48,000 nucleotides of DNA from Minisyncoccota bacterium (GTDB lineage Bacteria > Patescibacteriota > Minisyncoccia > Phycocordibacterales > UBA9973). How positions within the stretch are numbered: position 1 is the first letter of the stretch; every line of letters begins with the position of its first letter. Below, piece after piece: positions 1 through 48,000 of this stretch. A model generated the notes under the pieces. The model had not been told where the DNA came from, made no database searches, and saw only the letters and a list, made by a program, of their open reading frames with translations. The DNA is taken from the NCBI GenBank assembly GCA_041663005.1, contig JBAZRK010000001.1:288734-336733 (forward strand). Reading direction: 5' to 3'. The translations under genes and the position numbers were made by a program.

Positions 1-1071
1 TAAATGAAAACTTATCGTGTTCATTTCCTCAAGCGACACGTCGCCCACAGGCGCTAAGGTGAACGTAAGTTTGCGTATATCCGGCATATAGATATCCGCG
101 TCCTCATAGCCGGAGACCTTAGCGTCGGCAATTTTCTTAGTAAGTTCGGCTTCGTTAAATAGGAGTCCGTAGAGCGTGCCATTCAATTTAATCGACAGCT
201 CTTCAGTTCCCAGTGGCGAATCCATATTATCTACAGTGAAGGCCACCGCGTTCGGCCAAAGAATAAATCCGGGAGGAATCTGACCTAGAGCTTGCTTATA
301 CAATTTATCCTTAAGAGTTTTTTCAAGCTCTGTCAGAGCGGACTGTTTTTCTGCTTCGCTTGCTACAAGCGTCGTACCTACGAAACCACCGGTTATAGAA
401 GTTCCTGGCTTCGACAAAACTTTAAACTTGTCGTACTTGGGTGTTCCTTTAAACCCGATAATTTGAAAATCTATGGGCCCGCTATTGTACTCTTCTCCGG
501 CTTCACTAGCGTAAATTTCTACTTCAACGGAGCCCGGGGCACCGCCAGTCTTCATCCCTGGCACTGTGACTACCTTTCTTGTTTTATAAATTTTTCCGTT
601 GGAGCCGGATAGTCGGGTATCAATGTCGAGCCGCTGGGGAGCAGAGCTAAAGGAATTGAAAATTACCGCGGTGCCACTAGCCTTTTGTGACAATTCTTTT
701 TCTTCCGTAGCGGAGAGCTTTTGGTCCTCCTCGCCGGAAATCACCACCAGGTCGAAAAGTAGCGCTCCGGTCTCTAGAGTTTTCGTCGCTCGGAAATCTT
801 CATCCAAAGTTACCTTTTCTATCTTAGGGTAGACCAACACGTGCGCTTTCTCCATTAAAAACGATATCGCTATCAAGAGAAACGTAATAGAAAAAATGGC
901 GACAGTCCAGAGCATATAACGTGACCTATTCTGTGAAGGACTAGCTTTATGTACAGGCTCGGCAAAAACCCTAGCCGGTTCAGACTGTCTTTGCACTGGA
1001 GGAACCTTGACCGAAACTTTGCGGTCAAGATTTTTTCTCTTAATCATGTCTTCCAAGAAAGGCTTAGACAT
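1..1071 (-). CDS. Partial membrane-anchored protein running off the window edge; resembles the baseplate-J-like protein that follows the FtsA-like gene in Parcubacteria
   Basis: Missing from the ORF track because its stop lies outside the window. ATG at 1071, 2 nt after the upstream stop. The codons I translated (1071-421 and 60-1) are open: MSKPFLEDMIKRK..YMLWTVAIFSITFLLIAISFLM (one TM)..KASGTAVIFNSFSSAPQRLDIDTRL..VTVPG..PGSVEVEIYASEAGEEYN. Family label is from recall. Confidence 0.65.
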   Translation of the reverse strand, partial: MSKPFLEDMIKRKNLDRKVSVKVPPVQRQSEPARVFAEPVHKASPSQNRSRYMLWTVAIFSITFLLIAISFLMEKAHVLVYPKIEKVTLDEDFRATKTLETGALLFDLVVISGEEDQKLSATEEKELSQKASGTAVIFNSFSSAPQRLDIDTRLSGSNGKIYKTRKVVTVPGMKTGGAPGSVEVEIYASEAGEEYNSGPIDFQIIGFKGTPKYDKFKVLSKPGTSITGGFVGTTLVASEAEKQSALTELEKTLKDKLYKQALGQIPPGFILWPNAVAFTVDNMDSPLGTEELSIKLNGTLYGLLFNEAELTKKIADAKVSGYEDADIYMPDIRKLTFTLAPVGDVSLEEMNTISFHL

Positions 1072-1073
1072 TG

Positions 1074-2246
1074 TTATGGTTTAAGTAAAAAACGGCTAAT
1101 GTAAACGGAATCAATAATTAAGAATGGGTCACGCACAGATTCGTCTTCGAACTTGGCAAAGTTGTGTAACAACACAGTGTTTAAAGCTGTTATTTCAAAT
1201 TTGGAATCAGCCAGAGTGTATTGACTAAATTGCTCTGCTTTAATAGTCTCGTAAAACAAGTCTGTAAAATTCAAATCCGAAGTTAGGTAGACAGCACCGG
1301 GTACGGAGATATCGTTTGAAAGATTGGCAAGGGATTCTTGAAATTTCCTAAGCCATTCGGCGCGAAGCTGGTCCATAATAGTGGAAAGCTTGGCGGCCAC
1401 TGTTTCCTCTGCGTGTCCGTGTTTAAAAAGGGATATGAGCGAGTTAGCCTCGCTTATTGTTGAACCGAGACTCCTGGCCACTCCTCGGGTGAAAAAATTG
1501 CGCCCAACCGGAAAAGAGATTGATTCGCGTAAAATATTTTTCTTAACCATAAATATCTCCGTAACTTCGCCGCCGATATCTACCAACAGGAAGTTCTCTC
1601 GTTTAGGATCAAGGTCTCTGGCGACAGTAAAAGACGACATCGCGAAAGAAGAAAATTTAATCTGTTCAAACTGAAAAAATTTCCTAATTGTCTCCTCTAT
1701 CTTCGCTAGCGCAGCTTCTCCTCCCATCGAAATAAAGAGCATCATTTGTACCTGGCTAGTTTTCTGGTACAACGGCTCAGGCGTATCATAGCCATTCAGT
1801 AATGTTTTTATATTTTTCAGTTCTATATTCCGTACCGCATCACCATAACGAGACAGCTGCTCAGAGGTAAAAAGCTTGATTTCTTTTTTAATTAGCTCAT
1901 CGGCGACTTTTTCAGTAAAAACAAACTGCGCATTCTTTTTCAACTCGAGTGTGCGAGTCTGAGAGGCACACCACGGAGAAGCCAGAACGCAAAAGATGCG
2001 AGCAGGTGCGCCAAGCCCGGCTTTATGAAGCTTGCCTGCAGCCACTTCGAGGGCAGATAACGTTTTCGCGAAAAATCTATCAGGATCTAAATTTTCTTCT
2101 ATGGCTATCGGCTCAACAACAGAAAAAGTTATCTTAGGAGTTAGGCCATCCTGTACTGTAAACAAGGCTCCGCCCACCGCAGAAGATCCAATATGAAAAA
2201 CTAACATCAAGTCGCCGTCGTTTTTTCCTTTAGAAAAAATACCCAT
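1074..2246 (-). CDS. Actin-like ATPase fold protein (FtsA/PilM-like, degenerate)
   Basis: N-terminal LVFHIGSSAVG and LLVDIGGEVTEI..SFPVG match the two phosphate-loop motifs of the FtsA/PilM actin fold. Confidence 0.6.
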   Translation of the reverse strand: MGIFSKGKNDGDLMLVFHIGSSAVGGALFTVQDGLTPKITFSVVEPIAIEENLDPDRFFAKTLSALEVAAGKLHKAGLGAPARIFCVLASPWCASQTRTLELKKNAQFVFTEKVADELIKKEIKLFTSEQLSRYGDAVRNIELKNIKTLLNGYDTPEPLYQKTSQVQMMLFISMGGEAALAKIEETIRKFFQFEQIKFSSFAMSSFTVARDLDPKRENFLLVDIGGEVTEIFMVKKNILRESISFPVGRNFFTRGVARSLGSTISEANSLISLFKHGHAEETVAAKLSTIMDQLRAEWLRKFQESLANLSNDISVPGAVYLTSDLNFTDLFYETIKAEQFSQYTLADSKFEITALNTVLLHNFAKFEDESVRDPFLIIDSVYISRFLLKP

Positions 2247-2258
2247 AAGTAAATTATA

Positions 2259-4010
2259 TCACAAGAGCACTGCTTTTATGCGTCGAATGCCTTGTGCGAC
2301 TGCTTCCTCCTTCTGAATTTTAAATTGACCTAGCTCACTAGTGTTCTGTACGTGGGGTCCGCCACAGAATTCTTTTGAAAAAATATTCCCCTTCTCATCT
2401 TCTGCGAAGTAAACCGAAACAACATCGGCATACTTAGCGCCAAATTCCATCTCGGCGCCAATTTGCTGTGCTTCGGCAAAAGGCATTTCTCGACGAACCA
2501 TACTAAGCCCGAGTTTGATTTTATCATTCACCCAGTCCTCCACTTTTTTCTTCTCTTCATCGGTTAACTTGTGGTCACATAGAAAGTCTATGCGCAGACG
2601 CTCCTCGGTAATGTTGCTGCCCCTTTGCTTAACCTCCTTCCCTACTACATTTTGCAAGGCTGCGAGAAGTAAGTGGTGCGCGGTGTGAAGGCGCACAGTT
2701 TTCTCGTTGTGGTTAGCTAGTCCTCCCTTAAACATTCCAGCGGAAGCGGTTTGGGAAAGCTTCTGGTGCTCCGCCATTTTTTTCTTGAAATCTTCCACGT
2801 CTATAGTACGGCCTTGTTCCTGTGCCAATTCTAGTGTCAGTTCTATCGGGAAGCCATAAGTCGTAGCCAACACAAAAGGGTCTGTGCCCTTTTCAAATTC
2901 TTTTAGACCATGCTCGAGATTAGATTCAAATTTTTTTATTTCATTATCCAGAGTTCCTTTTATATAGTCATTTTTGTTAATAAAGCTTTCTGCGTAAAAT
3001 TCACCGTATTTAATTACAACATTATCCACAAGACCAACTAGAGTAGTAGTTGCTAGTTTAATATTATGGCTTTGCATTACTGCCCTCCTAATTAGCCTTC
3101 TTAACACATAGCCCGCATCTTTATTACTTGGCAAAACTCCGTCTGCTATCAAAAAAACTGCTGTACGAATATGGTCGGCGATTATTCGTTGCGCACGAAT
3201 ACTACTTACCTCACTTGATAAATTATTTATATTTTTTATCATGCCGACAAACAAATCAGTATCGTAAGCAGTTTGTTTCCCTTGCATCACTGCCGTAATT
3301 CTTTCCAGGCCTGCTCCTGTGTCAACATTTTTCTGTTTTAGTTTGCCGACAACTTTTCCATCTTTTTTCTCATACTCCATAAAGACGTCATTCCAAATTT
3401 CTATGACATCTTCATTCTTGACTGCTTGAATAAATCCTTCTTTATTCAAATCTCCCACATCGCCCGTCATATCATAAAACATCTCACTGCAAGGACCGCA
3501 AGGACCATTCTCACCAGGGCTCCACCAATTATCGCCCGCCGGAAGAGCATAGATTCTATTTTCTGAAATACCTTGTTTTATCCAAATATCTTTCGATTCT
3601 TGGTCATAAGGTGCATTTTCATCACCCTCAAAAATTGTTATGTAAAGTCGACTTACGTCGAGGCCCAATCCCTCCTCTTTCGAAGTCAGAAATTCATAGC
3701 TCCATTTTATTGCTTCTTCCTTAAAATAATCGCCCAGCGACCAGTTCCCCATCATTTCAAAAAATGAAAGGTGGCGCTTGTCCCCAATGTCATCCAGGTC
3801 ACCTGTACGTACACATTTCTGAATGTCTACAATTCTTTTCCCCATTGGGTGTTCTTGCCCGAGTAAATACGGCACCAAGGGCTGCATCCCTGCAGTGTTA
3901 AACAAAACCGACGGATCATTCTCGGGCACCAACGAGGCGGAAGGAATTATTTTATGCCCCCGATTTTCAAAAAATTTAAGGAATTTTGTACGAATTTCGC
4001 TAGACTGCAT
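2259..4010 (-). CDS. alaS: Alanine--tRNA ligase, short form ending after the editing domain
   Basis: LFNTAGMQP, HLSFFEMMGNWS, EIWNDVFM, VDTGAGLER, GYVLRRLIRRA and editing motifs HTAHH and EFCGGPH. Start placed at MQSSEIR (4010). Confidence 0.97.
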   Translation of the reverse strand: MQSSEIRTKFLKFFENRGHKIIPSASLVPENDPSVLFNTAGMQPLVPYLLGQEHPMGKRIVDIQKCVRTGDLDDIGDKRHLSFFEMMGNWSLGDYFKEEAIKWSYEFLTSKEEGLGLDVSRLYITIFEGDENAPYDQESKDIWIKQGISENRIYALPAGDNWWSPGENGPCGPCSEMFYDMTGDVGDLNKEGFIQAVKNEDVIEIWNDVFMEYEKKDGKVVGKLKQKNVDTGAGLERITAVMQGKQTAYDTDLFVGMIKNINNLSSEVSSIRAQRIIADHIRTAVFLIADGVLPSNKDAGYVLRRLIRRAVMQSHNIKLATTTLVGLVDNVVIKYGEFYAESFINKNDYIKGTLDNEIKKFESNLEHGLKEFEKGTDPFVLATTYGFPIELTLELAQEQGRTIDVEDFKKKMAEHQKLSQTASAGMFKGGLANHNEKTVRLHTAHHLLLAALQNVVGKEVKQRGSNITEERLRIDFLCDHKLTDEEKKKVEDWVNDKIKLGLSMVRREMPFAEAQQIGAEMEFGAKYADVVSVYFAEDEKGNIFSKEFCGGPHVQNTSELGQFKIQKEEAVAQGIRRIKAVLL

Positions 4011-4470
4011 CGTTATCAATATCGTCAGAAATTTTTCTAATAGGCTTCTCTATCACATTCATTGCGAGGAAAATGAAAAGTACTAAAACAGTTGAAATTA
4101 TGGCTAAGCTGAAAAGTCCGAAGCCCGCCGCCATACCTATGCCAGCCGTGACCCAGAGCCCTCCAGCAGTGGTGAGTCCGAGTAAACGATCGCCTTTGAG
4201 AATTATTGAACCCGCACCTAAAAATCCAATTCCCACAATAACCTGGGAAGCAATACGCGTCGGATCGAAACCCCCAACTACCGCATACTTAACGGCTATC
4301 AGTTCGGAAATGATAATGAAAACTGCTGAACCTAGAGACACTAAAGCGTGTGTTTTAATCCCCGCTTCTTTGTGGACGAGAAGTCGCTCCGCCCCTATTA
4401 ACATCCCCAGCACAACCGCAGTTACCAACTTTAAAATAAGATCGCCATTTTGCGCAAAAAATTGAGTCAT
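4000..4470 (-). CDS. MgtC/SapB family membrane protein
   Basis: IGAER..AGIKTHALV..DPTRIASQVIVGIGFLGAG..GLTTA..W..A.IG.AAG. Confidence 0.93.
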   Translation of the reverse strand: MTQFFAQNGDLILKLVTAVVLGMLIGAERLLVHKEAGIKTHALVSLGSAVFIIISELIAVKYAVVGGFDPTRIASQVIVGIGFLGAGSIILKGDRLLGLTTAGGLWVTAGIGMAAGFGLFSLAIISTVLVLFIFLAMNVIEKPIRKISDDIDNDAV

Positions 4471-4476
4471 AGGTAT

Positions 4477-4505
4477 ATTGTATAATACGAGGCTTATTTA
4501 GACAA
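4477..4505 (-). promoter_or_regulatory. sigma70-type promoter, leaderless geometry
   Basis: TTGTCT-17 nt-TACAAT-6 nt-ATG(4470). Confidence 0.7.
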
Positions 4506-5252
4506 CTTACCTTCGAGAAATAATTTCTCAAGCACGTACGCTAGACCATCTTCGTCCACAGATGGCGCAATTAAGTCAGCCTTGGCCTTAAGTTCTTCAG
4601 AGCCATTCGCCATGGCGACTTTATACCCCGCCAATTCAAAAAGCGGTAAATCATTATTACTATCCCCAACAGCAACAACCTCGTCTTTGTGTACCCCTAG
4701 CAGCTCTAGAAGCACTTCCATAGAATGACGCTTGGTGGCTTCAGAATGCGTTATATGAATATCAAAATGTCCTAGTGTCCAAGAAATTATTTTATGGGCA
4801 GATATGTCAGGTATTGAACTTAGTTTTTGCAAAATAATTTTCGTATCCTCTTCTGTCACTGGCTCGATATATATTATTCTCTCATCCTTTTTTGTAATTT
4901 TGTACTTTGCCAATGACCCCTCCGTGTCGTCACCTATAAAAACGTTATACTGATACTCCTCCGCAATTTCCATAACTTTTTCAATCTGAGCTTTGTCCAT
5001 ACTCTTTTCCCATAAAATCTTTTCCGTTATGGGGTCAATGATTCTAGTCCCACCATTTACAATACAGGGAGCAGTTAAGCCGAGCTCTTTTATTATATGG
5101 CCAGCTAGGCCAATGCCTCGGCCGGTTGCCGCACTCACAAAAACCTGATTTTTAATTTTTTTTATAATTTCTATCACCCGCGGCGAAGGTCTGCCGTCTT
5201 TTTTATTGGGAATAGTAGTTCCGTCTAAGTCTAAAATTACTGCTTTGTACAT
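4494..5252 (-). CDS. Cof-type HAD-IIB hydrolase
   Basis: ILDLDGT, AATGR, K-containing motif III, VGDSNNDLPLF. Start moved to MYKAV (5252), 1 nt after the upstream stop. Confidence 0.92.
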   Translation of the reverse strand: MYKAVILDLDGTTIPNKKDGRPSPRVIEIIKKIKNQVFVSAATGRGIGLAGHIIKELGLTAPCIVNGGTRIIDPITEKILWEKSMDKAQIEKVMEIAEEYQYNVFIGDDTEGSLAKYKITKKDERIIYIEPVTEEDTKIILQKLSSIPDISAHKIISWTLGHFDIHITHSEATKRHSMEVLLELLGVHKDEVVAVGDSNNDLPLFELAGYKVAMANGSEELKAKADLIAPSVDEDGLAYVLEKLFLEGKLSK

Positions 5253-5253
5253 C

Positions 5254-5988
5254 TTATTGTTTTCTCTCTTCAACCCCCGAATGAATTTGCTCTGGAGAAT
5301 AATTCGGCTTCTCTGGTGCATACCCCAAGATAGTTTTTGCTTTAGAGATATCTATGTGAGGGACTTCATCGACGATACTAAAAGCTTCATACCAAAACTC
5401 CTTCGGGTATTCGAGCGCAAATTTAATAGCCTGGATGGCATTGTTTATACTTACACTTGTCCCAAGGAATACTTTATTAATCGGCCCAAACCTTAAAGCC
5501 ACCGTTTCAAATTTTTTATTGAGTCCATACCACGCCACTACCTGCTCAGCCATTACTTTACTCATATGGTAAGACAGGTCTACATCACGACAAGAAAGTT
5601 TGTCCGCAGATAGATATTGAGAAACAAATTTTTGATTTTCAGTTATTGGTACATCGAACAGTATTCCTTTCTCGATACCATATATTGTCGTAGAGCTTGC
5701 ATACACAACTCGCTTAATTTTATTTTCTTGAGCTGCCTTTAGTACATTGTGAGTACCCAGCACATTCGTATTTAAATAATCATCAAAAGACTTCCCTTCA
5801 ACTGGTTTAGGTATAGCGGCCAAATGCACGACTTGATCACATCCTTTCATTTTTTCACTAAGTTGTTCAAAATCTTGAATATCAAATCCATCTTTTATAT
5901 CAAAACCTACGATTTCAAAAGAAGCTTTGTATTTTTTTACAAACTCGCTGCCTAGATATCCCTTATCGCCAGTTATTAATATTTTCAT
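5254..5988 (-). CDS. NAD-dependent epimerase/dehydratase (extended SDR)
   Basis: MKILITGDKGYLG, VVHLAA, N.LGT.NVL, YHMSK (YxxxK). Start at MKILITG. Confidence 0.9.
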   Translation of the reverse strand: MKILITGDKGYLGSEFVKKYKASFEIVGFDIKDGFDIQDFEQLSEKMKGCDQVVHLAAIPKPVEGKSFDDYLNTNVLGTHNVLKAAQENKIKRVVYASSTTIYGIEKGILFDVPITENQKFVSQYLSADKLSCRDVDLSYHMSKVMAEQVVAWYGLNKKFETVALRFGPINKVFLGTSVSINNAIQAIKFALEYPKEFWYEAFSIVDEVPHIDISKAKTILGYAPEKPNYSPEQIHSGVEERKQ

Positions 5989-6012
5989 AATTTCATTATA
6001 CAAGTATTTACA

Positions 6013-7152
6013 CTACTTTACGACTCCCCCGCCCAAGCAAACATTGCCATCATAAACCACCACAGACTGTCCTGCCGCCACGAGAACTGGTTTCGCGAAT
6101 ACAATCTCAGCGCTATCTTTGGAAATAATTTTCACCGTACAATCTAAAAATTCTCCGTGGTAGCGAATCTGGGCTGTATAATGTTTTTCTGATTTTGGAA
6201 TTTCGGATATCCAGTTTGTATTTTCTATTCTATAATTCGTTAGAATATTAGAATTGGAAATATTTCTGTTTTGCGATACAACTAAAATATTTTTCTTTAG
6301 GTCTTTACTTATTATGTAATAAGGCCCATCAGTCGGAAGCTTTTTGGTAATAGTAAAACCGTGCCTTTCTCCCAAAGTATGGAAGACGACACCATCATGA
6401 AACCCTATCACCTCTCCGATCTCATTCACCACTTTTCCTTTTTTTTCTTTAATATAGTGTTTCAAAAATTCTTTCAGGTCGATGGAGCCCAAGAAACAAA
6501 TACCCTGGCTGTCTTTTTTCTCAGCCACCGGAAGTTTGAATTTTTTCGCCAATGTCCTTACTTCAGATTTTTTCAACCTTCCCACGGGAAACAGAATTCG
6601 CTCAAGCTGTTTCTGATTCAGCGTCCATAAGAAATAACTTTGATCTTTAGATGGATCTTTGGCCTTGAAGAGCCTCGTCGGGAAATTGTTTTTCGAACGG
6701 TTGACGTTGCTCTGCAGAAAATCCTGAGAAAAAATATTTCCCGATGAGGCTTGCGTATAGTGCCCCGTCGCCACATAGTCTGCGCCCATAGCGATAGCTT
6801 TTTTCAGGAACGCCCCGAATTTCACCTCTTTATTACACATTACATCAGGGTTCGGAGTACGCCCCGCCTTATACTCACGAATCATATAATCAGCAACTTC
6901 ATTTTTATACACGTCTTCAAGGTCAAAAGTGAGAAACGGAATGTCCAAATGCGCCGCGACCCGCATAGCGTCACGCCTTTCTTCTTCTTCATTGCATTCG
7001 AGAAAATCCGGGTGCCAGGTTTTAATAAAAACCCCAACAACTTCGTATCCATCTTTTTGAAGTAGAGCTGCAGAAACAGCGGAGTCCACTCCACCAGAAA
7101 GCCCGACAAAAACAGTCTTTCGACCTCGCTTAGTATCTACACCCTTTTTCAT
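6013..7152 (-). CDS. mnmA: tRNA 2-thiouridine(34) synthase MnmA
   Basis: GLSGGVDS, TPNPDVMCNKEVKF, ATGHY, KDQSYFL, KKDSQGICF, GQS. Confidence 0.97.
   Translation of the reverse strand: MKKGVDTKRGRKTVFVGLSGGVDSAVSAALLQKDGYEVVGVFIKTWHPDFLECNEEEERRDAMRVAAHLDIPFLTFDLEDVYKNEVADYMIREYKAGRTPNPDVMCNKEVKFGAFLKKAIAMGADYVATGHYTQASSGNIFSQDFLQSNVNRSKNNFPTRLFKAKDPSKDQSYFLWTLNQKQLERILFPVGRLKKSEVRTLAKKFKLPVAEKKDSQGICFLGSIDLKEFLKHYIKEKKGKVVNEIGEVIGFHDGVVFHTLGERHGFTITKKLPTDGPYYIISKDLKKNILVVSQNRNISNSNILTNYRIENTNWISEIPKSEKHYTAQIRYHGEFLDCTVKIISKDSAEIVFAKPVLVAAGQSVVVYDGNVCLGGGVVK
6671..6751. repeat. 81-bp hairpin element inside the mnmA coding sequence
   Basis: Terminal inverted repeats AGCCTCGTCGGGAAAT (6671-6686) and ATTTCCCGATGAGGCT (6736-6751), 15/16 match. 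Confidence 0.8.
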
Positions 7153-7161
7153 ATATTCACC

Positions 7162-7689
7162 TTACAATTCCATCAATTTTTTGTAAAGCTCGTATGTAGC
7201 GCGAGCATCGGAGAGAGCTGTATGTGCCCGCTCATTTTTTATCCCGAAACGTAAGCATAATTCTCTAAGTGAGAGGTGGTCCAAGTCAGGCTCACGATGA
7301 AGCTTGGCCCAGGCTACAGACACGGTGTCTAGCCGGTGATAATGCAGAGTATTTGCTTTCCCAATTTTATTGAAACCATATTCTAAAAATCCGGCGTCAA
7401 AGGCAACGTTGTGTCCGACCATTATTGCGCCCTCCACTTTGTCGGCAAAAATTTTCATAGCTTCTGCGAGGGGCAAAGCATCAGTCCATTCTTCTTCTTT
7501 ATAGTGACACACTTTAAGCGAGACCGGATCGGCGTCTTCTATTCTCTCGGGCTTAACTTTTATTTCGAATTCTTCTATCACCTCTAGGTCGGGCGTTGTA
7601 AGAACACATCCAATTTGCAAAAGCTCGTGCTTCATTAGGTTAAGCCCACTTGTTTCCGTATCTATAAATGCATAGTTGTGTTTTCTCAT
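7162..7689 (-). CDS. DEDDh 3'-5' exonuclease (DnaQ-like)
   Basis: FIDTETSG, GHNVAFD, HTALSDA. Confidence 0.92.
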   Translation of the reverse strand: MRKHNYAFIDTETSGLNLMKHELLQIGCVLTTPDLEVIEEFEIKVKPERIEDADPVSLKVCHYKEEEWTDALPLAEAMKIFADKVEGAIMVGHNVAFDAGFLEYGFNKIGKANTLHYHRLDTVSVAWAKLHREPDLDHLSLRELCLRFGIKNERAHTALSDARATYELYKKLMEL

Positions 7690-7691
7690 AA

Positions 7692-8576
7692 TTAATTTCC
7701 GCTTAAATACTTCTTCTTATTAGCCGTATGAGTAGCGAAATCTTTCGCATAATGAATTCCACCATCTTTGTCATGCAAATAATATAAGTATGGAGAAAGT
7801 TCGGGTTGAATGGCGGCTTGTATCGCCTTAAGCCCAGGATTACTAATAGGACCTGCGGGTAAACCTCTTTCCTTGTATGTAACCGGGGCTGCGTCAGCTT
7901 GTAGGGCCATACCTATTTTAAACCTTTTCCATAAAATTCCCGAAATAAGAGCGCGGTCTGCATCACCGCTCGCCTCTCCTTCAATGATAGACGCCATTGT
8001 TATAATTTGTTTGAGAGTTTTGCCAGACGAAGCGATCTCTCCGGCTAACGGTTCTATTTTTTTATCAAAATTTTCTGACAATGAACGGGTAGCTTCCGTC
8101 TCACCATCAGTATTTAAGAAAAAATATGTGTCGGGGAATAGATATCCTTCTTTTTCCTTGGCTAAAATTAGAAAACGCTCTTGGTTAAAATTTGGGAGTT
8201 TCTTTTCGAAAGCTTTCGCAATTTCTTCATTGTTATAGCCTTCCGGAATAGTGACTACCACGGGCGCCATACCGAATTTCCCGCCACCCAAGCGCCAGGC
8301 AACAGCAAACACCGGCAATTTCTGGTCGAAAGAATAAAAGGCTGGTTTAATTTTCAATTCCGCCCCCATCAGTATGATAAAGAATTCGAAGGCGACTCGC
8401 GAACGTATAACTTTATTCTCTTCAAGTACAGCAGAAACCTTCCTTAAACTGGCCCCTTTTTCTATTTCTACTGTTTGATTTATGGGAAAATTGGTCGGCG
8501 GACTTAAGAGAAAAAAATGGAAAATTCCTAAAAATAAAACAGCTCCAAATATATAAAGGATAGTTTTTCTTTCCAT
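7692..8576 (-). CDS. mltG: Endolytic transglycosylase MltG
   Basis: N-terminal TM, VTIPEG, EGYLFPDTY, ASIIEGE (catalytic Glu), GLPAGPISNPG..AI.A, YLYYLHD. Confidence 0.92.
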   Translation of the reverse strand: MERKTILYIFGAVLFLGIFHFFLLSPPTNFPINQTVEIEKGASLRKVSAVLEENKVIRSRVAFEFFIILMGAELKIKPAFYSFDQKLPVFAVAWRLGGGKFGMAPVVVTIPEGYNNEEIAKAFEKKLPNFNQERFLILAKEKEGYLFPDTYFFLNTDGETEATRSLSENFDKKIEPLAGEIASSGKTLKQIITMASIIEGEASGDADRALISGILWKRFKIGMALQADAAPVTYKERGLPAGPISNPGLKAIQAAIQPELSPYLYYLHDKDGGIHYAKDFATHTANKKKYLSGN

Positions 8577-8585
8577 ATATTAATT

Positions 8586-9965
8586 CTAGGTAGGTAAGTT
8601 TGGTGGTGGTGAAGCTTCCTTTGACTCAATACGCTCGAGAGTAGGCACCTTGAGTATCTGACCTGGGAAGTGCCAAAGCGTTGCAAGCTCTTCCGTGTTT
8701 AAGACGAAAGTTTCCGGATGGTGATAGGCATGGAACAAAAGCGACAGGGGCCAATGCATTGTATGCGTAGTAAACAACTGATGCCTTAGGGGTAAATGGA
8801 AAAATGCGCGCTCGCGATATTGTAGAAGCATACGATTAGCGAGCATCATAACTGTTTTTGCACCTATGGTGATGATACCGCCGTAGGCGTCCCCTTGGGT
8901 TGGGTTATATCTTATAATCCCGTTACAGTCCGGCATAGCGTACTGGCGGAAGATAAGACGGATATCGCGAGAAGCGTTGGTTCTTACTCCGGGATGAAAG
9001 ATTTCTTTCTTGGCCACATACATAGTTCGTATTCCTACATCAAAACCAATTTTTCCCGTCTTAGCGGCCATAACCGTCACCACGTTATTGTAGTAAGGGG
9101 GCAAACGCACAGCTTTTCCAGTATCAAAAAATTGTGTATAAGGCTCCGCCAATTTCTCTAGTTCATTTTTAGCATTTTCTACCCAAGACCATTTCTTGAA
9201 GAATGAGCCGGGCACAGGGTATTCCTTTTTTGAAGGAGTAACCACTATCTGCAACCACGCCTGCTCACCTTTTTTAAGTGAGCCAAAAAATTCTATCACG
9301 GGAGAAATCGGGTCAACCTTGAATTCTTCATGCGGGTCTTTGTCGAGACCAAAGTTTACATAAGTTTTAATAGGGTAAGCTTCCGGCTTGAGTAATTTCC
9401 ATTCACACCCCCACGCGTTCCAATCGCTTTCTGGTGTAATCTCATCAACTGCAAGAGTATAGTCCTCTACAGCCTTCACTTGCGCTTGCGGATACTGCGC
9501 ATAAAGTTGAGTTTCAATCAAGCTTCTTATGCGCGTCGGCGTCCTGACGTAGAAATGTACTTGACCGTCGATTGAAGCAATCTCAAGTGAGAACCAGAAC
9601 CATACTGCTCCTTGCCAATACTCTTCTTTACCCCCTTTCATGCTCCAATGGTACAGCGCGTTGGTCATGAAGAGTTCCATCGCCTTCGGGCTACGCTCCA
9701 CGTCGCGAGGCGGCACTATCTCAAGTAGAACATAATCAATTCCCGAAATAAAATCTTGCTGTATGTAATGCACCCAGAGTTTCCAAGCAAGCCAACCCAA
9801 AACAATTGTTCCTACCACAGCCAAAAGGCCCTTCCAGGCATCGTATCTCCATATTAAATAAACACCCCCAAGAATAAAAATCCAATACCAACGTTCGGTC
9901 AGCAGGTTTTCTATAGGGTCAAAAATTTTATCCGTTGCACTTTTAGGTGCTACAGGGCCAGCCAT
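8586..9965 (-). CDS. Conserved Parcubacteria membrane protein of unknown function
   Basis: Two N-terminal TMs; LLEIVPPRDVERSPKAME, FSLEIAS, LYAQYP, YPIKTY, LNTEELATLWHFP resemble the N-terminal partner of CPR VirB4/TraG-like ATPases (recall). Confidence 0.6.
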   Translation of the reverse strand: MAGPVAPKSATDKIFDPIENLLTERWYWIFILGGVYLIWRYDAWKGLLAVVGTIVLGWLAWKLWVHYIQQDFISGIDYVLLEIVPPRDVERSPKAMELFMTNALYHWSMKGGKEEYWQGAVWFWFSLEIASIDGQVHFYVRTPTRIRSLIETQLYAQYPQAQVKAVEDYTLAVDEITPESDWNAWGCEWKLLKPEAYPIKTYVNFGLDKDPHEEFKVDPISPVIEFFGSLKKGEQAWLQIVVTPSKKEYPVPGSFFKKWSWVENAKNELEKLAEPYTQFFDTGKAVRLPPYYNNVVTVMAAKTGKIGFDVGIRTMYVAKKEIFHPGVRTNASRDIRLIFRQYAMPDCNGIIRYNPTQGDAYGGIITIGAKTVMMLANRMLLQYRERAFFHLPLRHQLFTTHTMHWPLSLLFHAYHHPETFVLNTEELATLWHFPGQILKVPTLERIESKEASPPPNLPT

Positions 9966-10029
9966 GCTTATATTTTAATATAAACAAGGGAAAAAACAAA
10001 GCATTCAGACGAGAGGAGTCGAAACACTC

Positions 10030-11058
10030 TTACGCTGCGGTATAGAGACCGCTTTTGTTCTTCTTGAAATACTTAGGATTCGCAAGATTTACTAAAATTG
10101 TGTTCTTCTTGAAGTATCTTTCTTTCATTACTTGCTTGACTATATCGTCCTTGGATAGCGGACCTGACTTCTTAATTATGTCCTCGATAACTTCGCGTGC
10201 AATGCCCGCCTTGTAGCCCCATTCGGACAACGCGTACATACCACGTCCAACTAAAACAAATCGAGAATCTTTAATAAGCTCGTTGTGACAAGTCGCATAG
10301 TGGATCTTCTTACCGAAAATCTTACCGATAGCGTCAGCAACTTCCTTGAAGTGCATTGGTGAACCGTGACGACGCATTACTAGAAAGGCATAGTCCTTTA
10401 CTCCGCGAGTGCGGATGTTCGGTGAGTCTGCCTTACCCCATTCGCCGAGAGGATTTTTCGCTACAGACTTGGACATAGAAAGCCAGCGTTTAACTATCTC
10501 ATCATCGCGGTAGTGTTCGGCAACGTCCTTCATGTGGTCGAAGAATCTTTTTATCATTTCTGTTTCGGGTATCAAATCTTCGTCGTTTAGTGAAGCATAC
10601 AGCTTGCGCAATGTGTCGTGAATTTTGTCTGTCATCTCGTCATCCACACTCCAGCGCGCATGAAAATGTTCATCCTCACGATGTTTTTTGAAAGCATCTC
10701 CGAGTTCAAGCATAAAATGCACGTGGTTCTGCGTAGCTAGGTCTTTGGAAATGTGTGGAAGTAGTTCATGCTCGGCAACTATCGCCCCCAGCTGATGCAT
10801 AACTTGTTTCAATTCTTCGAAAGCAGCTTGCTCCTTTTTATAAGCCGCTGACTTTTTAATCAACGCAATTGCGGCGTCTTCCACCTGGCGTACTCGCTCG
10901 CGGGTAATATTGTATTTCTTGCCTATTTCTTCGAGAGTTTTCCTTTTACCGTCTGCGGTCAAACCGAAACGATTCATTATAACGTCTGAAGACCTGGTCT
11001 GAAGACCGGAGATAATATTTTTGGTGACTTTTTTAGGTTTGAAGGATATCGTTGGCAT
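10030..11058 (-). CDS. Sigma-70 region 4 HTH fused to a C-terminal HARE-HTH (RNAP delta-like) domain
   Basis: RFGL..TLEEIGKKYNITRERVRQVE (sigma4) and PMHF.EV..HNELIKDSRFVLVGRGMYALSEW (HARE-HTH). Confidence 0.8.
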   Translation of the reverse strand: MPTISFKPKKVTKNIISGLQTRSSDVIMNRFGLTADGKRKTLEEIGKKYNITRERVRQVEDAAIALIKKSAAYKKEQAAFEELKQVMHQLGAIVAEHELLPHISKDLATQNHVHFMLELGDAFKKHREDEHFHARWSVDDEMTDKIHDTLRKLYASLNDEDLIPETEMIKRFFDHMKDVAEHYRDDEIVKRWLSMSKSVAKNPLGEWGKADSPNIRTRGVKDYAFLVMRRHGSPMHFKEVADAIGKIFGKKIHYATCHNELIKDSRFVLVGRGMYALSEWGYKAGIAREVIEDIIKKSGPLSKDDIVKQVMKERYFKKNTILVNLANPKYFKKNKSGLYTAA

Positions 11059-11089
11059 AATTTTAAAAAATTTATTGTTCTTTCGCTTC

Positions 11090-12895
11090 TTAGGTTCTCT
11101 TGGATCTTACTCTATCCAGCTCGGTCAGGTACTTTTTGCGAAGTCTCACCGACGTCGGTGTGATTTCCAAATATTCGTCTGCGTTCATTACTTCCAGTCC
11201 ACGCTCTATGTTTAAAGAAAATACTGGATTGAGCGTTATGGCCTCGTCGGTGCCGGAAGCGCGCATGTTGGTGAGTTGTTTTCCCTTAGTTGGATTCACC
11301 GACATCTCTTCACCTTTCAAAACGTTACCGATGACCATTCCTTCATACACTGTGTCACCATGTCCTACATATAATATACCACGTTCCTGCAAATTAGCAA
11401 GAGAAAAGGCCACCGCCATACCCGAAACCATAGATGACATTGATCCATATTCGCGCTTTTTCACTTCTCCGGCATATTCTTTCCATCCTGTGACCCGAGA
11501 AGACATAATTCCTTCACCTTTCGTGTCTATAATGAAGTCACTTTTGTACCCCAAGAGACCTCGAGTAGGAATATCGAATATAACTCGAGCAATACCTTCT
11601 TTTTCAACCATATCTTTGAGTATGCCGCGCCTTTTACCTATTTTCTCTATAACGCTACCGGAGTATTCCATAGGCACATCAATGACGAGCTCTTCATAGG
11701 GCTCCATTTTGACGCCATTTTCTTCTTTTATGATAACCTCCGGCTGAGATACCTGCATTTCGAATCCTTCGCGACGCATATTCTCGAGTAAAATTGCGAT
11801 GTGTAACTCACCCCGGCCGTATATTCGGAAAAAGCTTGGGCCTCCGTTTTTTTCTCCTTGATCAGGATAGAAGTCCACCTTAAGCCCGACGTTTATTTCG
11901 AGTTCTTTTTCTAGGCGTTCTTTGAGTTGTCGAGAAGTCACGAACTTACCTTCCTTGCCGGCCATCGGCGAATCGTTCACTAAGAAATTTAGCGATAGCG
12001 TCGGCTCATCGATAGCGATGTGAGGCAGAGCCTCGACACTTTCATCTTCACAAATAGTTTCTCCAATATAAATGTCCGGTATTCCCGCCAAGAGCACTAT
12101 GTCTCCGCAAGACGCGCTCGGCACTTCTTTCCTGTTAACTCCTTCGAATGAAAATAGTTTACTTATTTTTCCTTTTCGCGTTCCGTTCTCGCCTTTAATG
12201 AAAACTTGGCTCCCAGAAAGAACTTTCCCGGAGTAAATTCTGGCCACAGCCATACGTCCCAAGAAATTGTCGTAGCCCAAATTGAAAACTTGTGCCGACA
12301 TCTTGCCTTCTTCGTCTGTAGACGCTGCTGGAACTTTTTCAAGTATTAAATCTAGAAGTGGCGAAAGGTCTTTGGAATCATCGCCAATCTTCGCGAAGGC
12401 AGTACCTTGGCGTCCGATAGCATAGATAGTTTCAAAATTTGCTTGTTCTTCGGTCGCACCAAGTTCGAAAAATAATTCCAAGACTTCTTCGTGCGCTCGG
12501 TGCGGATCGGCAGCAGGTTTGTCAATTTTATTGATTACTACTATGGGCTTTAGTCCGAGTTCGAGAGACTTTTTCAAAACGAACCTGGTCTGAGGCATTG
12601 GTCCTTCGGCGGCATCCACAACCAAGAGCACTGAGTCGATAGCGCGCAAAACTCGTTCAACTTCAGAGCCGAAATCGGCGTGCCCGGGAGTGTCCACAAT
12701 GTTTATTTTAGTGTCTTTATAGTAAATAGATGTGTTTTTCGAATAGATGGTTATGCCACGCTCTTTCTCAATGGCATTTGTATCCATAGTAAAATTTTCG
12801 TCAGTTAAACTGCCCGACTGCTTCATCAAAGCATCGGTCAAGGTGGTCTTGCCGTGGTCCACGTGCGCGATAATGGCAATATTTCTAATTTCCAT
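11090..12895 (-). CDS. typA: Translational GTPase TypA/BipA
   Basis: [55 protein letters not shown]. Confidence 0.98.
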
Positions 12896-12933
12896 AAATA
12901 ATTTTCATTGTATATTTGCTAATTGCTATGCCT

Positions 12934-12965
12934 GCCCCGTATAAAGCTTTGCTTTTATTCGGGGT
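12934..12965. repeat. REP-like hairpin, family B copy 1
   Basis: GCCCCGTATAAAGCTTTGCTTTTATTCGGGGT; 23/32 identical to 23284-23315. Confidence 0.6.
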
Positions 12966-13070
12966 TTCTGATTTCCATTGGATAAAATAAAAAAACCCGG
13001 ACAAAAACTCTTCGCTTTCTTATACTTATATTATAACATACTCTCCCTTAAAAAGCAAGACTTACGCTTT

Positions 13071-13157
13071 TGGTGCGTCGGGTAGGATTCGAACCTACGT
13101 AGGCCTAAGGCCGACAGATTTACAGTCTGTTGTAATTGACCGCTCTACCACCGACGC
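13071..13157 (-). tRNA. tRNA-Tyr(GTA)
   Basis: Acceptor GCGTCGG/CCGACGC, anticodon loop CTGTAAA, long variable arm, GGTTCGAATCC, encoded CCA. Confidence 0.97.
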
Positions 13158-13219
13158 ATAAAACACAACTAATATAAAATAGCACAAAAAATGCTTTTGT
13201 GCACCTTTTTTGCGAAATT

Positions 13220-15931
13220 TTACGCAGAAGACTTGGAGCGCACGCCTATTGAGCTTTTTATTTTCCCGCGAGTGCTCTGACCTTTCTTCAAATCAATCAC
13301 GAGCTCGTCATTTTTGGCAGACACCAATACTGTATCCCCTTTCTTAGCGCCGTTCGAAATCATAAGCGCCGCGACTGGGTTAAGAATCTTGTTCTGAATT
13401 AATCTGTTCAGCGGACGCGCGCCATAGTGCGGATCATAGCCGGCACGGGCTAAGTATGAAAGCGCAGCGTCGCTTATCTCTAAACCAATGCCTTTATTAA
13501 GTAAGCGATCCTTCACTACCTTGATACGTAGGCTAACAATCTCTTTCAACGCATCCGGCGACAAGACATCGAAGACTATGGTTTCATCCAAGCGATTCAA
13601 AAACTCCGGACGGAAATGGTCCTTAAGGGCTTCCATAACTTTATCTTTCATCTGACCGTAATTTTCTGTTTCAGATTTATTGGAGAAGCCGATAGACTCC
13701 ATTTTCTCCACAAACTGTGAACCAATGTTTGATGTAAGGACAATTATTGTATTTTTGAAATTTACTACCCGGCCCTTGCCGTCAGACAGACGCCCTTCGT
13801 CAATAACTTGAAGCAACATATTGAATACTTCAGGGTGAGCTTTCTCCACTTCGTCGAAAAGCACGACTGCATACGGTCGGTGACGCACCGCTTCCGTCAA
13901 TTGCCCTGCTTCATCGTAGCCCACATAACCCGGCGGACTCCCGATAAGCTTCGACACAGAATGTCTTTCCATATATTCGGACATATCAACTCGGATGATG
14001 GCACTGTCGTCGTTAAACATAAACTGCCCCAGCGCTTTCGTAAGCTCTGTCTTACCCACACCAGTAGGACCGAGAAAAATGAAGGAACCTATCGGGCGAT
14101 TTGGATCGCTGATGCCTGCGCGTGCTCGGCGAATAACATCGGACACTCGCTTGATGGCTTCATCTTGGCCAACGACTCTTTTCTTGAGTTCCATTTCCAT
14201 TTTTTCCAATTTCTCGCGCTCTTCCTCGAGCATCTTAGTAAGTGGAATACCTGTCCAGCGCGAAACAACCTCCGCGATATCTTCAGCGGTAATTTCTTCT
14301 TTTAATATTCGGCGCGATTTCTGAAGCTTCTTAAGCCTTACAAGTTTAGTATCAAGTTCTTTCTTGAGAGTTGGAATTTTCCCATAGCGAATCTCGGCCG
14401 CCAGCGACAAATCCGCGCGCATCTCCGCATCTTCGGCTTCCAGTCGAATGCTTTCAAGCTCCTTTTTGATGGCTCGAATCTCAGCAACGGTATTTTTCTC
14501 ATTCTGCCACTTGAGCTCGAGCTCCTTGGTCTTCTCAGAGAGATTACTTATCTCTTTGTCTATTTCTTTAACGCGGTTCTTAATTTCTTTTTCTTTTTGT
14601 TTGTCTCCCGAACCCCCGCTCTGAGCTACTTCTTTCTTGAGAGCTTCCTTTTCTATTTCTAGACGCATAGTCTTCCGGTGCGCTTCTTCTAGGACTGGCG
14701 GCTTGTTCTCAAGCATAATTTTAAGAGATGAGGACGCTTCGTCTATCAAGTCCACTGCCTTGTCAGGGAGGAATCTGTTGGTGATGTAGCGCGAAGACAG
14801 GTTAACCGCGGCCACAATAGCATCATCGGTAATGCGAATGCCGTGGAAAAGTTCGTAGCGTTCCTTGAGCCCTCGAAGTATGGCGACTGCGTCCTCAATA
14901 TCTGGCTCGTCAATATACACTGGCTGAAAGCGTCGAGCGAGCGCAGGGTCTTTCTCTATATGCTTCTGGTATTCTCTCAATGTTGTGGCTCCTATCGCCC
15001 TGAGTTCTCCACGTGAGAGGGCGGGCTTCAGCATATTAGAGGCATCCATTGTGCCTTCTGCGCCACCGGCGCCGACTATAGTATGAATCTCGTCAATGAA
15101 AAGTATTATCTTACCATCGGCTCGCTCTATTTCCTTCACAATACCCTTGAGTCGTTCTTCGAACTCTCCGCGATACTTTGTGCCCGCTACGAGCAAACCT
15201 AAATCTAAAGATACGACTTCTTTGTCTTTAAGCGATTCAGGAACGTTGTTCTTGGCGATAAGCTGAGCTAAACCTTCGACAACTGCGGTCTTCCCTGTGC
15301 CCGCCTCACCTATGAGTATCGGGTTGTTTTTAGTGCGGCGAGAAAGTATCTGCATAATGCGAGTAATCTCAGTGTCGCGTCCTATTACTGGGTCGAGTTT
15401 GTCTTCTCTTGCTAGCTTAGTCAAGTTGCGGGTATATTTAATAATCAATTTAAATTTCTTAGGCTCAGACACGTCAGTGATGTTCTGACTGCGAAGCTCT
15501 TCCAGGACTTTAATCACCTGGTCTTTATGGATTCGAAAACGAGCTAAAGTTTCGCGAGCCTCGCTTCCCACTTCTAAAATGGCAATGAACAGGTGTTCAG
15601 TGGAAACGAAATCATCTTTCATATATTCCGCGAGCTTAACAGAGTGCTCTATCACTTGCGCTAAGTCAGGGTTCAAGTATATCTGGTATGAAGGCGAAAC
15701 AGTGTTCCTGGTCTCCGGAAGTTCTATCATCTCGAGCACCGAGTCAGTAAGGAGCATTGTGTCAATTTCCAATTTATCTAAAATAGAATTTACCATCGAC
15801 TCTTCCGCGAGTAGTAGCGCTGATAGTAGATGTAGGGTTGAAACATGATTAACCCCACGCTCAATGGCAAGCTCGTGAGCTTTCTTTATGGCTTCTTTGG
15901 CTTTAGTTGTAAATTTGTTTAGTGGTGGCAT
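13220..15931 (-). CDS. clpB: ATP-dependent chaperone ClpB
   Basis: Clp-N repeats, GEAGTGKT and GPTGVGKT Walker A motifs, long coiled-coil middle domain, [11 protein letters not shown]. Confidence 0.95.
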
Positions 15932-16062
15932 CCCAGTACTAAAAATTTTAATAATAACATTTATCTTTATGCCCCGTAATCATAATTTTAGTACGGGACA
16001 AGTATATTATCTTATATACTTATAGTATACATGACGTGTCAAGCCCGTTAAAATTACTAATT

Positions 16063-16812
16063 TTATTGCTGGGCTCCTGTGGGCGCCGCGACAGCAAGGG
16101 CCTCGAGAATGGCTTGAATTGAAGAGAAATTGGCAGCTGCATTTGAGAGAGCTATACCTAAGACGTTGCCATCTAGGTCGAGCACCATGCTTCCGGCATT
16201 GTCAGCATTAACGGTGATGTTAACGTCGTTTTCTTCAAATATTGAAGTAGAAATCTTTTTCCCAAGAACTATAACTTTCTGCCCGATTTTCATTTTGCTT
16301 ATGTCTCCTGCAGTTGGTACTGAAAATGTAAGTTTGTCGGTCGCATTCACAGGGGCTCCAAGTTTCAAAAATGAAAATCCCTTCTGCGAAGCGACGAAAT
16401 GAGCGCGAAATTTTCCACTCGCATTTTCTGCGTAGTATGTGCCCTCTCCGGGAACAAAGGCCGTGTCAGCAACTATTATGCCTTCGGAAGAAACGGCAAA
16501 GGCGCGCCCTGCCGGCATAGCGGCGAAATCGTCCCCCTTTATTAAATTAAATACTGCGTCGCGATTTTTAGCGATAGCGTCTACCACCAAATCCTCTTCC
16601 TTCACCACCACGGTCTGCACGGTAGTCTTGCCTTCGACTTGTTGAATTTTTTCAACCGTTTGCTGGATGACACGGTTAACCGGAACAGTCACTGAGGCCG
16701 GTGCCTGCTGCATTAAAGTGACGGTTGTAATACCTGTAGCAATAGAAGTAATGAATGACAGTAATACCGCCAAAAGTATCAATTGAGATTTGTTTAAATC
16801 TTTGATGTCCAT
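16063..16812 (-). CDS. Membrane-anchored trypsin-like (S1C) domain protein, catalytic residues apparently lost
   Basis: N-terminal TM; GRAFAVSSEGIIVAD, GQKVIVLG and NAGSMVLDLDGNVLGI follow the HtrA-like pattern. Confidence 0.6.
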   Translation of the reverse strand: MDIKDLNKSQLILLAVLLSFITSIATGITTVTLMQQAPASVTVPVNRVIQQTVEKIQQVEGKTTVQTVVVKEEDLVVDAIAKNRDAVFNLIKGDDFAAMPAGRAFAVSSEGIIVADTAFVPGEGTYYAENASGKFRAHFVASQKGFSFLKLGAPVNATDKLTFSVPTAGDISKMKIGQKVIVLGKKISTSIFEENDVNITVNADNAGSMVLDLDGNVLGIALSNAAANFSSIQAILEALAVAAPTGAQQ

Positions 16813-16833
16813 ACCCTAATCATACCCCCACAC

Positions 16834-18027
16834 CTATTTAATTTCAAGTTTAGAAATAGGTGTGGGGGCATACCACTTTTTTAGTTTTTGCAAAATTTGC
16901 CCGAGGGCCTTAATAACATAATCAATATCTTGTTTCTTGGTATCTGCGCCGAGCGAGAAACGTAATGCTCCGATCTCGGGGTCAGCATCAGGGCGAATAG
17001 CTTTTATAACATACGAACCTTCGGCGCGAGAACTTTTACAAGCGCTCTTCGAAGAGGCCATTATTCCCTTTGCTGAAAGTTCTATGACGAGAAGGTCGCT
17101 TGGAATTTTCGGAAATGTCACACTCATGTTGTTAGGTAATCGATTTTCCAAATCGCCGTTTATAATGAATTTCGGACGTCCAACGTCCGAAATTCGGACG
17201 TCCAACGTCCGAAAGAAATAATCACGGAGTTTAATTACACGTCTAGCTTCTTTTTCTCTAACTTTTTGCGCCACACTTAACGCGCTAGCAAATTCTAAGA
17301 TTGCTTTCAGATTTTCCGTACCGGGACGAAGTCCCCGCTCTTGGTCCCCGCCGCCGAAAATGTTTTGAATTTCAACCGACTTTTTCTTAAGGAGTACGCC
17401 AACTCGTCCGGAGCCTGAGATTTTCGAGCCCGACAAAGAAAGCATATCTACCCCAAGCTTTTCTATGTTTAAATCCAAATAGTTTACTGCCTGCACGGCG
17501 TCAGTATGAAAATAAATATTATTTCTGTTGTTTGTTTTTTTATAGTGCCTAATTTCTTTGGCAATTTCTTTTATCGGCTGGATTGTACCTATCTCATTGT
17601 TGGCATACATTACCGACACAAGGACGGTATTTTTTTTAATCGCTTTTTTAATTTTTTTAGAATCTACAATCCCGTTTTCTTCTACGGGCACAATTGTAAT
17701 CTCTGCCAGCTTTCTTTTCTCTAGTAGTTTATAAGTTTCCAAAACGGAAGGGTGCTCTATGTTTGTCGTAATAATATGCGGAAGCTGGGTAAAGTTTTTC
17801 TGCATCTGCGAAGCTAAGACAACTCCCTGAATCGCCAAATTGTTACTCTCTGTGCCCCCACTGGTAAAAATAATTTCCTCAGCTCGTGCACCTAAAATTG
17901 TGGCCACTTCGTGGCGAGCCTTTTCGAGTTTTCGTTTCGCAGAAATGCCTATTTCGTGGATGGAGCTTGGGTTCGGGGTCGCCGAAGCAGCGTAGTCCAG
18001 ATATATATATTTCATTGATTTTGGCAT
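16834..18027 (-). CDS. iscS: Cysteine desulfurase (IscS/NifS, group I)
   Basis: IYLDYAA, IFTSGGTESNN, IEHPSV, FHTDAVQ, SLSGSK, LRPGTEN, SSKSAC. Start placed at MPKSMKY (18027). Confidence 0.93.
   Translation of the reverse strand: MPKSMKYIYLDYAASATPNPSSIHEIGISAKRKLEKARHEVATILGARAEEIIFTSGGTESNNLAIQGVVLASQMQKNFTQLPHIITTNIEHPSVLETYKLLEKRKLAEITIVPVEENGIVDSKKIKKAIKKNTVLVSVMYANNEIGTIQPIKEIAKEIRHYKKTNNRNNIYFHTDAVQAVNYLDLNIEKLGVDMLSLSGSKISGSGRVGVLLKKKSVEIQNIFGGGDQERGLRPGTENLKAILEFASALSVAQKVREKEARRVIKLRDYFFRTLDVRISDVGRPKFIINGDLENRLPNNMSVTFPKIPSDLLVIELSAKGIMASSKSACKSSRAEGSYVIKAIRPDADPEIGALRFSLGADTKKQDIDYVIKALGQILQKLKKWYAPTPISKLEIK
17171..17213. repeat. Two tandem copies of the 21-nt palindrome TTCGGACGT-CCA-ACGTCCGAA inside iscS
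   Basis: Copies at 17171-17191 and 17193-17213; perfect 9-bp arms. Confidence 0.95.
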
Positions 18028-18051
18028 AAAAGTAGTATATATTAAGCATGC

Positions 18052-18507
18052 ATGAATATAAAGCTTCAAATAGCTTTTTTTGTTTTGGCGAGCATGGCTA
18101 TTCTCATAGGCGTCTTTTGGATGATTAGGACCGAAAAGCGATTAAAAAGATTTTTCCTCGGCAAAAAAGCCAAGGACCTCGAAGACACGATAGTAACGCT
18201 GAGCCACGACATTCTAGAGCTGAAGAGTGCAAGAGAAAAAATTGAAAAAGAAATCACCGTGATAAACGGCAAATTGAGAAAGAGTGTGCGCGGTCTTGAA
18301 ACTATCCGCTTCAACCCTTTTCCGGATCAAGGCGGCAACCAGAGCTTCGCTATCGGTATGTTAAACGAAGATGGAGACGGGCTGGTGCTTTCCAGCTTGT
18401 ACTCTAGAGACAGGATGAGCGTCTTCGCCAAGCCCGTAAAGGGCGGCAAACCTGCCTACGAGCTCACTGCTGAAGAAAAGGAAGCGCTAAGCAAGGCACG
18501 CGTCTAA
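18052..18507 (+). CDS. DUF4446-like protein
   Basis: N-terminal TM, coiled coil, IRFNPFPDQGGNQSFAIGML..G.VLSSLYSRD..VFAKP. Confidence 0.85.
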   Translation: MNIKLQIAFFVLASMAILIGVFWMIRTEKRLKRFFLGKKAKDLEDTIVTLSHDILELKSAREKIEKEITVINGKLRKSVRGLETIRFNPFPDQGGNQSFAIGMLNEDGDGLVLSSLYSRDRMSVFAKPVKGGKPAYELTAEEKEALSKARV

Positions 18508-18593
18508 AATTTTTTAAGTAAACTTTGCAAGAGCATTATCCTCTTGACCTAACGCAGCAAAGTTTGATTTAAAAAATTTGAAATAAATATACT

Positions 18594-20111
18594 ATGGAGC
18601 AAAAAAATCAACAAAAGAATACAGCGTCACGCCCACCTATTGTGGTGGTTATGGGGCATATCGACCACGGTAAGTCCACTCTCCTAGACTACATCAGGAA
18701 AACCAATATCGTCGATAGTGAGACAGGCGGAATTACTCAAACAATTTCCGCTTATGAAGTTGTACATAAAGACGAAGCGGGCCTAGAGAAAAAAATAACC
18801 TTCCTCGACACTCCCGGACACGAGGCCTTTTCGAAAATGCGCGAGCGTGGGGCCTTGATAGCTGACATCGCCATCTTGGTTGTTTCTGCCGAAGACGGCG
18901 TTAAGCCCCAGACCATTGAAGCATGGAAAACAATAGCGGAGTCAAAAATTCCGTGCATTGTAGCCATCAATAAAATAGACAAGCCAGGAGCGAACATCGA
19001 AAAAACGAAAATCGAACTCGCCGAGAATGAAATTTACCTGGAGAACTATGGCGGCCAGATACCTGTCGCGGAAATTTCCGCCAAGGTGGGCACCGGCGTC
19101 GACAACCTACTTTCGCTTATACTTATCCTAGCCGAGGTGGAGAATTTTACAGGCAACGCTTCCTCGGAAGCGTCCGGTTTCGTAATTGAGGTAAACCTGG
19201 ATTCTCGCCGAGGCATTTTAGGAACTCTCGTATTAAAGGATGGCACATTAAAGAAAGGTATGACTGTCGCCGTCGAAGACACCACTTGTTCGACACGCAT
19301 AATGGAGAATTTCAAGGGCGAGGTTATAGGAGAAGCCACTTTCTCCTCCCCTATTCGCATCGTAGGCTTCGACAAGATGCCTCGAGTCGGTGCCGAGTTT
19401 ATTTCTTTTGATAAAAAGTCTGATGCTGAAAAATTTGCCAAAAATTGGAAGCTGGAAAAGAGTAAGGACGCTGCGAAGAAAAGCTCTGATAGCGCCGAAG
19501 CCGATAAAAAGATATTACCGATAATTCTCAAAGCTGACGTTGCCGGCTCGCTTGAAGCTATTGCCAAAGAAATTGCCAAAATTAAAAGCGAAAGTGCAGA
19601 ATTTCGCATCGTGGCTTCAGGTGTGGGCCCAATAACCGAATCCGACATCAAGGGCATCTCGGGAGGCTCCGACGCGCTCGTAATAGGCTTCAATGTTAAA
19701 ACAGACCGCAGTGCACACGAAGTCGCCGAGCAACGAGGTATAACCATAACCAACTTCGACATAATATACAAACTTGCAGAATGGCTCGTGACAGAGATGG
19801 AGGACAAGCGTCCCAAGGTTGAAACTTCCGAAACAGTCGGACGCGCGAAAATTATTCGCGCCTTCAGTAGAACCAAGGAGAGACAGATTGTGGGAGGCAA
19901 GGTTATGGAAGGTGAACTCAAATTAAACAGCGTTGTGAAAATTATGCGCCGTGACTTCGAAATAGGCCGCGGTAAAATTGTAAACCTAGAAAAAAGCAAG
20001 GCAAAAGTAAGCTCTGTGGAAGAAGGCGCAGAGTTCGGAATGATGGTTGAGTCCAAGATAGAGATAGTGCAGGGCGATGTTATCGAATCCTTTACAATTG
20101 TTAAAAAGTAA
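18594..20111 (+). CDS. infB: Translation initiation factor IF-2, lacking the long N-terminal domain
   Basis: [50 protein letters not shown]; 505 aa. Confidence 0.97.
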
Positions 20112-20122
20112 CCCTCGAAACT

Positions 20123-20443
20123 ATGCCTAACCGAAACGAAAAAGTTGCCAACACTATCAAAGAGCTCGCGGCTGAATTTCTGGGTCGAGAGAATAACAAC
20201 ACTTCACTTATAACTGTTACCGGAGCAACTGCTTCCCCTGACCTGAAACGTGCGACGGTGTACATCACCGTACTTCCAAATACCAAAGAAACCGAAGCTC
20301 TCGCCTTCACTAAGCGCCGACGTGGTGATTTCCGAGAATTTTTAAAAAAGAATCTTCCTATTAAAACGATCCCTTTTCTCGACTTCGCTATTGATCTTGG
20401 TGAAAAGAACCGCCAAAAAATCGACGAGCTCCTACGTCAGTAA
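20123..20443 (+). CDS. rbfA: Ribosome-binding factor A
   Basis: Follows infB; ITVTGATASPDLKRATVYI..IPFLDFAID. Confidence 0.9.
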   Translation: MPNRNEKVANTIKELAAEFLGRENNNTSLITVTGATASPDLKRATVYITVLPNTKETEALAFTKRRRGDFREFLKKNLPIKTIPFLDFAIDLGEKNRQKIDELLRQ

Positions 20444-20452
20444 AAAATATTT

Positions 20453-20537
20453 TGGTGCCCGAGGTGGGAATCGAACCCACATCCCTTGCGAGACACGATT
20501 TTAAGTCGTGCGCGTATACCAGTTCCGCCACTCGGGC
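20453..20537 (-). tRNA. tRNA-Leu(TAA)
   Basis: GCCCGAG/CTCGGGC acceptor, CACGA-CTTAAAA-TCGTG anticodon arm, encoded CCA. Confidence 0.96.
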
Positions 20538-20552
20538 AATTTTTACAAACAG

Positions 20553-20625
20553 TGCGCCCAGAGGGGATCGAACCCCCGACCTTATCCTTAAGAGGGATCT
20601 GCTCTACCAGCTGAGCTATGGGCGC
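20553..20625 (-). tRNA. tRNA-Lys(CTT)
   Basis: GCGCCCA/TGGGCGC acceptor, loop CTCTTAA, GGTTCGATCC; CCA not encoded. Confidence 0.94.
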
Positions 20626-20711
20626 AAAATCTTTCCATTTCCCTACGATATAATTTATCACACTACTGTATATTTTGAAAGTTTAATTAAAAATGCTAGA
20701 TTAGTACGAGT

Positions 20712-20783
20712 GGCCTGGTAGCCAAGTAGTAAGGCATTCCTCTGCAAAAGGAATATACGTGGGTGCGATTCCCACCCAGGCCT
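20712..20783 (+). tRNA. tRNA-Cys(GCA)
   Basis: GGCCTGG/CCAGGCC acceptor, TTCCT-CTGCAAA-AGGAA; CCA not encoded. Confidence 0.94.
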
Positions 20784-20811
20784 CACGCAGGCACGCAAAA
20801 ATTTAATATCT

Positions 20812-20895
20812 GCCGGGGTGGCGAAATTGGCAGACGCACTTGCCTTAGGAGCAAGCGAGAGTAATCTCATGGAGGTTCAAGTCCTCTCCCCGGCA
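20812..20895 (+). tRNA. tRNA-Leu(TAG)
   Basis: GCCGGGG/CCCCGGC acceptor, CTTGC-CTTAGGA-GCAAG, long variable arm. Confidence 0.95.
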
Positions 20896-20903
20896 CAAAT
20901 ATT

Positions 20904-21485
20904 ATGGAGACCAACTTCATTATAGAGATTCTAATGTTATACCAGATGCCCGCGCTTTTCCTGGGCTCTTTTTTATTTGGTGAAACGGTAATCCTCGCAG
21001 CTTCTTTCCTCTCTGCTCAAGGATTCTGGTCCGCTTGGACTGTATTTTTTCTTTCGCTCTTGGGCACTATGTCCTCCGATGCTTTGTGGTTCTTGTATGG
21101 GCACAAGCTACTTTCATTTTTTCACCGATGGGAAAAATATCGACACCACAGCGAGCGATTTCTTAAAACTCTCGAGAGGATAACTGGCAATCATCCTCAC
21201 CGCGCCCTCCTCTTCATCAAGGCCGTGTACGGCACCAGAATTTTGACTATAATATACTTGTCGCTCCGTAAGGTAAATTTTGGGAAATTTATATTATTCG
21301 ACCTTATTGGTAGCGCCTGGTGGCTCGCAGCGATAACTCTCTTCGGCTGGCTAGCTGGCAAGAGCATAGTCAACTTGATGCCTTTCGTAGATAGTTTGCA
21401 ATATGCAGCGCTGGCCATCGTCTTTATCGTCGTAGTCTGGAGATTAACTTTCACATGGCTCCGCAAGAAAATAATCAAAGAGTAA
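20904..21485 (+). CDS. DedA/VTT family membrane protein
   Basis: FLGSFLFGE..G...SD.LWFLYG..KAVYGTR..F.LFDLIGSAWW. Confidence 0.85.
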   Translation: METNFIIEILMLYQMPALFLGSFLFGETVILAASFLSAQGFWSAWTVFFLSLLGTMSSDALWFLYGHKLLSFFHRWEKYRHHSERFLKTLERITGNHPHRALLFIKAVYGTRILTIIYLSLRKVNFGKFILFDLIGSAWWLAAITLFGWLAGKSIVNLMPFVDSLQYAALAIVFIVVVWRLTFTWLRKKIIKE

Positions 21486-22474
21486 CCGCCGTCGTATCGG
21501 CATACAATGAAGCCCCGCGCATCGAGGCTGTCCTTCAAGTTCTCACTACCTACCCTGGCTTCGCCGAAATCATAGTCATCGACGATGGTTCCACCGACGA
21601 CACAGCCGAAATCGCAAAAGCCTTCATTCGGACGTCCAACGTCCGAATGAACGTGGTGCAAAATGACAGGAATATGGGCAAGGGCTACTCAATGGACCGT
21701 GGAGTGAAGCTCGCACATACAGAAATAATCTTCTTCTCGGACGCCGACATCACCGGCCTCACTCACAAAGCCATCGACGAAGTCATCGCCCCGGTACTAG
21801 GAGGCCACTTGGATATGATGATAGGTATGAGCGACCGCAGATGGTATGTGATGCACGAAATGCTTACCTTCGTCCCGCTCTTGGGGGGTGAACGTGCGAT
21901 AACGCGCAGCCTCTGGCAGAAGCTTCCCGAGTATTACAAACAACATTTCCGCATTGAAGTGGCGCTCAACTTCTACTCTGTTTACTATGGGCAGGGGTAT
22001 AAGTATAAAATCCTAGACGGCGTTTCGCAGACTATTAAGGAAGAGAAGTACGGCTGGTGGCGCGGGGCCTGGGCTCGTTTGAAAATGTTTTATAATATTT
22101 TCTCATCTCAGCTTCGGCTCAATTTCCGCCACACTCCGCACTTCGTCCGTGAGGGACGCTGGCACGCGCTGGTGGCTCTCTACGGTATGGCTGGCACCGT
22201 TCTTGGAATTTTATTTTTTATTGCCATCTACTTCGGCCCGAGCGAATTTATCCGGTATGTCTTCGCGGAAAAATTGCGTGACCCGGGAGCACTCTTGGCT
22301 CCGCTCTTGCTCGATTTCGCGAACTTCACCCCGATTAATAAAATAGCTCTGCTCGGTCTCTTGATTTTCATTTCGAGCATTTCAATTTTCATACTTACCC
22401 GCAAGAATCTCAACTTCCTTCTCTACGGCTTCATCTATAAGCTCAAAAACGGCAAGCATGGCAAACGCCTCTAG
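21455..22474 (+). CDS. Glycosyltransferase family 2 with C-terminal TM segments
   Basis: VVSAYNE, IIVIDDGSTD, NMGKGYSM..G, FSDAD, GGERAI. Confidence 0.9.
   Translation: MAPQENNQRVTAVVSAYNEAPRIEAVLQVLTTYPGFAEIIVIDDGSTDDTAEIAKAFIRTSNVRMNVVQNDRNMGKGYSMDRGVKLAHTEIIFFSDADITGLTHKAIDEVIAPVLGGHLDMMIGMSDRRWYVMHEMLTFVPLLGGERAITRSLWQKLPEYYKQHFRIEVALNFYSVYYGQGYKYKILDGVSQTIKEEKYGWWRGAWARLKMFYNIFSSQLRLNFRHTPHFVREGRWHALVALYGMAGTVLGILFFIAIYFGPSEFIRYVFAEKLRDPGALLAPLLLDFANFTPINKIALLGLLIFISSISIFILTRKNLNFLLYGFIYKLKNGKHGKRL
21623..21651. repeat. Third copy of the 21-nt palindrome, extended to 13-bp arms, inside the GT2 gene
   Basis: TTCATTCGGACGT-CCA-ACGTCCGAATGAA. Confidence 0.95.
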
Positions 22475-22489
22475 ATCCTCCCCTAGGGC

Positions 22490-22518
22490 TTGACTTTTAT
22501 ACAAGTATATGCTATACT
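22490..22518 (+). promoter_or_regulatory. sigma70 extended -10 promoter, leaderless geometry
   Basis: TTGACT-17 nt-(TGC)TATACT-6 nt-ATG(22525). Confidence 0.75.
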
Positions 22519-22524
22519 ATGCAT

Positions 22525-23241
22525 ATGAGTAAGATAAATACAAAATCAATATATTTGGGCGTGAAAATTGGTCTTTTTGTGGCTTTAGGCCTTATGGTTC
22601 TACCATTAGAAACCAACGCTAGACAGGAATCATATGTGTCCGGCTACAGGAACCCAGCTCCAGTCCAGGAAGAGCGAATAACCGTTCGTACTCCCGACCC
22701 GGAAGACGTCTCCCCTTTCATAACTTCTATTAGTCCTGATGAGGCGAAGGCCACAACCAGCACTAAGACTATTACCATAACTGGTGGTGGATTTACCCCA
22801 AGCTCAGTGGTGAAAGTAAATGGCTCTAACCGCCACACTACATTCATCGACAACTCTCACCTCTTGGCACAAGCAAATGCGTATGATTTGTCCGGCACAA
22901 ATGAAAGCTTCTACCTTACTGTATGGAATGCTAACGGAGAATATTCCAACGCTGCGAAATTCACCGTAAAGGGTACCGTACCTGTTGCGAATAACAACAA
23001 CATTAACTATAACGGTTCTAACAATTCCGCACCGATAAATTACTACCCAGGGAACATTCAAGATGTCGAAGAAGATCCAAGCCTCGCTTCAAGTGTGATA
23101 CTTGGCGGTAATACTTTCCTCCCTACTGGCATCGTGCAGTGGGTACTCGTAGCAATCCTCATCGTGTTCATCATAGTCTTGGGCCGTAAGGTCTTGGGCA
23201 CCCGAGAACACTACGATAACACCCCACTCAAACACGCATAG
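22525..23241 (+). CDS. Surface protein with IPT/TIG (Ig-like) domain, N-terminal signal/TM and C-terminal TM
   Basis: PFITSISPD..TITITGGGFTPSSVVKVNG..TTFIDNSHLLA..LTVWN..S. Confidence 0.8.
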   Translation: MSKINTKSIYLGVKIGLFVALGLMVLPLETNARQESYVSGYRNPAPVQEERITVRTPDPEDVSPFITSISPDEAKATTSTKTITITGGGFTPSSVVKVNGSNRHTTFIDNSHLLAQANAYDLSGTNESFYLTVWNANGEYSNAAKFTVKGTVPVANNNNINYNGSNNSAPINYYPGNIQDVEEDPSLASSVILGGNTFLPTGIVQWVLVAILIVFIIVLGRKVLGTREHYDNTPLKHA

Positions 23242-23283
23242 AACTCAACTTAATATTGTAAAATAAGGCTCAAATGGCCGTCA

Positions 23284-23315
23284 GTCCCGTAGTAAGCTCA
23301 GCTTTACTACGGGAT
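23284..23315. repeat. REP-like hairpin, family B copy 2
   Basis: TCCCGTAGTAA-gctcagct-TTACTACGGGA, 11-bp perfect stem abutting a -35 box. Confidence 0.7.
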
Positions 23316-23343
23316 TGACTTTTTAGCTTGACTATGGTATAAT
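23315..23343 (+). promoter_or_regulatory. Near-consensus sigma70 promoter for the island
   Basis: TTGACT-17 nt-(TGG)TATAAT. Confidence 0.8.
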
Positions 23344-23383
23344 GTAAAGGTTGTATAGGTTCGTTGATAATTAAATAGGTTAT

Positions 23384-23565
23384 GGATGGTTTGCTTACAA
23401 AGTGGCTGAAATATCGGCCCCCTCGTGAGCAAACCATCCCAGCAAAAGCGTCCGACACGCTTGTCCTTCCGTAGCTCGTAGCGAAGGAGGATAGTCGGAA
23501 CGCTAGGAGTTTTAGAGTTTCAGAAGTTAGACACACTTACCGCGCCTCGAAAGGGCGCAAGGAGG
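23384..23565 (+). ncRNA. Highly structured ~220-nt 5' leader (putative cis-regulatory RNA)
   Basis: 14-bp stem 23384-97/23426-39 with inner hairpin; stem 23447-56/23494-504; GAAA hairpin 23542-58; AAGGAGG at 23559-65. Confidence 0.5.
23463..23492. repeat. REP-like hairpin, family A copy 1
   Basis: GTCCTTCCGTAGCTCGTAGCGAAGGAGGAT; shares GTCCT head and TAGCGAAGGAGGAT tail with 45556-45583. Confidence 0.7.
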
Positions 23566-23569
23566 CGTT

Positions 23570-24493
23570 ATGCATTTTCAGCGACCGACGAATCATGGTC
23601 GGCAACCCCGACCACCGGCGGAAGAGCCGCCACACATCACCGTCCACTCGGTGGAAACTGAGATTCACGGCGTGTACGATGTGTACGCGACCGTGACACG
23701 GGGCATCAGCCCCGTGAAAGATGTCCTGGTCATTTTCCGCGTCGACGGTAAAGCCGTAGACGCGCCCTGTCACACGAGTGACAAGGGTGTCGCTCAGGTC
23801 GAGCTGAAGCTGAACGCCAAGCTCGACCCGCGACAGACCGACGACCCCGACGAGCCGGAAGTGTATCACGAGTACACCGTGTCAGCGAACATCGCCAACA
23901 CGAACACTTCAGCGGAGGATCGCATCTTGGTTCTGCCCAAGGAAGAGAAGGACCTCACGAAGTGGCAGCACTTCATGATGGTCGCCTTCCTGGTCCTGTT
24001 TGTTTTGTTGGGACCGGGAACTTGGTGGCTCAAGGCCACCTTCTTGATTGCCACTCTCCTCATCGTGAAGATCCTGGCAACCAAGCGCGGTAAAACTTTC
24101 AGATACGCGATGTGGGAGGAGAACAACTGGATTTTCTTTGCCGTAGTTGGAATGTCGATCGTGTCCGGACTCATGGCATACATGAATCCGATAAGGCCAC
24201 ATTCCTTCACCGCATTCAGACATCCAGTTTGGGCGTTCTTCAACAAGATGTATTTCGGTAAACTTGCGGGCGGCTGGAGTATGGCCTGCAAGCACCTTCT
24301 CTTCCCGTGGGCTCTTCCCTTCGCATTCGTTGTCTCGTTCTGGGACAATGTTGTCGAGGGGGTTCAACATTGGCGGAGAAAAAAACATTCCGAGTCCAAC
24401 GCGAAGAGCGAGCTAATCACCCACGCCAAATACGACACGCTCTTCGCAATCATCATCAAGGTGCTGAAAGGCATCTTTGGATTTGGGGGGTAA
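23570..24493 (+). CDS. Hypothetical membrane protein with a putative N-terminal Ig-like (Big-1-like) beta domain
   Basis: SD AAGGAGG; beta-rich VYATVT..VLVIFRVDG..TSDKGVAQVEL..YTVSA, then 3-4 TMs. Confidence 0.7.
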   Translation: MHFQRPTNHGRQPRPPAEEPPHITVHSVETEIHGVYDVYATVTRGISPVKDVLVIFRVDGKAVDAPCHTSDKGVAQVELKLNAKLDPRQTDDPDEPEVYHEYTVSANIANTNTSAEDRILVLPKEEKDLTKWQHFMMVAFLVLFVLLGPGTWWLKATFLIATLLIVKILATKRGKTFRYAMWEENNWIFFAVVGMSIVSGLMAYMNPIRPHSFTAFRHPVWAFFNKMYFGKLAGGWSMACKHLLFPWALPFAFVVSFWDNVVEGVQHWRRKKHSESNAKSELITHAKYDTLFAIIIKVLKGIFGFGG

Positions 24494-24495
24494 TC

Positions 24496-24951
24496 GTGAA
24501 GAAACTCACAATGGTTTTACTCGTCATTCTCCTTGCTTCCGGCGGCTGTAAGTGGCTTCCGGCGGCGCTGAAGTCCTATCAGCAGGAGTACGATGAGCTC
24601 GCCGCTCAACCAGCGGCAACGACCGCCGCCGATGCCAAGAAGCAGTACGCGGAGGTCGACGAGTTCGTCAAACGCCTCAAGGCAGAAGATCAAGAGAATC
24701 TGCCTGACGGATTGCTTGTGAAAGCAGTTGAGTTAGACGCAAAGCGTTTGGCTCACTGCGCTTCCCTCGCCTTCCAAGAGAAAGCTAAGGGCGTTTGGGA
24801 GTGGGCCAAGAAAAAGCTCCACTCCGACGGAGTGTCGCCGAAGGAAGCGGCCAAGATTGAACCTGAACTTGCGGGCCCTCTCAAGGCTGCGACATCGACA
24901 ACTACAACGACATCCACCGAGCCCGACGACGACCGTTCGCACTACAGATAA
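24496..24951 (+). CDS. Hypothetical lipoprotein
   Basis: GTG start 2 nt after the upstream stop; MKKLTMVLLVILLASGGC lipobox-like signal. Confidence 0.7.
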   Translation: MKKLTMVLLVILLASGGCKWLPAALKSYQQEYDELAAQPAATTAADAKKQYAEVDEFVKRLKAEDQENLPDGLLVKAVELDAKRLAHCASLAFQEKAKGVWEWAKKKLHSDGVSPKEAAKIEPELAGPLKAATSTTTTTSTEPDDDRSHYR

Positions 24952-25006
24952 ATCGTAGGGCGGTAAGCTCGAGAGAGCCCCGCCCGACTAACTTCGGAGA
25001 TATACA

Positions 25007-26083
25007 ATGGTGGGATTTATCATCGGACTTGCGACAGCATTTGGGATGTTTTGGTTCACAGAGATCGGCATCGGCTGGTCTCTGGTCGCCGGACTTGTCG
25101 TCGGCCTGCTTTTCCACTTCAAGGTGGGAACAGGTGGAACGACTACGGGCGGCGGCGGCTTCTTCAACGGCCTGGGAAGTTTTTTCTCAGGTATCTCCAG
25201 GACAGCCTGGGGAATCGTCGTCGGAGCTGTAGTTTTTTCGGGCCTTCTCATGGCCCTCAGTCGATTCCTTGAAATCTCGCCCGCTAGAGTATCAGAAGAG
25301 ATCCAGAAGTTCGGCTGGAACCCCCTCAACTGGGGTCGCATGGGCGGCCCCGTGGTATTGTTCTTCCTGTGCACGATCGTTCTACTCTTCGCTGCTCAGC
25401 AAGCGGCGCAAGGAAGAACGAAAATCGCAGGATGGATGATCGGCGTTTCAATCGTGTTCGGGATCTTGTGTTTGTATCTGCCGCACACTGCGGCCAAGAT
25501 CCTGCCGTCTGAAAACGGCAAGCCAACCTGGAACGCCACTGACACAGCCGTAGAGTTTCAGCTCACGGCTGTCAACAAGCGCGGAGTCGCACCTGTGGTA
25601 ATCACAGGCGCGACAACTCTTGCGCTAGGCGAGCCGCCCGCGCAGGAAATGAAGAAAGGCGGAGTGTGGGGCGTTTACACAAAACGCTTCGCCACCTGGT
25701 GGTGCGGGGACTGTGCAAATCCCGCACCGAGACACCACGCCTCATCTTCCGCCCCCGCACGGCGGCAATACGAACCGGCTGTCTACACGAAGCCGGTACC
25801 CGTAGTCGAGATGCGTCCCTTCGAGTTTGGTGCAGACGGTTGCACTGTCCCCACTCGACTCGAGAGCAACGCGTCGTTTTACCCAAAAGGAGGCTGGGTG
25901 ACCATTCACCCGCCTCTGCCCGCAAAACCCTGGGACGATGCCCCCGGCATCCGAAATTCCCAGGAAGGCATTGAGAAACCGGCAGGCACGTACTATGTCT
26001 GCCGGCAGACGATGGACCTCGAGGGCAATCCCCTCGAGCCGGGATGGGGTATCGACATCTGGAGTGCATTCCCTGACAAGTAG
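25007..26083 (+). CDS. Hypothetical multi-TM protein with a soluble Pro/Cys-containing C-terminal domain
   Basis: GGAGA 6 nt upstream of ATG; ~5 hydrophobic segments, GTGGTTTGGGG linker. Confidence 0.75.
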   Translation: MVGFIIGLATAFGMFWFTEIGIGWSLVAGLVVGLLFHFKVGTGGTTTGGGGFFNGLGSFFSGISRTAWGIVVGAVVFSGLLMALSRFLEISPARVSEEIQKFGWNPLNWGRMGGPVVLFFLCTIVLLFAAQQAAQGRTKIAGWMIGVSIVFGILCLYLPHTAAKILPSENGKPTWNATDTAVEFQLTAVNKRGVAPVVITGATTLALGEPPAQEMKKGGVWGVYTKRFATWWCGDCANPAPRHHASSSAPARRQYEPAVYTKPVPVVEMRPFEFGADGCTVPTRLESNASFYPKGGWVTIHPPLPAKPWDDAPGIRNSQEGIEKPAGTYYVCRQTMDLEGNPLEPGWGIDIWSAFPDK

Positions 26084-26108
26084 TTCTTCGTTCTTTAGAG
26101 TAAAATCC

Positions 26109-26143
26109 AAAGGGCAGCAAGGTTTCTATACCTGCTGCCCTTT
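26109..26143. terminator. Bidirectional intrinsic terminator between the island and the pilin cluster
   Basis: AAAGGGCAGCA..TGCTGCCCTTT stem followed by T-rich sequence, between convergent genes. Confidence 0.75.
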
Positions 26144-26175
26144 TCTTATACCTTTTTTTATTTTTTTCTCTCCTT

Positions 26176-26502
26176 TTACTGCAGCTGATCCCCTTTCACG
26201 TCGATCGCCCCGCCATCCACATCCACGTAATTAATGTTCAGGGTATTTAGGATAATGTTCATTATCGTCCAGACGCCCAGCATTATGGTAATACCGAGTA
26301 TCCCCCAAATCATATGATTCCGCCCGGTAGATTTCGCTTCTTCGCTTTCTTGATTCATTAGGAACTCAAGAATGCCATAGAGGAAGAAAACTATAGCCAA
26401 GGCGAACAGGAAGAGTATCAGCGGATTTATTATCTCGCTATTAACTTTGCCTATGAAAGAATCCAGAGAGGCGTAAGCGATTTTCGGAGAAAATAAATCC
26501 AT
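26176..26502 (-). CDS. TrbC/VirB2-like (T4SS-type) pilin
   Basis: IINPLI..ALAIVFFLYG..F..EEAKSTGRNHMIWGILGITIMLGVW. Confidence 0.8.
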   Translation of the reverse strand: MDLFSPKIAYASLDSFIGKVNSEIINPLILFLFALAIVFFLYGILEFLMNQESEEAKSTGRNHMIWGILGITIMLGVWTIMNIILNTLNINYVDVDGGAIDVKGDQLQ

Positions 26503-26513
26503 ATTCGTTTGCT

Positions 26514-26903
26514 TTAGTAAGGCGTAGTCGGATAGGTAATGTCCTGGCCGGCGTTATCAACTCCGAAAGTGTTGGTCAAAATTTTAACCAAGCCCCAGAG
26601 ACCGATGATAACAGCAAGACCGATGATACCGAAGATGATTCGGTCTCGGCCAGCTTTCTTGGCTTCTTCGTCGCTCGCAATAACGTATGTAAGTACTCCC
26701 CAGATGAAGATAACGACACCCAGGGCAATTAAAATCGGAACAATGGTATTAAGAATATCGCCGATTTTACATGCAAACGTAGTCAAATCTCGCACTGCTG
26801 CGCCAGGCACACACCTATTACCACCACCCACATTCGCTGCTGCGGATGCCAAGAGAGGCGAACCTAGAACCAAACCCAACCCTATAATTAACTTCTGTTT
26901 CAT
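26514..26903 (-). CDS. TrbC/VirB2-like pilin
   Basis: Signal peptide, Cys pair, ALGVVIFIWG..Y..DEEAKKAGRDRIIFGIIGLAVI. Confidence 0.8.
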   Translation of the reverse strand: MKQKLIIGLGLVLGSPLLASAAANVGGGNRCVPGAAVRDLTTFACKIGDILNTIVPILIALGVVIFIWGVLTYVIASDEEAKKAGRDRIIFGIIGLAVIIGLWGLVKILTNTFGVDNAGQDITYPTTPY

Positions 26904-26994
26904 AATAATAATTTATAATCTAATAATTTTTACGACCAAACTATTTATAATTACCATAGAATTATACCACAAGCATAAGGGGAAAATAAAGCAA

Positions 26995-27705
26995 CTATTG
27001 CGACGGTGGGCAGCCGGCTGGCGGGCATACCTGCGGTAAGACCGGTCCCCCGATACCGAAAGTCTCAGTTAAAATAGCTACCAGGCCCCAGATAGAGAGC
27101 ATGACAGTAAGCGCCACTATGCCCCATATCATAAATTGCTTACCTTGCTCCCGTTTAGCCTCTTCGTCAGCGTTAATAATGAAAAATTTGATAGCGCCCC
27201 AAATGAAAACGACAGTAGCCACCGCGAAGATAAGCGGTATAAAAGAATCATTAATTAATCGGGTTACGTAGCACAAAACATCTTTAAGCGAAGAGTCGTT
27301 CCCTATCTCGCAAGTGGAGCTACCAGTGTTGCCTACCTTTAGGGGTGCAAGCTCCGGCGCATACGCGCGCAGGTTAAACGTAGTCACCACAATATTCACC
27401 AAGCCCCAGAGACCAATGATAACAGCGAAGCCTATAAGCCCGTAGATAATTTGGTCCCTCCCCTTTGACTTGGCTTCCTCACCGTCTGCAATTACATACC
27501 GGATTATTCCCCAGAGGAAATACACAACTCCAAGCGCAATCAATACGGGAATAACGGAATTAAGTAAGCTATGGAATTTACAAATCAAACCCCCTAGGCC
27601 CGGGAAGGCATCGCAAGCCGAAATGGGATTCTGGAGATTACCTAAAGGAGTGATTATAAAAGCGAAAGCTGCGGGATACGGGAGAAATTTAAGATACTTT
27701 TTCAT
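26995..27705 (-). CDS. Tandem two-domain TrbC/VirB2-like pilin
   Basis: Two repeats: FLWGIIRYVIADGEEAKSKGRDQIIYGLIG and FIWGAIKFFIINADEEAKREQGKQFMIWGIVA. Confidence 0.8.
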   Translation of the reverse strand: MKKYLKFLPYPAAFAFIITPLGNLQNPISACDAFPGLGGLICKFHSLLNSVIPVLIALGVVYFLWGIIRYVIADGEEAKSKGRDQIIYGLIGFAVIIGLWGLVNIVVTTFNLRAYAPELAPLKVGNTGSSTCEIGNDSSLKDVLCYVTRLINDSFIPLIFAVATVVFIWGAIKFFIINADEEAKREQGKQFMIWGIVALTVMLSIWGLVAILTETFGIGGPVLPQVCPPAGCPPSQ

Positions 27706-27735
27706 AATTCCAGAAGATTAATTGATAATTAGTAA

Positions 27736-28128
27736 TTATTGCCCCAGCGTGGTTATAGTGGTAGATATCATCTCGGCGATGGCCCAAGAGCCTAGTAATA
27801 TAGTTGCTCCTATTACTGAATAAAGGAGCGCGTTCTTCGCTTCGGTCAATTTCTCCTCCTTGCCTCGGGCGAATACGAAAAGGAAGCCGGAGTAAATAAT
27901 TGCCAAAGCTACAACAGGAATACCCACCTTAAGGGCGCCAACTAAGACCGACTTTATTAAAAGCGGAAAGGATGTTGCTGCAATGGGTGGACATATTTTC
28001 CCAGCAGCCGGGTTACAAGTTGGTGGTGGAGTTATCGGAGTATTTGTATCAGCAAAAGAAATTACTGGCAACAAAGCAAATGCAAGAATTAAAATTAATT
28101 TCCCAAAATTGTTTTTTATAAAATTCAT
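27736..28128 (-). CDS. TrbC/VirB2-like pilin
   Basis: Signal peptide, Cys pair, ALAIIYSGFLFVFARGKEEKLTEAKNALLYSVIG. Confidence 0.8.
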   Translation of the reverse strand: MNFIKNNFGKLILILAFALLPVISFADTNTPITPPPTCNPAAGKICPPIAATSFPLLIKSVLVGALKVGIPVVALAIIYSGFLFVFARGKEEKLTEAKNALLYSVIGATILLGSWAIAEMISTTITTLGQ

Positions 28129-28135
28129 AGTTTTA

Positions 28136-28546
28136 TTATACCTCAGCTGTAAGACCTATCCAAGCGCCATTGAAGCCGAAGAGCGTCAGAATAGTGCTAA
28201 TAATAAGCCAGGCCGCTACCGCGATAATAAGCCCTAAAACTGTGTTGGTGAAAATCTTTTTCGCTTTAGCCCTCTCCCCTGACGCCTCTCCACCCGAGGT
28301 AACCATAATTACCCCAGCGTAAGCGAACATTATGGCCGCAATAGGCACGAACATTTTAAACAAGAGAAAGTCGATAATTTTATTAACCATCTCCATTAAC
28401 GCATTGAAATCACAAGGGTCTGTGAGAGTGTTGGTGCACGGAACAAGGCCAGGTTCCGGCACAGGGTCTTCGGCTAATGACACGAAAGGCATCACGAGCA
28501 TGAGCGCGAGAACTAAGAAGGTAACAAAATGGGTAATTTTTTTCAT
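28136..28546 (-). CDS. TrbC/VirB2-like pilin
   Basis: GLVPC..PCDF, AIMFAYAG..VTSGGE..AKAKKIFTNTVLGLIIAVAAWLII. Confidence 0.82.
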   Translation of the reverse strand: MKKITHFVTFLVLALMLVMPFVSLAEDPVPEPGLVPCTNTLTDPCDFNALMEMVNKIIDFLLFKMFVPIAAIMFAYAGVIMVTSGGEASGERAKAKKIFTNTVLGLIIAVAAWLIISTILTLFGFNGAWIGLTAEV

Positions 28547-28550
28547 ATCT

Positions 28551-29843
28551 TTATTTTAGCAATAAAAGCTCTAGCTTGGAACTAGCGTCTTTGACGGCGT
28601 CGGATTCTGTTAAGTTGTTCGAGAGAACTGAGTTAACCATACCGCGGAATATGTTATCCGTGTCGACAGGCGACGGGTCCAGCCAGCTCCTGGCATACAG
28701 GGCGGAACTATAGAAAATCGGAGAAAAGGAATCTTCTGTAGGCGGCACTGCCAGCAGGTCTCTCCGTGCCGGAGCGACGCCTAGCATCGCAGCGTATTTG
28801 GCGGCGAAGTCGGTGGATGAGAGCAGGCTCGCCGCAGTGAGCGCTGTATTTATATTTTTCGAAGCTGAGGACACTGCCACGCCAGTAACCCGAGCGAGGG
28901 TTAATTTCGTCTTGGCATCTTTGATTTGCGGTACAGAAGCTATGAAAAAGTTCTGGTTCGGATTCTTGTTAACCAAGGATTGCAGTTCACTGGCGTAACC
29001 GAAGTAAAACGCGAGATCCTCTCTGGAAAAAACATCGACTGAACTTGCAAAGGAACGATTCCAAGAATATAGGGCGCTATTAGGGTCGGCGAAACTTGTA
29101 TAAAATTGGACAATAGAGGGTAAGCTGTACGTTCCCACCGGGGTGTCGAGCGTAGATTTGAGCCTATCGCCTTGTTCAGTGACAATAGGGTTACCGGCCT
29201 GCATAAAAAGCATCGCAAGTATGTCCTTGGCGTGAGTCACGTTCGCGTATTGCCCCAATGCGACCCCACTTCTACTTATAGTGTTGGCATCGTCCTTATC
29301 GGTAAGCTTGGCGACATCTATGGAAAATTCTGCCCAGTCTTTCGGCGGGAAAACTATCCCCTTCGCATCGAGCATACTTCTGTTGTGATAAAGCAAAAGC
29401 GGGTCAATGGAAAGCGGAAAGGCCATTATCCCCTGACTGGTCAAGAAGACTTCCCCTGCCCCGGCAAAAATATTTTTAAAAGTGGCGACGGGGTAGCTCG
29501 CGTAAGGAATAGCAATAATTTTATTGGCATAACCGTAAGCTAAATCATCCGAAATGAAAAACAAGTCGGGGCCCACTCCCGAGGCCAAAGCTTCCAAGAG
29601 ATCTTGGTCGAAAGTATCGGCTGATTTCTCTTCATATTTCAAAACGAAGGTCGGGTTGGCATCATTGAACTCTTCAAGCGGTTGGGTCATTAAAGCTGTC
29701 GGTACTGTGCCCCAGAGCACCACAGTGCCCAAGCTCCCTTCGCTCCCACCACCGATAGGAATAGCTCCGGAGAAAACCAAAACACCGAAAACTGCGGCGA
29801 CAATGAAAGCTATTATTAGTATAAGTTGAAAATTAAATTTCAT
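28551..29843 (-). CDS. Extracellular solute-binding protein (family 1, sugar-binding-like)
   Basis: N-terminal TM, VVLWG, LLEALASGVGPDLF, PLSIDPLLLYHNR, PKDW.EF. Confidence 0.82.
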   Translation of the reverse strand: MKFNFQLILIIAFIVAAVFGVLVFSGAIPIGGGSEGSLGTVVLWGTVPTALMTQPLEEFNDANPTFVLKYEEKSADTFDQDLLEALASGVGPDLFFISDDLAYGYANKIIAIPYASYPVATFKNIFAGAGEVFLTSQGIMAFPLSIDPLLLYHNRSMLDAKGIVFPPKDWAEFSIDVAKLTDKDDANTISRSGVALGQYANVTHAKDILAMLFMQAGNPIVTEQGDRLKSTLDTPVGTYSLPSIVQFYTSFADPNSALYSWNRSFASSVDVFSREDLAFYFGYASELQSLVNKNPNQNFFIASVPQIKDAKTKLTLARVTGVAVSSASKNINTALTAASLLSSTDFAAKYAAMLGVAPARRDLLAVPPTEDSFSPIFYSSALYARSWLDPSPVDTDNIFRGMVNSVLSNNLTESDAVKDASSKLELLLLK

Positions 29844-29855
29844 TTTGCGAATTTT

Positions 29856-30368
29856 CTACCCTTTCCTAAATATCATACCATAATGTTCTTGACCTGTATC
29901 CATTTCTCGATCGAAAACAAACCCGTGCTTTTCGAACATTTCTCTAGCACGGCCCTTCGCGATGGCGACCTTAGACATAACAGACTTGTCGGACCAGTCC
30001 GAGAAGAGTACTTGACCCTTGGGTCGGAGGATACGCTTAATTTCCGCGAGGAAACCATTTTTGTTTTCAACCTGGAAAAGAATATTCGAGGCAATAACCA
30101 CGTCCGCAATTCCATCCCCCAGCTTGCTCCCTCCTGGCTTCTCCACATTGCCCCAAATTATCTCCACGTTCTTAAGTCCCGCTTCAGAAACCTTGTGTCG
30201 GATGGTATCGAGATAATCTTTTTCAATTTCCACGGCGTAAACCTTGCCCCTAGAAGCAATTTTCCCAGCGGCGATAGCATAGTAGCCCGTGCCAGCGCCA
30301 AGGTCCGCAACGATGCTGTCTTCTTTAAGTCCGAAAACTTTTAAATTTTTTTCCGGATTGCTAAACAT
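29856..30368 (-). CDS. Class I SAM-dependent methyltransferase
   Basis: VADLGAGTG, VYAVE, ADVVIASNILF, RILRPKG..DW. Confidence 0.9.
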   Translation of the reverse strand: MFSNPEKNLKVFGLKEDSIVADLGAGTGYYAIAAGKIASRGKVYAVEIEKDYLDTIRHKVSEAGLKNVEIIWGNVEKPGGSKLGDGIADVVIASNILFQVENKNGFLAEIKRILRPKGQVLFSDWSDKSVMSKVAIAKGRAREMFEKHGFVFDREMDTGQEHYGMIFRKG

Positions 30369-30394
30369 TTATATATTGTATCAAATACAAACGA

Positions 30395-32857
30395 CTAAAG
30401 ACAGGTAAGAGATGCGATACCGTCGCCCGCACGAAGTCGCATAATGGTTACTCCTTGTGTCTGCCTTCCTAGGCTCGAAACATCTTTGAGTGGTGTCCTG
30501 ATAACCTGTCCTTTCTTCGACATCGCGATGAGTTCTTCTTCTGCGCCGGAGAGTACCTTGGCGACTATGAGCTTGCCGGTCTTCCCGGTAACCTTGGCGG
30601 TTTTAATACCAGAACCGCCACGCTTTTGCACTTTGTATTCCTTAAGACCAGTCTTTTTGCCGAAGCCGTTAGCGCTCATCGTGAGGAAGGATCCATCTTT
30701 CTGTTCTTTGTTTATAGAACCCACCCCGATGACTTCGTCGTCTTTGCCGAGCCTTATACCGGAAACCCCGCCAGCCGTCCTGCCCATTTCTCGGACATCG
30801 GATTCTTTAAATCGGATTGATTGACCCATTGCTGTAGCAATTATAACTTCGTCGCCTTTCTCCGTCACAAGCGCAGAGACCAACTGGTCATCTTTGTCCA
30901 GACGGATAGCGATGATACCACTTCGTCGAACATCCTTGAAGCTTTCGGTGGCCATCTTTTTAGCTGTACCGTTTTTGGTCACAAGCATTAGTGACGACGG
31001 AACCTTGCTTAAGTCTTTTGGCATTGCGAGAATCGAATTTACTTTTTCATCACCGGAGAGTTGCAAGAAGTTCATTATCGACTTCCCTTTCGTGGCTCTT
31101 CGGCCTTCCGGGATATCGTACATTTTCATATGGTAGACTTTACCCAAATTGGTAAAGAAGAGGAGGTTTGAGTGCGAAGACCCGGACACCAGCATCGTGA
31201 CGAAGTCTTCTTCTTTTGTTTCGAGGTCTATAACCCCAACGCCACCTCGCTTCTGGGCGCGATATTCGGAAGGATCGGTGCACTTCACGTAGCCACCTTG
31301 GGTCAAAACCAGCACCGTTTCTTTGTCCGGTACCAAATCTTCATCGGAAATTTCTTTCACCCCGCCTTTAATTATTTTCGTTCGGCGCTCATCTGCGTAT
31401 TTTTCTTTAATTTCTTTGAGCTCGGTAGAAATAACTTTGAGGATTTTCTTCGGGCTCGCGAGAAGGTCTTTCATTTGAGCGATGAAATTCTGCTTTTCTT
31501 TGAGTTCGTCTTCCACTGCCTTACGTTCCAGTCCAGCAAGCTTGGAGAGTTTCATTTCGAGAATAGCCGTTGCCTGCAAGTCGGAGAACTTGAATTCCTT
31601 CATTAAATTCACCTTTGCGATCTGTGAATTCTTGGATCCTCGGATGACCGTTATCACCCGATCAATTTTATCCAGAGCTTTCTTGAGTCCGAGGAGAATA
31701 TGTTCCCTCTCTTCGGCTCGGCGCAGATCGTAAGCGGAGCGCTTCTTAACTACTTCTTTCCTGTGGTCGATAAATTCTTCGAGAATGGACTTGAGCGACA
31801 GTGTTTCCGGGACGCCGTCTACCAGCGCCACCATATTGAAATTGAAATTGGATTCAAGTTGAGTGTTTTTGTAAATATAATTCAAAACTTTCTCTGGATG
31901 CGCTGAAGACTTAAGGTCGATGACTATCCTTATATCCTTCGTTGATTCGTCACGCAGACCCTTGATACCTTCGAGCTTCTTTTCTTGTACTAGTTCGGCG
32001 ATAGCCATAATGAGATTTGCTTTGTTAACTCGAAAAGGAATCGAAGTAATGATGATTGAAAAATTGCCCCCTTTTTCCTCGACTATCTCGGCTTCGCCTC
32101 GGCAGACTACGCCTCCTCGGCCTGTACCGTAGGCGTGGAGCATATCCTTATATCCGTAGGCGATACCTCCTGTCGGGAAATCGGGCCCTTTGATAAATTG
32201 CAAAAGGTCTTCCGTGGTTGCATCAGGATTGTCTATCAAGTGGTCCGTAGCGTCGAGTACTTCCGCCAAGTTGTGCGAAGGAATGTTGGTCGCCATACCA
32301 ACGGCAATACCTAAAGTACCATTGAGCAATAGCGCCGGAACCGCCGACGGAAACACTACCGGCTCTTTGCGAGTCTGGTCGTAGTTCGGGCGGAAAGGCA
32401 CGGTTTCTTTATCCAAGTCTCGGAGAAGTTCGTTGGAAATTTTCGCCATTTTGGCCTCGGTATAACGCATTGCGGCCGCATTGTCTCCGTCAATCGAACC
32501 GAAGTTTCCCTGGCCTAAAATAAGAGGGTACCTATATGAAAATTCTTGCGCCATACCCACCATCGAATCATAAACAGCTACGTCCCCGTGCGGGTGATAT
32601 TTTCCTAGCACATCTCCAACTACCGCTGCGGATTTGCGGAAGCGCGCGGACGAAGTGAGCCCCAATTCATTCATTGCGAAGAGAATTCGCCGATGCACTG
32701 GCTTAAGGCCGTCTCGCACGTCAGGAAGCGCGCGGGAAGTTATCACCGACATCGCATAGGCGAGGTAGGATTCTTTCATTTCCGCCACTACGTCAACCGG
32801 CAAAATTGTGTCTGCGGCTCTCGTGTCGTTTTCTTTTGGTGAATTATTCTTTGCCAT
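30395..32857 (-). CDS. gyrA: DNA gyrase subunit A
   Basis: [29 protein letters not shown], GyrA-box QKRGGVG, C-terminal pinwheel repeats. Confidence 0.98.
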
Positions 32858-32858
32858 T

Positions 32859-33086
32859 CTATTCTGTTATGCTCTGGAAACCGTCAATAAGGTTTACCTT
32901 AAGCGCCGACAACGGTGCCACGCCGTCCCGTACTTCTGCTCGTGTTTCATCCTTTGTAAAATTCCTGCCGAGAGACAATACCCACAGCAAGAACAATATA
33001 ACGGCAAAGAAAACCGTCGTCACGTGGAGGATATGCCTCCTTACTGCTTCCGGCTGCCTGCGAACATTGTGGATGAATTTTTTCAT
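32859..33086 (-). CDS. Small single-TM hypothetical protein
   Basis: Fills the gap in the operon, 1 nt before gyrA; basic N-terminus then [20 protein letters not shown]. Confidence 0.7.
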
Positions 33087-33093
33087 AAATAAT

Positions 33094-33720
33094 TTATGCC
33101 TCTTTTAATACTACCACTTCCCCTTCCTTACCTTCCAGGTCTTTCCTCTTGAGTGTTAGCTTATCCACCCGCTCCGCATCTTCTTCTCCCATTTCTTTTA
33201 GGAATGCCTTGAGGGATTTCTCATCGTAGTCCATCGGGATTATAAGTTTCGGTTCAAGTGCGGAGGCAAGCTTCCCGGCAGCCTTAGCATCAAGCATACC
33301 CTCGCCACCTACCGGCACGAAGAGGATATCCGGGCTGTTGATAGCTTCGCGAGACTCTTTGGAAATTTCTGTCTCATCTAGCGCCCCAAGGAAAGCGATA
33401 TTAATTCCATCCAAAGTGAACAAGTAGATGGAATTCATGTATTTCTTGCCTGCAATATTCGCCTCTGAGAGAACACCCTTGATGAAAATTTCTCGAATTT
33501 CATAATCTCCCGGACCCTTTATAACAAACGGCTCACGTTCCCCGTGCGACAACTGTTCCACGCCATTGTAATCCGCGTGGTTCGTGGTTACGAGTGCGAT
33601 GTCTGTTCCGAAGTGCGCTGAGATGCCTGTTTTAGAGGCTTTGCTCACAGGATTAAACGCCAGGACAAGCTCCCCTTGCCCAATCTTAAAAAATTGCTTG
33701 CCGAAATACGTTATTATCAT
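33094..33720 (-). CDS. MBL-fold metallo-hydrolase-like protein (degenerate)
   Basis: MIITYFG..F.I, TTNHADYNG, GPGDYEI, DILFVPVGG, LEPKLIIPM. Confidence 0.8.
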   Translation of the reverse strand: MIITYFGKQFFKIGQGELVLAFNPVSKASKTGISAHFGTDIALVTTNHADYNGVEQLSHGEREPFVIKGPGDYEIREIFIKGVLSEANIAGKKYMNSIYLFTLDGINIAFLGALDETEISKESREAINSPDILFVPVGGEGMLDAKAAGKLASALEPKLIIPMDYDEKSLKAFLKEMGEEDAERVDKLTLKRKDLEGKEGEVVVLKEA

Positions 33721-33824
33721 TCCTTATATTATAGCAAATTAGAGCTGAAAGGACAAACGAAAAATGCTTGCTTTTTATGTTATTTGTAGTAGAGTGAGAA
33801 CACAATAGAATTATTATTAAAAGC

Positions 33825-33898
33825 AGGATTTGGGGTAACCCTCGGCGGCGCAAGCTAAAGAGATCCTAAACCTTTATCCGCTTTAATGCGGATTTTTT
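33825..33898 (+). promoter_or_regulatory. Structured rpsA leader ending in a terminator-like hairpin
   Basis: AGGAT/ATCCT stem enclosing GGG-TAA-CCC and GGC-GCAA-GCT hairpins, then ATCCGC-TTTAAT-GCGGAT-TTTTT 14 nt before the ATG. Confidence 0.5.
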
Positions 33899-33912
33899 AT
33901 TAGAAATCATTT

Positions 33913-35004
33913 ATGCGAAAAGAAGAAACAGTAACAGTGGAAGAAAATACGGTTCTAAGTTCGGTCGTTGACCGCAGCCAGAGCCGACCGGAAGTGGACT
34001 CATTAATTGAAGGGTCTGTTATCCTCGTTGATAAATCATCCGTATACGTAGACCTAGCGCCCTGGGGCACAGGTATAATCTACGGCCGCGAGTTTATGAA
34101 CGCCAAAGATGTCATCAACAAGATGAGCATTGGCGATGTCATAAAAGCGAAAATAGTAGACGCCGAAAACGAAGAGGGCTACATCGAGCTTTCATTAAAA
34201 GAAGCCAAGCAAGCCCTCGCCTGGAGCGAAGCTGAGAAGGCCATCCGAGCGAAGACTATCCTATCTCTTGAAGTTAAAGACGCGAACAAAGGCGGACTTA
34301 TTTTGGAATGGCAGGGCATCCAGGGATTCTTGCCTGCTTCCCAGCTCAAGCCTGAACACTATCCTAGGGTTCTAGACTCTGATAAAGATAAGATATTAAA
34401 AGAGCTCAAGAAGTTAGTCGGTGAGAAAATTTCCGTTATGATTATTTCAACCTTGCCGAAAGAAGGCAAGCTTATTTTCTCCGAGAAAGAAAACAATCCT
34501 GAGGAAAAGAAAGAAATTCTCTCGAAATATTCCATCGGCGATACACTTGAATGCATTATTGCCGGTATCGTAGACTTCGGCGTATTCCTTAAGCTCGAAG
34601 ACGGACTGGAAGGTTTGGTTCACATCTCTGAACTTGATTGGGGTTTGGTAGAAGACCCTAGAAGTATGTTTAAGGTGGGTGAGAAGGTGAAGGCGAAAGT
34701 TATCGAAATTAAAGACGGTAAGGTTTCGCTCTCGCTTAAAGCCCTCAAGGAAAATCCTTGGAAAGAATTTGAGGGTAAATTAAAGAAGGGCGACATCATT
34801 AAAGGTGTTGTCATCAAGTACAACAAACACGGCGCGCTGGTATCCATCAAGGAAGGCGTAGCGGGCTTGGTACACAACTCCACTTTCCCTTCAGAAATTA
34901 AACTCAGGGAAACTCTGGAGCTAGGAAAGAATTACAATTTCCAAATTACCTTGTTTGAGCCTAAGGATCAGAAAATGACCCTGGTTCACCTCGACGAAAA
35001 ATAA
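33913..35004 (+). CDS. rpsA: 30S ribosomal protein S1, short form (about 4 S1 domains)
   Basis: GYIELSLK, NKGGL..GFLPASQL, DFGVF..EGLVHISEL, KVSLSLK. Confidence 0.9.
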   Translation: MRKEETVTVEENTVLSSVVDRSQSRPEVDSLIEGSVILVDKSSVYVDLAPWGTGIIYGREFMNAKDVINKMSIGDVIKAKIVDAENEEGYIELSLKEAKQALAWSEAEKAIRAKTILSLEVKDANKGGLILEWQGIQGFLPASQLKPEHYPRVLDSDKDKILKELKKLVGEKISVMIISTLPKEGKLIFSEKENNPEEKKEILSKYSIGDTLECIIAGIVDFGVFLKLEDGLEGLVHISELDWGLVEDPRSMFKVGEKVKAKVIEIKDGKVSLSLKALKENPWKEFEGKLKKGDIIKGVVIKYNKHGALVSIKEGVAGLVHNSTFPSEIKLRETLELGKNYNFQITLFEPKDQKMTLVHLDEK

Positions 35005-35011
35005 AAGTAAC

Positions 35012-35050
35012 AAAATAAAATCCCCTCATTTAAGGAGGGGATTTTATTTT
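35012..35050. terminator. Bidirectional intrinsic terminator
   Basis: AAAATAAAATCCCCTC-7 nt-GAGGGGATTTTATTTT, perfect 16-bp stem between convergent genes. Confidence 0.85.
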
Positions 35051-35071
35051 GCATCTTAATTTAAAATTTCG

Positions 35072-35698
35072 CTAAGACACCACCTCTACTCTTTTAAACA
35101 AGTCTGGATTTTCTTTGATGGACATATACATAGTCAAACCAAACTCTGCGCAAACTGCTTTATTAAATTCAGCTACGCTCAACATAGTAGCTGCAAAATT
35201 ACCGCCAGTCAGTTTTAAATAATCCTTAGTGGCGTCCTGTACTAGCAGAGTAATAAAATCTACGGGACTTAATCCATAGGAAGCAACTCCAGAAGGATGA
35301 GTATGAAATGTGCCGACAATTCTTTGTGAAGCCTCTTTTCCTTTATCTTTAGATATATCAAATTGAACTTTACTATCATCTCCTTGGGTGATGTCCCCCA
35401 TAGTAATATTTTTATCGTGTATATCGGTTCGCACCGAACGAGCGAATTCTATATCGCCATGTTGTTCCATCAGACGTAATAATTCTACCATGGTATCATC
35501 CCACCCTTCGCAGTGTATTTTTTCCGGAGCATTGCTTGCAGGTATATATTGGCCATTATTCAAGACCCCTAGGTTAATCATGATTTCTTTAAACCGCGAG
35601 AAATCCCATTCGTTTGGTTTGGTAAGAAGATCTATGGACCTTTCTATGCCTGGAGGCATTTTGGGTGGATATATATTTTTAGGATAGAATTTATCCAT
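35072..35698 (-). CDS. JAB/MPN (JAMM-motif) domain protein
   Basis: IEFA..IVGTFHTHPSGVASYGLSPVD = E..HxH-x9-SxxD. Confidence 0.6.
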   Translation of the reverse strand: MDKFYPKNIYPPKMPPGIERSIDLLTKPNEWDFSRFKEIMINLGVLNNGQYIPASNAPEKIHCEGWDDTMVELLRLMEQHGDIEFARSVRTDIHDKNITMGDITQGDDSKVQFDISKDKGKEASQRIVGTFHTHPSGVASYGLSPVDFITLLVQDATKDYLKLTGGNFAATMLSVAEFNKAVCAEFGLTMYMSIKENPDLFKRVEVVS

Positions 35699-35761
35699 AC
35701 AATTACTTTTTTAATTTATATGAATAATAACAAATCTAGAAATGTAAAACAAAGAACCATC

Positions 35762-35795
35762 AAAAAATCCCCTGAGCTAGTCGAGAGGATTTTTT
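35762..35795. terminator. Terminator hairpin whose loop resembles REP family C
   Basis: AAAAAATCC-cctgagctagtcgaga-GGATTTTTT just downstream of the 35808 gene. Confidence 0.65.
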
Positions 35796-35807
35796 GTGTT
35801 TTAGAAA

Positions 35808-36422
35808 TTAAGATTGGGCTAGAGAGTTCATTGTGCCAAGGTTTATAGGACCTATGGAATTCATAATCGCTATAACTTGATCAGCGTATCTAGGTACTAT
35901 GGAAGGCGGGTTATAGGCCTGGAGAATTGCTTTGGTGTCTTTATCCTCGTAGTGATAAGCCGTATTGGGATTGTTACCACCCAGGTTTCTGGCTATAGTT
36001 GCAATAGCATGTTCGTTGGATTTGAAGCCAATTTTACAGGAGCCCCAACCGAAAGGATTGTTGTCTACCCTCTTACAGGCAAATTTTCCTCCAGTGGATT
36101 CTCGTACGGCAATAGCTGCCACGAGGCGCCAGTCCAGTCCGTTCTTCTCGGCCTCGGTAACCATAGCCATGCCCGTCCCGGCTAGTGGCATATCTCGCTC
36201 CTTGAAATAAGCATCGACGGCTCGAGCGCGGGCTTCCTTGGTTAAGACTTCCGTTGCAGCGGCCTGGTTAAGAGCCGGAGCACCGTCAGTTTCTATATTT
36301 ATTTTAGCCAATAAGTTTGTTGCAGTTTCGGTTTTTTGCACGCTACCCATAGAAAACGAGGTAGTAATTACGGGCAAAAGTACCAAAGATTGCACGAAAC
36401 GTATTAGATTTTTATTTTTCAT
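35808..36422 (-). CDS. Secreted lysozyme-like (SLT/glucosaminidase-type) protein
   Basis: Signal peptide; GLDWRLVAAIAVRESTGGK (catalytic Glu pattern), NNPFGW, YNPP..Y. Confidence 0.7.
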   Translation of the reverse strand: MKNKNLIRFVQSLVLLPVITTSFSMGSVQKTETATNLLAKINIETDGAPALNQAAATEVLTKEARARAVDAYFKERDMPLAGTGMAMVTEAEKNGLDWRLVAAIAVRESTGGKFACKRVDNNPFGWGSCKIGFKSNEHAIATIARNLGGNNPNTAYHYEDKDTKAILQAYNPPSIVPRYADQVIAIMNSIGPINLGTMNSLAQS

Positions 36423-36536
36423 ATTTGGGCGGTATCTGCTCCGCCAACTCCTTTTCTTCTGTAACGTCCAAACAAGCTCTAACTAAAACATCCTTATGTT
36501 ATTAGGCTTACGCCTTTACATTAAGGATATACATAC

Positions 36537-36565
36537 ATCTTAGCATACTTGAGCTAAAAAGTCAA
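36537..36565 (-). promoter_or_regulatory. sigma70 extended -10 promoter
   Basis: TTGACT-17 nt-(TGC)TAAGAT upstream of the 36422 gene. Confidence 0.7.
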
Positions 36566-36698
36566 TAGTTAAACAACACTTTTTTCATATGTCAAATCCA
36601 AAATATCTTGTAAAATAAGGGTTTTTTGACAAGCTATCCTTGACAAATAATGCTTAAAATTGAACAATAAATAGGTTGTGGATAAGGTTTGGCACGAT

Positions 36699-36727
36699 TT
36701 GCAAAGAAAGGTTAAAACGAGTAGTAT
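36699..36727 (+). promoter_or_regulatory. sigma70 promoter with leaderless geometry, preceded by a DnaA box (TGTGGATAA, 36677-36685)
   Basis: TTGCAA-17 nt-TAGTAT-6 nt-ATG(36734). Confidence 0.6.
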
Positions 36728-36733
36728 TGAGGA

Positions 36734-37981
36734 ATGCAAATACTGCTCAAAAGGAGGATGTTGGCCCTATCCTCTGCCCTCCGAACCGCCGAAAAAGTAA
36801 GATTGGCCAAGTGTATCGAAGATAATTGGCATAAAACGTGCCTCTCCTACTCCCAAGAGCTCAATTTCTGGAGACCCAAGCTCCCTATGGAGCCTGAACT
36901 GCAAGGCGCCTTCCTTGAGGAGCTCGAAAGACTCGAGATTGACCCTCTCTCACGCAAAGAGATTATCGACTCTATTCAAAGGAGGCGCATTATTCAAACA
37001 GCCCCACACCTAGTAGCAACGGAGGGGCCAAGGATGCTCTGTATCAACTGGCTCGGATCTTTGGGTGTCCCGGATAAAGAATTCTATATTGTGGGGATGT
37101 TTTCTGGGGTACCCTTCTCTAACCGTTTCCGACCCGGACGAATAAACCGCAAAGAAGGCTCGATAAATTTATTTCCTAGCGCGCTTCAGGATGGACTCGT
37201 GTACCGAAGCATTATCCCCGAAAAGTTTAAGGAATCGATGGACGGCTTGCCCCGAAAAATAACGAAATTTTTTCCTTTTACGAGTCCTGGGCAGTCGTAT
37301 ACTAAATGGGCCCTGCAATCTTGCCAGCATATCGAGCGACAAATACTCAAAAAGAATAATCTGGTTTACTTGGATGTGAACGAAGTCGTGTCTCGGTACC
37401 TCGTTAAGGTTCTAAAAAATCCAAATCATACAATCTACAAAATTTTATTCAACCCGGCCGACCGCAAGGACTTTATGCATCGCTTCCCTAATGAAATAAT
37501 CTTCTATACTCCTGTCATAAGCGGCAAATATGAAAAAATGGAAAATATGCGCATCAAAGGTAAGGCCCTGGTCAGCAGAAATGCGGAGATACCTCTCGAG
37601 CCAGAAGCAATAATCCACGAACTGGAAAATGGCCGCCTCTGCCCTTCGCTGGTCGTCACCTTTATGGTTCTGGCCTTCATCAATCAATTCAAATGTTTCG
37701 GCTCTTTCGCCCAAGTCGAGTATCTGCCGGTGTATCAGAAAAAACTCGCAAAGCTTAAAGCAATGAAGGAATTCAAAATCGATACTATCGCCACCTCGAA
37801 CTTAACCACCGGCTCTTTCCCCGGGCAAAAGGACTTTTACCCTGCTGACATAATAATAGAAAACAACAAATGGAGACCGGATGGCAAAATGCTGTTCGGC
37901 GAATTAATAATGCCGATAAAGAAAACTCTTATGGAGAGTTACTTTACCGGCGACGAAAGAAACAGCAATGAAAAAAAATAA
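36734..37981 (+). CDS. Hypothetical soluble enzyme-like protein
   Basis: 415-aa ORF overlapping the start of the Mur-ligase gene; motifs IIQTAPH, GVPFSN..PG, CFGSFAQVEYL. Confidence 0.75.
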   Translation: MQILLKRRMLALSSALRTAEKVRLAKCIEDNWHKTCLSYSQELNFWRPKLPMEPELQGAFLEELERLEIDPLSRKEIIDSIQRRRIIQTAPHLVATEGPRMLCINWLGSLGVPDKEFYIVGMFSGVPFSNRFRPGRINRKEGSINLFPSALQDGLVYRSIIPEKFKESMDGLPRKITKFFPFTSPGQSYTKWALQSCQHIERQILKKNNLVYLDVNEVVSRYLVKVLKNPNHTIYKILFNPADRKDFMHRFPNEIIFYTPVISGKYEKMENMRIKGKALVSRNAEIPLEPEAIIHELENGRLCPSLVVTFMVLAFINQFKCFGSFAQVEYLPVYQKKLAKLKAMKEFKIDTIATSNLTTGSFPGQKDFYPADIIIENNKWRPDGKMLFGELIMPIKKTLMESYFTGDERNSNEKK

Positions 37982-39401
37982 AGCTAAAAAACCTGCCCGA
38001 CTGAATCGTTCAGGCGGGGTCCATCTTATTGGAATTTGCGGCGCGGGGATGTCAGCGCTCGCGGTACTACTTAAAGAATCAGGTTGGCGGGTTAGCGGCT
38101 CAGATGAGGGCGTTTTTGAGCCCATTGTTTCCTATCTTCATAAAAATAAAATATCTTTTCATAAAACCCACCGCCCAGAAAACATACCGGCCGGAACCAA
38201 CCTGGTGGTAGTCGGCAAACACACCGGGCTAGCAGTGGAAGATAACTCCGAAACGCGCGAAGCAATCAAGCGCAAGATTCCAATTAAATCCCTACCGGAA
38301 ATGCTTGCCCTCCTATCGGAGGGCACCGAAAACATCGTGGTCACGGGCAGCTTCGGCAAGTCCACGCTTACTGCCCTGATTACTTGGTGCCTCACAGAGG
38401 CTCGCAAGGATCCTTCGTACTTTATTGGCGCCCTGCCACTCAACCTTAAAAACTCGTCGCACCTAGGAAAAGGAAGAGAATTCGTGCTCGAAGGTGATGA
38501 ATACCCTTCCGCTAATTGGGATAAGTCTTCGAAATTTTTACACTATAAGCCTACCTCGGTCTTGCTTATTTCCGCCGAACACGATCACGTAAATATTTTC
38601 CCCACGGAAAAATCCTACATCACAACCTACAAAAAGCTGGTATCAAAAATTCCTAAACAAGGATTGCTGGTATATTCCTTAAATGGTAAGAACAATAAAG
38701 AAATCGCTAAAGATGCAAGCTCCAAGCATCTCCGCTATAGCGTAGATGATAAAAAGGCAGACTGGTACGCACAAAACATAAAGTATAAAGCTGTTACTAC
38801 TTTTGATTTAATGCGCAAGGGTAAAAAGGTGGCCCGCATAGAGACTATCCTCCTGGGTAAACACAATATAGAGAATATTGTGGGCGCTGGAGCTTTACTT
38901 CTGGAAAATAAAAAGTTGTCCCCTGCCCTTTTCGCCCGCGCTGTTAAAAATTTCAAAGGGATTAGTCGCCGAATAGAACTCAAAAATCCTAAGGGTAAAA
39001 TCCCGGTATATGACGGCTTCGGCTCCTCTTACGAAAAGGCGCGAGCCATCTTCGATGCACTACGCCTGCACTTCCCAGAGAAAAGACTCATCGCCGTTTT
39101 TGAACCTCATGCCTTCTCTTGGCGCAATAAAAAATTCCTTCCTTGGTATAAAAACATTTTCCAAGGGGTAGATGAAGTTATTCTCCTGCCGGCAACTTCA
39201 CGTGGCAAGAAAGGTCCCGGGGAAATCTCAACCGAAGAAATCTGGGCAACTGCAAAAAAACATTTCCCAGTCCACACCGCCAAAGGAGAAAAAGAAGCGT
39301 TAAAAATTCTAAAAGAAATAGTGCGAGATGGCGACGTCATCGCCCTTGTGTCTTCTGGTCCTATGTTTGGGCTAACTGAAAGCGTTCCGAAGCTCTTCTA
39401 G
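37968..39401 (+). CDS. Mpl/MurC-family ligase, closest to murein tripeptide ligase Mpl, with altered motifs
   Basis: VHLIGICGAGMSALA, GSD, VTGSFGKST, LEGDEY, DKSSKFLHYKP, EHDH, RRIE, IAVFEPH. Confidence 0.85.
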   Translation: MKKNKAKKPARLNRSGGVHLIGICGAGMSALAVLLKESGWRVSGSDEGVFEPIVSYLHKNKISFHKTHRPENIPAGTNLVVVGKHTGLAVEDNSETREAIKRKIPIKSLPEMLALLSEGTENIVVTGSFGKSTLTALITWCLTEARKDPSYFIGALPLNLKNSSHLGKGREFVLEGDEYPSANWDKSSKFLHYKPTSVLLISAEHDHVNIFPTEKSYITTYKKLVSKIPKQGLLVYSLNGKNNKEIAKDASSKHLRYSVDDKKADWYAQNIKYKAVTTFDLMRKGKKVARIETILLGKHNIENIVGAGALLLENKKLSPALFARAVKNFKGISRRIELKNPKGKIPVYDGFGSSYEKARAIFDALRLHFPEKRLIAVFEPHAFSWRNKKFLPWYKNIFQGVDEVILLPATSRGKKGPGEISTEEIWATAKKHFPVHTAKGEKEALKILKEIVRDGDVIALVSSGPMFGLTESVPKLF

Positions 39402-40625
39402 GTCGTCGAAATGGCTTTTCACACCCTTGATATCTTGATAAGTCTCGTGCCCCTTCCCGGCCACAAGCAACACATCTCCCTTTTGGGCTAACTTTACTCC
39501 CTCTCTTATTGCTTCGCGACGGTCGAGTATTACCGTAACTTTTTTAAGCTCATCCTGTGTTAGCCCTGTTTTCATATCTTCTATAATTTTCTCTGGGTCT
39601 TCGCTACGAGGATTATCGGTTGTAAATATTGCTATATCAGATTCGGAGGCACCAATTTTCCCCATCTTTGGACGCTTAAGCGAATCTCTGTCACCGCCGC
39701 AGCCAAAAACCGATATGAGTTTGCCATTTTTATCTTTGACCCCTTTCACAGCAGCAATTATCTTTTCTAAAGGATCCGGCGCATGGGCATAATCCACTAC
39801 TACCAGCACTCCATTCGCTGCTGTAAAATGCTCAAATCGGCCCCGCGGCGGCTGGACGTCTTCAAGTATTTTTTTCACCCGTTCCATATCGAATCCAAGG
39901 AGCTTGCAAGTGTTCCACACCGCCAGAATATTGTAGGCGTTAAATTTCCCAAGCAATGTCGAATGTAGAACATCGTTGCCCGCTTTTATTTCCAAACCTT
40001 TAAAGTCTAGCCTGTTAACCTGTCCACCGAAGTCGGCGGGATTTTCAAATCCGTAGAAATATTTATGAGCTTTAATATCTTCGAGCATACGCTTGCCGTA
40101 AAGGTCATCCGCGTTCGAAAGCGCGAATGCGTGTGATGACAACGAATGGAAAAACTTTTTCTTTGCTTCAAAATAATTTTCGAAGGTTTTGTGATAATCC
40201 AAGTGGTCGTGGGTAAGGTTTGTGAAAACCCCACCAAAGAATGTGAGACCTGCTATCCTACCTTGGTCGATACCTTGAGATGAGACTTCCATAAAAACCC
40301 ACTCGCATCCCTGCCCCACCATTTTATTGAGAAGCCTATTGAGCTCGGAGGGTTCCGGAGTAGTAAAGCTTGTAGGAATTCGCTCACCATTTATGATGTT
40401 CTCAACTGTACCGATAAGTCCGGCCTTGTAGCCTAGGGCAATAGCAATTCTGTACAAGAGAGTCGTGGTCGTGGTCTTACCTTTCGTACCGGTGACGCCC
40501 ACAATCTTGAGTTCAGAGGAAGGATTGCCGAAAAAATGCCAGATTGCGAGCTTGGTGCGAATTTTTTGCCTTAGCCGAAGCTTCTTAAGATAAATTTTAA
40601 ATTCTACGAGCCAATCAAGTAACAT
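39372..40625 (-). CDS. murE: UDP-N-acetylmuramoyl-dipeptide--meso-diaminopimelate ligase, N-terminally shortened
   Basis: GVTGTKGKTTT, MEVSSQG, NLTHDHLDYH, VVVDYAH, TDNPR (DAP-type), AGKGHE. Confidence 0.95.
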   Translation of the reverse strand: MLLDWLVEFKIYLKKLRLRQKIRTKLAIWHFFGNPSSELKIVGVTGTKGKTTTTTLLYRIAIALGYKAGLIGTVENIINGERIPTSFTTPEPSELNRLLNKMVGQGCEWVFMEVSSQGIDQGRIAGLTFFGGVFTNLTHDHLDYHKTFENYFEAKKKFFHSLSSHAFALSNADDLYGKRMLEDIKAHKYFYGFENPADFGGQVNRLDFKGLEIKAGNDVLHSTLLGKFNAYNILAVWNTCKLLGFDMERVKKILEDVQPPRGRFEHFTAANGVLVVVDYAHAPDPLEKIIAAVKGVKDKNGKLISVFGCGGDRDSLKRPKMGKIGASESDIAIFTTDNPRSEDPEKIIEDMKTGLTQDELKKVTVILDRREAIREGVKLAQKGDVLLVAGKGHETYQDIKGVKSHFDDLEELRNAFS

Positions 40626-40656
40626 TTTCTATTTAAATTAATCTGGTAAACCTTTC

Positions 40657-41283
40657 TTACTTCTTGCGTGTGTTCCAGTTTTGGTCTTTTATGTTTCGGT
40701 CGACAAACCATGGGTCACGGGAATTTGACCACCAGCTATCAGGCTCGGTAGTGGTTAAAATTATCCCGAGCTTCTTGCCCGGCAAAGTCTTCAATCGTTT
40801 CAGGGCCACCTTGATCCAACCTTTCGCTTTGATGTTGCCCTTTGTTTCTTCGGCCCGTAAGGACGATATCCATTCCAGTATATCAGCATCTTTGACTAAT
40901 TTCGCCTCGAGCGTTTTACGTTCTCTTTCTTCCTCAAAAAATCCCAAAATTTCTCGTCCGAAAGGGACACTTTGCGACATATCTTCTACCGCTCGCGCTT
41001 CCGCCAACCTGCCGTAACGTTGATGCACATAGTTGTGGTCCGAGGTGCGACCTTCGCCAATATCGTGGAAGAGTGCCATTAGCACTGCTTTATTTTTGTC
41101 AGCCTTGGGTTCCAGGTAGCACAGCGCGTACGTTATCATAGCCGTATGGAATAGGTGTTCGGCGACAGACTGATTGCCACTGCCTAAGAACCAAAATCCC
41201 GAGCGCGGAGTCTGGCTGTGTATTCCTGTTTCGTACACAAAGTTGGCTATCTGGTCGTAAATTTTCTTATTTGGCTTTTTCAT
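40657..41283 (-). CDS. HD-domain phosphohydrolase (YfbR/HDDC2-like)
   Basis: QSVAEH, LFHDIGE..D, VKDAD. Confidence 0.88.
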   Translation of the reverse strand: MKKPNKKIYDQIANFVYETGIHSQTPRSGFWFLGSGNQSVAEHLFHTAMITYALCYLEPKADKNKAVLMALFHDIGEGRTSDHNYVHQRYGRLAEARAVEDMSQSVPFGREILGFFEEERERKTLEAKLVKDADILEWISSLRAEETKGNIKAKGWIKVALKRLKTLPGKKLGIILTTTEPDSWWSNSRDPWFVDRNIKDQNWNTRKK

Positions 41284-41287
41284 AGAT

Positions 41288-41878
41288 TTATCTTAAGGCT
41301 TCATTTACTATTCTCTCTAATTCGGACTCGTTTGTAAACACGAAGGATTTAATGCCTATAGATTCAGCTGCTTTTGCATTCTTTTCTTGGTCGTCGAAAT
41401 ACAAGCACTCCGGAGGAGTGAGGTTATGCTCTTTCAAAATATGCTGCCAGGCACGCACGTCAGGCTTGATGAATCCCGTTTGCCAAGAATAATAGACCTT
41501 GTCGACTGCCTCCTCGATGAGCTTGTATCGGTTATTGTGAAAAATGCGTTCTCGGAAATTGTTGGACAGGATAAAAACCTTGATACCTCGGCTCCGAAGC
41601 TCTGCTGTGTAAGTAAACATCCGTTCAGAAATTTCTTCTCCCTCAAACCAATAGTTCCAAAAGTCGTTCTCGGTAAAATTAATTTTCAAATCTTTAAGAA
41701 AAGGGCCCAAGTGCCGCCAAGCGGGACCAGCATCCGGCTGCCTCATCTTATGCATAGCTTCGCGCAATTTCGACTTAAATATTTCACCTTCTACACCGAA
41801 ATCCTTTTCTACTCGCTCGCTAAGTTTAGGCGATTGTAAGAATATTCCGTTTAAATCCAAAATTACCGCTTTAATCAT
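41288..41878 (-). CDS. HAD-superfamily phosphatase (YihX-like)
   Basis: ILDLNGI, ILSNN, KPD, LYFDD..N..AA. Confidence 0.85.
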   Translation of the reverse strand: MIKAVILDLNGIFLQSPKLSERVEKDFGVEGEIFKSKLREAMHKMRQPDAGPAWRHLGPFLKDLKINFTENDFWNYWFEGEEISERMFTYTAELRSRGIKVFILSNNFRERIFHNNRYKLIEEAVDKVYYSWQTGFIKPDVRAWQHILKEHNLTPPECLYFDDQEKNAKAAESIGIKSFVFTNESELERIVNEALR

Positions 41879-41879
41879 T

Positions 41880-42497
41880 TTATTTCTTGGCGAAAATTGA
41901 AATCCATTTAACGCCGGGACGTTTTAAATCATCGGCTAAAAACGTAGACTTAATAATTTTAAAACCTGATTTTTTCAAAAGATGCTCTAACTCTTGCTTT
42001 TTATAATAGCTATAAAATCTAGCATCATTCGTAAACGGTTTTTCTTTTACCAATTTTTCTCCCTGCCCGTACTTAAAGGAGGCGTAGAATATGCCACGGT
42101 CGGAGAGCGTTTCATAAATATTTTTCAGAGCTTTCGGTAAATCTTTTTTAGTTAAATGAATCAAGACAGCGTCAGCCCAAACTCCATCAAAATAATTTTT
42201 AGGGAATTTTAGCTCTAGCACATCCATCTTAAAAAACTTCCCCTTAGGCGCTTCTTTTTTTGCTATTTTTAAAAGAGCGTTGGACACGTCAATTCCTACT
42301 GCAGTAAAACCCTTTTCGTTAAAAATCTTCATATCTCGACCACCAGCGCAACCTACATCGAGAATTCTTGAATTTTTCTTCAGGCGTTTAATAAAACTTG
42401 TCATTGCTTTCGGCGAAGCATTGGCAACTGCATTAGAATATTTTTGCCCGAGTTTGTTATAAGTCTTAACTGTGGCTTGGTAATTCTTATTGTCCAT
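41880..42497 (-). CDS. Class I SAM-dependent methyltransferase
   Basis: ILDVGCAGGRD, GIDVS, FDGVWADAVLIH. Start placed at MDNKNY (42497). Confidence 0.88.
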   Translation of the reverse strand: MDNKNYQATVKTYNKLGQKYSNAVANASPKAMTSFIKRLKKNSRILDVGCAGGRDMKIFNEKGFTAVGIDVSNALLKIAKKEAPKGKFFKMDVLELKFPKNYFDGVWADAVLIHLTKKDLPKALKNIYETLSDRGIFYASFKYGQGEKLVKEKPFTNDARFYSYYKKQELEHLLKKSGFKIIKSTFLADDLKRPGVKWISIFAKK

Positions 42498-44967
42498 GAC
42501 ACTTTTTGTATTTTTTGCCACTTCCACAAGGACAAGGGTTATTTCTTCCTACGGCGTCTTCTTTTTTAGCCGTAGAATCTTTCTGTCCTCCCATTTCTGA
42601 CGGTTCTGTATGGCTCGTAATTAAGGTCTGCTTCGGACCCGCTTCTTCTTTTTTAATAGCAGATGCGGCTTCGGTGTTTATGGAACTCACCATAGAAGCT
42701 ACTTGCTCCTTGAATACTGCTTCCATTTCTTTAAACATCTGTAATCCTTCTTTCTTGTACTCTACAATAGGCTCACGCTGGCCATAGGCGCGCAAGTTTA
42801 CCGAAGAGCGCAGGTAGTCCATCGCTTCCAGGTGTTCCATCCAGAGATTGTCGGTAGAATACAGTGCTATGCGGCGAACAGTTTCGAAAAATACCGCTTC
42901 TCCCAATTTTTCTTTCTTTTCTTCTATTGTTTTCTCTAGGCCATCCCTGTCAGCGGCAACATCTTTCAATAATTCTTCGACTCTTTCCTTGTCGGCTCGG
43001 AGCATTTTCTGACGTCTCTCGTAAATAATCTTTCGCTGGTGATTCATCACGTCGTCATACTCGAGGGTATGCTTACGCGCGTCGAAATGAAAGCCTTCAA
43101 TTTTTGCTTGAGCGCCCTCGAGCGTTCGGGAAATAAAGCGATTTTCGATAGGTTGGTCTTCCGGAATACCAAACTTCCCCATCATATTTTTAATCCTCTC
43201 GGCTCCGAATATACGCATTAAATCGTCTTCGAGAGACACGTAGAACTGAGTTGCACCCGGGTCCCCTTGTCTACCTGAGCGTCCTCGTAGCTGGTTGTCG
43301 ATACGTCTAGCTTCGTGCCTCTCAGTACCGAGCACGAACAAACCGCCCGCCTCTTTTACAAACTGATATTCTTCATCAGTGTGCGGATTACCGCCGAGCT
43401 TAATGTCGATTCCGCGTCCGGCCATGTTGGTGGCGATTGTTACCGCACCGCGCTTTCCCGCCTGGGCGATAATTTCACCTTCCTTCTCGTGATTCTTGGC
43501 GTTCAGTATTGTATGCTGCACACCTTCTTGTCGCAGATACACAGAGAGAAGCTCGTTTTTCTCGATGGAAATTGTACCTATGAGCACTGGCTGGCCCTTC
43601 TCGTTTAGTTCTTTAATTTTTTTCGCTATAGCTTGGAGCTTCCCCTTCTCTGTCTGGAAAATAAGGTCGTTGTGGTCGATACGAACAACTGGTTTGTTGG
43701 TCGGAATCACAATTACATCAAGTCCGTAGACTTTCAGGAATTCTTCCGCTGAGGTTGCCGCGGTTCCGGTCATTCCCGAAAGCTTTTTATAGAATCTGAA
43801 ATAGTTCTGGAAAGTAATCGAGCCCGAAGAGCGAGTTTCTTTTTCAATTTTCACTCCTTCTTTAGCCTCAATCGCCTGGTGAATGCCCTCTGACCAGCGC
43901 CTGCCTGGCTGAAGTCTGCCGGTAAAGGGATCCACAATTATAACTTCCCCTTCTTTCACTACGTAATCCTTATCTTTTTCGAAAATTGCCTGAGCTTTTA
44001 CAGCAGTTTCCAGGTGGTGTACATATTTAATACCCTTTTCTGTATAAATGTTGTCGATACCGAGCAATTGTTCAGCTTTCGAGATGCCGACGTCCGTCAG
44101 GCTGATAGCTCGCATTTTCTCATCGACGATATAGTCCGTCTCACGTTTCAATTGTTTCGCAATCTGAGAAAATTTCACGTAAAAATCTTCGGAGTCTCCG
44201 GACTGGGAAGAGATAATTAACGGTGTTCTGGCCTCGTCAATTAAAATAGAGTCAACTTCGTCTACAATCGCGAAATGGTGCTCACGTTGAACCATATTTT
44301 CCACTTGAGTAACCAGGTTGTCGCGCAAGTAATCGAATCCGAATTCGTTGTTGGTTCCGTACGTTACATCAGCCAGGTAAGCTTCTTTCCTGCTGCATGG
44401 TTTCAAAAAATCGTAAACAATTTTAAATTCACCGACTTGGTCGCGTTCTTTGTCTTCTTCGGTGTGTTTGGCATCGTATAGATAAGAAACGTTTTGCGAA
44501 TTAATTACACCTACAGAAAGTCCGAGAAAATTATAAACTTGCCCCATCAGCACGGCGCCAATACGTGAAAGGTAATCGTTCACAGTAACTATGTGCACTC
44601 CGTGACCCGACAAAGCGTTCAGATATGCGGGCAAAACTCCCACTAATGTTTTACCCTCCCCTGTTCTCATCTCGGCGATTTTGCCGAAGTGAAGTGCGAG
44701 ACCCCCCACTAGCTGCACATCATAATGACGCTCGCCGAGGTTCCGTTTAGCGGCCTCGCGGACCAGTGCATATGCTTCAGGTAAAATAGAGTCCAAGTCC
44801 TCGCCCTTGGCAAGTCTATCCTTGAATTCTAACGTCTTTTTAGGGAAATCAGTATCTTCCAAAGCTGCCATTTCAGCCTCCAGGGCGTTAATTTTAGCGA
44901 CTAAGGGCTTGGTTTTAGCTATAAATCGGGAGCTTTCGTCACCGAAGATTTTATTGAAAATTGCCAT
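42487..44967 (-). CDS. secA: Preprotein translocase subunit SecA
   Basis: AEMRTGEGKT, IVDEVDSILIDEARTPL, ATNMAGRG, QLRGRSGRQGDPG, C-terminal CPCGSGKKYKKCHG. Confidence 0.99.
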   Translation of the reverse strand: MAIFNKIFGDESSRFIAKTKPLVAKINALEAEMAALEDTDFPKKTLEFKDRLAKGEDLDSILPEAYALVREAAKRNLGERHYDVQLVGGLALHFGKIAEMRTGEGKTLVGVLPAYLNALSGHGVHIVTVNDYLSRIGAVLMGQVYNFLGLSVGVINSQNVSYLYDAKHTEEDKERDQVGEFKIVYDFLKPCSRKEAYLADVTYGTNNEFGFDYLRDNLVTQVENMVQREHHFAIVDEVDSILIDEARTPLIISSQSGDSEDFYVKFSQIAKQLKRETDYIVDEKMRAISLTDVGISKAEQLLGIDNIYTEKGIKYVHHLETAVKAQAIFEKDKDYVVKEGEVIIVDPFTGRLQPGRRWSEGIHQAIEAKEGVKIEKETRSSGSITFQNYFRFYKKLSGMTGTAATSAEEFLKVYGLDVIVIPTNKPVVRIDHNDLIFQTEKGKLQAIAKKIKELNEKGQPVLIGTISIEKNELLSVYLRQEGVQHTILNAKNHEKEGEIIAQAGKRGAVTIATNMAGRGIDIKLGGNPHTDEEYQFVKEAGGLFVLGTERHEARRIDNQLRGRSGRQGDPGATQFYVSLEDDLMRIFGAERIKNMMGKFGIPEDQPIENRFISRTLEGAQAKIEGFHFDARKHTLEYDDVMNHQRKIIYERRQKMLRADKERVEELLKDVAADRDGLEKTIEEKKEKLGEAVFFETVRRIALYSTDNLWMEHLEAMDYLRSSVNLRAYGQREPIVEYKKEGLQMFKEMEAVFKEQVASMVSSINTEAASAIKKEEAGPKQTLITSHTEPSEMGGQKDSTAKKEDAVGRNNPCPCGSGKKYKKCHGQ

Positions 44968-44990
44968 AAATTACATCTTAGCATAAAAAC

Positions 44991-45020
44991 AAAAAAATTC
45001 CTCGGCTGAGGAATTTTTTT
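44991..45020. terminator. Intrinsic terminator
   Basis: AAAAAAATTCCTC-GGCT-GAGGAATTTTTTT downstream of the Lys-rich ORF. Confidence 0.8.
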
Positions 45021-45039
45021 GTGAAGTGAGAAACTGGAA

Positions 45040-45117
45040 CTATGCTCGCTTCTTTTTTGAAGCCTTCTTCTTTCCAGCTTTCTTTACTGCCTTCTTTGCT
45101 TTCTTTTTTGCTGCCAT
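45040..45117 (-). CDS. 25-aa Lys/Ala-rich basic microprotein MAAKKKAKKAVKKAGKKKASKKKRA
   Basis: Hand-translated ATG..TAG; terminator downstream, promoter-like TTGTCT-17-GATAAT upstream; below the ORF-track size cut-off. Confidence 0.75.
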   Translation of the reverse strand: MAAKKKAKKAVKKAGKKKASKKKRA

Positions 45118-45307
45118 TTTTTTTGTCGCTTGCGCGAAAATTATTTTTAATTTAGTTTGCAATAAAACGACCAAATATTTATTGCATCGAACTACTTATA
45201 ATTATCTCGCATATCACAATCAAAGACAATGCTTTTGCAATAAAATCTGTGGATAACTCCGACGCTCGTGAAACGAAGTCGGAGTCCGACTTTTTACGTC
45301 GAACTTT

Positions 45308-45350
45308 CCAAAATAAAAAATCGCAAAATTTTTGCGATTTTTTATTTTGG
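45308..45350. repeat. Perfect 43-bp palindrome
   Basis: CCAAAATAAAAAATCGCAAAA-T-TTTTGCGATTTTTTATTTTGG, 21-bp arms. Confidence 0.95.
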
Positions 45351-45461
45351 GATTATTTTCATTTGAAGCGGGTGATGGCGAAACTCCAACATATGTGCCT
45401 ATGTGAGTGCGACCACCCGCTACAGATAAAAACAATTTATAAACAAATCATATCATGTTTA

Positions 45462-45480
45462 CACTGAGCTTGTCGAAGTG
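45462..45480. repeat. REP-like element, family C, abutting the tRNA-Pro 3' end
   Basis: CACTGAGCTTGTCGAAGTG; a variant is at 35771-35788. Confidence 0.6.
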
Positions 45481-45551
45481 TCGGGCCGCTGGGAATCGAA
45501 CCCAGTCTACACGAACCCGAATCGTGTGTACTACCGGTATACTACGGCCCG
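45481..45551 (-). tRNA. tRNA-Pro(CGG)
   Basis: CGGGCCG/CGGCCCG acceptor, CACGA-TTCGGGT-TCGTG, GGTTCGATTCC; no encoded CCA. Confidence 0.93.
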
Positions 45552-45555
45552 CTGT

Positions 45556-45583
45556 GTCCTCCGAAGCTTTAGCGAAGGAGGAT
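45556..45583. repeat. REP-like hairpin, family A copy 2
   Basis: GTCCTCCGAAGCTTTAGCGAAGGAGGAT. Confidence 0.7.
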
Positions 45584-45588
45584 TATGT

Positions 45589-46251
45589 TTATTTTACAAA
45601 GGATTTCCTGTGAACCACGCTTGCTCCGAACTTCTTTATTGCTCGCTTATGCTCGGGAGTATTATAACCTTTATGCCTCTTAAATCCATACTCTGGAAAC
45701 TTCAAATCGAGCTCCCGCATAATAGCATCTCTCTTAACTTTCGCAATAATTGACGCAGCAGAGACAGAAAGGCAGTGTGAGTCACCTGCAACAATGCTCA
45801 TTTGTTCTAATTTTATTCCACCAATTTTTAAGTTCGGAATTGTAAACCTACCGTCCACTAGAACTCGTATCGTACTCCCCCTCTTCACTTTTTTTATTTT
45901 TTTAACCAAATTAAGCACCGCCATCTGCATCGCCTTGAGGCTCGCATTGTGAATATTCAATTTATCAATCTCGTCCTGCCAGACAATTCCCACGCCGTAC
46001 GCAAGTGAATTATCTAAAATTTTTGCCGATAAAATTTCCCGCTCGGCTTCGGGGATTGTTTTAGAATCACGCACTCGAGCATACCATTTATCGCCACTTC
46101 TTGTTTTACTGACACTTAGAGGATTAAGAATACAAGCCGCCGCAACAACCGGGCCCGCAGACGGACCCCTCCCCACTTCGTCGCACCCAACGACAAACGT
46201 GCAACCTTCACGTATGTATTTCAATTCGTTTTTAAAATCAGGGAAAAGCAT
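45589..46251 (-). CDS. rnhB: Ribonuclease HII
   Basis: VGCDEVGRG..AGPVVAAA, VRDSK, VLVDG, GDS..SVSAASIIAKV.RD, HKGY.T..H. Start at MLFPDF because the longer ORF runs through tRNAs. Confidence 0.95.
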   Translation of the reverse strand: MLFPDFKNELKYIREGCTFVVGCDEVGRGPSAGPVVAAACILNPLSVSKTRSGDKWYARVRDSKTIPEAEREILSAKILDNSLAYGVGIVWQDEIDKLNIHNASLKAMQMAVLNLVKKIKKVKRGSTIRVLVDGRFTIPNLKIGGIKLEQMSIVAGDSHCLSVSAASIIAKVKRDAIMRELDLKFPEYGFKRHKGYNTPEHKRAIKKFGASVVHRKSFVK

Positions 46252-46258
46252 AATTTTG

Positions 46259-46340
46259 TGGGCATGAGAGGATTTGAACCTCCAAGGATCGCTCCATACG
46301 ATTCTGAATCGTACGCGTATACCAATTCCGCCACATGCCC
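46259..46340 (-). tRNA. tRNA-Leu(CAG)
   Basis: GGGCATG/CATGCCC acceptor, TACGA-TTCAGAA-TCGTA. Confidence 0.95.
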
Positions 46341-46348
46341 TTTTATTT

Positions 46349-46422
46349 TGGTGGACCTGGGGGGAATCGCACCCCCGACTCGTCCATGCCATGGACGCGT
46401 GTTACTACTATACTACAGGCCC
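46349..46422 (-). tRNA. tRNA-Ala(GGC)
   Basis: G3:U70 identity pair, CGTCC-ATGGCAT-GGACG, encoded CCA. Confidence 0.95.
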
Positions 46423-46424
46423 TA

Positions 46425-47336
46425 TTATAAACTAAGACTTCTTTCAAGGATATGCGCGACAACATCCTCTATTTTCGTCCCAGCCAGTTCGCACGTCTCG
46501 GCGAAGTGTGATCCTGCCTTCACCTCAGGAACATTTTCAAATTCCAAAAGATAAACTTTCCTCCTCGGTGTAAGCAAGAAATCGGATTTTAGGTAATGGC
46601 CGGCATTTAAGTGCTGGTGCAAGTGCTTGGCCAGTGAATACAATAGCTCTTTCTCCTCCGAGGAAAAGGCTCCGAAGGTATTACTAAGCGGGAAAACGTA
46701 GACATCTTCGTTCCGAAAATCGGGCATCGAGTGGATTGAGGCAATTTTACCAGAAATAAATTCTTCAACTATTAAACTCTCCCCGTGATTCACTCCGTCC
46801 TCTATGGCATCCACCAATTCGGGAAAGGTCTTTGCCAGGTGGATACCCATATTCGCATCGGGGGTAAAAGATTTAACTAGCCAAGGCGCGCCGAATTTCT
46901 CGTGGATTTCTTTGGCTTTTTTGAGTGCGTATTTCTCTCTCGGGCCATCGAAGTCTTTCTGGTAGAGAGGAATGAGTATAGTCCGCGGTAAGGATACCTC
47001 TACGCCCCGCAGATGTTCTCGCAAAAGCTCGCGGCTGCCTTTGAGCGCTGAGAAAAACGGCGCAGGCGATATATGCGGTATCGAAAGGTTATCGAGCGAA
47101 TGTGAAAAATGGGGGTGCGCCACGTTCCAAACCAAGTCCACCCGGTGCATGAGATCGGCAAGGGCGACTGGCCGGCCCGCTACATGCCACAGGCCTTCTT
47201 TGTCGACCAGAATATCTACAGGTTTATATTTTTCGGAAAAATTTTCGGCAAGGTAGCTAATAATCTCGCCGCCTTTCTTGAGCGAATGAAAATAATTCTC
47301 CCCTGCTCCCCCCCGCAAAACTCCTATGCGTTTCAT
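46425..47336 (-). CDS. Degenerate D-alanine--D-alanine ligase-like ATP-grasp protein
   Basis: MKRIGVLRGG, LIVEEFISG, SDFLL..VYLLE..VP. Start at MKRIG. Confidence 0.7.
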   Translation of the reverse strand: MKRIGVLRGGAGENYFHSLKKGGEIISYLAENFSEKYKPVDILVDKEGLWHVAGRPVALADLMHRVDLVWNVAHPHFSHSLDNLSIPHISPAPFFSALKGSRELLREHLRGVEVSLPRTILIPLYQKDFDGPREKYALKKAKEIHEKFGAPWLVKSFTPDANMGIHLAKTFPELVDAIEDGVNHGESLIVEEFISGKIASIHSMPDFRNEDVYVFPLSNTFGAFSSEEKELLYSLAKHLHQHLNAGHYLKSDFLLTPRRKVYLLEFENVPEVKAGSHFAETCELAGTKIEDVVAHILERSLSL

Positions 47337-47363
47337 ATAAATAATTATAACACTAAAAAGCAA

Positions 47364-47386
47364 AAAGCCGTCCTCCGGCCGGCTTT
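47364..47386 (-). terminator. Intrinsic terminator
   Basis: On minus: AAAGCCG-9 nt-CGGCTTT followed by TTGCTTTT. Confidence 0.65.
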
Positions 47387-47403
47387 CGCGCGGTTGGTGA
47401 CGG

Positions 47404-47598
47404 CTACGAGATGGAAACTGCTCCGTGGAGCACGATCGAGTTGTAGTCGAATTCACCCTTTCTCTCGTGACACCAAGGGCAACTCAGCTCCCCTTTTACC
47501 TCAAGGGGCTGGGGGGCAAGATCCTCGACCTCGCCACACCAGTGGCAATTGCTGTGCGTGCAGCGAACTTTCGTCCGCCAACTTACACGCTTTTTCAT
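47404..47598 (-). CDS. Small Cys-rich (zinc-ribbon-like) protein
   Basis: AAGGAGGT 4 nt before the ATG; CTHSNCHWC..CPWC; own terminator. Confidence 0.6.
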   Translation of the reverse strand: MKKRVSWRTKVRCTHSNCHWCGEVEDLAPQPLEVKGELSCPWCHERKGEFDYNSIVLHGAVSIS

Positions 47599-47648
47599 GT
47601 CGACCTCCTTCTTTTAAGGTTTACTCCCGATTTTAAATTTTGTCAAAC

Positions 47649-47680
47649 AAAAAAACACCCCGCTTGCGCGAGGTGTTTTT
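47649..47680 (-). terminator. Terminator downstream of the 16S rRNA
   Basis: AAAAACACC-loop-GGTGTTTTT with a T-run on the minus strand. Confidence 0.75.
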
Positions 47681-47841
47681 AATTGCTGTACTTTGTTTTG
47701 TTTCGTCCTATAACTTAGAAGTCTTTCCTTCCTGTCAATACGCTTTTTTAAGTCCATAGCATACATAGACTATTGTGTCGTCAATTGAGCGACACAATAC
47801 CGACTCAATAAGTCATCCGATAAATCGGACAACGTGTTTCA

Positions 47842-48000
47842 AATTGAATTAATCCACGAGCAGCTTCCGCTACCCGTGCCTTGTTACGACTTAGTCCCTG
47901 TCACCGAGCTTACCTTAGGACCCGCTTATGCGGATACTTCGGGTACTCCCGGCTCCCTTGACTTGACGGGCGGTGAGTACAAGACTTGAGAACGTATTCA
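47842..48000 (-). rRNA. rrs: 16S rRNA, 3' end (partial)
   Basis: On minus: TGAATACGTT..TTGTACTCACCGCCCGTCA..AAGTCGTAACAAGG, helix 45 CACGGGTAGC-GGAA-GCTGCTCGTG, then GATTA; the exact 3' end is uncertain. Confidence 0.97.

Follow-up and report, generated by a model that had tools for sequence, protein, structure and literature searches.

The window analysed here is a stretch of 48,000 nt from a Minisyncoccota bacterium (contig JBAZRK010000001.1, positions 288,734 to 336,733), in which we considered 42 genes and the 3' end of the 16S rRNA. The original prediction had listed 15 genes with a -10-like hexamer 6–7 nt before the start codon, and all 15 hexamers, their gaps and their ATGs were found as described, the start codon being ATG at every site (15/15). 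The features are given below with their coordinates in the window, where the gap is the number of nucleotides between hexamer and start codon and the -10 and -35 assignments are putative.

2253..2258, minus strand: -10 TATAAT, gap 6, before the ATG at 2246 of a FtsA/actin-like protein
4477..4482, minus strand: -10 TACAAT, gap 6, with -35 TTGTCT at 17 nt; MgtC-family gene, start 4470
5995..6000, minus strand: -10 TATAAT, gap 6; SDR/epimerase-like gene, start 5988 rather than TTG 6003
8583..8588, minus strand: TAGAAT, gap 6, a doubtful promoter; mltG, start 8576; the preceding gene ends in this TAG
9972..9977, minus strand: -10 TAAAAT, gap 6; 459-aa hypothetical protein, start 9965
16819..16824, minus strand: -10 TATGAT, gap 6, with -35 TTGAAA at 17 nt; hypothetical gene, start 16812
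18034..18039, minus strand: -10 TATACT, gap 6; cysteine desulfurase (nifS), start 18027 rather than TTG 18069
18038..18043, plus strand: TATATT, gap 8; divergent DUF4446 gene, start 18052; not among the sites originally listed
22490..22518, plus strand: full promoter TTGACT-17-TGcTATACT, gap 6; choice-of-anchor-Z repeat protein, ATG 22525
28135..28140, minus strand: -10 TATAAT, gap 6; T4SS-pilin-like gene, start 28128; the preceding pilin gene ends with the TAA inside the box
28553..28558, minus strand: TGcTAAAAT, gap 6, uncertain; pilin-like gene, start 28546; the last T starts the upstream stop
30375..30380, minus strand: TGaTACAAT, gap 6; methyltransferase, start 30368, 26 nt past the gyrA stop
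33728..33756, minus strand: promoter TTGTCC-17-TGcTATAAT, gap 7; metal-dependent hydrolase-like gene, ATG 33720
36722..36727, plus strand: -10 TAGTAT, gap 6, with -35 TTGCAA at 17 nt; 415-aa hypothetical protein, start 36734
44975..44980, minus strand: TGcTAAGAT, gap 7; secA, start 44967; adjoins a preceding terminator-like hairpin
47344..47349, minus strand: TGtTATAAT, gap 7; D-Ala-D-Ala-ligase-like gene, start 47336 rather than GTG 47456
47842..47860, minus strand: 16S rRNA 3' end ...GUGGAUUAAUUCAAUU, from the Rfam alignment (SSU_rRNA_bacteria positions 1363-1533); anti-SD CCUCC absent

The 16S tail reads GGAUUAAUUCAAUU and contains no CCUCC, and one of the relatives (L125) has a similar tail, GGAAUAAUUCAAUUUG. 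No positional peak of SD motifs appears at any offset in the window or in the relatives, SD-like 4-mers standing upstream of 2–8% of genes, while the same pipeline returns a clear SD peak in the E. coli K-12 control. The proposed loss of the anti-SD is thus borne out by the 16S tail, and SD motifs are likewise missing upstream of the genes.

To locate the hexamer relative to the genes, starts in the window were taken as those of the longest ORF, picked blind to the motif. With these starts TANNNT occupies gap 6 in 13 of the 42 genes and other offsets in 0–5, whereas 2000 dinucleotide-preserving shuffles of the 40 nt upstream of the window genes gave 1.47 ± 1.19 at gap 6 with a maximum of 7; pooling gaps 6 and 7 yields 15 real cases versus 2.9 ± 1.6 shuffled. 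Such a hexamer precedes 4.8% of all ATGs in the window. The relatives, 160 related loci comprising 2.4 Mb and 2184 genes (starts are longest-ORF calls, some of them wrong), show a sharp peak at gap 6, with 381/2184 genes versus ~90 per adjacent offset, counts that are pseudo-replicated in that identical gene neighbourhoods were drawn from up to 160 relatives. Counted irrespective of annotation, there are 118 cases of TATAAT with an ATG at gap 6, and 11–46 at other gaps. Of 1306 full promoter-like sites (at least 10/12 matches), 102 are followed by an ATG at gap 6, which in 84 cases begins an ORF of 80 aa or more; gaps outside 6–8 give 0–11. At the family level, which lessens the pseudo-replication and comprises only 59 families, 9 have a gap-6 box in at least half of their members, and any other gap 0–2. 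The E. coli K-12 control (100 kb, same pipeline) has no gap-6 peak (2/96 genes). Comparison with shuffled sequence, the kind of check put forward with the original prediction, places the gap-6 peak of the window well over background, as comparison with adjacent offsets does for the relatives.

Such a pattern might be produced by chance, if AT-rich upstream regions and the TAA or TAG stops of tight junctions place TANNNT at a constant distance ahead of the following start codon. Three listed hexamers do overlap a stop codon (8576, 28128 and 28546, as originally noted), and a spacing of 9 nt between same-strand genes, at which the stop supplies the TA, is over-represented in the relatives (47 pairs versus 13–14 at 8 and 10 nt), the subset with this spacing lacking TGn and the AAT core. 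The site at 8576 fits this account: it has no TGn, a poor -35 and the lowest flank score (-5.3, 8th percentile), and relatives sharing the gene junction have shorter spacers without a box; it is probably a chance match made by the TAG stop codon. For the whole set, however, chance is very improbable and was rejected on the shuffles (1.5 versus 13 real), the -35 and TGn companions, the gene-by-gene conservation and the absence of such a peak in E. coli; the peak is also just as evident in divergent genes and in those lying over 60 nt from a neighbour.

When TANNNT at gap 6 is the sole selection, T appears at position -35 in 64% and at -34 in 57% of genes, TTG lies at 17 nt in 15% versus 2% otherwise, and G-14, indicative of an extended -10 (TGn), is present in 46% versus 17% otherwise. 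TANNNT at control gaps of 0, 3 and 15 shows no enrichment of -35 or TGn. The hexamer spectrum, TATAAT > TAAAAT > TATACT > TACAAT, matches the -10 consensus. A -35 at 16–18 nt and/or TGn, characteristic of sigma-70-type promoters, is thus found, with individual full promoters before 22525 and 33720. The seven TGn extensions and the three -35 matches at 17 nt (4470, 22525 and 36734) given originally are all correct, and two further -35 matches, TTGAAA at 16812 and TTGTCC at 33720, can be added; where a promoter lies within coding sequence, the protein may explain part of the -35 conservation, as for TTGGAT in the conserved AWIG codons before 28128. Because TTG at 17 nt and TGn accompany TANNNT at gap 6, the boxes appear to be promoters and not mRNA signals, and the proposal that they are sigma-70 -10 boxes holds on the -35 spacing, TGn, the spectrum and the conservation at the same gap gene by gene. 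Transcription start sites cluster around a point 7 bp downstream from the -10 (PMC12641261), and a Pribnow box 6–8 nt from gene starts is a mark of leaderless transcription (PMC6028130). A purine is found 7 nt past the box in gap-7 and gap-8 genes too, and position -2 is A or G in 68% of gap-8 sites with a strong hexamer.

A ribosome without an anti-SD should have some replacement signal, and the hexamer could accordingly be a non-SD translation signal in the mRNA that the altered 16S tail or S1 recognises, with transcripts beginning further upstream. A context rich in A/U, poor in G and with U at -1 is indeed common to all genes, with or without a box, and is probably a translation signal. 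The hexamer, however, would in that role not bring TTG at exactly 17 nt upstream together with TGn; TATAAT lacks complementarity to the 16S tail, and the 5-mers that could pair with this tail have no preferred position ahead of the starts. The motif is also confined to a minority of genes and missing from the highly conserved rpsA, infB and gyrA. We consider a translational role of the hexamer most unlikely and retain its assignment as a promoter element.

Four of the 15 starts (5988, 18027, 22525 and 47336) differ from the longest-ORF start. Of the three picked partly on the motif, 18027 and 22525 are confirmed by orthologues, and for 5988 the family alignment begins at residues 6–7 of the TTG version, the position of the proposed ATG; 47336, unlike these three, has no independent support. 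With longest-ORF calls, ATG accounts for 89–92% of starts in motif genes versus 78–80% in others, a modest gap.

Eleven of the 15 sites retain box and gap in orthologues, two (5988 and 47336) have no orthologue among the related loci, 28546 is weakly conserved and 8576 is chance-like. At 2246 the TGA directly upstream doubles as the alaS stop and as TGn; the orthologues listed read tgTTATAAT-6-ATG, with 15/34 at the projected start and a family gap-6 fraction of 0.50. TANNNT at gap 6 is present in 25/40 orthologues of 4470, in many of which a different gene precedes and its stop overlaps the box. Relatives of 9965 read tTAAAATatangnATG (family gap-6 fraction 0.54, 52 members), and the box of 16812 is kept in 16/22 orthologues by projection and at 0.84 in the family analysis, many orthologues having TTGACA-17-TGgTATAAT-6-ATG. 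The nifS orthologues listed retain TATACTATTTTT-ATG/GTG, a few using GTG; the divergent box of 18052 shares 2 bp with the nifS -10, which lies on the other strand, and TANNNT lies at gap 8 in 88% of the 25 members of its family. The promoter of 22525 is kept in 5/7 orthologues, which have no ATG at the position of 22519. For 28128 the gap is 6 in 27/45 orthologues and 7 in 7 more, for 30368 it is 6 in 58/74 and 7 in 7, and for 33720 the box lies at exactly gap 7 in 65/72, position -1 being A or G in the orthologues listed. Six of the 8 orthologues of 36734 keep the box and likewise the -35, tTTGCAaa. TGnTAnnnT precedes secA at gap 6 in 4/5 orthologues and at gap 8 in one, and the SecA profile match begins at residue 5. 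The motif score of 28546 is good, yet its box is kept in just 5/44 orthologues. Genes without a box remain so in orthologues (gyrA 2/79, rpsA 0/66, infB 0/75; typA, clpB and others consistently).

About 17–32% of genes carry a box, ~30% in the window and, net of background, ~17% in the relatives. The original description of a largely leaderless transcriptome was therefore overstated, with gyrA, rpsA, infB, typA and clpB all lacking the box. Leaderless transcription, including promoters embedded in upstream genes, is nevertheless well supported by the sequence patterns, and the remaining genes are, by the same reading, leadered, SD-less and A/U-rich. The further suggestion that genes have their own promoters inside apparent operons stands in part: many boxes lie behind or partly in an upstream same-strand gene, as does the -35 region of 30368 within the gyrA end, but 8576 is chance-like and 28546 weak. 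The internal promoters could be real and still minor or conditional, with polycistronic read-through and coupling or re-initiation making most protein, in which case the transcriptome would not be mainly leaderless. We give this a substantial chance, though distinctly below even. Overlaps of -4 (ATGA, 72 pairs) and -1 nt (TAATG, 27 pairs) are the commonest same-strand junctions in the relatives, where the box marks only ~17% of genes, and U at -1 is kept by internal motif genes (69–74%) but not by divergent ones (30–33%), as dual use would predict. Against a minor role, internal boxes are as conserved as those at operon heads (30368, 58/74; 28128, 34/45) and also carry -35 and TGn, which argues that they are maintained by selection.

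We thus consider it likely that sigma-70 promoters abutting the ATG give leaderless or near-leaderless mRNAs for a subset of genes in an SD-incapable Patescibacterium. The host is a groundwater member of the Patescibacteria (CPR), Paceibacteria/Nomurabacteria-like, with a ribosome incapable of SD pairing. Between about a fifth and a third of the genes would be transcribed from sigma-70-type promoters of the form TTGnnn, 17 nt, TGnTAnAAT, the -10 box ending 6 nt, less often 7–8 nt, ahead of the ATG. RNA polymerase would start ~7 nt downstream of the box, at the first base of the ATG or at a purine 1–2 nt ahead of it, so that the mRNA leader would be absent or nearly so. By analogy with other bacteria, the ribosome would bind through the 5'-terminal AUG with initiator tRNA and IF2, independently of SD pairing. 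Since intergenic spacers are tiny, many promoters sit within the final codons of the gene before them or in its stop codon, and operon-internal genes could therefore also yield their own leaderless mRNA. The other genes would be leadered or translationally coupled, with SD-independent initiation in a context that has U at -1 and is rich in A/U and poor in G. The sequences themselves show the motif with its position, promoter-like companions and conservation, and the lack of SD and anti-SD; from these we infer where transcription starts, how the ribosome binds and what each internal promoter contributes.

The mechanism itself is known as the leaderless transcription of GeneMarkS-2 group C, found in Actinobacteria, Deinococcus-Thermus and some Mycoplasma (PMC6028130, PMC3160421, PMC3898074, PMC12340547). 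The likeness lies in a Pribnow box 6–8 nt before the start of a sizeable share of genes (~20–40%) with no SD there, in transcription start sites expected on the A of the ATG or beside it, and, as far as longest-ORF calls show, in mostly ATG starts. In group C, however, the remaining genes rely on SD sites and the anti-SD is retained in the 16S, whereas here the anti-SD is absent and no class of genes, including the box-less ones, carries SD sites. Code-11 group C genomes are almost all GC-rich, while this one is mid to low (~44%). Many boxes here are embedded in the end of a preceding gene on the same strand, whereas leaderless starts in the group C model fall at the first genes of operons. 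The box-less leadered genes, with no SD and an A/U-rich, weakly structured region before the start, resemble those of Bacteroidota/FCB group B (PMC6028130). In group B a single non-SD motif precedes every gene and leaderless transcription is scarce, whereas here a promoter-type signal marks a subset of genes. Bacteroidota generally also keep the anti-SD sequence. A further comparison is with the anti-SD-lacking, reduced-ribosome subgroup of Parcubacteria (Tsurumaki et al. 2022, RNA; PMC9297842), which belongs to the same broad lineage and whose 16S 3' end is, as here, without CCUCCU; another criterion for this subgroup would be overlap with the lineages that lack ribosomal protein uL1, whose locus lies outside the window. 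The short bS1 here (363 aa) accords with the 3–4 S1 domains reported for CPR (PMC9297842). That study reports the anti-SD loss and presumes that SD helices do not form; the route of initiation is unaddressed and leaderless mRNAs are unmentioned. In the literature, we found no paper reporting a leaderless-promoter architecture in CPR.

The signature of promoters abutting the ATG is a candidate part of the answer to how anti-SD-lacking Parcubacteria initiate translation. We tentatively propose, at somewhat less than even confidence, that their initiation is wholly SD-independent and follows two routes, leaderless mRNAs, including those from embedded promoters that would give operon-internal genes a 5'-terminal AUG of their own, and, for leadered and coupled genes, a U(-1), A-rich, G-poor context. 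If true, the spread of ATG-adjacent promoters would have made the loss of the anti-SD tolerable, or followed from it, and this bacterial lineage would have a gene-expression logic nearer to that of many archaea.

All 15 hexamers of the sigma-70 -10 type that the original prediction had placed 6–7 nt before a start codon, and taken as signs of leaderless mRNAs, were found at their positions with the gap indicated, and the starts are ATG in 15 of 15 cases. The seven extended -10 elements (TGn) and three -35 matches were also correct, and two more -35 matches, at the genes starting at 16812 and 33720, had been missed. Because some starts had admittedly been chosen by the pattern itself, we recounted with starts fixed mechanically as the first ATG, GTG or TTG of each long open reading frame (ORF). 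With these longest-ORF starts, 13 of 42 window genes carry TANNNT with a gap of 6 nt to the start codon, compared to 0–5 at every other offset between 34 and -25. The enrichment was borne out by 2000 dinucleotide-preserving shuffles of the 40 nt upstream of the starts, which gave 1.47 ± 1.19 genes with a maximum of 7. Applied to E. coli K-12 (100 kb), the script found the gap-6 hexamer at 2 of 96 genes and a clear Shine-Dalgarno (SD) peak at gaps 5–9, indicating that the pipeline neither makes the gap-6 signal nor overlooks a real SD. Three further hexamers at gap 6, all weak and on the minus strand, had not been listed: TAAGAT at 41290–41295 before 41283, TAAGGT at 7159–7164 before mnmA (7152), a family with gap 6 in 39% of its members, and TAAATT at 26910–26915 before 26903, conserved in 4 of 46 orthologues.

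The window (48 kb, G+C ~44%) encodes ~43 proteins and 8 tRNAs and contains the last 159 nt of the 16S rRNA on the minus strand. Its translation proteins include a 586-aa AlaRS, a 505-aa IF2 without the N-terminal region and a 363-aa S1, next to TypA, ClpB, GyrA, SecA, MurC/E and a row of T4SS-pilin-like genes, a set typical of Patescibacteria (CPR). The closest relatives of TypA and GyrA, at 67–92% identity, belong to MAGs labelled Nomurabacteria, Paceibacterota, Minisyncoccia or Patescibacteria, many of them from groundwater, and to metagenome contigs. Sequencing-run searches located the window sequence in two groundwater metagenome DNA runs; searches with the window and two relatives (L150 and L127) found no RNA run. 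The window also encodes a 342-aa protein (10030–11058, minus strand) with an N-terminal sigma-70 region-4 helix-turn-helix (residues about 9–80) and a weak RNAP-delta-like stretch near residue 220–290, an unusual architecture conserved in 64 relatives.

To extend the count, we used 160 related loci (2.4 Mb) collected around TypA and GyrA. With longest-ORF starts, TANNNT is found at gap 6 in 381 of 2184 genes compared to 74–185 at other offsets, with gaps 7 and 8 slightly raised, these counts representing repeated sampling of two genomic neighbourhoods. The peak is also seen independently of annotation, as ATG follows TATAAT at gap 6 118 times and at other distances 11–46 times. Among 1306 full promoter-like sites (TTGACA-N16-18-TATAAT, at least 10 of 12 positions matching), 102 are followed by an ATG at gap 6, which in 84 cases begins an ORF of 80 aa or more, compared to 0–11 at gaps outside 6–8. 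When genes were grouped into 59 families, each with at least five co-linear members, the box occupied gap 6 in at least half of the members in nine families, gap 7 in one and gap 8 in one, and any other gap in 0–2 families.

Conservation of the box at individual starts (start-codon position, gene where named, state of the orthologues)
2246, FtsA/actin-like: box at the projected start in 15/34 orthologues, most of those shown reading tgTTATAAT-6-ATG
4470: box and gap in 25/40 orthologues
9965: box in a family fraction of 0.54
16812: box in 16/22 orthologues, often as TTGACA-17-TGgTATAAT
18027, minus strand, cysteine desulfurase: orthologues shown read TATACTATTTTT-ATG
22525: box in 5/7 orthologues, TTGACT-17-TGcTATACT
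28128, pilin-like: box in 34/45 orthologues
30368, methyltransferase: box in 65/74 orthologues
33720, hydrolase-like: box in 65/72 orthologues, at a gap of 7, the same as in the window
36734: box in 6/8 orthologues
44967, secA: box in 4/5 orthologues

Four of the 15 listed starts differ from the longest ORF. Orthologues confirmed the choices made at 18027 and 22525. The boxes at 5988 and 47336 are perfect TATAAT hexamers in genes with no orthologues among the 160 related loci; that of the pilin-like gene at 28546 is kept in 5 of 44 orthologues; and at 8576 (mltG) the TAG stop of the preceding gene supplies the first half of TAGAAT, relatives sharing this junction have no box, and the flank score is the worst. 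Overall, eleven of the 15 sites are well supported and two are plausible, with one more being uncertain and the last doubtful. Genes without the box remain without it: it occurs in 2 of 79 orthologues of gyrA, 0 of 66 of rpsA, 0 of 75 of infB, 1 of 64 of the sigma-domain protein and 1 of 53 of the hypothetical gene hyp36422. The starts of the cysteine desulfurase gene (18027, minus strand) and a DUF4446 gene (18052, plus strand) lie 24 bp apart (18025–18054), and their -10 boxes at 18034–18039 (minus) and 18038–18043 (plus) share 2 bp, one box on each strand, a putative compact bidirectional promoter that is conserved in relatives, with both genes predicted to be leaderless or nearly so. Behind a solute-binding-protein gene, a tandem array of five small genes (26176–28546, minus strand) encodes proteins with T4SS-pilin or Mbov_0395-like pilin domains; in this array a well conserved promoter of the leaderless type is present only at 28128.

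A hexamer at a fixed distance from the start codon could in principle be a promoter or a translation signal, and three lines of evidence favour a promoter. Genes selected on TANNNT at gap 6 alone show a -35 element exactly 17 nt upstream, with T-35 in 64–71% and T-34 in 57–69%; TTG occurs at this distance in 15% of gap-6 genes compared to 2%. The extended -10 is likewise present, with G-14 in 41–49% versus 17% and T-15 in 49–75%. Neither element accompanies TANNNT at gaps 0, 3 or 15. The gap-6 spectrum is dominated by TATAAT (53), TAAAAT (29), TATACT (27) and TACAAT (13), whereas gap-0 hexamers are unspecific AT-rich strings. Transcription start sites centre 7 bp downstream of the -10 element (PMC12641261), and in the few gap-7 and gap-8 families the base 7 nt after the box is likewise mostly a purine (A/G in 66% of gap-7 cases, at -1, and in 68% of gap-8 cases, at -2), which fits the requirement of a transcription start. 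The boxes are predicted sigma-70 promoters whose +1 would fall on the A of ATG or 1–2 nt before it, and we infer transcription start sites at or near the ATG.

The peak is present in every gene context: the gap-6 fraction is 21% for divergent genes and, for genes with a same-strand neighbour, 18% at spacings ≥60 nt, 28% at 15–59 nt and 17% at <15 nt, with the -35 and TGn companions still present in the tightest class. The genes at 2246, 4470, 5988, 16812, 28128 and 30368 lie 4–26 nt behind the preceding gene, as do the weaker 8576 and 28546. The proposal that genes have their own promoters inside apparent operons thus holds, with the caveat that the apparent conservation of the -35 may partly reflect coding constraint. 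Stop-to-start spacing at same-strand junctions of the related loci has a spike at 9 nt (47 pairs versus 13–14 at 8 and 10), where the TA of the stop codon can start a TANNNT at gap 6; this subset is without TGn and the AAT core. A stop-codon artefact would cover at most these junctions and 8576, leaving the overall peak unexplained.

The usual bacterial 16S rRNA ends in GGAUCACCUCCUUU. The window 16S ends in ...GUGGAUUAAUUCAAUU instead and hence has no anti-SD; in L125, the one relative covering this part, the tail is GGAAUAAUUCAAUUUG. At no offset are SD-like 4-mers present upstream of more than 15 of 1137 genes in the relatives, and only 2–8% of genes have one 4–11 nt before the start. A replacement SD was rejected, as 5-mers able to pair with the altered tail are not concentrated at any position before the starts.

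The signature does not extend to a largely leaderless transcriptome as originally claimed: it is found on ~14 of ~43 window genes and, net of background, ~17% of relatives' genes, a minimum estimate given that longest-ORF calling misplaces some starts. Genes without the box are predicted to be leadered or coupled. A conserved CACAATAAT-like box lies about 25 nt upstream of gyrA, the starts of rpsA and hyp36422 are directly preceded by conserved hairpins, and the commonest gene junctions in relatives are ATGA and TAATG overlaps. In the window and related loci, box-less ATG starts have U/T at -1 in 54–66%, nearly exclude G from -1 to -8 and are A-rich from -2 to -13, which may be how start codons are marked for ribosomes that have no anti-SD. 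U at -1 is at background in divergent motif genes (30–33%) compared to 54–61% in leadered genes, a contrast that is suggestive as to whether this base is transcribed; because identical gene families were sampled many times over, the contrast is confounded and was not taken as proof.

Several leader-like structures were noted. The rpsA hairpin (ATCCGC-loop-GCGGAT plus T-run, 33876–33912, plus strand) is found 15–20 nt ahead of the start both in the window and in the majority of relatives. There is no convergent gene that would need a terminator at this place, and the hairpin may be a regulatory leader element for S1. Directly before 36422, a GGCGG-N8-CCGCC hairpin (36423–36450, minus strand) is retained in relatives, with both arms changed in those shown (GGCGG/CCGCC, AGCGG/CCGCT), and a predicted promoter about 110 nt upstream (36565–36537) apparently drives the gene. 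A strong terminator hairpin (23280–23319, plus strand) is followed by TTGACT-17-TGgTATAAT (23315–23343), the best promoter-like site between 20 and 40 kb of the window. No ORF lies behind it, and the 220 nt between this site and the next gene show unusually strong folding (z = -4.1); an Rfam search of 23344–23569 matched no family, and the segment may be a small RNA or a long, structured leader belonging to the gene at 23570.

A Pribnow box 6–8 nt from gene starts defines the 'group C' genomes of GeneMarkS-2 (PMC6028130), comprising Actinobacteria, Deinococcus-Thermus and some Mycoplasma, in which 25–50% of transcripts are leaderless (PMC6028130, PMC3160421, PMC3898074, PMC12340547). Unlike these, the window lineage has no SD for any gene class, its genome is of mid to low GC, and its promoters are often embedded in upstream genes. 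A published study reports that a subgroup of Parcubacteria has lost the anti-SD and that CPR have a short bS1; it does not address start-codon selection or initiation after this loss (PMC9297842). Our literature search combining leaderless or anti-SD with CPR lineage names found no report of leaderless genes in CPR. The mechanism is already known; what is new is that it occurs in this lineage, alongside a complete lack of SD pairing, and that its promoters are frequently located within operons. Through embedded internal promoters, genes can have transcription starts of their own even where the genome leaves hardly any space between them. In anti-SD-less genomes, gene-calling software that expects SD sites will put starts in the wrong place, and the promoter-at-ATG signature offers a concrete, testable partial answer to how starts are selected in anti-SD-less Parcubacteria.

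What the first reader, a model, noticed from the sequence alone, without database searches (positions are those of the whole stretch)
6671..6751. 81-bp inverted-repeat element translated in frame inside mnmA
Seen: 16-bp terminal inverted repeats (15/16) enclose an 81-bp (27-codon) segment encoding ASSGNIFSQDFLQSNVNRSKNNFPTRL between ATGHY and KDQSYF. That loop is about 17 residues longer than in E. coli MnmA as I recall it. Established: Rickettsia palindromic elements insert in frame into surface loops of proteins. Inference: a MITE/RPE-like element creating new protein sequence in a conserved tRNA-modification enzyme.
Basis: partly seen in the sequence, partly recalled or inferred. Interest (0 to 1): 0.68.

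Follow-up and report, generated by a model that had tools for sequence, protein, structure and literature searches.

The report
In-frame palindromic repeat inside mnmA
The 81-bp hairpin inside the tRNA-thiolation gene mnmA of this tiny groundwater (Nomurabacteria/CPR) bacterium is one copy of a small selfish DNA repeat that sits, always in frame, in surface loops of essential genes, much like the palindromic elements of Rickettsia; its conserved middle part appears to be copied between gene-specific hairpins.

Summary
Arms 6671-6694 and 6728-6751 pair at 21/24, and the 16-nt ends at 15/16. They enclose a 33-nt core. The unit adds 27 codons (A135-L161) to MnmA.

The reading as an RPE-like element is supported, with amendments.
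- The genome holds four copies: mnmA, tgt, leuS and the CCA-adding enzyme gene. All are in frame and in sense orientation.
- A looser core pattern finds 32 copies in 19 of 212 species of the genus. It finds none in 281 other genera of the class and none in viral contigs.
- 31 copies lie in 13 recurrent loop "slots" of housekeeping genes. All are sense, and two reading frames are used. One copy is intergenic, just after a tRNA gene.
- The conserved part is the core, not the terminal repeats. The arms co-vary: 22 of 22 pairs show double changes.
- Arms cluster by host gene and cores by genome. This suggests the cores are copied or converted between slots.
- Orthologous MnmA loops are either empty (15 aa) or hold unrelated hairpins.
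- A confident AlphaFold model (pLDDT 93) shows the insert as a low-confidence extension of a surface beta-hairpin.

Translation, the mobilising enzyme and any function remain inferred.

The parts
6013..7152 (-). mnmA (tRNA 2-thiouridine(34) synthase), 379 aa, the host gene
   Evidence: ORF. Pfam tRNA_Me_trans, tRNA_Me_trans_M and tRNA_Me_trans_C. E = 4e-86 to E. coli MnmA 2DER. The AF2 model matches 2DEU with TM 0.88-0.91.
6671..6751 (-). Complete 81-nt palindromic element (two arms plus core). It is translated in frame as A135-L161; the codons occupy 6670-6750.
   Evidence: It is one of 4 copies in the genome and one of 32 in the genus.
6728..6751 (-). 5' arm in the sense direction: AGCCTCATCGGGAAATATTTTTTC (peptide ASSGNIFS). 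The outer part is specific to the mnmA site; the inner TTTTTTC is shared with other copies.
   Evidence: The arm is orthologous to that of the MnmA copy in L117/P0053, 20/23 identical by my count from the sequences printed. Arms cluster by slot.
6695..6727 (-). Conserved 33-nt core. Sense sequence TCAGGATTTTCTGCAGAGCAACGTCAACCGTTC, peptide QDFLQSNVNR. It holds two mini-hairpins, CAGGAttttCTG and AACGtcaacCGTT.
   Evidence: nhmmer E about 1e-11 for each of the 4 genomic copies. The invariant columns of alignment A1 lie in the core. Cores cluster by genome.
6671..6694 (-). 3' arm in the sense direction: GAAAAACAATTTCCCGACGAGGCT (peptide KNNFPTRL).
   Evidence: Pairing covariation across 31 copies.

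Best explanation
**What it is.** The 81 bp are one copy of a genus-restricted family of small (about 72-81 nt) non-autonomous palindromic repeats. Each copy has a strongly conserved 27-33-nt core, itself two mini-hairpins, flanked by 20-24-nt complementary arms.

**Shown.**
- Copies sit in frame and in sense orientation in a limited set of loop positions ("slots") of housekeeping genes.
- The arms always pair, but their outer sequence differs from slot to slot.
- The same slots are empty or hold unrelated hairpin inserts in other species.
- In MnmA the insert lengthens the turn of a surface beta-hairpin in the catalytic domain.

**Inferred.**
- The element is transcribed and translated as a floppy 27-residue loop that the enzyme tolerates. 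It persists as selfish or near-neutral DNA. The sense strand is stop-free in all three frames, whereas the antisense strand has stops in three frames (common variant) or two (this genome's variant). The length is a multiple of three, and only loop sites survive selection.
- Spread works at the DNA level, through the hairpin or cruciform. Whole elements with canonical arms insert into loops. In addition, the core is copied or gene-converted between existing hairpins within a genome, so cores stay alike within a genome while arms are inherited with the host gene.
- Arm complementarity is kept either by selection for the hairpin or by intrastrand templated repair.

The enzyme responsible is unknown.
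For: **Copies and distribution**
- Four genomic copies share the core at 85-94% identity, in mnmA, tgt, leuS and the CCA-enzyme gene. All are in the same orientation and frame (host identities).
- The genus holds 32 copies in 19 of 212 genomes, with 0 hits for the reversed-pattern control. There are none in 281 other genera and none in viral contigs.
- 31 of the 32 copies lie in ORFs, all in sense orientation. By my count of the peptides printed read QDFLLRNVN and 8 read SGFPATQRQP.

**Arms and cores**
- All 22 arm pairs show changes on both sides. There are 183 double-change cells against 70 +/- 7 in shuffles (0 of 500 as high) and 55-123 in the slid controls.
- Core distance is 0.086 for same-genome, different-slot pairs against 0.120 for same-slot, different-genome pairs (permutation p = 0.011).
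- Arm distance is 0.395 within a slot against 0.595 otherwise (0 of 5000 permutations as low).

**Silent sites**
- The element is better conserved at silent sites than its host gene. Against P0053, third-position identity is 15/20 in the element and 102/245 in the rest of the gene. Other pairs with a usable element alignment give 0.62-0.80 against 0.43-0.53.

**Empty and differently filled sites**
- The MnmA loop is 15 aa in P0029, P0045, P0049, P0090, P0115 and P0117, and it holds unrelated hairpins in most other species.
- The same pattern holds for tgt and leuS.
- One homologue (P0019, locus L115) has the holder stem without the core.

**Genome and structure**
- The genome has 73 long hairpins against 3-11 in triplet shuffles.
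- The AF2 model has pLDDT 93 and pTM 0.89. Confidence over the insert falls to 58-86, against 97-98 on either side.
Against: - There is no RNA or protein evidence. Only DNA metagenomes hold the locus, so translation is inferred from frame and stop statistics.
- No mobilising gene was found. Y1/RAYT-type transposase genes occur in 14 of 19 carrier genomes against 148 of 212 overall, which is no association.
- No target-site duplication or precise empty-versus-filled pair between near-identical strains was seen.
- The MnmA tree is star-like, with 37 of 59 branches unresolved. A single ancient insertion in mnmA followed by losses cannot be excluded.
- Silent-site conservation of the core could also mean a host function.
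- Only 18 same-genome pairs support the clustering of cores by genome.
Confidence: 0.78

Rival explanations
1. The hairpin is a host regulatory RNA or DNA structure, kept because it is useful. It might be an RNase III or mRNA-stability site, a translational pause that aids folding, or a feedback operator for tRNA-handling enzymes. On this view it is not selfish DNA.
For: - Silent sites of the element are more conserved than those of the host gene.
- Pairing is maintained by compensatory changes.
- Many hosts act on tRNA: MnmA, Tgt, LeuRS, the CCA enzyme, PheS/T, TsaD and TrmD.
- One intergenic copy looks like a terminator after tRNA-Phe.
Against: - Only 19 of 212 species have the core, and each in a different subset of genes.
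- Orthologous sites are empty or hold unrelated sequences.
- Hosts also include LigA, UvrC, MurC and YchF.
- The bias toward tRNA enzymes is shared by all hairpin families in this small genome, so it is not specific to this core.
Confidence: 0.1
2. The inserted peptide (QDFLxxNVN with flanks) is an adaptive protein module, for example a docking or RNA-binding loop recruited into several tRNA enzymes. The DNA palindrome would be incidental.
For: - The same frame is used in 23 of the 31 genic copies.
- The model shows a short helix at residues 143-148.
Against: - Eight copies are read in another frame and give an unrelated peptide, SGFPATQRQP. The CCA-enzyme slot is read in frame 0 in this genome and in frame +1 in L099.
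- Conservation is at the nucleotide level, including third codon positions.
- The insert has low model confidence.
- Presence is patchy across species.
Confidence: 0.05
3. The element is removed before or during translation, by intron-like excision or ribosomal bypass, so the mature protein lacks it.
For: - A stable hairpin brings the two flanks together.
- CPR bacteria are known for introns in rRNA genes (own knowledge).
Against: - All 31 genic copies, and all other hairpin inserts seen in the mnmA, tgt and leuS loops, keep the frame and lack stops. This would not be required if they were removed.
- Antisense copies, which would carry stops, are never seen in genes.
- No Rfam family matches.
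Confidence: 0.03

Closest known systems
Rickettsia palindromic elements (RPE-1 to RPE-10; Ogata et al. 2000, as summarised in PMC10969869)
   Same: Both are multi-copy palindromic repeats inserted in frame into unrelated housekeeping genes. Each family encodes a conserved peptide, is apparently tolerated in surface loops, occurs in a reduced genome, and has no known mobilising enzyme.
   Different: - This element is about half the size: 72-81 nt against about 150 bp.
- Copy number is very low, 1-5 per genome.
- It occurs in a different phylum.
- Conservation is concentrated in the loop core, while the outer arms are site-specific and co-vary.
- The same loop positions are reused by many unrelated hairpin families.
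- Sequence similarity to RPEs was not tested.
Bacterial MITEs (e.g. Correia, ERIC, RUP; review PMC10969869)
   Same: Both are small, non-autonomous, able to form hairpins, repeated, and sometimes intragenic with in-frame fusions.
   Different: MITEs are defined by terminal inverted repeats shared among copies and matching a parent IS, and by target-site duplications. Here the termini are the least conserved part, and no duplication or parent IS was found.
REP elements and their RAYT (Y1 HUH) transposases
   Same: Both are short hairpin repeats in a genome that also encodes Y1_Tnp genes. Structure matters more than sequence in the stem.
   Different: - REPs are extragenic, 20-40 nt, and co-occur with a cognate RAYT.
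- This family is almost entirely intragenic.
- Its presence is not associated with Y1_Tnp genes.
[quoted passage not shown]
   Same: Both are long inverted repeats inside protein-coding sequence that are transcribed and translated. They are a compromise between DNA hairpin and protein.
   Different: In Nematomorpha both arms encode conserved parts of the native protein and there is no shared mobile core. Here the hairpin is extra sequence added to a loop and belongs to a repeat family.

Membership tests
RPE-like in-frame palindromic repeats (functional class) | Several copies of one sequence family in the genome | tested here: met
   There are 4 copies in the 690-kb genome, each at nhmmer E about 1e-11, and 32 copies in 19 genomes of the genus.
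RPE-like in-frame palindromic repeats (functional class) | Palindromic, able to form a hairpin | tested here: met
   24-nt arms at 88% complementarity, fold z = -4.2. 73.6% of arm cells are paired across 31 copies, against 49.6% in shuffles.
RPE-like in-frame palindromic repeats (functional class) | Inserted in frame in unrelated ORFs, giving a family-specific peptide | tested here: met
   31 of 32 copies are in ORFs, across 13 host-gene slots, and read as QDFLLRNVN or SGFPATQRQP.
RPE-like in-frame palindromic repeats (functional class) | Orthologous sites without the element | tested here: met
   15-aa MnmA loops occur in L039, L048, P0029, P0045, P0090 and P0117. Empty tgt and leuS loops were also seen.
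Rickettsia RPE families proper | Sequence homology to RPE-1..10 | not tested
   No RPE sequences were compared. The element differs in phylum and in size (81 nt against about 150 bp), so I claim only that it works like an RPE.
MITE | Terminal inverted repeats conserved among copies | tested here: not met
   The outer arm pairs (columns 8-19 with 73-84) show 4-6 pair types each and no dominant one. Only the inner roughly 10 pairs have a dominant type. Arms cluster by host slot.
MITE | Target-site duplication and a parent IS with matching ends | tested here: inconclusive
   No direct repeat is evident at the ends in the aligned copies or against empty loops. The relatives are too diverged to fix exact boundaries, and no systematic IS search was done.
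REP/RAYT system | Co-occurrence with a cognate Y1 (RAYT) transposase gene | tested here: not met
   PF01797 is present in 14 of 19 carrier genomes against 148 of 212 overall. Carrier G035 has none.
Intron or other excised element | No constraint on frame or stops; match to a known ribozyme or intron family | tested here: not met
   All copies keep the frame and lack stops. Rfam gives nothing below E = 0.8, and only a THF match at E = 4.4 over the element.

The most novel reading that the evidence does not exclude
The family is not a transposon in the usual sense but an exchangeable cassette. A 27-33-nt double-hairpin core would be copied, by a structure-directed conversion or insertion process, into the tips of persistent, gene-specific hairpins ("slots") inside essential genes. 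Arms would be inherited vertically with the gene while cores turn over and are homogenised within each genome. That would be a so far undescribed mode of mobility targeted to cruciform or hairpin loops, and a steady source of new loop sequence in essential proteins of CPR bacteria.
Probability: 0.3. Interest if true: 0.8.

Novelty: new variant of a known kind. Interest (0 to 1): 0.55.

Why it matters
- It shows that essential enzymes of ultra-small CPR bacteria carry translated selfish DNA, as Rickettsia proteins do. Loop-length differences in these proteins should therefore not be read as adaptations without checking the DNA.
- The family has low copy number, a sharply conserved core, co-varying arms and a defined set of reused sites. 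This makes it a tractable case for asking how hairpin repeats move without a recognisable transposase.
- The discordance between arms and cores gives a concrete, testable prediction of gene conversion or cassette exchange.
- I found no description of such elements in Patescibacteria in the searchable literature.
- Earlier notes of this scan report similar families in many CPR genomes, so the phenomenon is general rather than peculiar to this window.

Tried and rejected
1. **Exact-core scans.** Scans of genome contigs and metagenome contigs with the AGA variant found only one locus each. The pattern was too narrow, because the middle triplet of the core varies. The looser pattern was then run through the genome search.
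2. **Shallow AlphaFold run.** An alignment of 62 close homologues gave an unusable model (pLDDT 59.9). It was replaced by a diverse alignment.
3. **MnmA tree.** A tree meant to count gains and losses came out star-like, and loop states were not clustered (DFL 7 changes for 8 rows, shuffled mean 7.7). This is inconclusive on one origin versus many.
4. **Y1_Tnp/RAYT association.** None was found.
5. **Arms as a reverse copy of the host flank** (lead e1-4842479). In the mnmA, iscS and leuS slots the pairing sometimes runs into host-like residues. The canonical arms are clearly part of the element, and the empty orthologues are too diverged to show direction. Unresolved.
6. **tRNA-enzyme specificity of the core.** Rejected. 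Other hairpin families in this genome sit in TsaD, PheT and TrmD as well as PolA and PurH, host names read from the ORF translations and not checked against Pfam. This core also occurs in LigA, UvrC, MurC and YchF elsewhere.
7. **RNA evidence.** No RNA runs hold the locus.
8. **Population variants lacking the insert.** A joint 6649-6757 in other contigs of the metagenomes comes from diverged relatives (85% likeness, intervening sequence unknown) and is not an empty allele.
9. **Rfam.** No family matches.

Full report
**Observation.**
- mnmA is the 379-aa ORF at 6013-7152 on the minus strand. Pfam finds the three MnmA domains, and the protein matches E. coli MnmA (PDB 2DER) at E = 4e-86.
- Inside it, 6671-6686 and 6736-6751 are complementary at 15 of 16 positions. 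The pairing extends to 24-nt arms (6671-6694 and 6728-6751, 88%) around a 33-nt centre.
- The sense RNA folds at -30.2 kcal/mol, z = -4.2, and none of 200 shuffles folds as well.
- The quoted peptide is encoded by 6670-6750(-), one base off the repeat.
- The loop is 17 residues longer than in E. coli. In 87 diverse MnmA representatives the loop is most often 19-20 residues; here it is 36.
- Contigs from two groundwater metagenomes of different studies carry the region without a difference. A near-identical protein comes from another assembly. The insert is therefore real.

**It is a repeat.**
- The window lies in a 690-kb, 43% G+C genome of a Nomurabacteria/Paceibacteria (CPR) bacterium.
- A search of the whole genome finds three more places that share the central 35 nt at 85-94% identity, each at nhmmer E about 1e-11.
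- All four copies lie inside long ORFs, in the same orientation and frame, and read (S/A)(Q/K)DFLQSNV(N/S)(H/R)S.
- The hosts are MnmA, queuine tRNA-ribosyltransferase, leucyl-tRNA synthetase and the CCA-adding enzyme.
- The flanking arms differ between the copies, but each pair of arms is complementary.

**Distribution.**
- The middle triplet of the core varies (AGA, TAC, TTC, CTT). An exact pattern therefore found almost nothing outside this genome.
- The pattern CAGGAYTTYCTGCNNNGCAACGTCAACC with up to two mismatches finds 32 copies in 19 of 212 genomes of the genus, 1-5 per genome. The reversed-pattern control finds none.
- It finds nothing in 281 other genera of the class and nothing in viral contigs.
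- Of the 32 copies, 31 are inside ORFs, and all of these are in sense orientation.
- By my count of those outputs, 23 copies are read as QDFLLRNVN and 8 in the next frame as SGFPATQRQP.
- The antisense strand of the common variant has stops in all three frames. This genome's AGA variant leaves one antisense frame open. This follows directly from the sequence and explains the orientation bias by selection.
- The hosts form 13 recurrent slots: MnmA, Tgt, LeuRS, CCA enzyme, class-V cysteine desulfurase, PheS, PheT, TsaD, TrmD, YchF, LigA, UvrC and a Mur ligase.
- PheT and TsaD were named from the flanking peptides and were not checked against Pfam.
- The CCA-enzyme slot is read in frame 0 here and in frame +1 in another species.
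- One copy is intergenic. It lies directly after tRNA-Phe, in a 25-bp A/T stem followed by a run of T.

**Anatomy.**
- A gapless alignment of 31 copies (A1) shows that the invariant columns lie in the core.
- All 22 arm pairs show changes on both sides. There are 183 double-change cells against 70 +/- 7 in shuffles (0 of 500 as high) and 55-123 when the partner columns are slid.
- The inner roughly 10 pairs have one dominant type. The outer pairs have many types.
- Many copies in different genes share an extended consensus that includes the arms: GCCTCGCCTGATGCTTTTGC-core-GCAAAAGCATACAGGCTCGGC.
- The mnmA, tgt and cysteine-desulfurase copies have arms specific to their site.

**Arms follow the gene, cores follow the genome.**
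- Core distance is lower between copies in different genes of one genome (0.086) than between copies at the same site in different genomes (0.120). The permutation test gives p = 0.011 for genome and 0.47 for slot.
- Arm distance is lower within a slot (0.395 against 0.595; 0 of 5000 permutations as low) and shows no signal for genome (p = 0.38).
- A concrete case: the arms of our mnmA copy are 20/23 identical to those of the MnmA copy in L117 (P0053), by my count. That copy's core belongs to another subfamily (GATCTC...GTCGACC).
- The core of our mnmA copy carries the AGA variant found in the other three copies of this genome.
- This is the reverse of what vertical descent of whole elements predicts. 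It points to copying or conversion of cores within genomes.
- Only 18 same-genome pairs underlie the core result, so it is suggestive rather than proven.

**The mnmA site in relatives.**
- In 25 species of the genus the GHY..KDQ loop ranges from 15 to 51 residues. Most of the long loops fold into long, near-perfect hairpins of unrelated sequence, with z as low as -9.2. The 15-22-residue loops do not.
- Among 62 close homologues, 8 carry this core at the same site, 7 are empty, and the rest carry other families.
- Several other families share the inner stem and loop-closing bases (TTTT(C/G)C-TCAG ... CRTTCG-(A/C)AAAA) with this one.
- One homologue (P0019, L115) has that holder without any core. 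On the MnmA tree it is sister to a homologue whose similar holder is filled by a different core.
- The tgt and leuS loops behave in the same way.
- The MnmA tree is too poorly resolved to count gains and losses.

**Constraint.**
- Against P0053, the element is 80% identical in nucleotides (67/84) and 15/20 at third positions of identical residues. The rest of the gene gives 67% and 102/245.
- Other pairs with a usable element alignment give 0.62-0.80 against 0.43-0.53.
- The element is therefore either younger than the genes around it (transfer or conversion) or constrained at the nucleotide level.

**Protein context.**
- With a diverse alignment, AlphaFold gives a confident model (pLDDT 93.0, pTM 0.89). 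It matches the MnmA crystal structures at TM 0.88-0.91 and rmsd 2.0 A.
- Strands 134-137 and 159-162 extend the native beta-hairpin, which corresponds to E. coli RRADVDGKSRLL.
- Residues 141-160 have block pLDDT of 58 and 73, against 97-98 on either side.
- This fits a flexible surface protrusion. Whether it faces the tRNA was not tested.

**Genome background.**
- The genome has 73 hairpins with stems of 14 bp or more, against 3-11 in triplet shuffles. 29 of them lie in ORFs of at least 120 residues.
- Other families sit in genes I read from the ORF translations as TsaD, PheT, TrmD, PolA, PurH and the cysteine desulfurase. These names were not checked against Pfam.
- The tRNA-enzyme bias of the four copies is therefore not specific to this core.

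**Mechanism and limits.**
- No mobilising gene was identified. Y1/RAYT transposase genes are common in the genus (148 of 212 genomes) and are not enriched in carriers (14 of 19).
- No RNA data exist for this organism.
- I conclude with good confidence that this is an RPE-like repeat translated in frame.
- With lower confidence (about 0.3), I propose that the core moves as a cassette between persistent hairpins.

**Literature.**
- Searches found RPE descriptions for Rickettsia and coding palindromes in Nematomorpha mitochondria.
- Nothing was found on such elements in Patescibacteria.
- Earlier notes of this scan describe similar families in many CPR genomes. I treated these as leads only.

Noticed in passing
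window 17170-17214 (minus-strand ORF; G000 C1:305903-305947): A 22-nt palindrome (TTTCGGACGTCCAACGTCCGAA, 86%) lies in frame in a 435-aa ORF. The ORF aligns with the class-V cysteine desulfurase hosts of other species, and the peptide reads ...DVRISDVGRPK... The palindrome belongs to a family (ATTCGGACGTTGGACGTCCGAAT) with about 7 copies in the genome, some in a PurH-like ORF and other ORFs. In five other species the same position of this enzyme holds the DFL core read in the other frame.
   Followed up: partly
window 16822-16871: An intergenic hairpin of the family ATACCCCCACACCTATTT (18-nt arms, 94%). At least 8 copies occur genome-wide, all outside long ORFs.
   Followed up: no
G000 C1:27838-27904 (outside the window): The tgt gene carries a second, unrelated in-frame hairpin (17-bp stem, 33-nt loop) 7 nt upstream of its copy of the DFL element. 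Together the two make the Tgt loop about 50 residues longer than in empty orthologues.
   Followed up: partly
L096:1479-1560 (G168): The only intergenic copy of the core sits 6 nt after tRNA-Phe(GAA), in a 25-bp A/T stem followed by a run of T, like a terminator. The core can therefore occupy hairpins outside genes.
   Followed up: partly
L115:501-1571 (protein P0019): This MnmA homologue has the holder stem and loop-closing bases (AAATGCTTTT|TCTCAGTCC|CAAAAGTATTT) without any core. It is either an empty cassette site or a clean 27-nt deletion.
   Followed up: partly
G000 C1:95719-98556 (leuS, outside the window): The LeuRS fragment gives alpha/beta-hydrolase Pfam hits (Abhydrolase_6 at E = 1.2e-9, Ser_hydrolase) upstream of the editing domain. 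This may be a hydrolase domain nested in LeuRS.
   Followed up: no
mnmA orthologues L021-L048, around residue 296-305 of the window's protein: A second hypervariable site lies after VSQ(D/N)(K/R)N. It carries inserts of up to about 30 residues in relatives, for example ...VKEGVGGGNSKNHHLALKGTPPQKGG..., a cassette also seen in Tgt of other species. The window's MnmA has no insert there.
   Followed up: no
genus-wide: Y1_Tnp (IS200/RAYT-like) genes are present in 148 of 212 genomes of this genus. Some genomes of only 0.5-1 Mb have up to 11 matches.
   Followed up: no

Follow-up and report, generated by a model that had tools for sequence, protein, structure and literature searches.

The stretch of DNA analyzed here (the window, 48 kb of a 336-kb contig) is a typical Paceibacteria-type chromosome segment that encodes BipA, ClpB, IF-2, a DUF4446 protein, the product of gyrA, Mur ligases and T4SS-pilin-like proteins, and that also carries eight tRNAs and the 3' end of a 16S rRNA gene. 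Two of its genes, for a cysteine desulfurase and a glycosyltransferase, harbor the same 21-mer, TTCGGACGTCCAACGTCCGAA, which reads TTCGGACGT-CCA-ACGTCCGAA and is a perfect palindrome with 9-bp arms and a 3-nt loop (Table 1). The minus-strand open reading frame (ORF) of the former gene (16834..18069) matches Aminotran_5 (PF00266) with an E-value of 2.8e-54. All three exact copies are intragenic, no further exact 9-nt half sites were found in the window outside these copies, and 100 dinucleotide-preserving shuffles yielded no match to the 21-mer, even when up to three mismatches were allowed. The sequence-only reading that first drew attention to the repeat had described three copies, the first two with a period of 22 nt and hence translated in different frames, and this description is confirmed by the exact matches and the shuffles. 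The joint translation of copies 1 and 2, FRTLDVRISDVGRPKF, directly precedes the NGD motif of the desulfurase.

Table 1. Host genes and hairpin copies in the 48-kb window (positions counted from its first nucleotide).
Feature	Position	Strand	Remarks
Host gene 1, cysteine desulfurase (class-V aminotransferase)	16834..18027	-	397 aa from ATG; hairpins in hypervariable loop between LRDYF and INGD
REP-like hairpin, copy 1	17171..17191	.	9-bp arms, loop CCA on + strand; minus-strand reading SDVGRP
REP-like hairpin, copy 2	17193..17213	.	22 nt from copy 1, same loop orientation; minus-strand reading RTLDVR
Host gene 2, family-2 glycosyltransferase	21455..22474	+	Glycos_transf_2 (PF00535); hairpin in loop between DDGSTDxTxxIAKxF and V(R)xVxN..GKG
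REP-like hairpin, copy 3 (single)	21627..21647	.	+ strand reading (I)RTSNVR

When flanking bases are included, the stems of copies 1 and 3 extend to 13 bp (17167-17195, with GAAT/ATTC as flanks, and 21623-21651, respectively), and as single-stranded DNA the single copy is predicted to fold into one hairpin of -14.3 kcal/mol (z -6.5). Apart from the three copies, the long-stemmed perfect hairpins recovered in the window were all terminator-like and were read as lying between ORFs. By direct reading, the 21-mer contains no stop codon in any of the six frames, a property that would allow it to persist inside essential genes.

Considering that the window alone holds just three copies, one could think of chance similarity, of ancestral peptide sequence or of an assembly artefact. 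The probability of such an explanation is practically negligible, as zero matches are expected by chance, the motif is present in independent assemblies of many studies and at the orthologous desulfurase site in L030/L095, L049 and L055, and two independent groundwater metagenome runs contain the sequence of the window across the hairpin site. The assembler contigs of both runs break at the repeat, where the depth is ~5x higher, and are therefore uninformative on copy-number or loop variants of the window pair.

The presence of the hairpin differs strongly between orthologs. In 120 desulfurase orthologs (identity 65-75%) the segment bounded by LRDYF and INGD has from 0 to ~45 extra residues, and the shortest forms carry nothing. 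The peptides encoded by the 21-mer were recovered in around 10 of the 120, and a peptide of a sister type (VLDTR..GVQH) in seven. The carriers are not one another's closest relatives: outside the loop, identity reaches 91% between the carrier P0023 and the non-carrier P0075, and even 97% between the carrier P0095 and the non-carrier P0089. Similarly, 59 of the 60 glycosyltransferase orthologs lack the insert that is found in the remaining one, and the glycosyltransferase of the window has a net 6 extra residues compared to a 79%-identical relative. Given that most orthologs and the closest relatives of the carriers are devoid of the motif, the palindrome is, as judged from these alignments, an insertion and neither ancestral protein sequence nor unique to the window. 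The copies moreover form a series of decay, which runs from perfect ones (the window, L030) via those with one mismatch (L049, L055) to degenerate peptides such as TLDVGKTDVQRLQ. No clean insertion boundary or target-site duplication could be derived, not even from the filled/empty pair with 97% flanking identity, in which the whole segment is replaced (72 nt versus 39 nt). The net length gains at the insertions vary (18, 24, 33, 36 and 45 nt) and, as far as the aligned alleles can tell, such variable gains and the replacement of whole segments do not fit a clean cut-and-paste event.

To describe the distribution of the element, one genome per species was scanned with the loop left free, which yielded 47 loci. 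Copies with a CCA/TGG loop were found in many assemblies of Paceibacterota, Nomurabacteria and Saccharibacteria, and a variant with a CGG/CCG loop in Saccharibacteria. Another 47 loci came from metagenomes, which were scanned with the exact 21-mer, and both scans combined provided 73 unique contexts of this 21-mer. The high-GC matches (actinobacterial; Amycolatopsis, Thermoleophilaceae and others) had other loops and longer stems, and were set aside as a different family. Within the 73 contexts the flanks are conserved with respect to A/T at positions -1 (97%) and +1 (95%) and nothing else. No conserved GTAG-like guide or tag (GTAG or CGTC) was found beside the hairpin, CGTC being present only within the stem. 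The host genes are unrelated housekeeping genes; beyond the two in the window, in-frame copies were observed in those for GMP synthase, GatB, PurH, a Mur ligase, ParB, a thioredoxin-reductase-like oxidoreductase and a SAM methyltransferase, and every reading frame is in use. In two PurH orthologs (L075 and L084) the element resides as a doublet at different sites, and these therefore represent independent insertions. Around 70% of the unique copies located away from a transposase gene (28 of 40; for this gene see below) lie in ORFs of at least 130 aa, compared to 83% of random positions in the same loci. The assembly JBAZSF01 (at least 334 kb) was found to contain six exact copies, four at the transposase locus and two in the cysteine desulfurase ortholog. 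The proposal of a dispersed coding-region palindrome has thus been borne out, with many copies beyond the window and mostly inside genes, and the objection that just three copies of an ancestral peptide might exist falls, as there are far more copies and most orthologs lack the peptide.

Two further observations relate to these contexts. In PurH (L075) and ParB (L046) the hairpin is followed by a possibly shared 15-nt flank (encoding LEAVD) in which 13 of the 15 positions match. Furthermore, the half site of the 21-mer resembles the reverse complement of the DNA uptake sequence of Neisseria; a role as uptake sequence was rejected, isolated half sites being not enriched and the density being far too low.

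Seventeen unique contexts contain two copies. In 12 of these the loops are (TGG, CCA), and 10 of the 12 show the 22-nt period. The resulting 43-mer is a perfect palindrome in itself, because its two loops are opposite, and the doublet of L055 is predicted to fold as one hairpin of -27.9 kcal/mol, in line with the inverted doublet and long hairpin by which a REPIN is recognized. The window pair is the sole (CCA, CCA) case among the doublets and its single-stranded form is predicted to give two adjacent hairpins (-20.1 kcal/mol, z -6.4). Since orthologs carry (TGG, CCA) at the same desulfurase site (L030/L095 and L055; (TGG, TCG) in L049), the window pair looks like a standard doublet of which one loop was inverted, presumably by a loop flip. 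Arrays of more than two copies were absent from the contexts collected. The earlier suggestion that the palindrome can expand in tandem could consequently not be upheld, and the two-copy form with its 22-nt period is rather the standard unit, recovered with opposite loops in at least 11 contexts besides the window.

A candidate partner gene was identified in related genomes. The assembly that includes the orthologous desulfurase doublet of L030 also includes locus L019, where an ORF of 219 aa (L019:3668-4327) matches the Pfam family Y1_Tnp (PF01797) with 26.4 bits at a gathering score of 23. Hairpins are located 117 nt and 19 nt before its ATG and ~3-5 nt after its stop codon, and one is internal. 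The single NCBIfam match of this ORF is to REP_Tyr_transpos, the model for REP-associated tyrosine transposases, which is also matched by five further family members (E 2e-9 to 1e-4). Many homologs have a precomputed PF01797 match, and some have already been labelled 'REP element-mobilizing transposase RayT' by some sources. The scores obtained with the NCBIfam equivalog NF047646 (22-37 bits) do not reach its cut-off of 80, and at the sequence level the family is best described as a distant relative of the curated RAYTs and not as an equivalog. The residues His81 and His83 (H81-F-H83, HUH) and Tyr141 are invariant in alignments of 23 and 35 members, the HUH strand aligns to PDHVHLL of ISDra2 TnpA, and Tyr141 is probably the catalytic residue. 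A PDB sequence search provided marginal matches (E about 0.5-0.9). The AlphaFold model is weak (pLDDT 55.7), and the top 29 PDB matches in a Foldseek search with this weak model were all IS200/IS608/ISDra2 transposases.

The element and the transposase gene are tightly linked physically. With tblastn the gene was detected in around 27 of the loci that had been collected with the motif, and in 33 of the 73 unique contexts the distance to one of these genes is less than 450 nt. Some 20 loci share the same layout, with one hairpin 14-30 nt (or ~120 nt) before the start codon, one internal at residues 57-60 and one 4-43 nt after the stop codon, so that the flanking by cognate repeats that is characteristic of RAYT genes was encountered in all of these. 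The same layout and the same arms recur around Saccharibacteria transposase genes of just 33-34% identity (L026, L028). The search advised in the sequence-only reading, for a RAYT/HUH transposase gene with the motif on its flanks, was thus positive in related genomes; in the 48-kb window itself no RAYT-like gene was found. The clusters of 3-4 copies near TTATCCACA-like words (L019, L033, L009), for which an origin of replication or a parS-like site was considered, proved to reflect the conserved context in which the RAYT-like gene lies, and this idea was abandoned. RAYTs in general are resident, vertically inherited genes. As a 212-aa downstream neighbor is conserved in at least eight loci and across divergent genomes, the transposase gene may behave in the same way and not as a hopping insertion sequence, although one 2.3-kb contig (L080) carries two of the transposase genes. 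The Y1 HUH transposase fold and the hairpins beside both ends of the gene are shared with IS200/IS605 elements (IS608, ISDra2), but other than in these elements the gene was not encountered together with its hairpins as a repeated unit; dispersal is confined to the hairpins, and the neighbor of the gene is conserved.

The transposase reading frame itself contains the element. At residues ~57-66, just before the HUH strand, nearly all of the best 120 homologs encode one of two peptides, S-D-V-(G/Q)-R-P (34 with G and 26 with Q) or S-G-V-(G/Q)-H-P (13 with G and 19 with Q). Gly or Gln results from reading the loop as TGG or CCA, and the difference between D..R and G..H corresponds to two compensated stem pairs (CGGACGT/ACGTCCG versus CGGGTGT/ACACCCG). 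The sister type that is defined by the latter pairs was also found beside RAYT genes (L080) and at the desulfurase site (L050, L105). Since a 44%-identical relative (L061) lacks the internal hairpin, this copy too can be considered an insertion. Its stems reach 20-21 bp, and such stems, like the high predicted stability of the hairpins in general, would suit an element that acts mainly in RNA, as an mRNA hairpin that sets the stability, pausing or processing of the host transcripts. In other bacteria, transcription of REPs is common and has effects on mRNA (Di Nocera et al. 2013, PMC3733652). Nevertheless, both loop orientations are about equally common on the coding strand and most orthologs manage without the hairpin, making a main role at the RNA level very improbable.

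A near-identical palindrome was encountered in an uncultured phage family. Here, L072 and nine viral contigs (L107-L115) carry arrays of TTCGTACGT-NNN-ACGTACGAA, which is one compensated base pair away from the window motif and has variable loops. These palindromes are always intergenic and lie 4-10 nt upstream of -35/-10 boxes, at up to ~23 promoters per contig, in front of numerous small genes on the same strand. One of them (L072:1895, also L056) matches the window motif exactly. The phage copies thus differ from the window element in being promoter-proximal and intergenic, and no RAYT-like gene was found in the loci of the phage family (L072, L107-L115). In a collection of 2.9 million viral contigs both the exact window motif and the GTGT variant were absent.

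Because the phage palindromes sit before promoters, we retain as a minor alternative that a dimeric DNA-binding protein, such as a regulator or a chromosome-organizing factor, uses the palindrome as its operator or binding site, that selection keeps the palindrome where it occurs, and that the transposase-like gene is merely one of the regulated targets. The doublet spacing of 22 nt, about two helical turns, would agree with this, and so would arms that are identical across lineages whose RAYT-like proteins are just 33% identical. An operator is, however, hard to reconcile with copies that occur in all frames of unrelated housekeeping genes, at sites absent from orthologs, and that are decaying, with a loop that flips freely, with the lack of a consistent promoter-relative position outside the phage family and with the absence of the exact motif from the viral contigs. 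We therefore consider it unlikely.

The two loops that accommodate the element also accommodate other palindromes. In other desulfurase orthologs at least six unrelated palindromes were recovered at the same loop, including TGTCAAGGAC-a-GTCCTTGACA, CATTCTCA-tattct-TGAGAATG and ATTCGCGCGAAT, and one glycosyltransferase ortholog has two other mini-hairpins at the insertion point of the window copy. These hot-spot loops may simply be the sole tolerant places, or existing hairpins may attract new ones. The same data could imply a local origin in unconstrained protein loops, where quasi-palindromes would be perfected by template switching or hairpin-templated repair and would then spread between genomes solely by homologous recombination, which would make the link to the transposase incidental. 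Such a local origin would account for the whole-segment replacement between filled and empty alleles in place of a clean insertion, and loop flips are expected from intrastrand switching. It does not explain why the identical 21-mer recurs within a single genome in genes that are unrelated, and in lineages that are far apart, nor why the arrangement of three copies at the transposase gene has been conserved. In addition, dispersal was also observed for several of the 'other' palindromes, with CGGGTGTTGGACACCCG adjoining RAYT genes (L080) and further ones recurring in L073 and L092. We accordingly give a purely local origin little chance.

Most known REP/RAYT systems are those of Proteobacteria, in which the repeats occupy intergenic positions. 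Based on the above, we consider the 21-mer to be a REP/REPIN-like element of Patescibacteria that has a RAYT-like Y1/HUH transposase as its partner and that is adapted to, or filtered by, almost fully coding genomes, and we assign this reading a probability of around 0.72. The RAYT-like enzyme would recognize the hairpin in single-stranded DNA, nick and rejoin the DNA at the hairpin, and so copy or move single hairpins or, more often, the 43-nt REPIN-like doublet; both the mobilization by this enzyme and the single-stranded intermediate are what we infer from the arrangement of the loci. Since the genomes consist for ~83% or more of open reading frames, most landings would be inside genes. The survivors would then be frame-keeping insertions in tolerant surface loops, made possible by the six stop-free frames, and the copies would subsequently decay by point mutation, small insertions/deletions and loop inversion. 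The window would accordingly show three young, perfect copies in two tolerant loops, with the desulfurase pair as a doublet with one flipped loop.

The proposed assignment can be compared with the REP/REPIN elements and RAYT (TnpA-REP) transposases of Proteobacteria (Nunvar 2010, PMC2817692; Bertels & Rainey 2011, PMC3116915; Ton-Hoang 2012, PMC3333891). The two have in common a short GC-rich hairpin repeat (a palindrome of 20-40 nt, which agrees with the 21 nt found here), a preferred inverted two-copy unit able to form one long hairpin, and a Y1/HUH transposase gene that is flanked by its own repeats and is situated at a syntenic locus across related genomes. The palindrome of the Patescibacteria differs in being perfect, with a 3-nt loop and without GTAG or another unpaired tag, and in the intragenic position of ~70% of its copies away from the transposase gene; the transposase gene differs in that it embeds one in-frame copy and encodes a protein that scores far below the curated RAYT cut-off. 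The high copy number and extragenic location that typify REPs and REPINs were likewise not observed, as there is a handful of copies per genome, mostly intragenic, instead of hundreds. Given this low number, the system may be active only rarely or no longer at all.

Intragenic REPs have been described previously for a small number of species (Di Nocera et al. 2013, PMC3733652). The intragenic GTAG and CGTC REPs and the Rickettsia palindromic elements (RPEs) described there resemble the Patescibacteria element, as they are in-frame palindromic insertions in housekeeping genes and often dimers that encode an extra peptide, and as their insertion into unrelated proteins argues against a function at the protein level. 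In the case of the GTAG/CGTC REPs, however, the intragenic copies are a minority within large extragenic families, whereas those of the Patescibacteria element are the majority, and the CGTC REPs lack a dedicated transposase, which the latter has (PMC3733652). The RPEs, also located in-frame in genes, measure 100-150 bp (Di Nocera et al. 2013, PMC3733652) and the present element, of 21 or 43 nt, is five to seven times shorter and, unlike the RPEs, has an associated transposase. The designation 'mini-RPE' given to the palindrome in the sequence-only reading therefore holds with respect to in-frame insertion into genes, as an analogy only, and fails with respect to size and the associated transposase. 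A description that links RAYT or REP elements to Patescibacteria or the candidate phyla radiation was not found in the papers searched.

A more far-reaching and rather doubtful possibility is that of a REPIN-RAYT system that lives as an intragenic parasite or commensal, with its hairpin mainly in essential genes. In such a system a 'master' copy in the transposase frame could flip its loop (Gly/Gln) and switch type (SDVxRP/SGVxHP) harmlessly, and filled loops could act as reusable landing pads for further families of hairpins. If true, such elements would be a major source of protein length variation in the reduced genomes of Patescibacteria.

The 21-mer and the 219-aa enzyme would make up a compact natural pair to study the recognition of hairpins by Y1/HUH transposases in the absence of a GTAG guide. 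The copy within the reading frame of the transposase suggests a self-regulatory or self-preserving arrangement which, to our knowledge, has not been described for RAYTs. The element would provide a concrete source for the numerous lineage-specific peptide insertions in Patescibacteria proteins, and it also calls for caution in the annotation and the structural modelling of these proteins. In more general terms, the findings suggest that a REP/RAYT-type system may persist in tiny, almost entirely coding genomes by living inside genes.

At least six different palindromes, varying by lineage, occupy a single loop of the cysteine desulfurase among the orthologs of the gene at 16834-18027 in the window (see the table), and several of these palindromes are found again in other genes or beside RAYT genes (L057:7568, L080:147 and 1690, L073:6451, L092:7420; L-numbers denote loci from other assemblies and metagenomes). 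At one of the loci, L053, in which the desulfurase holds a different palindrome, a 208-aa Y1_Tnp gene (L053:1-24) extends past the start of the locus. Two different mini-hairpins, TCCGCC-caa-GGCGGA and CCAGCC-tcg-GGCTGG, are present at the insertion point of the glycosyltransferase in L104:9999-11063, the ortholog of the window gene at 21455-22474, where the encoded peptide is SAQGGPASGW.

A hairpin was also found in frame inside the RAYT-like gene itself, at L019:3847-3867 and the homologous position in around 20 loci. It encodes SDV(G/Q)RP or SGV(G/Q)HP at residues ~57-66 of the proteins (homologs P0121-P0240), its stems reach 20-21 bp, and its two loop orientations occur at roughly equal frequency. 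A relative in L061, which is 44% identical, is without the internal hairpin.

Location of palindromes in cysteine desulfurase orthologs and of other features of the window
Feature	Location	Strand	Remark
Desulfurase palindrome	L050:10841-10880		
Desulfurase palindrome	L051:3601		
Desulfurase palindrome	L052:10822		
Desulfurase palindrome	L053:10861		
Desulfurase palindrome	L054		
Desulfurase palindrome	L105:3500-3560		
Long perfect hairpin	window 35011-35051		stem 17 bp, between ORFs
Long perfect hairpin	window 44989-45022		stem 15 bp, between ORFs
Long perfect hairpin	window 45308-45350		stem 21 bp, between ORFs
16S rRNA gene, 3' end	window 47842-48000	minus	truncated by window end

The three long hairpins between ORFs have no sequence kinship with the 21-mer and look like terminators. 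Elsewhere in the window, the segment 24001-26000 has a G+C content of 55.6% (versus ~44% elsewhere) and may be foreign DNA; its ORFs 24307-24951 and 25007-26083 gave no Pfam match. A direct repeat of 177 nt (26577-26753 and 27388-27564, 71% identical) overlaps the minus-strand ORF 26995-27705, a T4SS_pilin match, and probably derives from paralogous pilin-like genes.

High-GC contigs of Amycolatopsis and others (L007, L010, L032, L036, L044, L097) carry a longer palindromic repeat, GGGGAGGAT-TTCGGACGT-(TGA/TCA/CCA)-ACGTCCGAA-ATCCTCCCC, with the same 9-nt arms as the Patescibacteria element. Directly following the hairpin, 13 of 15 bases are common to PurH and ParB (TTGGARGCAGTWGAC, translated LEAVD; L075:3500-3560 and L046/L069), which could reflect flanking bases that move along with the element, or else coincidence.

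Small genes arrayed on the same strand characterize a phage-like family (L072:1895-12460 and L107-L115), and no RAYT gene was found in these loci. In front of every gene lie, in this order, a terminator-like hairpin, the palindrome TTCGTACGT-NNN-ACGTACGAA, and -35 and -10 boxes, with a maximum of around 23 palindrome copies per contig. One phage-family copy is identical to the window motif (L072:1895; also L056). The phage-family palindrome resembles a promoter-proximal operator.

Follow-up and report, generated by a model that had tools for sequence, protein, structure and literature searches.

A palindromic repeat translated in frame in a family-2 glycosyltransferase gene of a Minisyncoccota bacterium: a probable REP-type element with a RAYT-like partner

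A perfect palindrome lies within the coding sequence of a family-2 glycosyltransferase (GT2) in the 48,000-nucleotide stretch of Minisyncoccota DNA analysed here, referred to below as the window (Table 1). Based on its other genomic copies, on the gene that these copies surround and on the orthologous GT2 genes, we consider it probable that this palindrome, translated in frame, is a REP-type repeat whose cognate enzyme is a RAYT-like Y1/HUH tyrosine transposase. A known class of selfish DNA would thus explain how identical DNA comes to be read as different peptides in unrelated genes and on opposite strands.

Table 1. Positions of the GT2 palindrome, the iscS copies, their host genes and the Y1/HUH gene (window coordinates unless a contig or locus is named)
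Feature	Position	Strand	Details
IscS/NifS-like class-V aminotransferase / cysteine desulfurase gene (iscS)	16834..18069	-	Pfam PF00266, E 2.8e-54
First REP copy of the iscS tandem pair	17171..17191	.	exact 21-mer; peptide SDVGRP (- strand)
Second REP copy of the iscS tandem pair	17193..17213	.	exact 21-mer, 22-bp period; read RTLDVR on the - strand
Family-2 glycosyltransferase (GT2) gene, 339 aa, intact	21455..22474	+	Pfam PF00535 Glycos_transf_2, E 7.5e-20
Extended palindrome	21623..21651	+	TTCATTCGGACGT-CCA-ACGTCCGAATGAA; 13-bp arms, 3-nt loop; read FIRTSNVRMN
21-bp REP core in GT2	21627..21647	.	TTCGGACGT-CCA-ACGTCCGAA; 9-bp arms, 3-nt loop
Y1/HUH transposase gene (P0122), 226 aa, intact	C2:18145-18822 (L001:2143-2823)	- (L001)	bracketed by 21-mer copies

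The palindrome and its host gene

The first-pass annotation had described a palindrome with 13-bp arms in the GT2 gene, translated downstream of the DDGSTD motif, and the sequence agrees with it in every detail. The arms are perfectly complementary around the loop CCA, DDGSTD occupies residues 43-48, and the ten palindrome-coded residues follow C-terminal to it as residues 57-66. Its equation of this DNA with two copies in iscS, on the opposite coding strand, likewise holds, the 21-bp core being exact at both iscS positions and read there in another frame. The 21-mer pattern has three matches in the window against 0.01 expected by chance, and the 29-mer palindrome was obtained in no shuffled sequence. 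As single-stranded DNA, the hairpin folds with energies of -14.3 and -15.2 kcal/mol for the two strands (z of about -5.4), and 0 of 200 shuffles gave an equally stable fold.

The segment is missing from 17 of the 19 closest homologues (48-82% identity; alignment A1), and orthologues that code for the same peptide with synonymous changes breaking the palindrome, which the earlier reading had named as the pattern that would contradict it, were not seen. In the orthologues, a VTT-domain gene is followed by the GT2 gene, and this conserved neighbour indicates that true orthologues were compared. The palindrome-bearing protein can be aligned with its homologues over its full length, its reading frame is kept, and the enzyme looks functional because all family-invariant residues are retained (alignment A1). 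An artefact of assembly or sequencing, such as a palindrome could provoke in a metagenome-assembled genome, is a very improbable source of the segment: the preserved frame and full-length alignment argue against it, as does the in-frame occurrence of the same element in assemblies that several projects made independently. What such an explanation has in its favour is that REP copies stand at contig ends in related drafts (G020, C8:16-36 and C21:4-24), so the repeat can disturb assembly.

At the protein level, our sequence AKAF-IRTSNVRMNVVQ-ND corresponds to VKKF-PVRLVR-ND in the closest homologue, a net gain of six residues that also holds against 17 of the 19 homologues (alignment A1). The DNA reads TTC/ATT CGG ACG TCC AAC GTC CGA ATG AAC/GTG GTG in our gene, with the codons from TTC to AAC specifying the ten residues of Table 1, and TTC/CCG GTG CGC/TTG GTA in the orthologue P0003. 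Relative to the nearest orthologue (82% identity), the event amounts to a net +18 bp, which matches none of the element lengths (21, 23 and 25 bp) and therefore implies more than one step or a different ancestral loop; from these alignments, a clean insertion of 21, 23 or 25 bp is not an adequate description of it. In another orthologue, P0011, a clean insertion of 30 bp begins immediately behind the same TTC codon. This insertion consists of two 15-nt mini-hairpins unrelated to the REP, TCCGCC-CAA-GGCGGA and CCAGCC-TCG-GGCTGG, and its position indicates that the GT2 site was hit independently by another palindromic element. The left TTC (Phe) codon is shared with P0003 and P0011, two of the three orthologues that were compared at the DNA level.

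On this alignment evidence, one REP was gained by GT2, specifically in this lineage, at the helix-strand junction that follows DDGSTD. The AlphaFold model of the protein (mean pLDDT 83.6) places residues 57-66 across the terminal turn of helix 50-60, a turn of three residues and the first part of strand 64-69. In GT-A folds of the Rossmann-like type, the link from this helix to the strand faces away from the nucleotide-sugar site. The P0011 insert at the same point suggests that the segment is a tolerant, permissive site of the enzyme. No GT2 orthologue was found in genomes of the same genus and none of the REP-carrying genomes has this GT2, hence no empty and filled pair of near-identical alleles was available; the exact 29-nt upstream flank, used to look for a same-strain empty site, had no match in the metagenome collection, and the collections searched contained no relative closer than the orthologue at 82% identity.

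A repeat family shared by genes and intergenic regions

The genome comprises 690 kb in 4 contigs with 43.5% G+C, and about 89% of it lies within ORFs of 120 aa or more. Within it, the 21-mer core is present in 15 exact and 3 degenerate copies, the GT2 core being identical to 14 other copies, and the 14-mers of the core are the most frequent 14-mers of the genome. The half-site ACGTCCGAA occurs 32 times, and every occurrence is explained by a palindrome copy; the repeated unit is therefore the hairpin and not the half-site. The repeat arm resembles the DNA uptake sequence of Neisseria; an uptake function of this kind was rejected, given that all 32 half-sites lie within palindromes at only 18 sites. 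A CRISPR array at C2:18-20 kb was also considered and rejected for its irregular spacing.

About half of the copies lie inside genes, namely GT2, iscS (two copies), gatB, purH (two copies), a gene for an RseP-like protease and the Y1/HUH gene (one internal copy and one at its 3′ end), and the rest are intergenic. Degenerate genic copies are found in purH and in the RseP-like gene, one in each. Besides the GT2 copy, those of gatB, purH, iscS and the RseP-like gene are in frame. The first-pass annotation had placed the conservation at the level of the nucleic acid, and the translations bear this out: one 21-bp sequence is read in at least five combinations of frame and orientation across genes, giving RTSNVR, RTLDVR, SDVGRP, FGRPTSE and SDVQRP. 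Additionally, the REP arms co-vary across genomes in such a way that base pairing is kept and the amino acids are not.

These observations bear directly on the idea that the sequence is kept for its peptide, as a short surface module common to several proteins. Hydrophilic, loop-like peptides such as SDVGRP and FGRPTSE do recur in many proteins. Nevertheless, identical DNA yields peptides that depend on frame and strand (RTSNVR in GT2, RTLDVR and SDVGRP in iscS), which already contradicts a peptide module; half of the copies are intergenic, and the co-variation of the arms preserves pairing rather than amino acids. We find this explanation scarcely credible. Stop-freeness in all six frames was examined as a possible sign of adaptation of the 21-mer to coding DNA and was rejected, because 43% of random 9+3+9 palindromes of equal GC are also stop-free; several sister REP families, unlike the 21-mer, are not stop-free in all six frames.

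The exact 21-mer was also detected in 11 further species-representative genomes, of Patescibacteria-labelled lineages or unclassified, and on 47 metagenome contigs. The REP or its compensated variant TCCGGACGT..ACGTCCGGA was present in 6 of the 25 genomes of the genus, this one included, and in none of the 16 other genera sampled. Compared with the usual description of REPs, the family is a short, multi-copy stem-loop palindrome, with a copy number that is low relative to classical REPs; its location is not extragenic, about half of its copies lying in ORFs, and it has no terminal GTAG or CGTC tetranucleotide, GTAG being absent and CGTC occurring only within the arms.

The GT2 palindrome exceeds the core by TTCA and TGAA on its two sides, and the first-pass annotation had raised a palindromic target or hairpin correction as possible sources of this symmetry. 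The flanks were defined on 84 unique copies, collected from this genome and from the loci fetched, of which 69 have no second copy next to them. In 67 of these 69, position -1 is A or T, and in 67 position +1 is T or A; the A/T pairing at ±1 makes the inner flank pair part of the element, the real length of which is 23 bp. At positions -2 and +2, C and G each occur in 23 of 69 copies, a mild enrichment that amounts to a weak sub-family preference. The outer TT/AA pairs of the GT2 copy are its only extra pairs and would arise by chance about once in 16 cases, the left TTC being the Phe codon shared with P0003 and P0011. Neither of the proposed causes is needed: the ±1 pair belongs to the element, the C/G pair follows the weak sub-family preference and the two outer pairs call for no special mechanism. 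A palindromic target at the GT2 site was rejected, the orthologous empty sites having no palindrome. Family-wide, stems with at least four flank pairs make up 7 of the 26 copies that have two or more pairs, against 1.6 expected (P of about 8e-4). This excess is weak and is driven by copies inside RAYT genes and by terminator-like copies, two of each being among the seven. Across the family's sequences, processes that keep the symmetry clearly exist, though they are not required for the GT2 copy.

The terminator-like copies also raise the possibility that the GT2 hairpin is a selected cis-acting element, such as an mRNA-stabilising or pausing stem or a protein-binding site, recruited to regulate GT2. 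The intergenic copies at C2:19595 and C2:20320 have the arrangement CCCCA-REP-TGGGG followed by a T-run and resemble intrinsic terminators, the GT2 stem is longer than the core stem by 4 bp, and effects of REPs on mRNA stability and termination are described by Di Nocera et al. (2013, PMC3733652). Against this, 17 of the 19 orthologues do without the hairpin, the GT2 copy has no T-run 3′ of it, the fold of its 101-nt mRNA context is not unusual (z -1.57), and identical copies occur on both strands of unrelated genes and in more than one frame. At eight other REP-bearing loci of the genome, no tRNA, rRNA or known RNA family was found (ARAGORN; Rfam gathering thresholds). A regulatory role for the GT2 hairpin therefore appears quite improbable.

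The RAYT-like gene and the spread of the repeat

Seven REP copies are clustered at C2:18145-20340, and the ORF of P0122 lies at the centre of this cluster. P0122 matches Pfam Y1_Tnp with E 7e-5 (23.4 bits, cutoff 23) and, weakly, the NCBIfam equivalog model NF047646 REP_Tyr_transpos with E 2.7e-5 and 24.1 bits against a cutoff of 80. The curated RAYT model thus does not accept it as a member, and P0122 represents a distant clade. The HUH motif (H81-F-H83) and Y141 are invariant in 14 homologues (alignment A2). Direct PDB sequence searches with P0122 found nothing, and its profile-to-PDB matches were insignificant (E of about 0.6), so only the fold comparison was informative. The AlphaFold model of P0122 (pLDDT 83.4, pTM 0.80) has 4ER8_A as its first Foldseek rank (E 6.2e-5, probability 1.00, TM-score 0.63 on the target), which is the E. 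coli TnpA_REP bound to its REP hairpin; the TnpA proteins of IS608 and ISDra2 come next, from ranks 2-3 downwards, with E values of 6e-4 or weaker. The predicted fold is therefore Y1/RAYT-like, with HUH and the tyrosine retained, and nearer to TnpA_REP than to IS200/IS605 TnpA.

Three REP copies bracket the P0122 gene and a fourth lies within it. The copy at the 3′ end supplies the last seven codons of the gene, with the stop coming from the adjoining flank TGATGA; the second copy is about 20 nt upstream of the ATG, with its loop in the opposite orientation, and the third is 51 bp further upstream. The bracketing copies are thus inverted, with loop TGG at C2:18145 and loop CCA at C2:18841, which is the arrangement of a REPtron. 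The fourth copy is in frame, its stem is extended to 18 bp, and it maps to a loop modelled as disordered (residues 59-64, pLDDT below 50).

The association extends to other loci. Four Y1 paralogues are encoded in the genome, each with its own distinct flanking palindrome (CCCCAGATAGAGG..., CCCCTGCGCAAGG..., CCCCGAGGG... and the present REP), and the other three show the layout of the P0122 locus as well. At 13 homologous loci in other genomes, the cognate palindrome mostly occurs at two or three positions, and several of these loci have it upstream, internally and downstream, with a sequence that is specific to the locus and co-varies at all sites. Among the five closest complete RAYT orthologues, four (G020, G023, G002 and G003) come from REP-carrying genomes; those of G020 and G002 are flanked by palindromes other than the present REP. 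G004 has a partial RAYT copy, 69% identical, in a genome with no REP match. The flanking of every Y1 paralogue and of most homologous loci is the signature of a putative pairing of enzyme and substrate; the link between the two is correlational, and mobilisation of the REP by P0122 would be its natural reading. The cognate gene is located on another contig, outside the window, and is the main explanatory fact for the GT2 palindrome.

In the mechanism that we propose, the hairpin would be extruded in single-stranded DNA during replication, and the Y1 enzyme would bind it, cut alongside it and join it into another single-stranded site. About 90% of the genome is coding, so most landings would hit genes. 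The copies that survive would be those that kept the frame, added no stop and fell in a tolerant surface segment. The GT2 copy would be such a survivor, translated as IRTSNVR in a gene that is otherwise intact, and the hairpin would have no function of its own there.

The gatB and iscS copies are less simply explained. In gatB, the REP makes up seven codons (SDVGRPN), and the length of the protein equals that of 14 of 15 aligned orthologues, the exception (G007) having its own +13-aa insert at the REP site. At the same codons, three orthologues have other perfect 21-bp palindromes, CTTGGACAT-TGA-ATGTCCAAG in G014, CTTGGACAT-CCG-ATGTCCAAG in G015 and CTTGGAGGC-CTT-GCCTCCAAG in G006, which belong to REP sub-families that are multi-copy in related genomes. 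Matches to the pattern CTTGGA-N9-TCCAAG are nearly all perfect palindromes, and a reversed control pattern gave none. The extended stems inside RAYT genes also show paired changes between loci (AGAGGA/TCCTCT, AGCGGA/TCCGCT and AGGGGA/TCCCCT). The iscS doublet is positioned in a length-variable loop that precedes a conserved NGD in the orthologue alignment, a doublet occupies the same site in a second genome (70.7% protein identity) with an inverted loop, CCA versus TGG, and related genomes also contain doublets that have the 22-bp period. Simple cut-and-paste would not predict the gatB pattern, which suggests that resident hairpins were replaced or converted.

The repeat might therefore have spread and been homogenised independently of the RAYT, by gene conversion, by template switching between hairpins or by hairpin-templated repair, with the Y1 gene as a preferred neighbour or target. 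The unchanged length of gatB, the paired changes on both arms of the other palindromes in its orthologues, the net +18 bp in GT2, which is not an element length, and the mild excess of stems longer than the consensus all favour such a process, and the iscS doublets of the two genomes differ only by the loop inversion expected from switching within a palindrome. Conversion, however, requires a prior similar sequence, and the GT2 orthologues show none at the site; moreover, each Y1 paralogue has its own palindrome, and most homologous loci have the cognate one at two or all three positions. Because the gatB, iscS and RAYT-internal observations fit replacement or conversion at least equally well, the main rival that we retain is a mechanism either mixed or independent of the RAYT, though a RAYT-independent one seems unlikely. 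RAYT-independent and RAYT-driven processes are not mutually exclusive.

A bolder version of the probable REP/RAYT origin can be put forward tentatively, and we doubt it more than we believe it. The system would be resident in coding DNA, with fixed codon slots in essential genes rewritten by cassette exchange at constant protein length, and GT2 would be a first landing. The exchange, of a hairpin resident in a tolerant codon block for one of another REP sub-family at precisely those codons, may be carried out by the Y1 enzymes or by hairpin-templated copying. The four gatB palindromes in four species, the iscS doublet in two species and the GT2 loop that was hit twice are the pointers to it.

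Relation to known palindromic systems

Full-text literature searches found no paper on REP/RAYT systems or palindromic in-frame repeats in CPR/Patescibacteria. With the present case, REP/RAYT systems reach into Patescibacteria, whose genomes leave hardly any intergenic space and in which the repeats lie largely within genes. Annotators of CPR proteins are warned by it that a short, lineage-specific insert can consist of translated repeat DNA and need not be an adaptive change. Additionally, a small, perfect 21-bp substrate, a compact single-copy enzyme and natural co-varying pairs in sister genomes would make it a convenient system for studies of hairpin reading by Y1 enzymes.

The IS200/IS605 elements (IS608 TnpA, 2A6M/2VJV; ISDra2 TnpA, 2XM3) share the HUH/Y1 fold with P0122, and the recognition of hairpins on single-stranded DNA by their TnpA may, by analogy, be counted as a further likeness. 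In these elements, the whole insertion sequence moves and the left and right ends differ, whereas in the present system there is one gene copy for each repeat family, and multiplication is confined to the 21-bp hairpin. The Rickettsia palindromic elements (RPEs), mentioned in PMC3733652 as another case of in-gene palindromic repeats, are similar to the present family in being in-frame palindromes in surface segments of essential genes of a reduced genome. Classical RPE-1 inserts are longer palindromes, and RPEs are not known to have a transposase of their own; in contrast, the element described here measures 21-31 bp, has an associated Y1 gene and does not qualify as an RPE.

A close parallel is the REP/REPIN and RAYT (TnpA_REP) system of Proteobacteria (Nunvar 2010, PMC2817692; Bertels & Rainey 2011, PMC3116915; structure 4ER8, PMC3479197), for which the REPtron architecture is also described (PMC2817692, PMC3733652). 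Common to both are a short GC-rich hairpin and a gene of RAYT-type Y1/HUH fold that lies between copies of its own repeat with inverted loops. In both, each paralogue has one repeat family, doublets occur and some copies are terminator-like. In contrast to the proteobacterial systems, the present family has no GTAG head, is a perfect 21-23-bp palindrome present in about 18 copies per genome, of which roughly half are translated in genes, and has an extra copy in frame inside the transposase gene, the product of which belongs to a distant clade (24 bits against the RAYT cutoff of 80). Term searches of Nunvar 2010 and Di Nocera et al. 2013 turned up no passage on REPs within RAYT genes.

Intragenic REPs are part of that known repertoire. 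Di Nocera et al. (2013, PMC3733652) describe GTAG- and CGTC-tagged repeats as single REPs and dimers in frame within housekeeping genes, where they add short peptide inserts, and REP ends as able to supply stop codons. In-frame singles and dimers, short peptide inserts and a stop codon adjoining a REP end are all found here as well. In those families, the repeats are tagged at one end and the intragenic copies form a small minority among hundreds of extragenic copies, whereas the present family is about half intragenic in a 0.69-Mb genome. What we describe is thus a known kind of selfish DNA, of REP/RAYT type, in coding DNA, and, since intragenic REPs have already been described, it is not a new system. 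What sets the present family apart is the tagless, perfect 21-23-bp palindrome, its few copies, about half of which are translated, and the distant RAYT that carries its own substrate in frame.

Palindromes at the gatB and GT2 sites

The REP copy in gatB substitutes exactly seven codons and leaves the length of the gene unchanged relative to 14 of 15 orthologues. In three other species, the same seven codons of the orthologous gene hold different perfect 21-bp palindromes, CTTGGACAT-TGA/CCG-ATGTCCAAG and CTTGGAGGC-CTT-GCCTCCAAG. Together, the unchanged length and these other palindromes suggest REP-for-REP replacement at a fixed gatB slot. The degenerate doublet at the second gatB site is translated as DVGRQDSQTSDVG and occupies a length-variable loop.

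A GT2 orthologue, P0011, carries two mini-hairpins, TCCGCC-CAA-GGCGGA and CCAGCC-TCG-GGCTGG, as a clean insert that adds 10 amino acids (SAQGGPASGW) exactly 3′ of the same TTC (Phe) codon that precedes the GT2 REP of the window.

Feature coordinates in the source genome (contigs C1 to C3) and in fetched loci (L numbers)
Feature	Position	Details
RAYT-like gene, internal hairpin	C2:18614-18652 (L001 2615-2653)	homologous loci L042-L053
Further Y1 paralogues (3)	C1:20488-21238; C1:26454-27190; C2:74336-75051	
Internal palindrome copy of one of these	C1:20712-20740	
gatB REP	C1:161068-161088	outside window; compared with L122-L135
gatB second site, degenerate REP doublet	C1:160339-160376	TGACGTCGGACGTCA ... 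AGACGTCCGACGTCG
Doublet in ~325-357-aa gene	L071, L095, L098, L111	VSDVGRPKFGRPTSE and decayed versions
P0011 double mini-hairpin	L058/L059 ~1660-1690	30 bp
Second repeat family, ATACCCCCACACCTAT	window 16824-16837 (C1:305557)	8 other genome sites
Tandem units	C3:29667-30900	~7 x ~195 bp; close to contig end

In-frame inserts in IscS and another gene

Many further inserts, in frame and specific to single lineages, occur in surface loops of the IscS orthologues of the genus (L023, L028, L033, L037 and L039), such as PARNASSIASAGG and SSGRPSGSARP. The orthologue of the related genome G024 has the REP of the window in another loop, where it is read as FGRPTSE. It may be common for repeat DNA to be translated in this genus. 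The same REP doublet, intact or decayed, occupies one common site in orthologues of the ~325-357-aa gene from four metagenome or genome records, which indicates that this intragenic doublet was inherited vertically.

Hairpins of the Y1 genes and other repeats

The cognate hairpin of the RAYT-like gene lies in frame within its own ORF, at approximately residues 57-70, with a stem lengthened to 11-18 bp in the source genome and the homologous loci; changes in this extension are paired from locus to locus. The source genome copy has a terminator-like T-run on its antisense side. Each of the three further Y1 paralogues is flanked by its own palindrome, and one also carries an internal copy.

The second repeat family has nine copies in the genome, mostly as inverted pairs spaced 26-56 bp apart, and one copy adjoins the iscS stop codon. 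The tandem units of C3 share the 14-mers AGTTTGCTGACAAA, GCCGGAACTTCTAA and ATACTTCCGGCAAT.

Follow-up and report, generated by a model that had tools for sequence, protein, structure and literature searches.

The 16S rRNA gene at the end of the window (the whole 48,000-nucleotide stretch of DNA analysed here) lacks the anti-Shine–Dalgarno (anti-SD) sequence, and we consider it very probable that this is a genuine, lineage-fixed loss in an organism that initiates translation independently of SD pairing, using leaderless mRNAs for a large share of its transcription units and otherwise accessible, A/U-rich leaders. SD:anti-SD pairing is the textbook bacterial route to start codons. Because the CCUCC core has been lost, this ribosome would be unable to select start codons by such pairing, and a deep, species-rich clade without the rRNA half of the pair offers a natural experiment in SD-free initiation.

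The 3′ end of the 16S rRNA gene

Read along the minus strand, positions 48000–47842 matched Rfam family RF00177 over model positions 1363–1533 with a score of 122.9 bits (E = 7.6e-35), which exceeds the gathering score of 50. The match took in the top of helix 44, helix 45 and the GGAA loop that carries the dimethyl-A residues, and the fold of helix 45 was recovered. This segment (47842–48000, minus strand) is the 3′ end of the gene, whose 5′ side is cut by the window and, ~75 nt further on, by the end of the contig, which stops inside the gene and leaves ~234 nt of 16S assembled in total. Helix 45 (47855–47878, minus strand) is a 10-bp stem closed by a GGAA loop, CACGGGUAGC-GGAA-GCUGCUCGUG. 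Immediately 3′ of it the gene reads GGAUUAAUUCAAUUUGAAA in place of GGAUCACCUCCUUU: the bases that follow the helix are GGATTAATTCAATTTG (in a fuller reading, GGAUUAAUUCAAUUUGAAACACG) versus the RF00177 consensus GGAUCACCUCCUUU. The canonical GAUCACCUCCUUU tail with its CCUCC core is absent, the tail being GAUUAAUUCAAUUUG, and its place is taken by a clade-conserved replacement tail, GAUUAAUUCAAUUUGAAA, which contains no CCUCC (47837–47854, minus strand). The initial annotation had described a GGATTA tail replacing a GGATCA-type anti-SD tail after helix 45 and had proposed aligning the gene to an SSU covariance model as a check; the RF00177 alignment bears out that reading, with accurate coordinates, and places the departure from consensus directly after helix 45.

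Elsewhere in the fragment, the 1392–1406 primer site (47966–47980, minus strand) reads GTACTCACCGCCCGT, and upstream of it CCCGGGCC is replaced by CTCAAGTC. The U within this site, at the position equivalent to E. coli A1396, is common to nearly all clade relatives whose alignment covers the site, and the mismatches at the primer site are of a type typical of CPR.

An anti-SD might have been displaced rather than lost, with CCUCC either shifted downstream by an insertion or intron, or retained in another copy of the 16S gene, and CPR 16S genes do often contain insertions (in relatives of this one they lie near position 1400, and one relative contains a group I intron). We regard this explanation as barely credible. 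The minus strand holds no CCTCC from 47842 down to 45577, a stretch that runs past the terminator and two protein genes, and a combined Rfam and CCTCC scan found no 16S sequence resuming downstream of the tail. Moreover, the sequence of the tail is conserved, unlike that of an intron boundary. The terminator in question is an intrinsic one that closes the 16S transcription unit (47651–47680, minus strand; a 13-bp stem and then a T run); the initial annotation, which placed it at 47649–47680, was right that no CCTCC precedes it and that an intron with a displaced 3′ exon is unsupported. The tails of four relatives have a CCUCC 20–26 nt downstream, past the hairpin, which would suit a displaced anti-SD, but in 4/4 the motif lies inside a GC-rich hairpin stem, and we rejected these as candidates.

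Insertions do occur in relatives at other sites of the gene. Three loci (L071, L095 and L104) have 16S insertions directly before CGCCCGUCA, ~120 nt ahead of helix 45, and L135 contains a group I intron (5582–5997 of that locus) as well as a match to group II intron domains (D1–D4) within the same locus. None of these insertions or introns sits at the 3′ tail.

The public sequence data indicate that the junction between helix 45 and the tail is not an assembly artefact. The window derives from a groundwater metagenome, in which its contig is ENA ERZ27249449:k141_962724 (332,839 bp). There were grounds for suspecting a mis-join, or a tail contributed by another organism: the contig ends ~75 nt beyond the window within conserved 16S, a typical spot for assembly trouble; positions 47708–47763 are uncovered in the Logan contigs of runs X1 and X2, and no public indexed run searched for the spacer (47675–47800) holds that stretch; and both the terminator and one trailer element occur in several copies in the X1 and X2 samples (depths of 110–250 versus 14–36). 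The gap at 47708–47763 means that contiguity is supported piecewise rather than by one read set. However, an exact 89-nt unitig spanning 47785–47873 in the public groundwater run X1 (0 mismatches) covers most of helix 45, the entire tail and 52 nt of the trailer at a depth of 32.7, close to the depth of 36 on the adjoining single-copy contig, and an X2 contig leads out of the terminator into spacer sequence that is ~90% identical. In addition, an independent JGI contig from another project (L178) has a 16S segment 100% identical over 215 nt with the same tail, followed in matching order by a homologous spacer, a terminator of the same kind and the ddl-like gene. Even a mis-binned 16S would still show the feature, because 141/142 related loci lack CCUCC (see below). 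An artefact or chimera is thus, in our estimation, extremely improbable.

Past the tail, the transcript would enter a structured trailer. A stable hairpin, GUUGUCCGAU-UU-AUCGGAUGAC, lies directly beyond it (47812–47833, minus strand), and relatives have a hairpin of differing sequence at the same position. Next comes GAGUCGGU (47806–47799), which precedes a conserved hairpin with covarying stems and the palindromic loop CUCAAUUGAG (47772–47798, minus strand); the CUCAAUUGAG-loop hairpin was found in 33/140 clade loci and the GTCGRT motif ahead of it in 94/140. A 42-nt unitig spanning 47772–47813 has a depth of 253 in run X1, versus 33–36 for the genome. An Rfam E-value scan of the trailer returned no family, only sub-threshold matches driven by the terminator, and the CUCAAUUGAG-loop hairpin may be a processing signal. 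The sequence of the terminator at 47651–47680 is itself multi-copy in X1 and X2 (depth 110–220 versus 14–36). Beyond the 16S gene the strand continues through this terminator into protein genes with no 23S, so the rRNA genes are unlinked.

Distribution of the loss and earlier reports

To survey the feature we scanned one genome per GTDB species with a tail-agnostic pattern, GTCGTAACAAGG-N5-GTAGCGGAAGCTGC, which returned 119 loci. Among the 23 of these with the window's helix-45 stem (CACGGG...CUCGUG), none had CCTCC within 20 nt, versus 95 of the 96 with other helix-45 stems, the sole exception being an archaeon with an insertion ahead of its CCTCC. The absence of CCTCC in the former group is therefore not due to chance. 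The 96 loci came from Actinomycetota, Chloroflexota, Magasanikbacteria, true Saccharibacteria and others, and the 23 were labelled Ca. Paceibacteria, Paceibacterota, Nomurabacteria, Zambryskibacteria and Parcubacteria group, among others. We also scanned JGI metagenomes, here for the clade's helix 45 plus GGA; only one (L162) of the 119 usable tails was canonical. Pooling the two scans, 141/142 loci with the clade's helix 45 lack CCUCC.

Because CCTCC was found in 0/23 GTDB loci and 1/119 JGI loci, loss of the anti-SD is, on these sequence counts, a fixed trait of the whole helix-45 clade. The sequence of helix 45 is invariant in 130/130 aligned clade sequences, which makes it, at the level of sequence, diagnostic of the anti-SD-less clade. 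The initial annotation had observed the anti-SD-less tail of this one gene, which we confirm; neither the fixation of the loss across the clade, nor the conservation of the tail, nor the −10 box ahead of the ATG that is the dominant positive signal at gene starts (see below) was apparent to it. The 215-nt 16S fragment is 98.6% identical to that of a GTDB Ca. Paceibacteria genome (L040), and we place the organism in the Parcubacteria/Paceibacteria by this short fragment and by database labels rather than by phylogeny.

The single canonical tail is at 588–637 of L162, where the clade's helix 45 is followed by GGAUCACCUCCUUUCU, a combination unique among the 142 loci. This locus could represent a basal lineage, a revertant or a chimera, and it would be useful for dating the loss of the anti-SD.

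The loss itself has already been published at the level of the lineage. Tsurumaki et al. (2022; RNA 28:1041; PMC9297842) detected the anti-SD motif in only 48% of Parcubacteria, and reported that those without CCUCCU overlap the group lacking uL1 and that no SD helix is expected in them. These organisms are the same lineage with the same feature as the window's 16S, whose 3′ end is likewise without CCUCCU, and their report bears out the statement in the initial annotation that anti-SD loss is known from CPR lineages. It was limited to the absence of the motif and the overlap with uL1 loss; the replacement tail, the analysis of SD usage and the leaderless promoters are added here. In a broader survey, Amin et al. 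(2018; PMC6107228) listed 128 taxids convincingly without a consensus anti-SD versus 20,495 with one, and CPR are not mentioned among the 128. The leaderless promoter signature and the conserved replacement tail are modest additions beyond this published loss; in the searchable literature we found no paper linking leaderless promoters to Parcubacteria and no description of the conserved replacement tail or of its covarying hairpin.

Gene starts and promoters

We next consider the starts of protein genes, which were assigned by a longest-ORF rule (ATG, at least 100 amino acids) rather than by a trained gene finder. SD 4-mers at −18 to −4 preceded 11% of the 37 window genes, equal to the control region, and 10.8% of 446 clade genes (143 loci, 861 kb) versus 9.2% for the control (p = 0.5). 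Loci with canonical tails, which served as a weak positive control, had SD 4-mers at 21.4% versus 9.4% (p = 0.005). Visible SDs are also scarce in a small set of CPR loci that retain the anti-SD (Magasanikbacteria, and L162 with its canonical tail), although each 8-kb locus offers too few genes to serve as a control; reliance on SDs may thus have fallen before the anti-SD disappeared. The initial annotation had considered this ribosome unable to pair with SDs and had cited the SD-less, A/T-rich starts of infB, rpsA, clpB, typA and secA. It had identified those genes correctly, and their upstream regions are indeed A/U-rich and without an SD; its conclusion is further supported by the lack of CCUCC, of a displaced copy and of SD enrichment in either window or clade genes.

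Could the tail have become one half of a new pair, with AAUUCAAUUUGAAA binding a complementary A/U-rich motif upstream of start codons? Conservation of the tail across the clade would be expected of such a system, and the A/U-rich upstream regions include some tail-like words (for example, AAUUUGAAAU before infB). However, a search for upstream motifs complementary to the actual tail, as had been suggested with the initial annotation, found none enriched among 37 window and 370 clade genes, and at −5 to −15 in particular no tail-complementary motif was enriched. Duplexes of the −25 to −3 region with either the canonical anti-SD or the organism's own tail were weaker than controls in both gene sets, and in the 370 clade genes tail complementarity was depleted relative to far-upstream or in-gene controls (Wilcoxon p > 0.99 for enrichment). 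In the survey of Amin et al. (2018; PMC6107228), too, variant anti-SDs had no matching variant SD. A new SD/anti-SD pair is accordingly a quite improbable account of the tail.

SD-independent initiation, the reading we favour, is accompanied by a distinctive arrangement of promoters. The hexamer TANNNT occurs exactly 6 nt before the ATG of 10/37 window genes (27%; Poisson P = 2e-8) and of 75/446 clade genes (17%) versus a background of 12.2 per position (P = 7e-34); in these genes the extended −10 positions are T in 63% and G in 65%. Within the window, a TATAAT box lies 6 nt upstream of the ATG of gene 28128–27736 (28135–28140, minus strand), and the nine other hexamers with this spacer are at 2258–2253, 4482–4477, 7164–7159, 8588–8583, 9977–9972, 16824–16819, 28558–28553, 36722–36727 and 41295–41290. 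A 7-nt spacer is found for secA (TAAGAT, preceded by TGc; 44975–44980, minus strand; ATG at 44967), for a metallo-beta-lactamase-fold gene (33094–33720) and for the ddl-like gene. The upstream regions of the other genes are 40–47% A and 12–16% G. Because a −10 box 6 nt before the ATG places the transcription start at the A of the AUG, this arrangement, judged only by promoter geometry, is strongly consistent with a signature of leaderless mRNAs.

The ddl-like ORF, listed at 46425–47456, is over-extended by the longest-ORF rule. Its conserved start is the ATG at 47336, which has a TATAAT at 47349–47344 (minus strand) with the 7-nt spacer; in the L178 homologue, 6 nt separate TATAAT from the ATG.

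We envisage that the first genes of transcription units would be translated from leaderless mRNAs, the 5′-terminal AUG being bound directly by the ribosome together with IF2 and initiator tRNA, and that initiation at internal and leadered genes would depend on upstream regions that are A-rich, G-poor and unstructured, with possible help from a four-domain bS1 and from translational coupling. Among the translation genes that we identified with Pfam, infB (18594–20111, plus strand) encodes a short IF2 of 505 amino acids without a long N-terminal region, rbfA (20123–20443, plus strand) lies immediately 3′ of it, and rpsA (33913–35004, plus strand) encodes a bS1 of 363 amino acids with four S1 domains, a candidate recruiter of A/U-rich leaders. 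One practical consequence concerns annotation: gene finders that score SDs will mis-call starts in these genomes, for which a −10-box-plus-6 rule and an A-rich upstream region are better cues.

Two ORFs of the window (47598–47404 and 23570–24493) do have strong SDs, and both are in segments that look foreign to their surroundings. The first belongs to a self-contained cassette (47366–47640, minus strand) between the 16S terminator and the ddl-like gene, with a TTGACA-type promoter-like site, a perfect AAGGAGG SD 6 nt before the ATG, a 64-amino-acid zinc-ribbon-like product (CxxC...CxxC) and its own terminator (47380–47366). Neither L178, which is otherwise syntenic, nor any other locus has this cassette, and it therefore resembles a strain-specific insertion. 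The second ORF, preceded by GCAAGGAGG, lies in an island at 23500–26100 (plus strand) that is 55% GC versus ~44% for the rest of the window and also holds a lipoprotein-like ORF (24497–24951) and a membrane protein (25007–26083); the island was probably acquired horizontally. Neither Pfam nor PHROG returned a match for the SD-bearing ORFs or the GC-rich island. With these two inserted cassettes in mind, one may ask how such a host expresses horizontally acquired, SD-dependent genes. The segment 26176–28546 (minus strand) contains five tandem small genes with T4SS_pilin-like domains (PF18895), adjoining a gene for a solute-binding protein.

The replacement tail and its parallels

The commonest tail in the clade, GGA[AUG][UC]AAUUCAAUUUGAAA, is the form found in the window. 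Variants include GGAACAUAUCCAAUCGGAA, GGAUCAAUUCCAAUUUGGA, GGAAUAUUUCAAGAGAAA and GGAUCAUUUUUUUAAAAA, and conservation among relatives ends near 47837. A second type of tail is found in the same helix-45 clade (in L067, L083, L108, L119, L123, L134 and others), in which GGAUCA is kept and followed by a U-run and an A-run (for example, GGAUCAUUUUUUUAAAAAUG), again without CCUCC.

Within the tail, UUCA-AUU-UGAA forms a candidate mini-hairpin with C/G covariation (47838–47848, minus strand). A hairpin of 3–5 bp is possible at the same place in nearly all clade tails, with arms UUCA/UGAA, UCC/GGA, UUCC/GGAA, UUUC/GAAA or Un/An. Where the 5′ arm contains CC, GG follows 3–9 nt downstream in 11/12 unique tails (the exception being the canonical tail), versus 8/88 single-C tails (Fisher 6e-9, uncorrected for phylogeny). 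The CC form occurs in at least four sequence contexts, and tails with a C-less U-run then show A-runs. Stems of at least 4 bp were present in 85% of tails versus 66% of dinucleotide shuffles, and hairpin energies showed no excess stability over such shuffles (MFE of −1.0 versus −1.2 kcal/mol). Helix 2 was paired in 68% on an ungapped MAFFT alignment (A1) and in 64.5% on a CM-fitted alignment (A2), the fitting having left loops of different length un-re-registered; its covariation score exceeded that of 500/500 shuffles, yet sliding the partner by −1 scored almost equally, because of the U- and A-runs. Taken as comparative sequence evidence, these results make a mini-hairpin in the replacement tail plausible.

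Mammalian mitochondrial 12S rRNA ends shortly past helix 45, and the 16S rRNA might similarly end a few bases beyond that helix, in which case the tail would belong to the trailer rather than to the mature rRNA, and AAUUCAAUUUGAAA with the hairpins that follow would be a processing or termination signal. Because the ribosome would still be without an anti-SD, this reading rivals only the idea of a terminal hairpin. It would fit the marginal thermodynamics of the mini-hairpin, the MFE fold of the whole trailer, which pairs the tail with a downstream AUUGAGU rather than locally, and the stable hairpin that starts within 4 nt of the tail. However, the CC-to-GG covariation suits a local hairpin and not the distal pairing, and we saw no covariation supporting pairing between tail and AUUGAGU in the CC-type relatives inspected (L065, L095 and L110). 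The tail is also abundant in metatranscriptome contigs, with whole-tail unitigs at depths of 715–830 versus 3–225 for those running into trailers, although this comparison is confounded by graph structure. On balance we think it unlikely that the tail is trailer.

We also considered RNA contigs as a map of the mature 3′ end and rejected them: the metatranscriptome unitig ends at 47837–47839 recur in DNA run X1, and they therefore reflect a branch in the de Bruijn graph rather than an RNA end. In nine relatives with a full 16S gene we looked for leader–trailer pairing and for pairing of the 5′ end with the tail. No partner of the tail recurred consistently, and an obvious processing stem appeared in just two of the nine (L083 and L126), far downstream.

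We tentatively propose that a conserved 3–5 bp terminal mini-hairpin of the mature 16S rRNA has taken the place of the single-stranded anti-SD in Paceibacteria, and that it would cap the 3′ end, or hold it in position, in a ribosome adapted to leaderless and unstructured A/U-rich mRNAs; we see this as a real possibility that falls short of being probable. Such a state would be convergent with that of mitochondria and fixed across a large free-living or episymbiotic clade. In the reading we favour overall, GGAUUAAUUCAAUUUGAAA would be kept by selection for another role, most likely as a short hairpin at the terminus, capping or positioning the 3′ end of the 16S rRNA. For work on ribosome structure and 3′ ends, the conserved replacement tail offers a concrete target, and a cultured relative among the Paceibacteria exists, Minisyncoccus archaeiphilus (PMC12281837).

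Era binds GAUCACCUCC beside helix 45, and the majority of CPR have no Era (PMC10582724); Paceibacteria keep rbfA and are mostly without era (PMC12641178). Once Era was lost, GAUCA-CCUCC may have come under weaker constraint, and the C-to-U change that gave GGAUUA here may be one outcome. The co-occurrence of the replacement tail with the reported loss of Era adds to its interest for ribosome biology.

Several known systems share parts of this arrangement. Bacteroidota ribosomes reportedly have a sequestered anti-SD (Jha et al., 2021, NAR), and their SD-independent initiation on A-rich, unstructured leaders resembles what we propose for the leadered genes here; in contrast, Bacteroidota keep CCUCC and mask it with proteins, whereas here the sequence itself is gone. 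Actinobacteria and Deinococcus, which are rich in leaderless mRNAs (Cortes et al., 2013, as cited in PMC12641261), have, as here, a −10 box whose spacing from the start codon is short and constant, and the 6-nt peak was also present in our Actinomycetota and Chloroflexota control loci (11/159 genes). The leaderless-rich Actinobacteria and Deinococcus, however, keep a functional anti-SD and use SDs for their leadered genes, unlike the clade described here. The anti-SD is also gone from some Flavobacteriia (Chryseobacterium, Elizabethkingia, Riemerella and Blattabacterium), Mycoplasma, Ca. Carsonella and Ca. Hodgkinia (Lim et al., 2012; PMC6107228), in which, as here, the 13-nt tail is without CCUCCU and genes have neither an upstream SD nor a compensating variant SD. 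Those bacteria belong to unrelated phyla and represent mostly sporadic or genus-level losses, whereas here the loss has become fixed throughout a deep, species-rich clade, which also conserves the replacement sequence. Mammalian mitochondrial 12S rRNA is likewise without an anti-SD, and mitochondrial start codons lie at or near the mRNA 5′ end; mitochondrial ERAL1/Era recognises helix 45 and adjacent sequence that lacks CCUCC (PMC10582724). The two losses are not homologous events: unlike mitochondria, the clade described here is reportedly mostly without Era, and it keeps a conserved tail of ~19 nt past helix 45.
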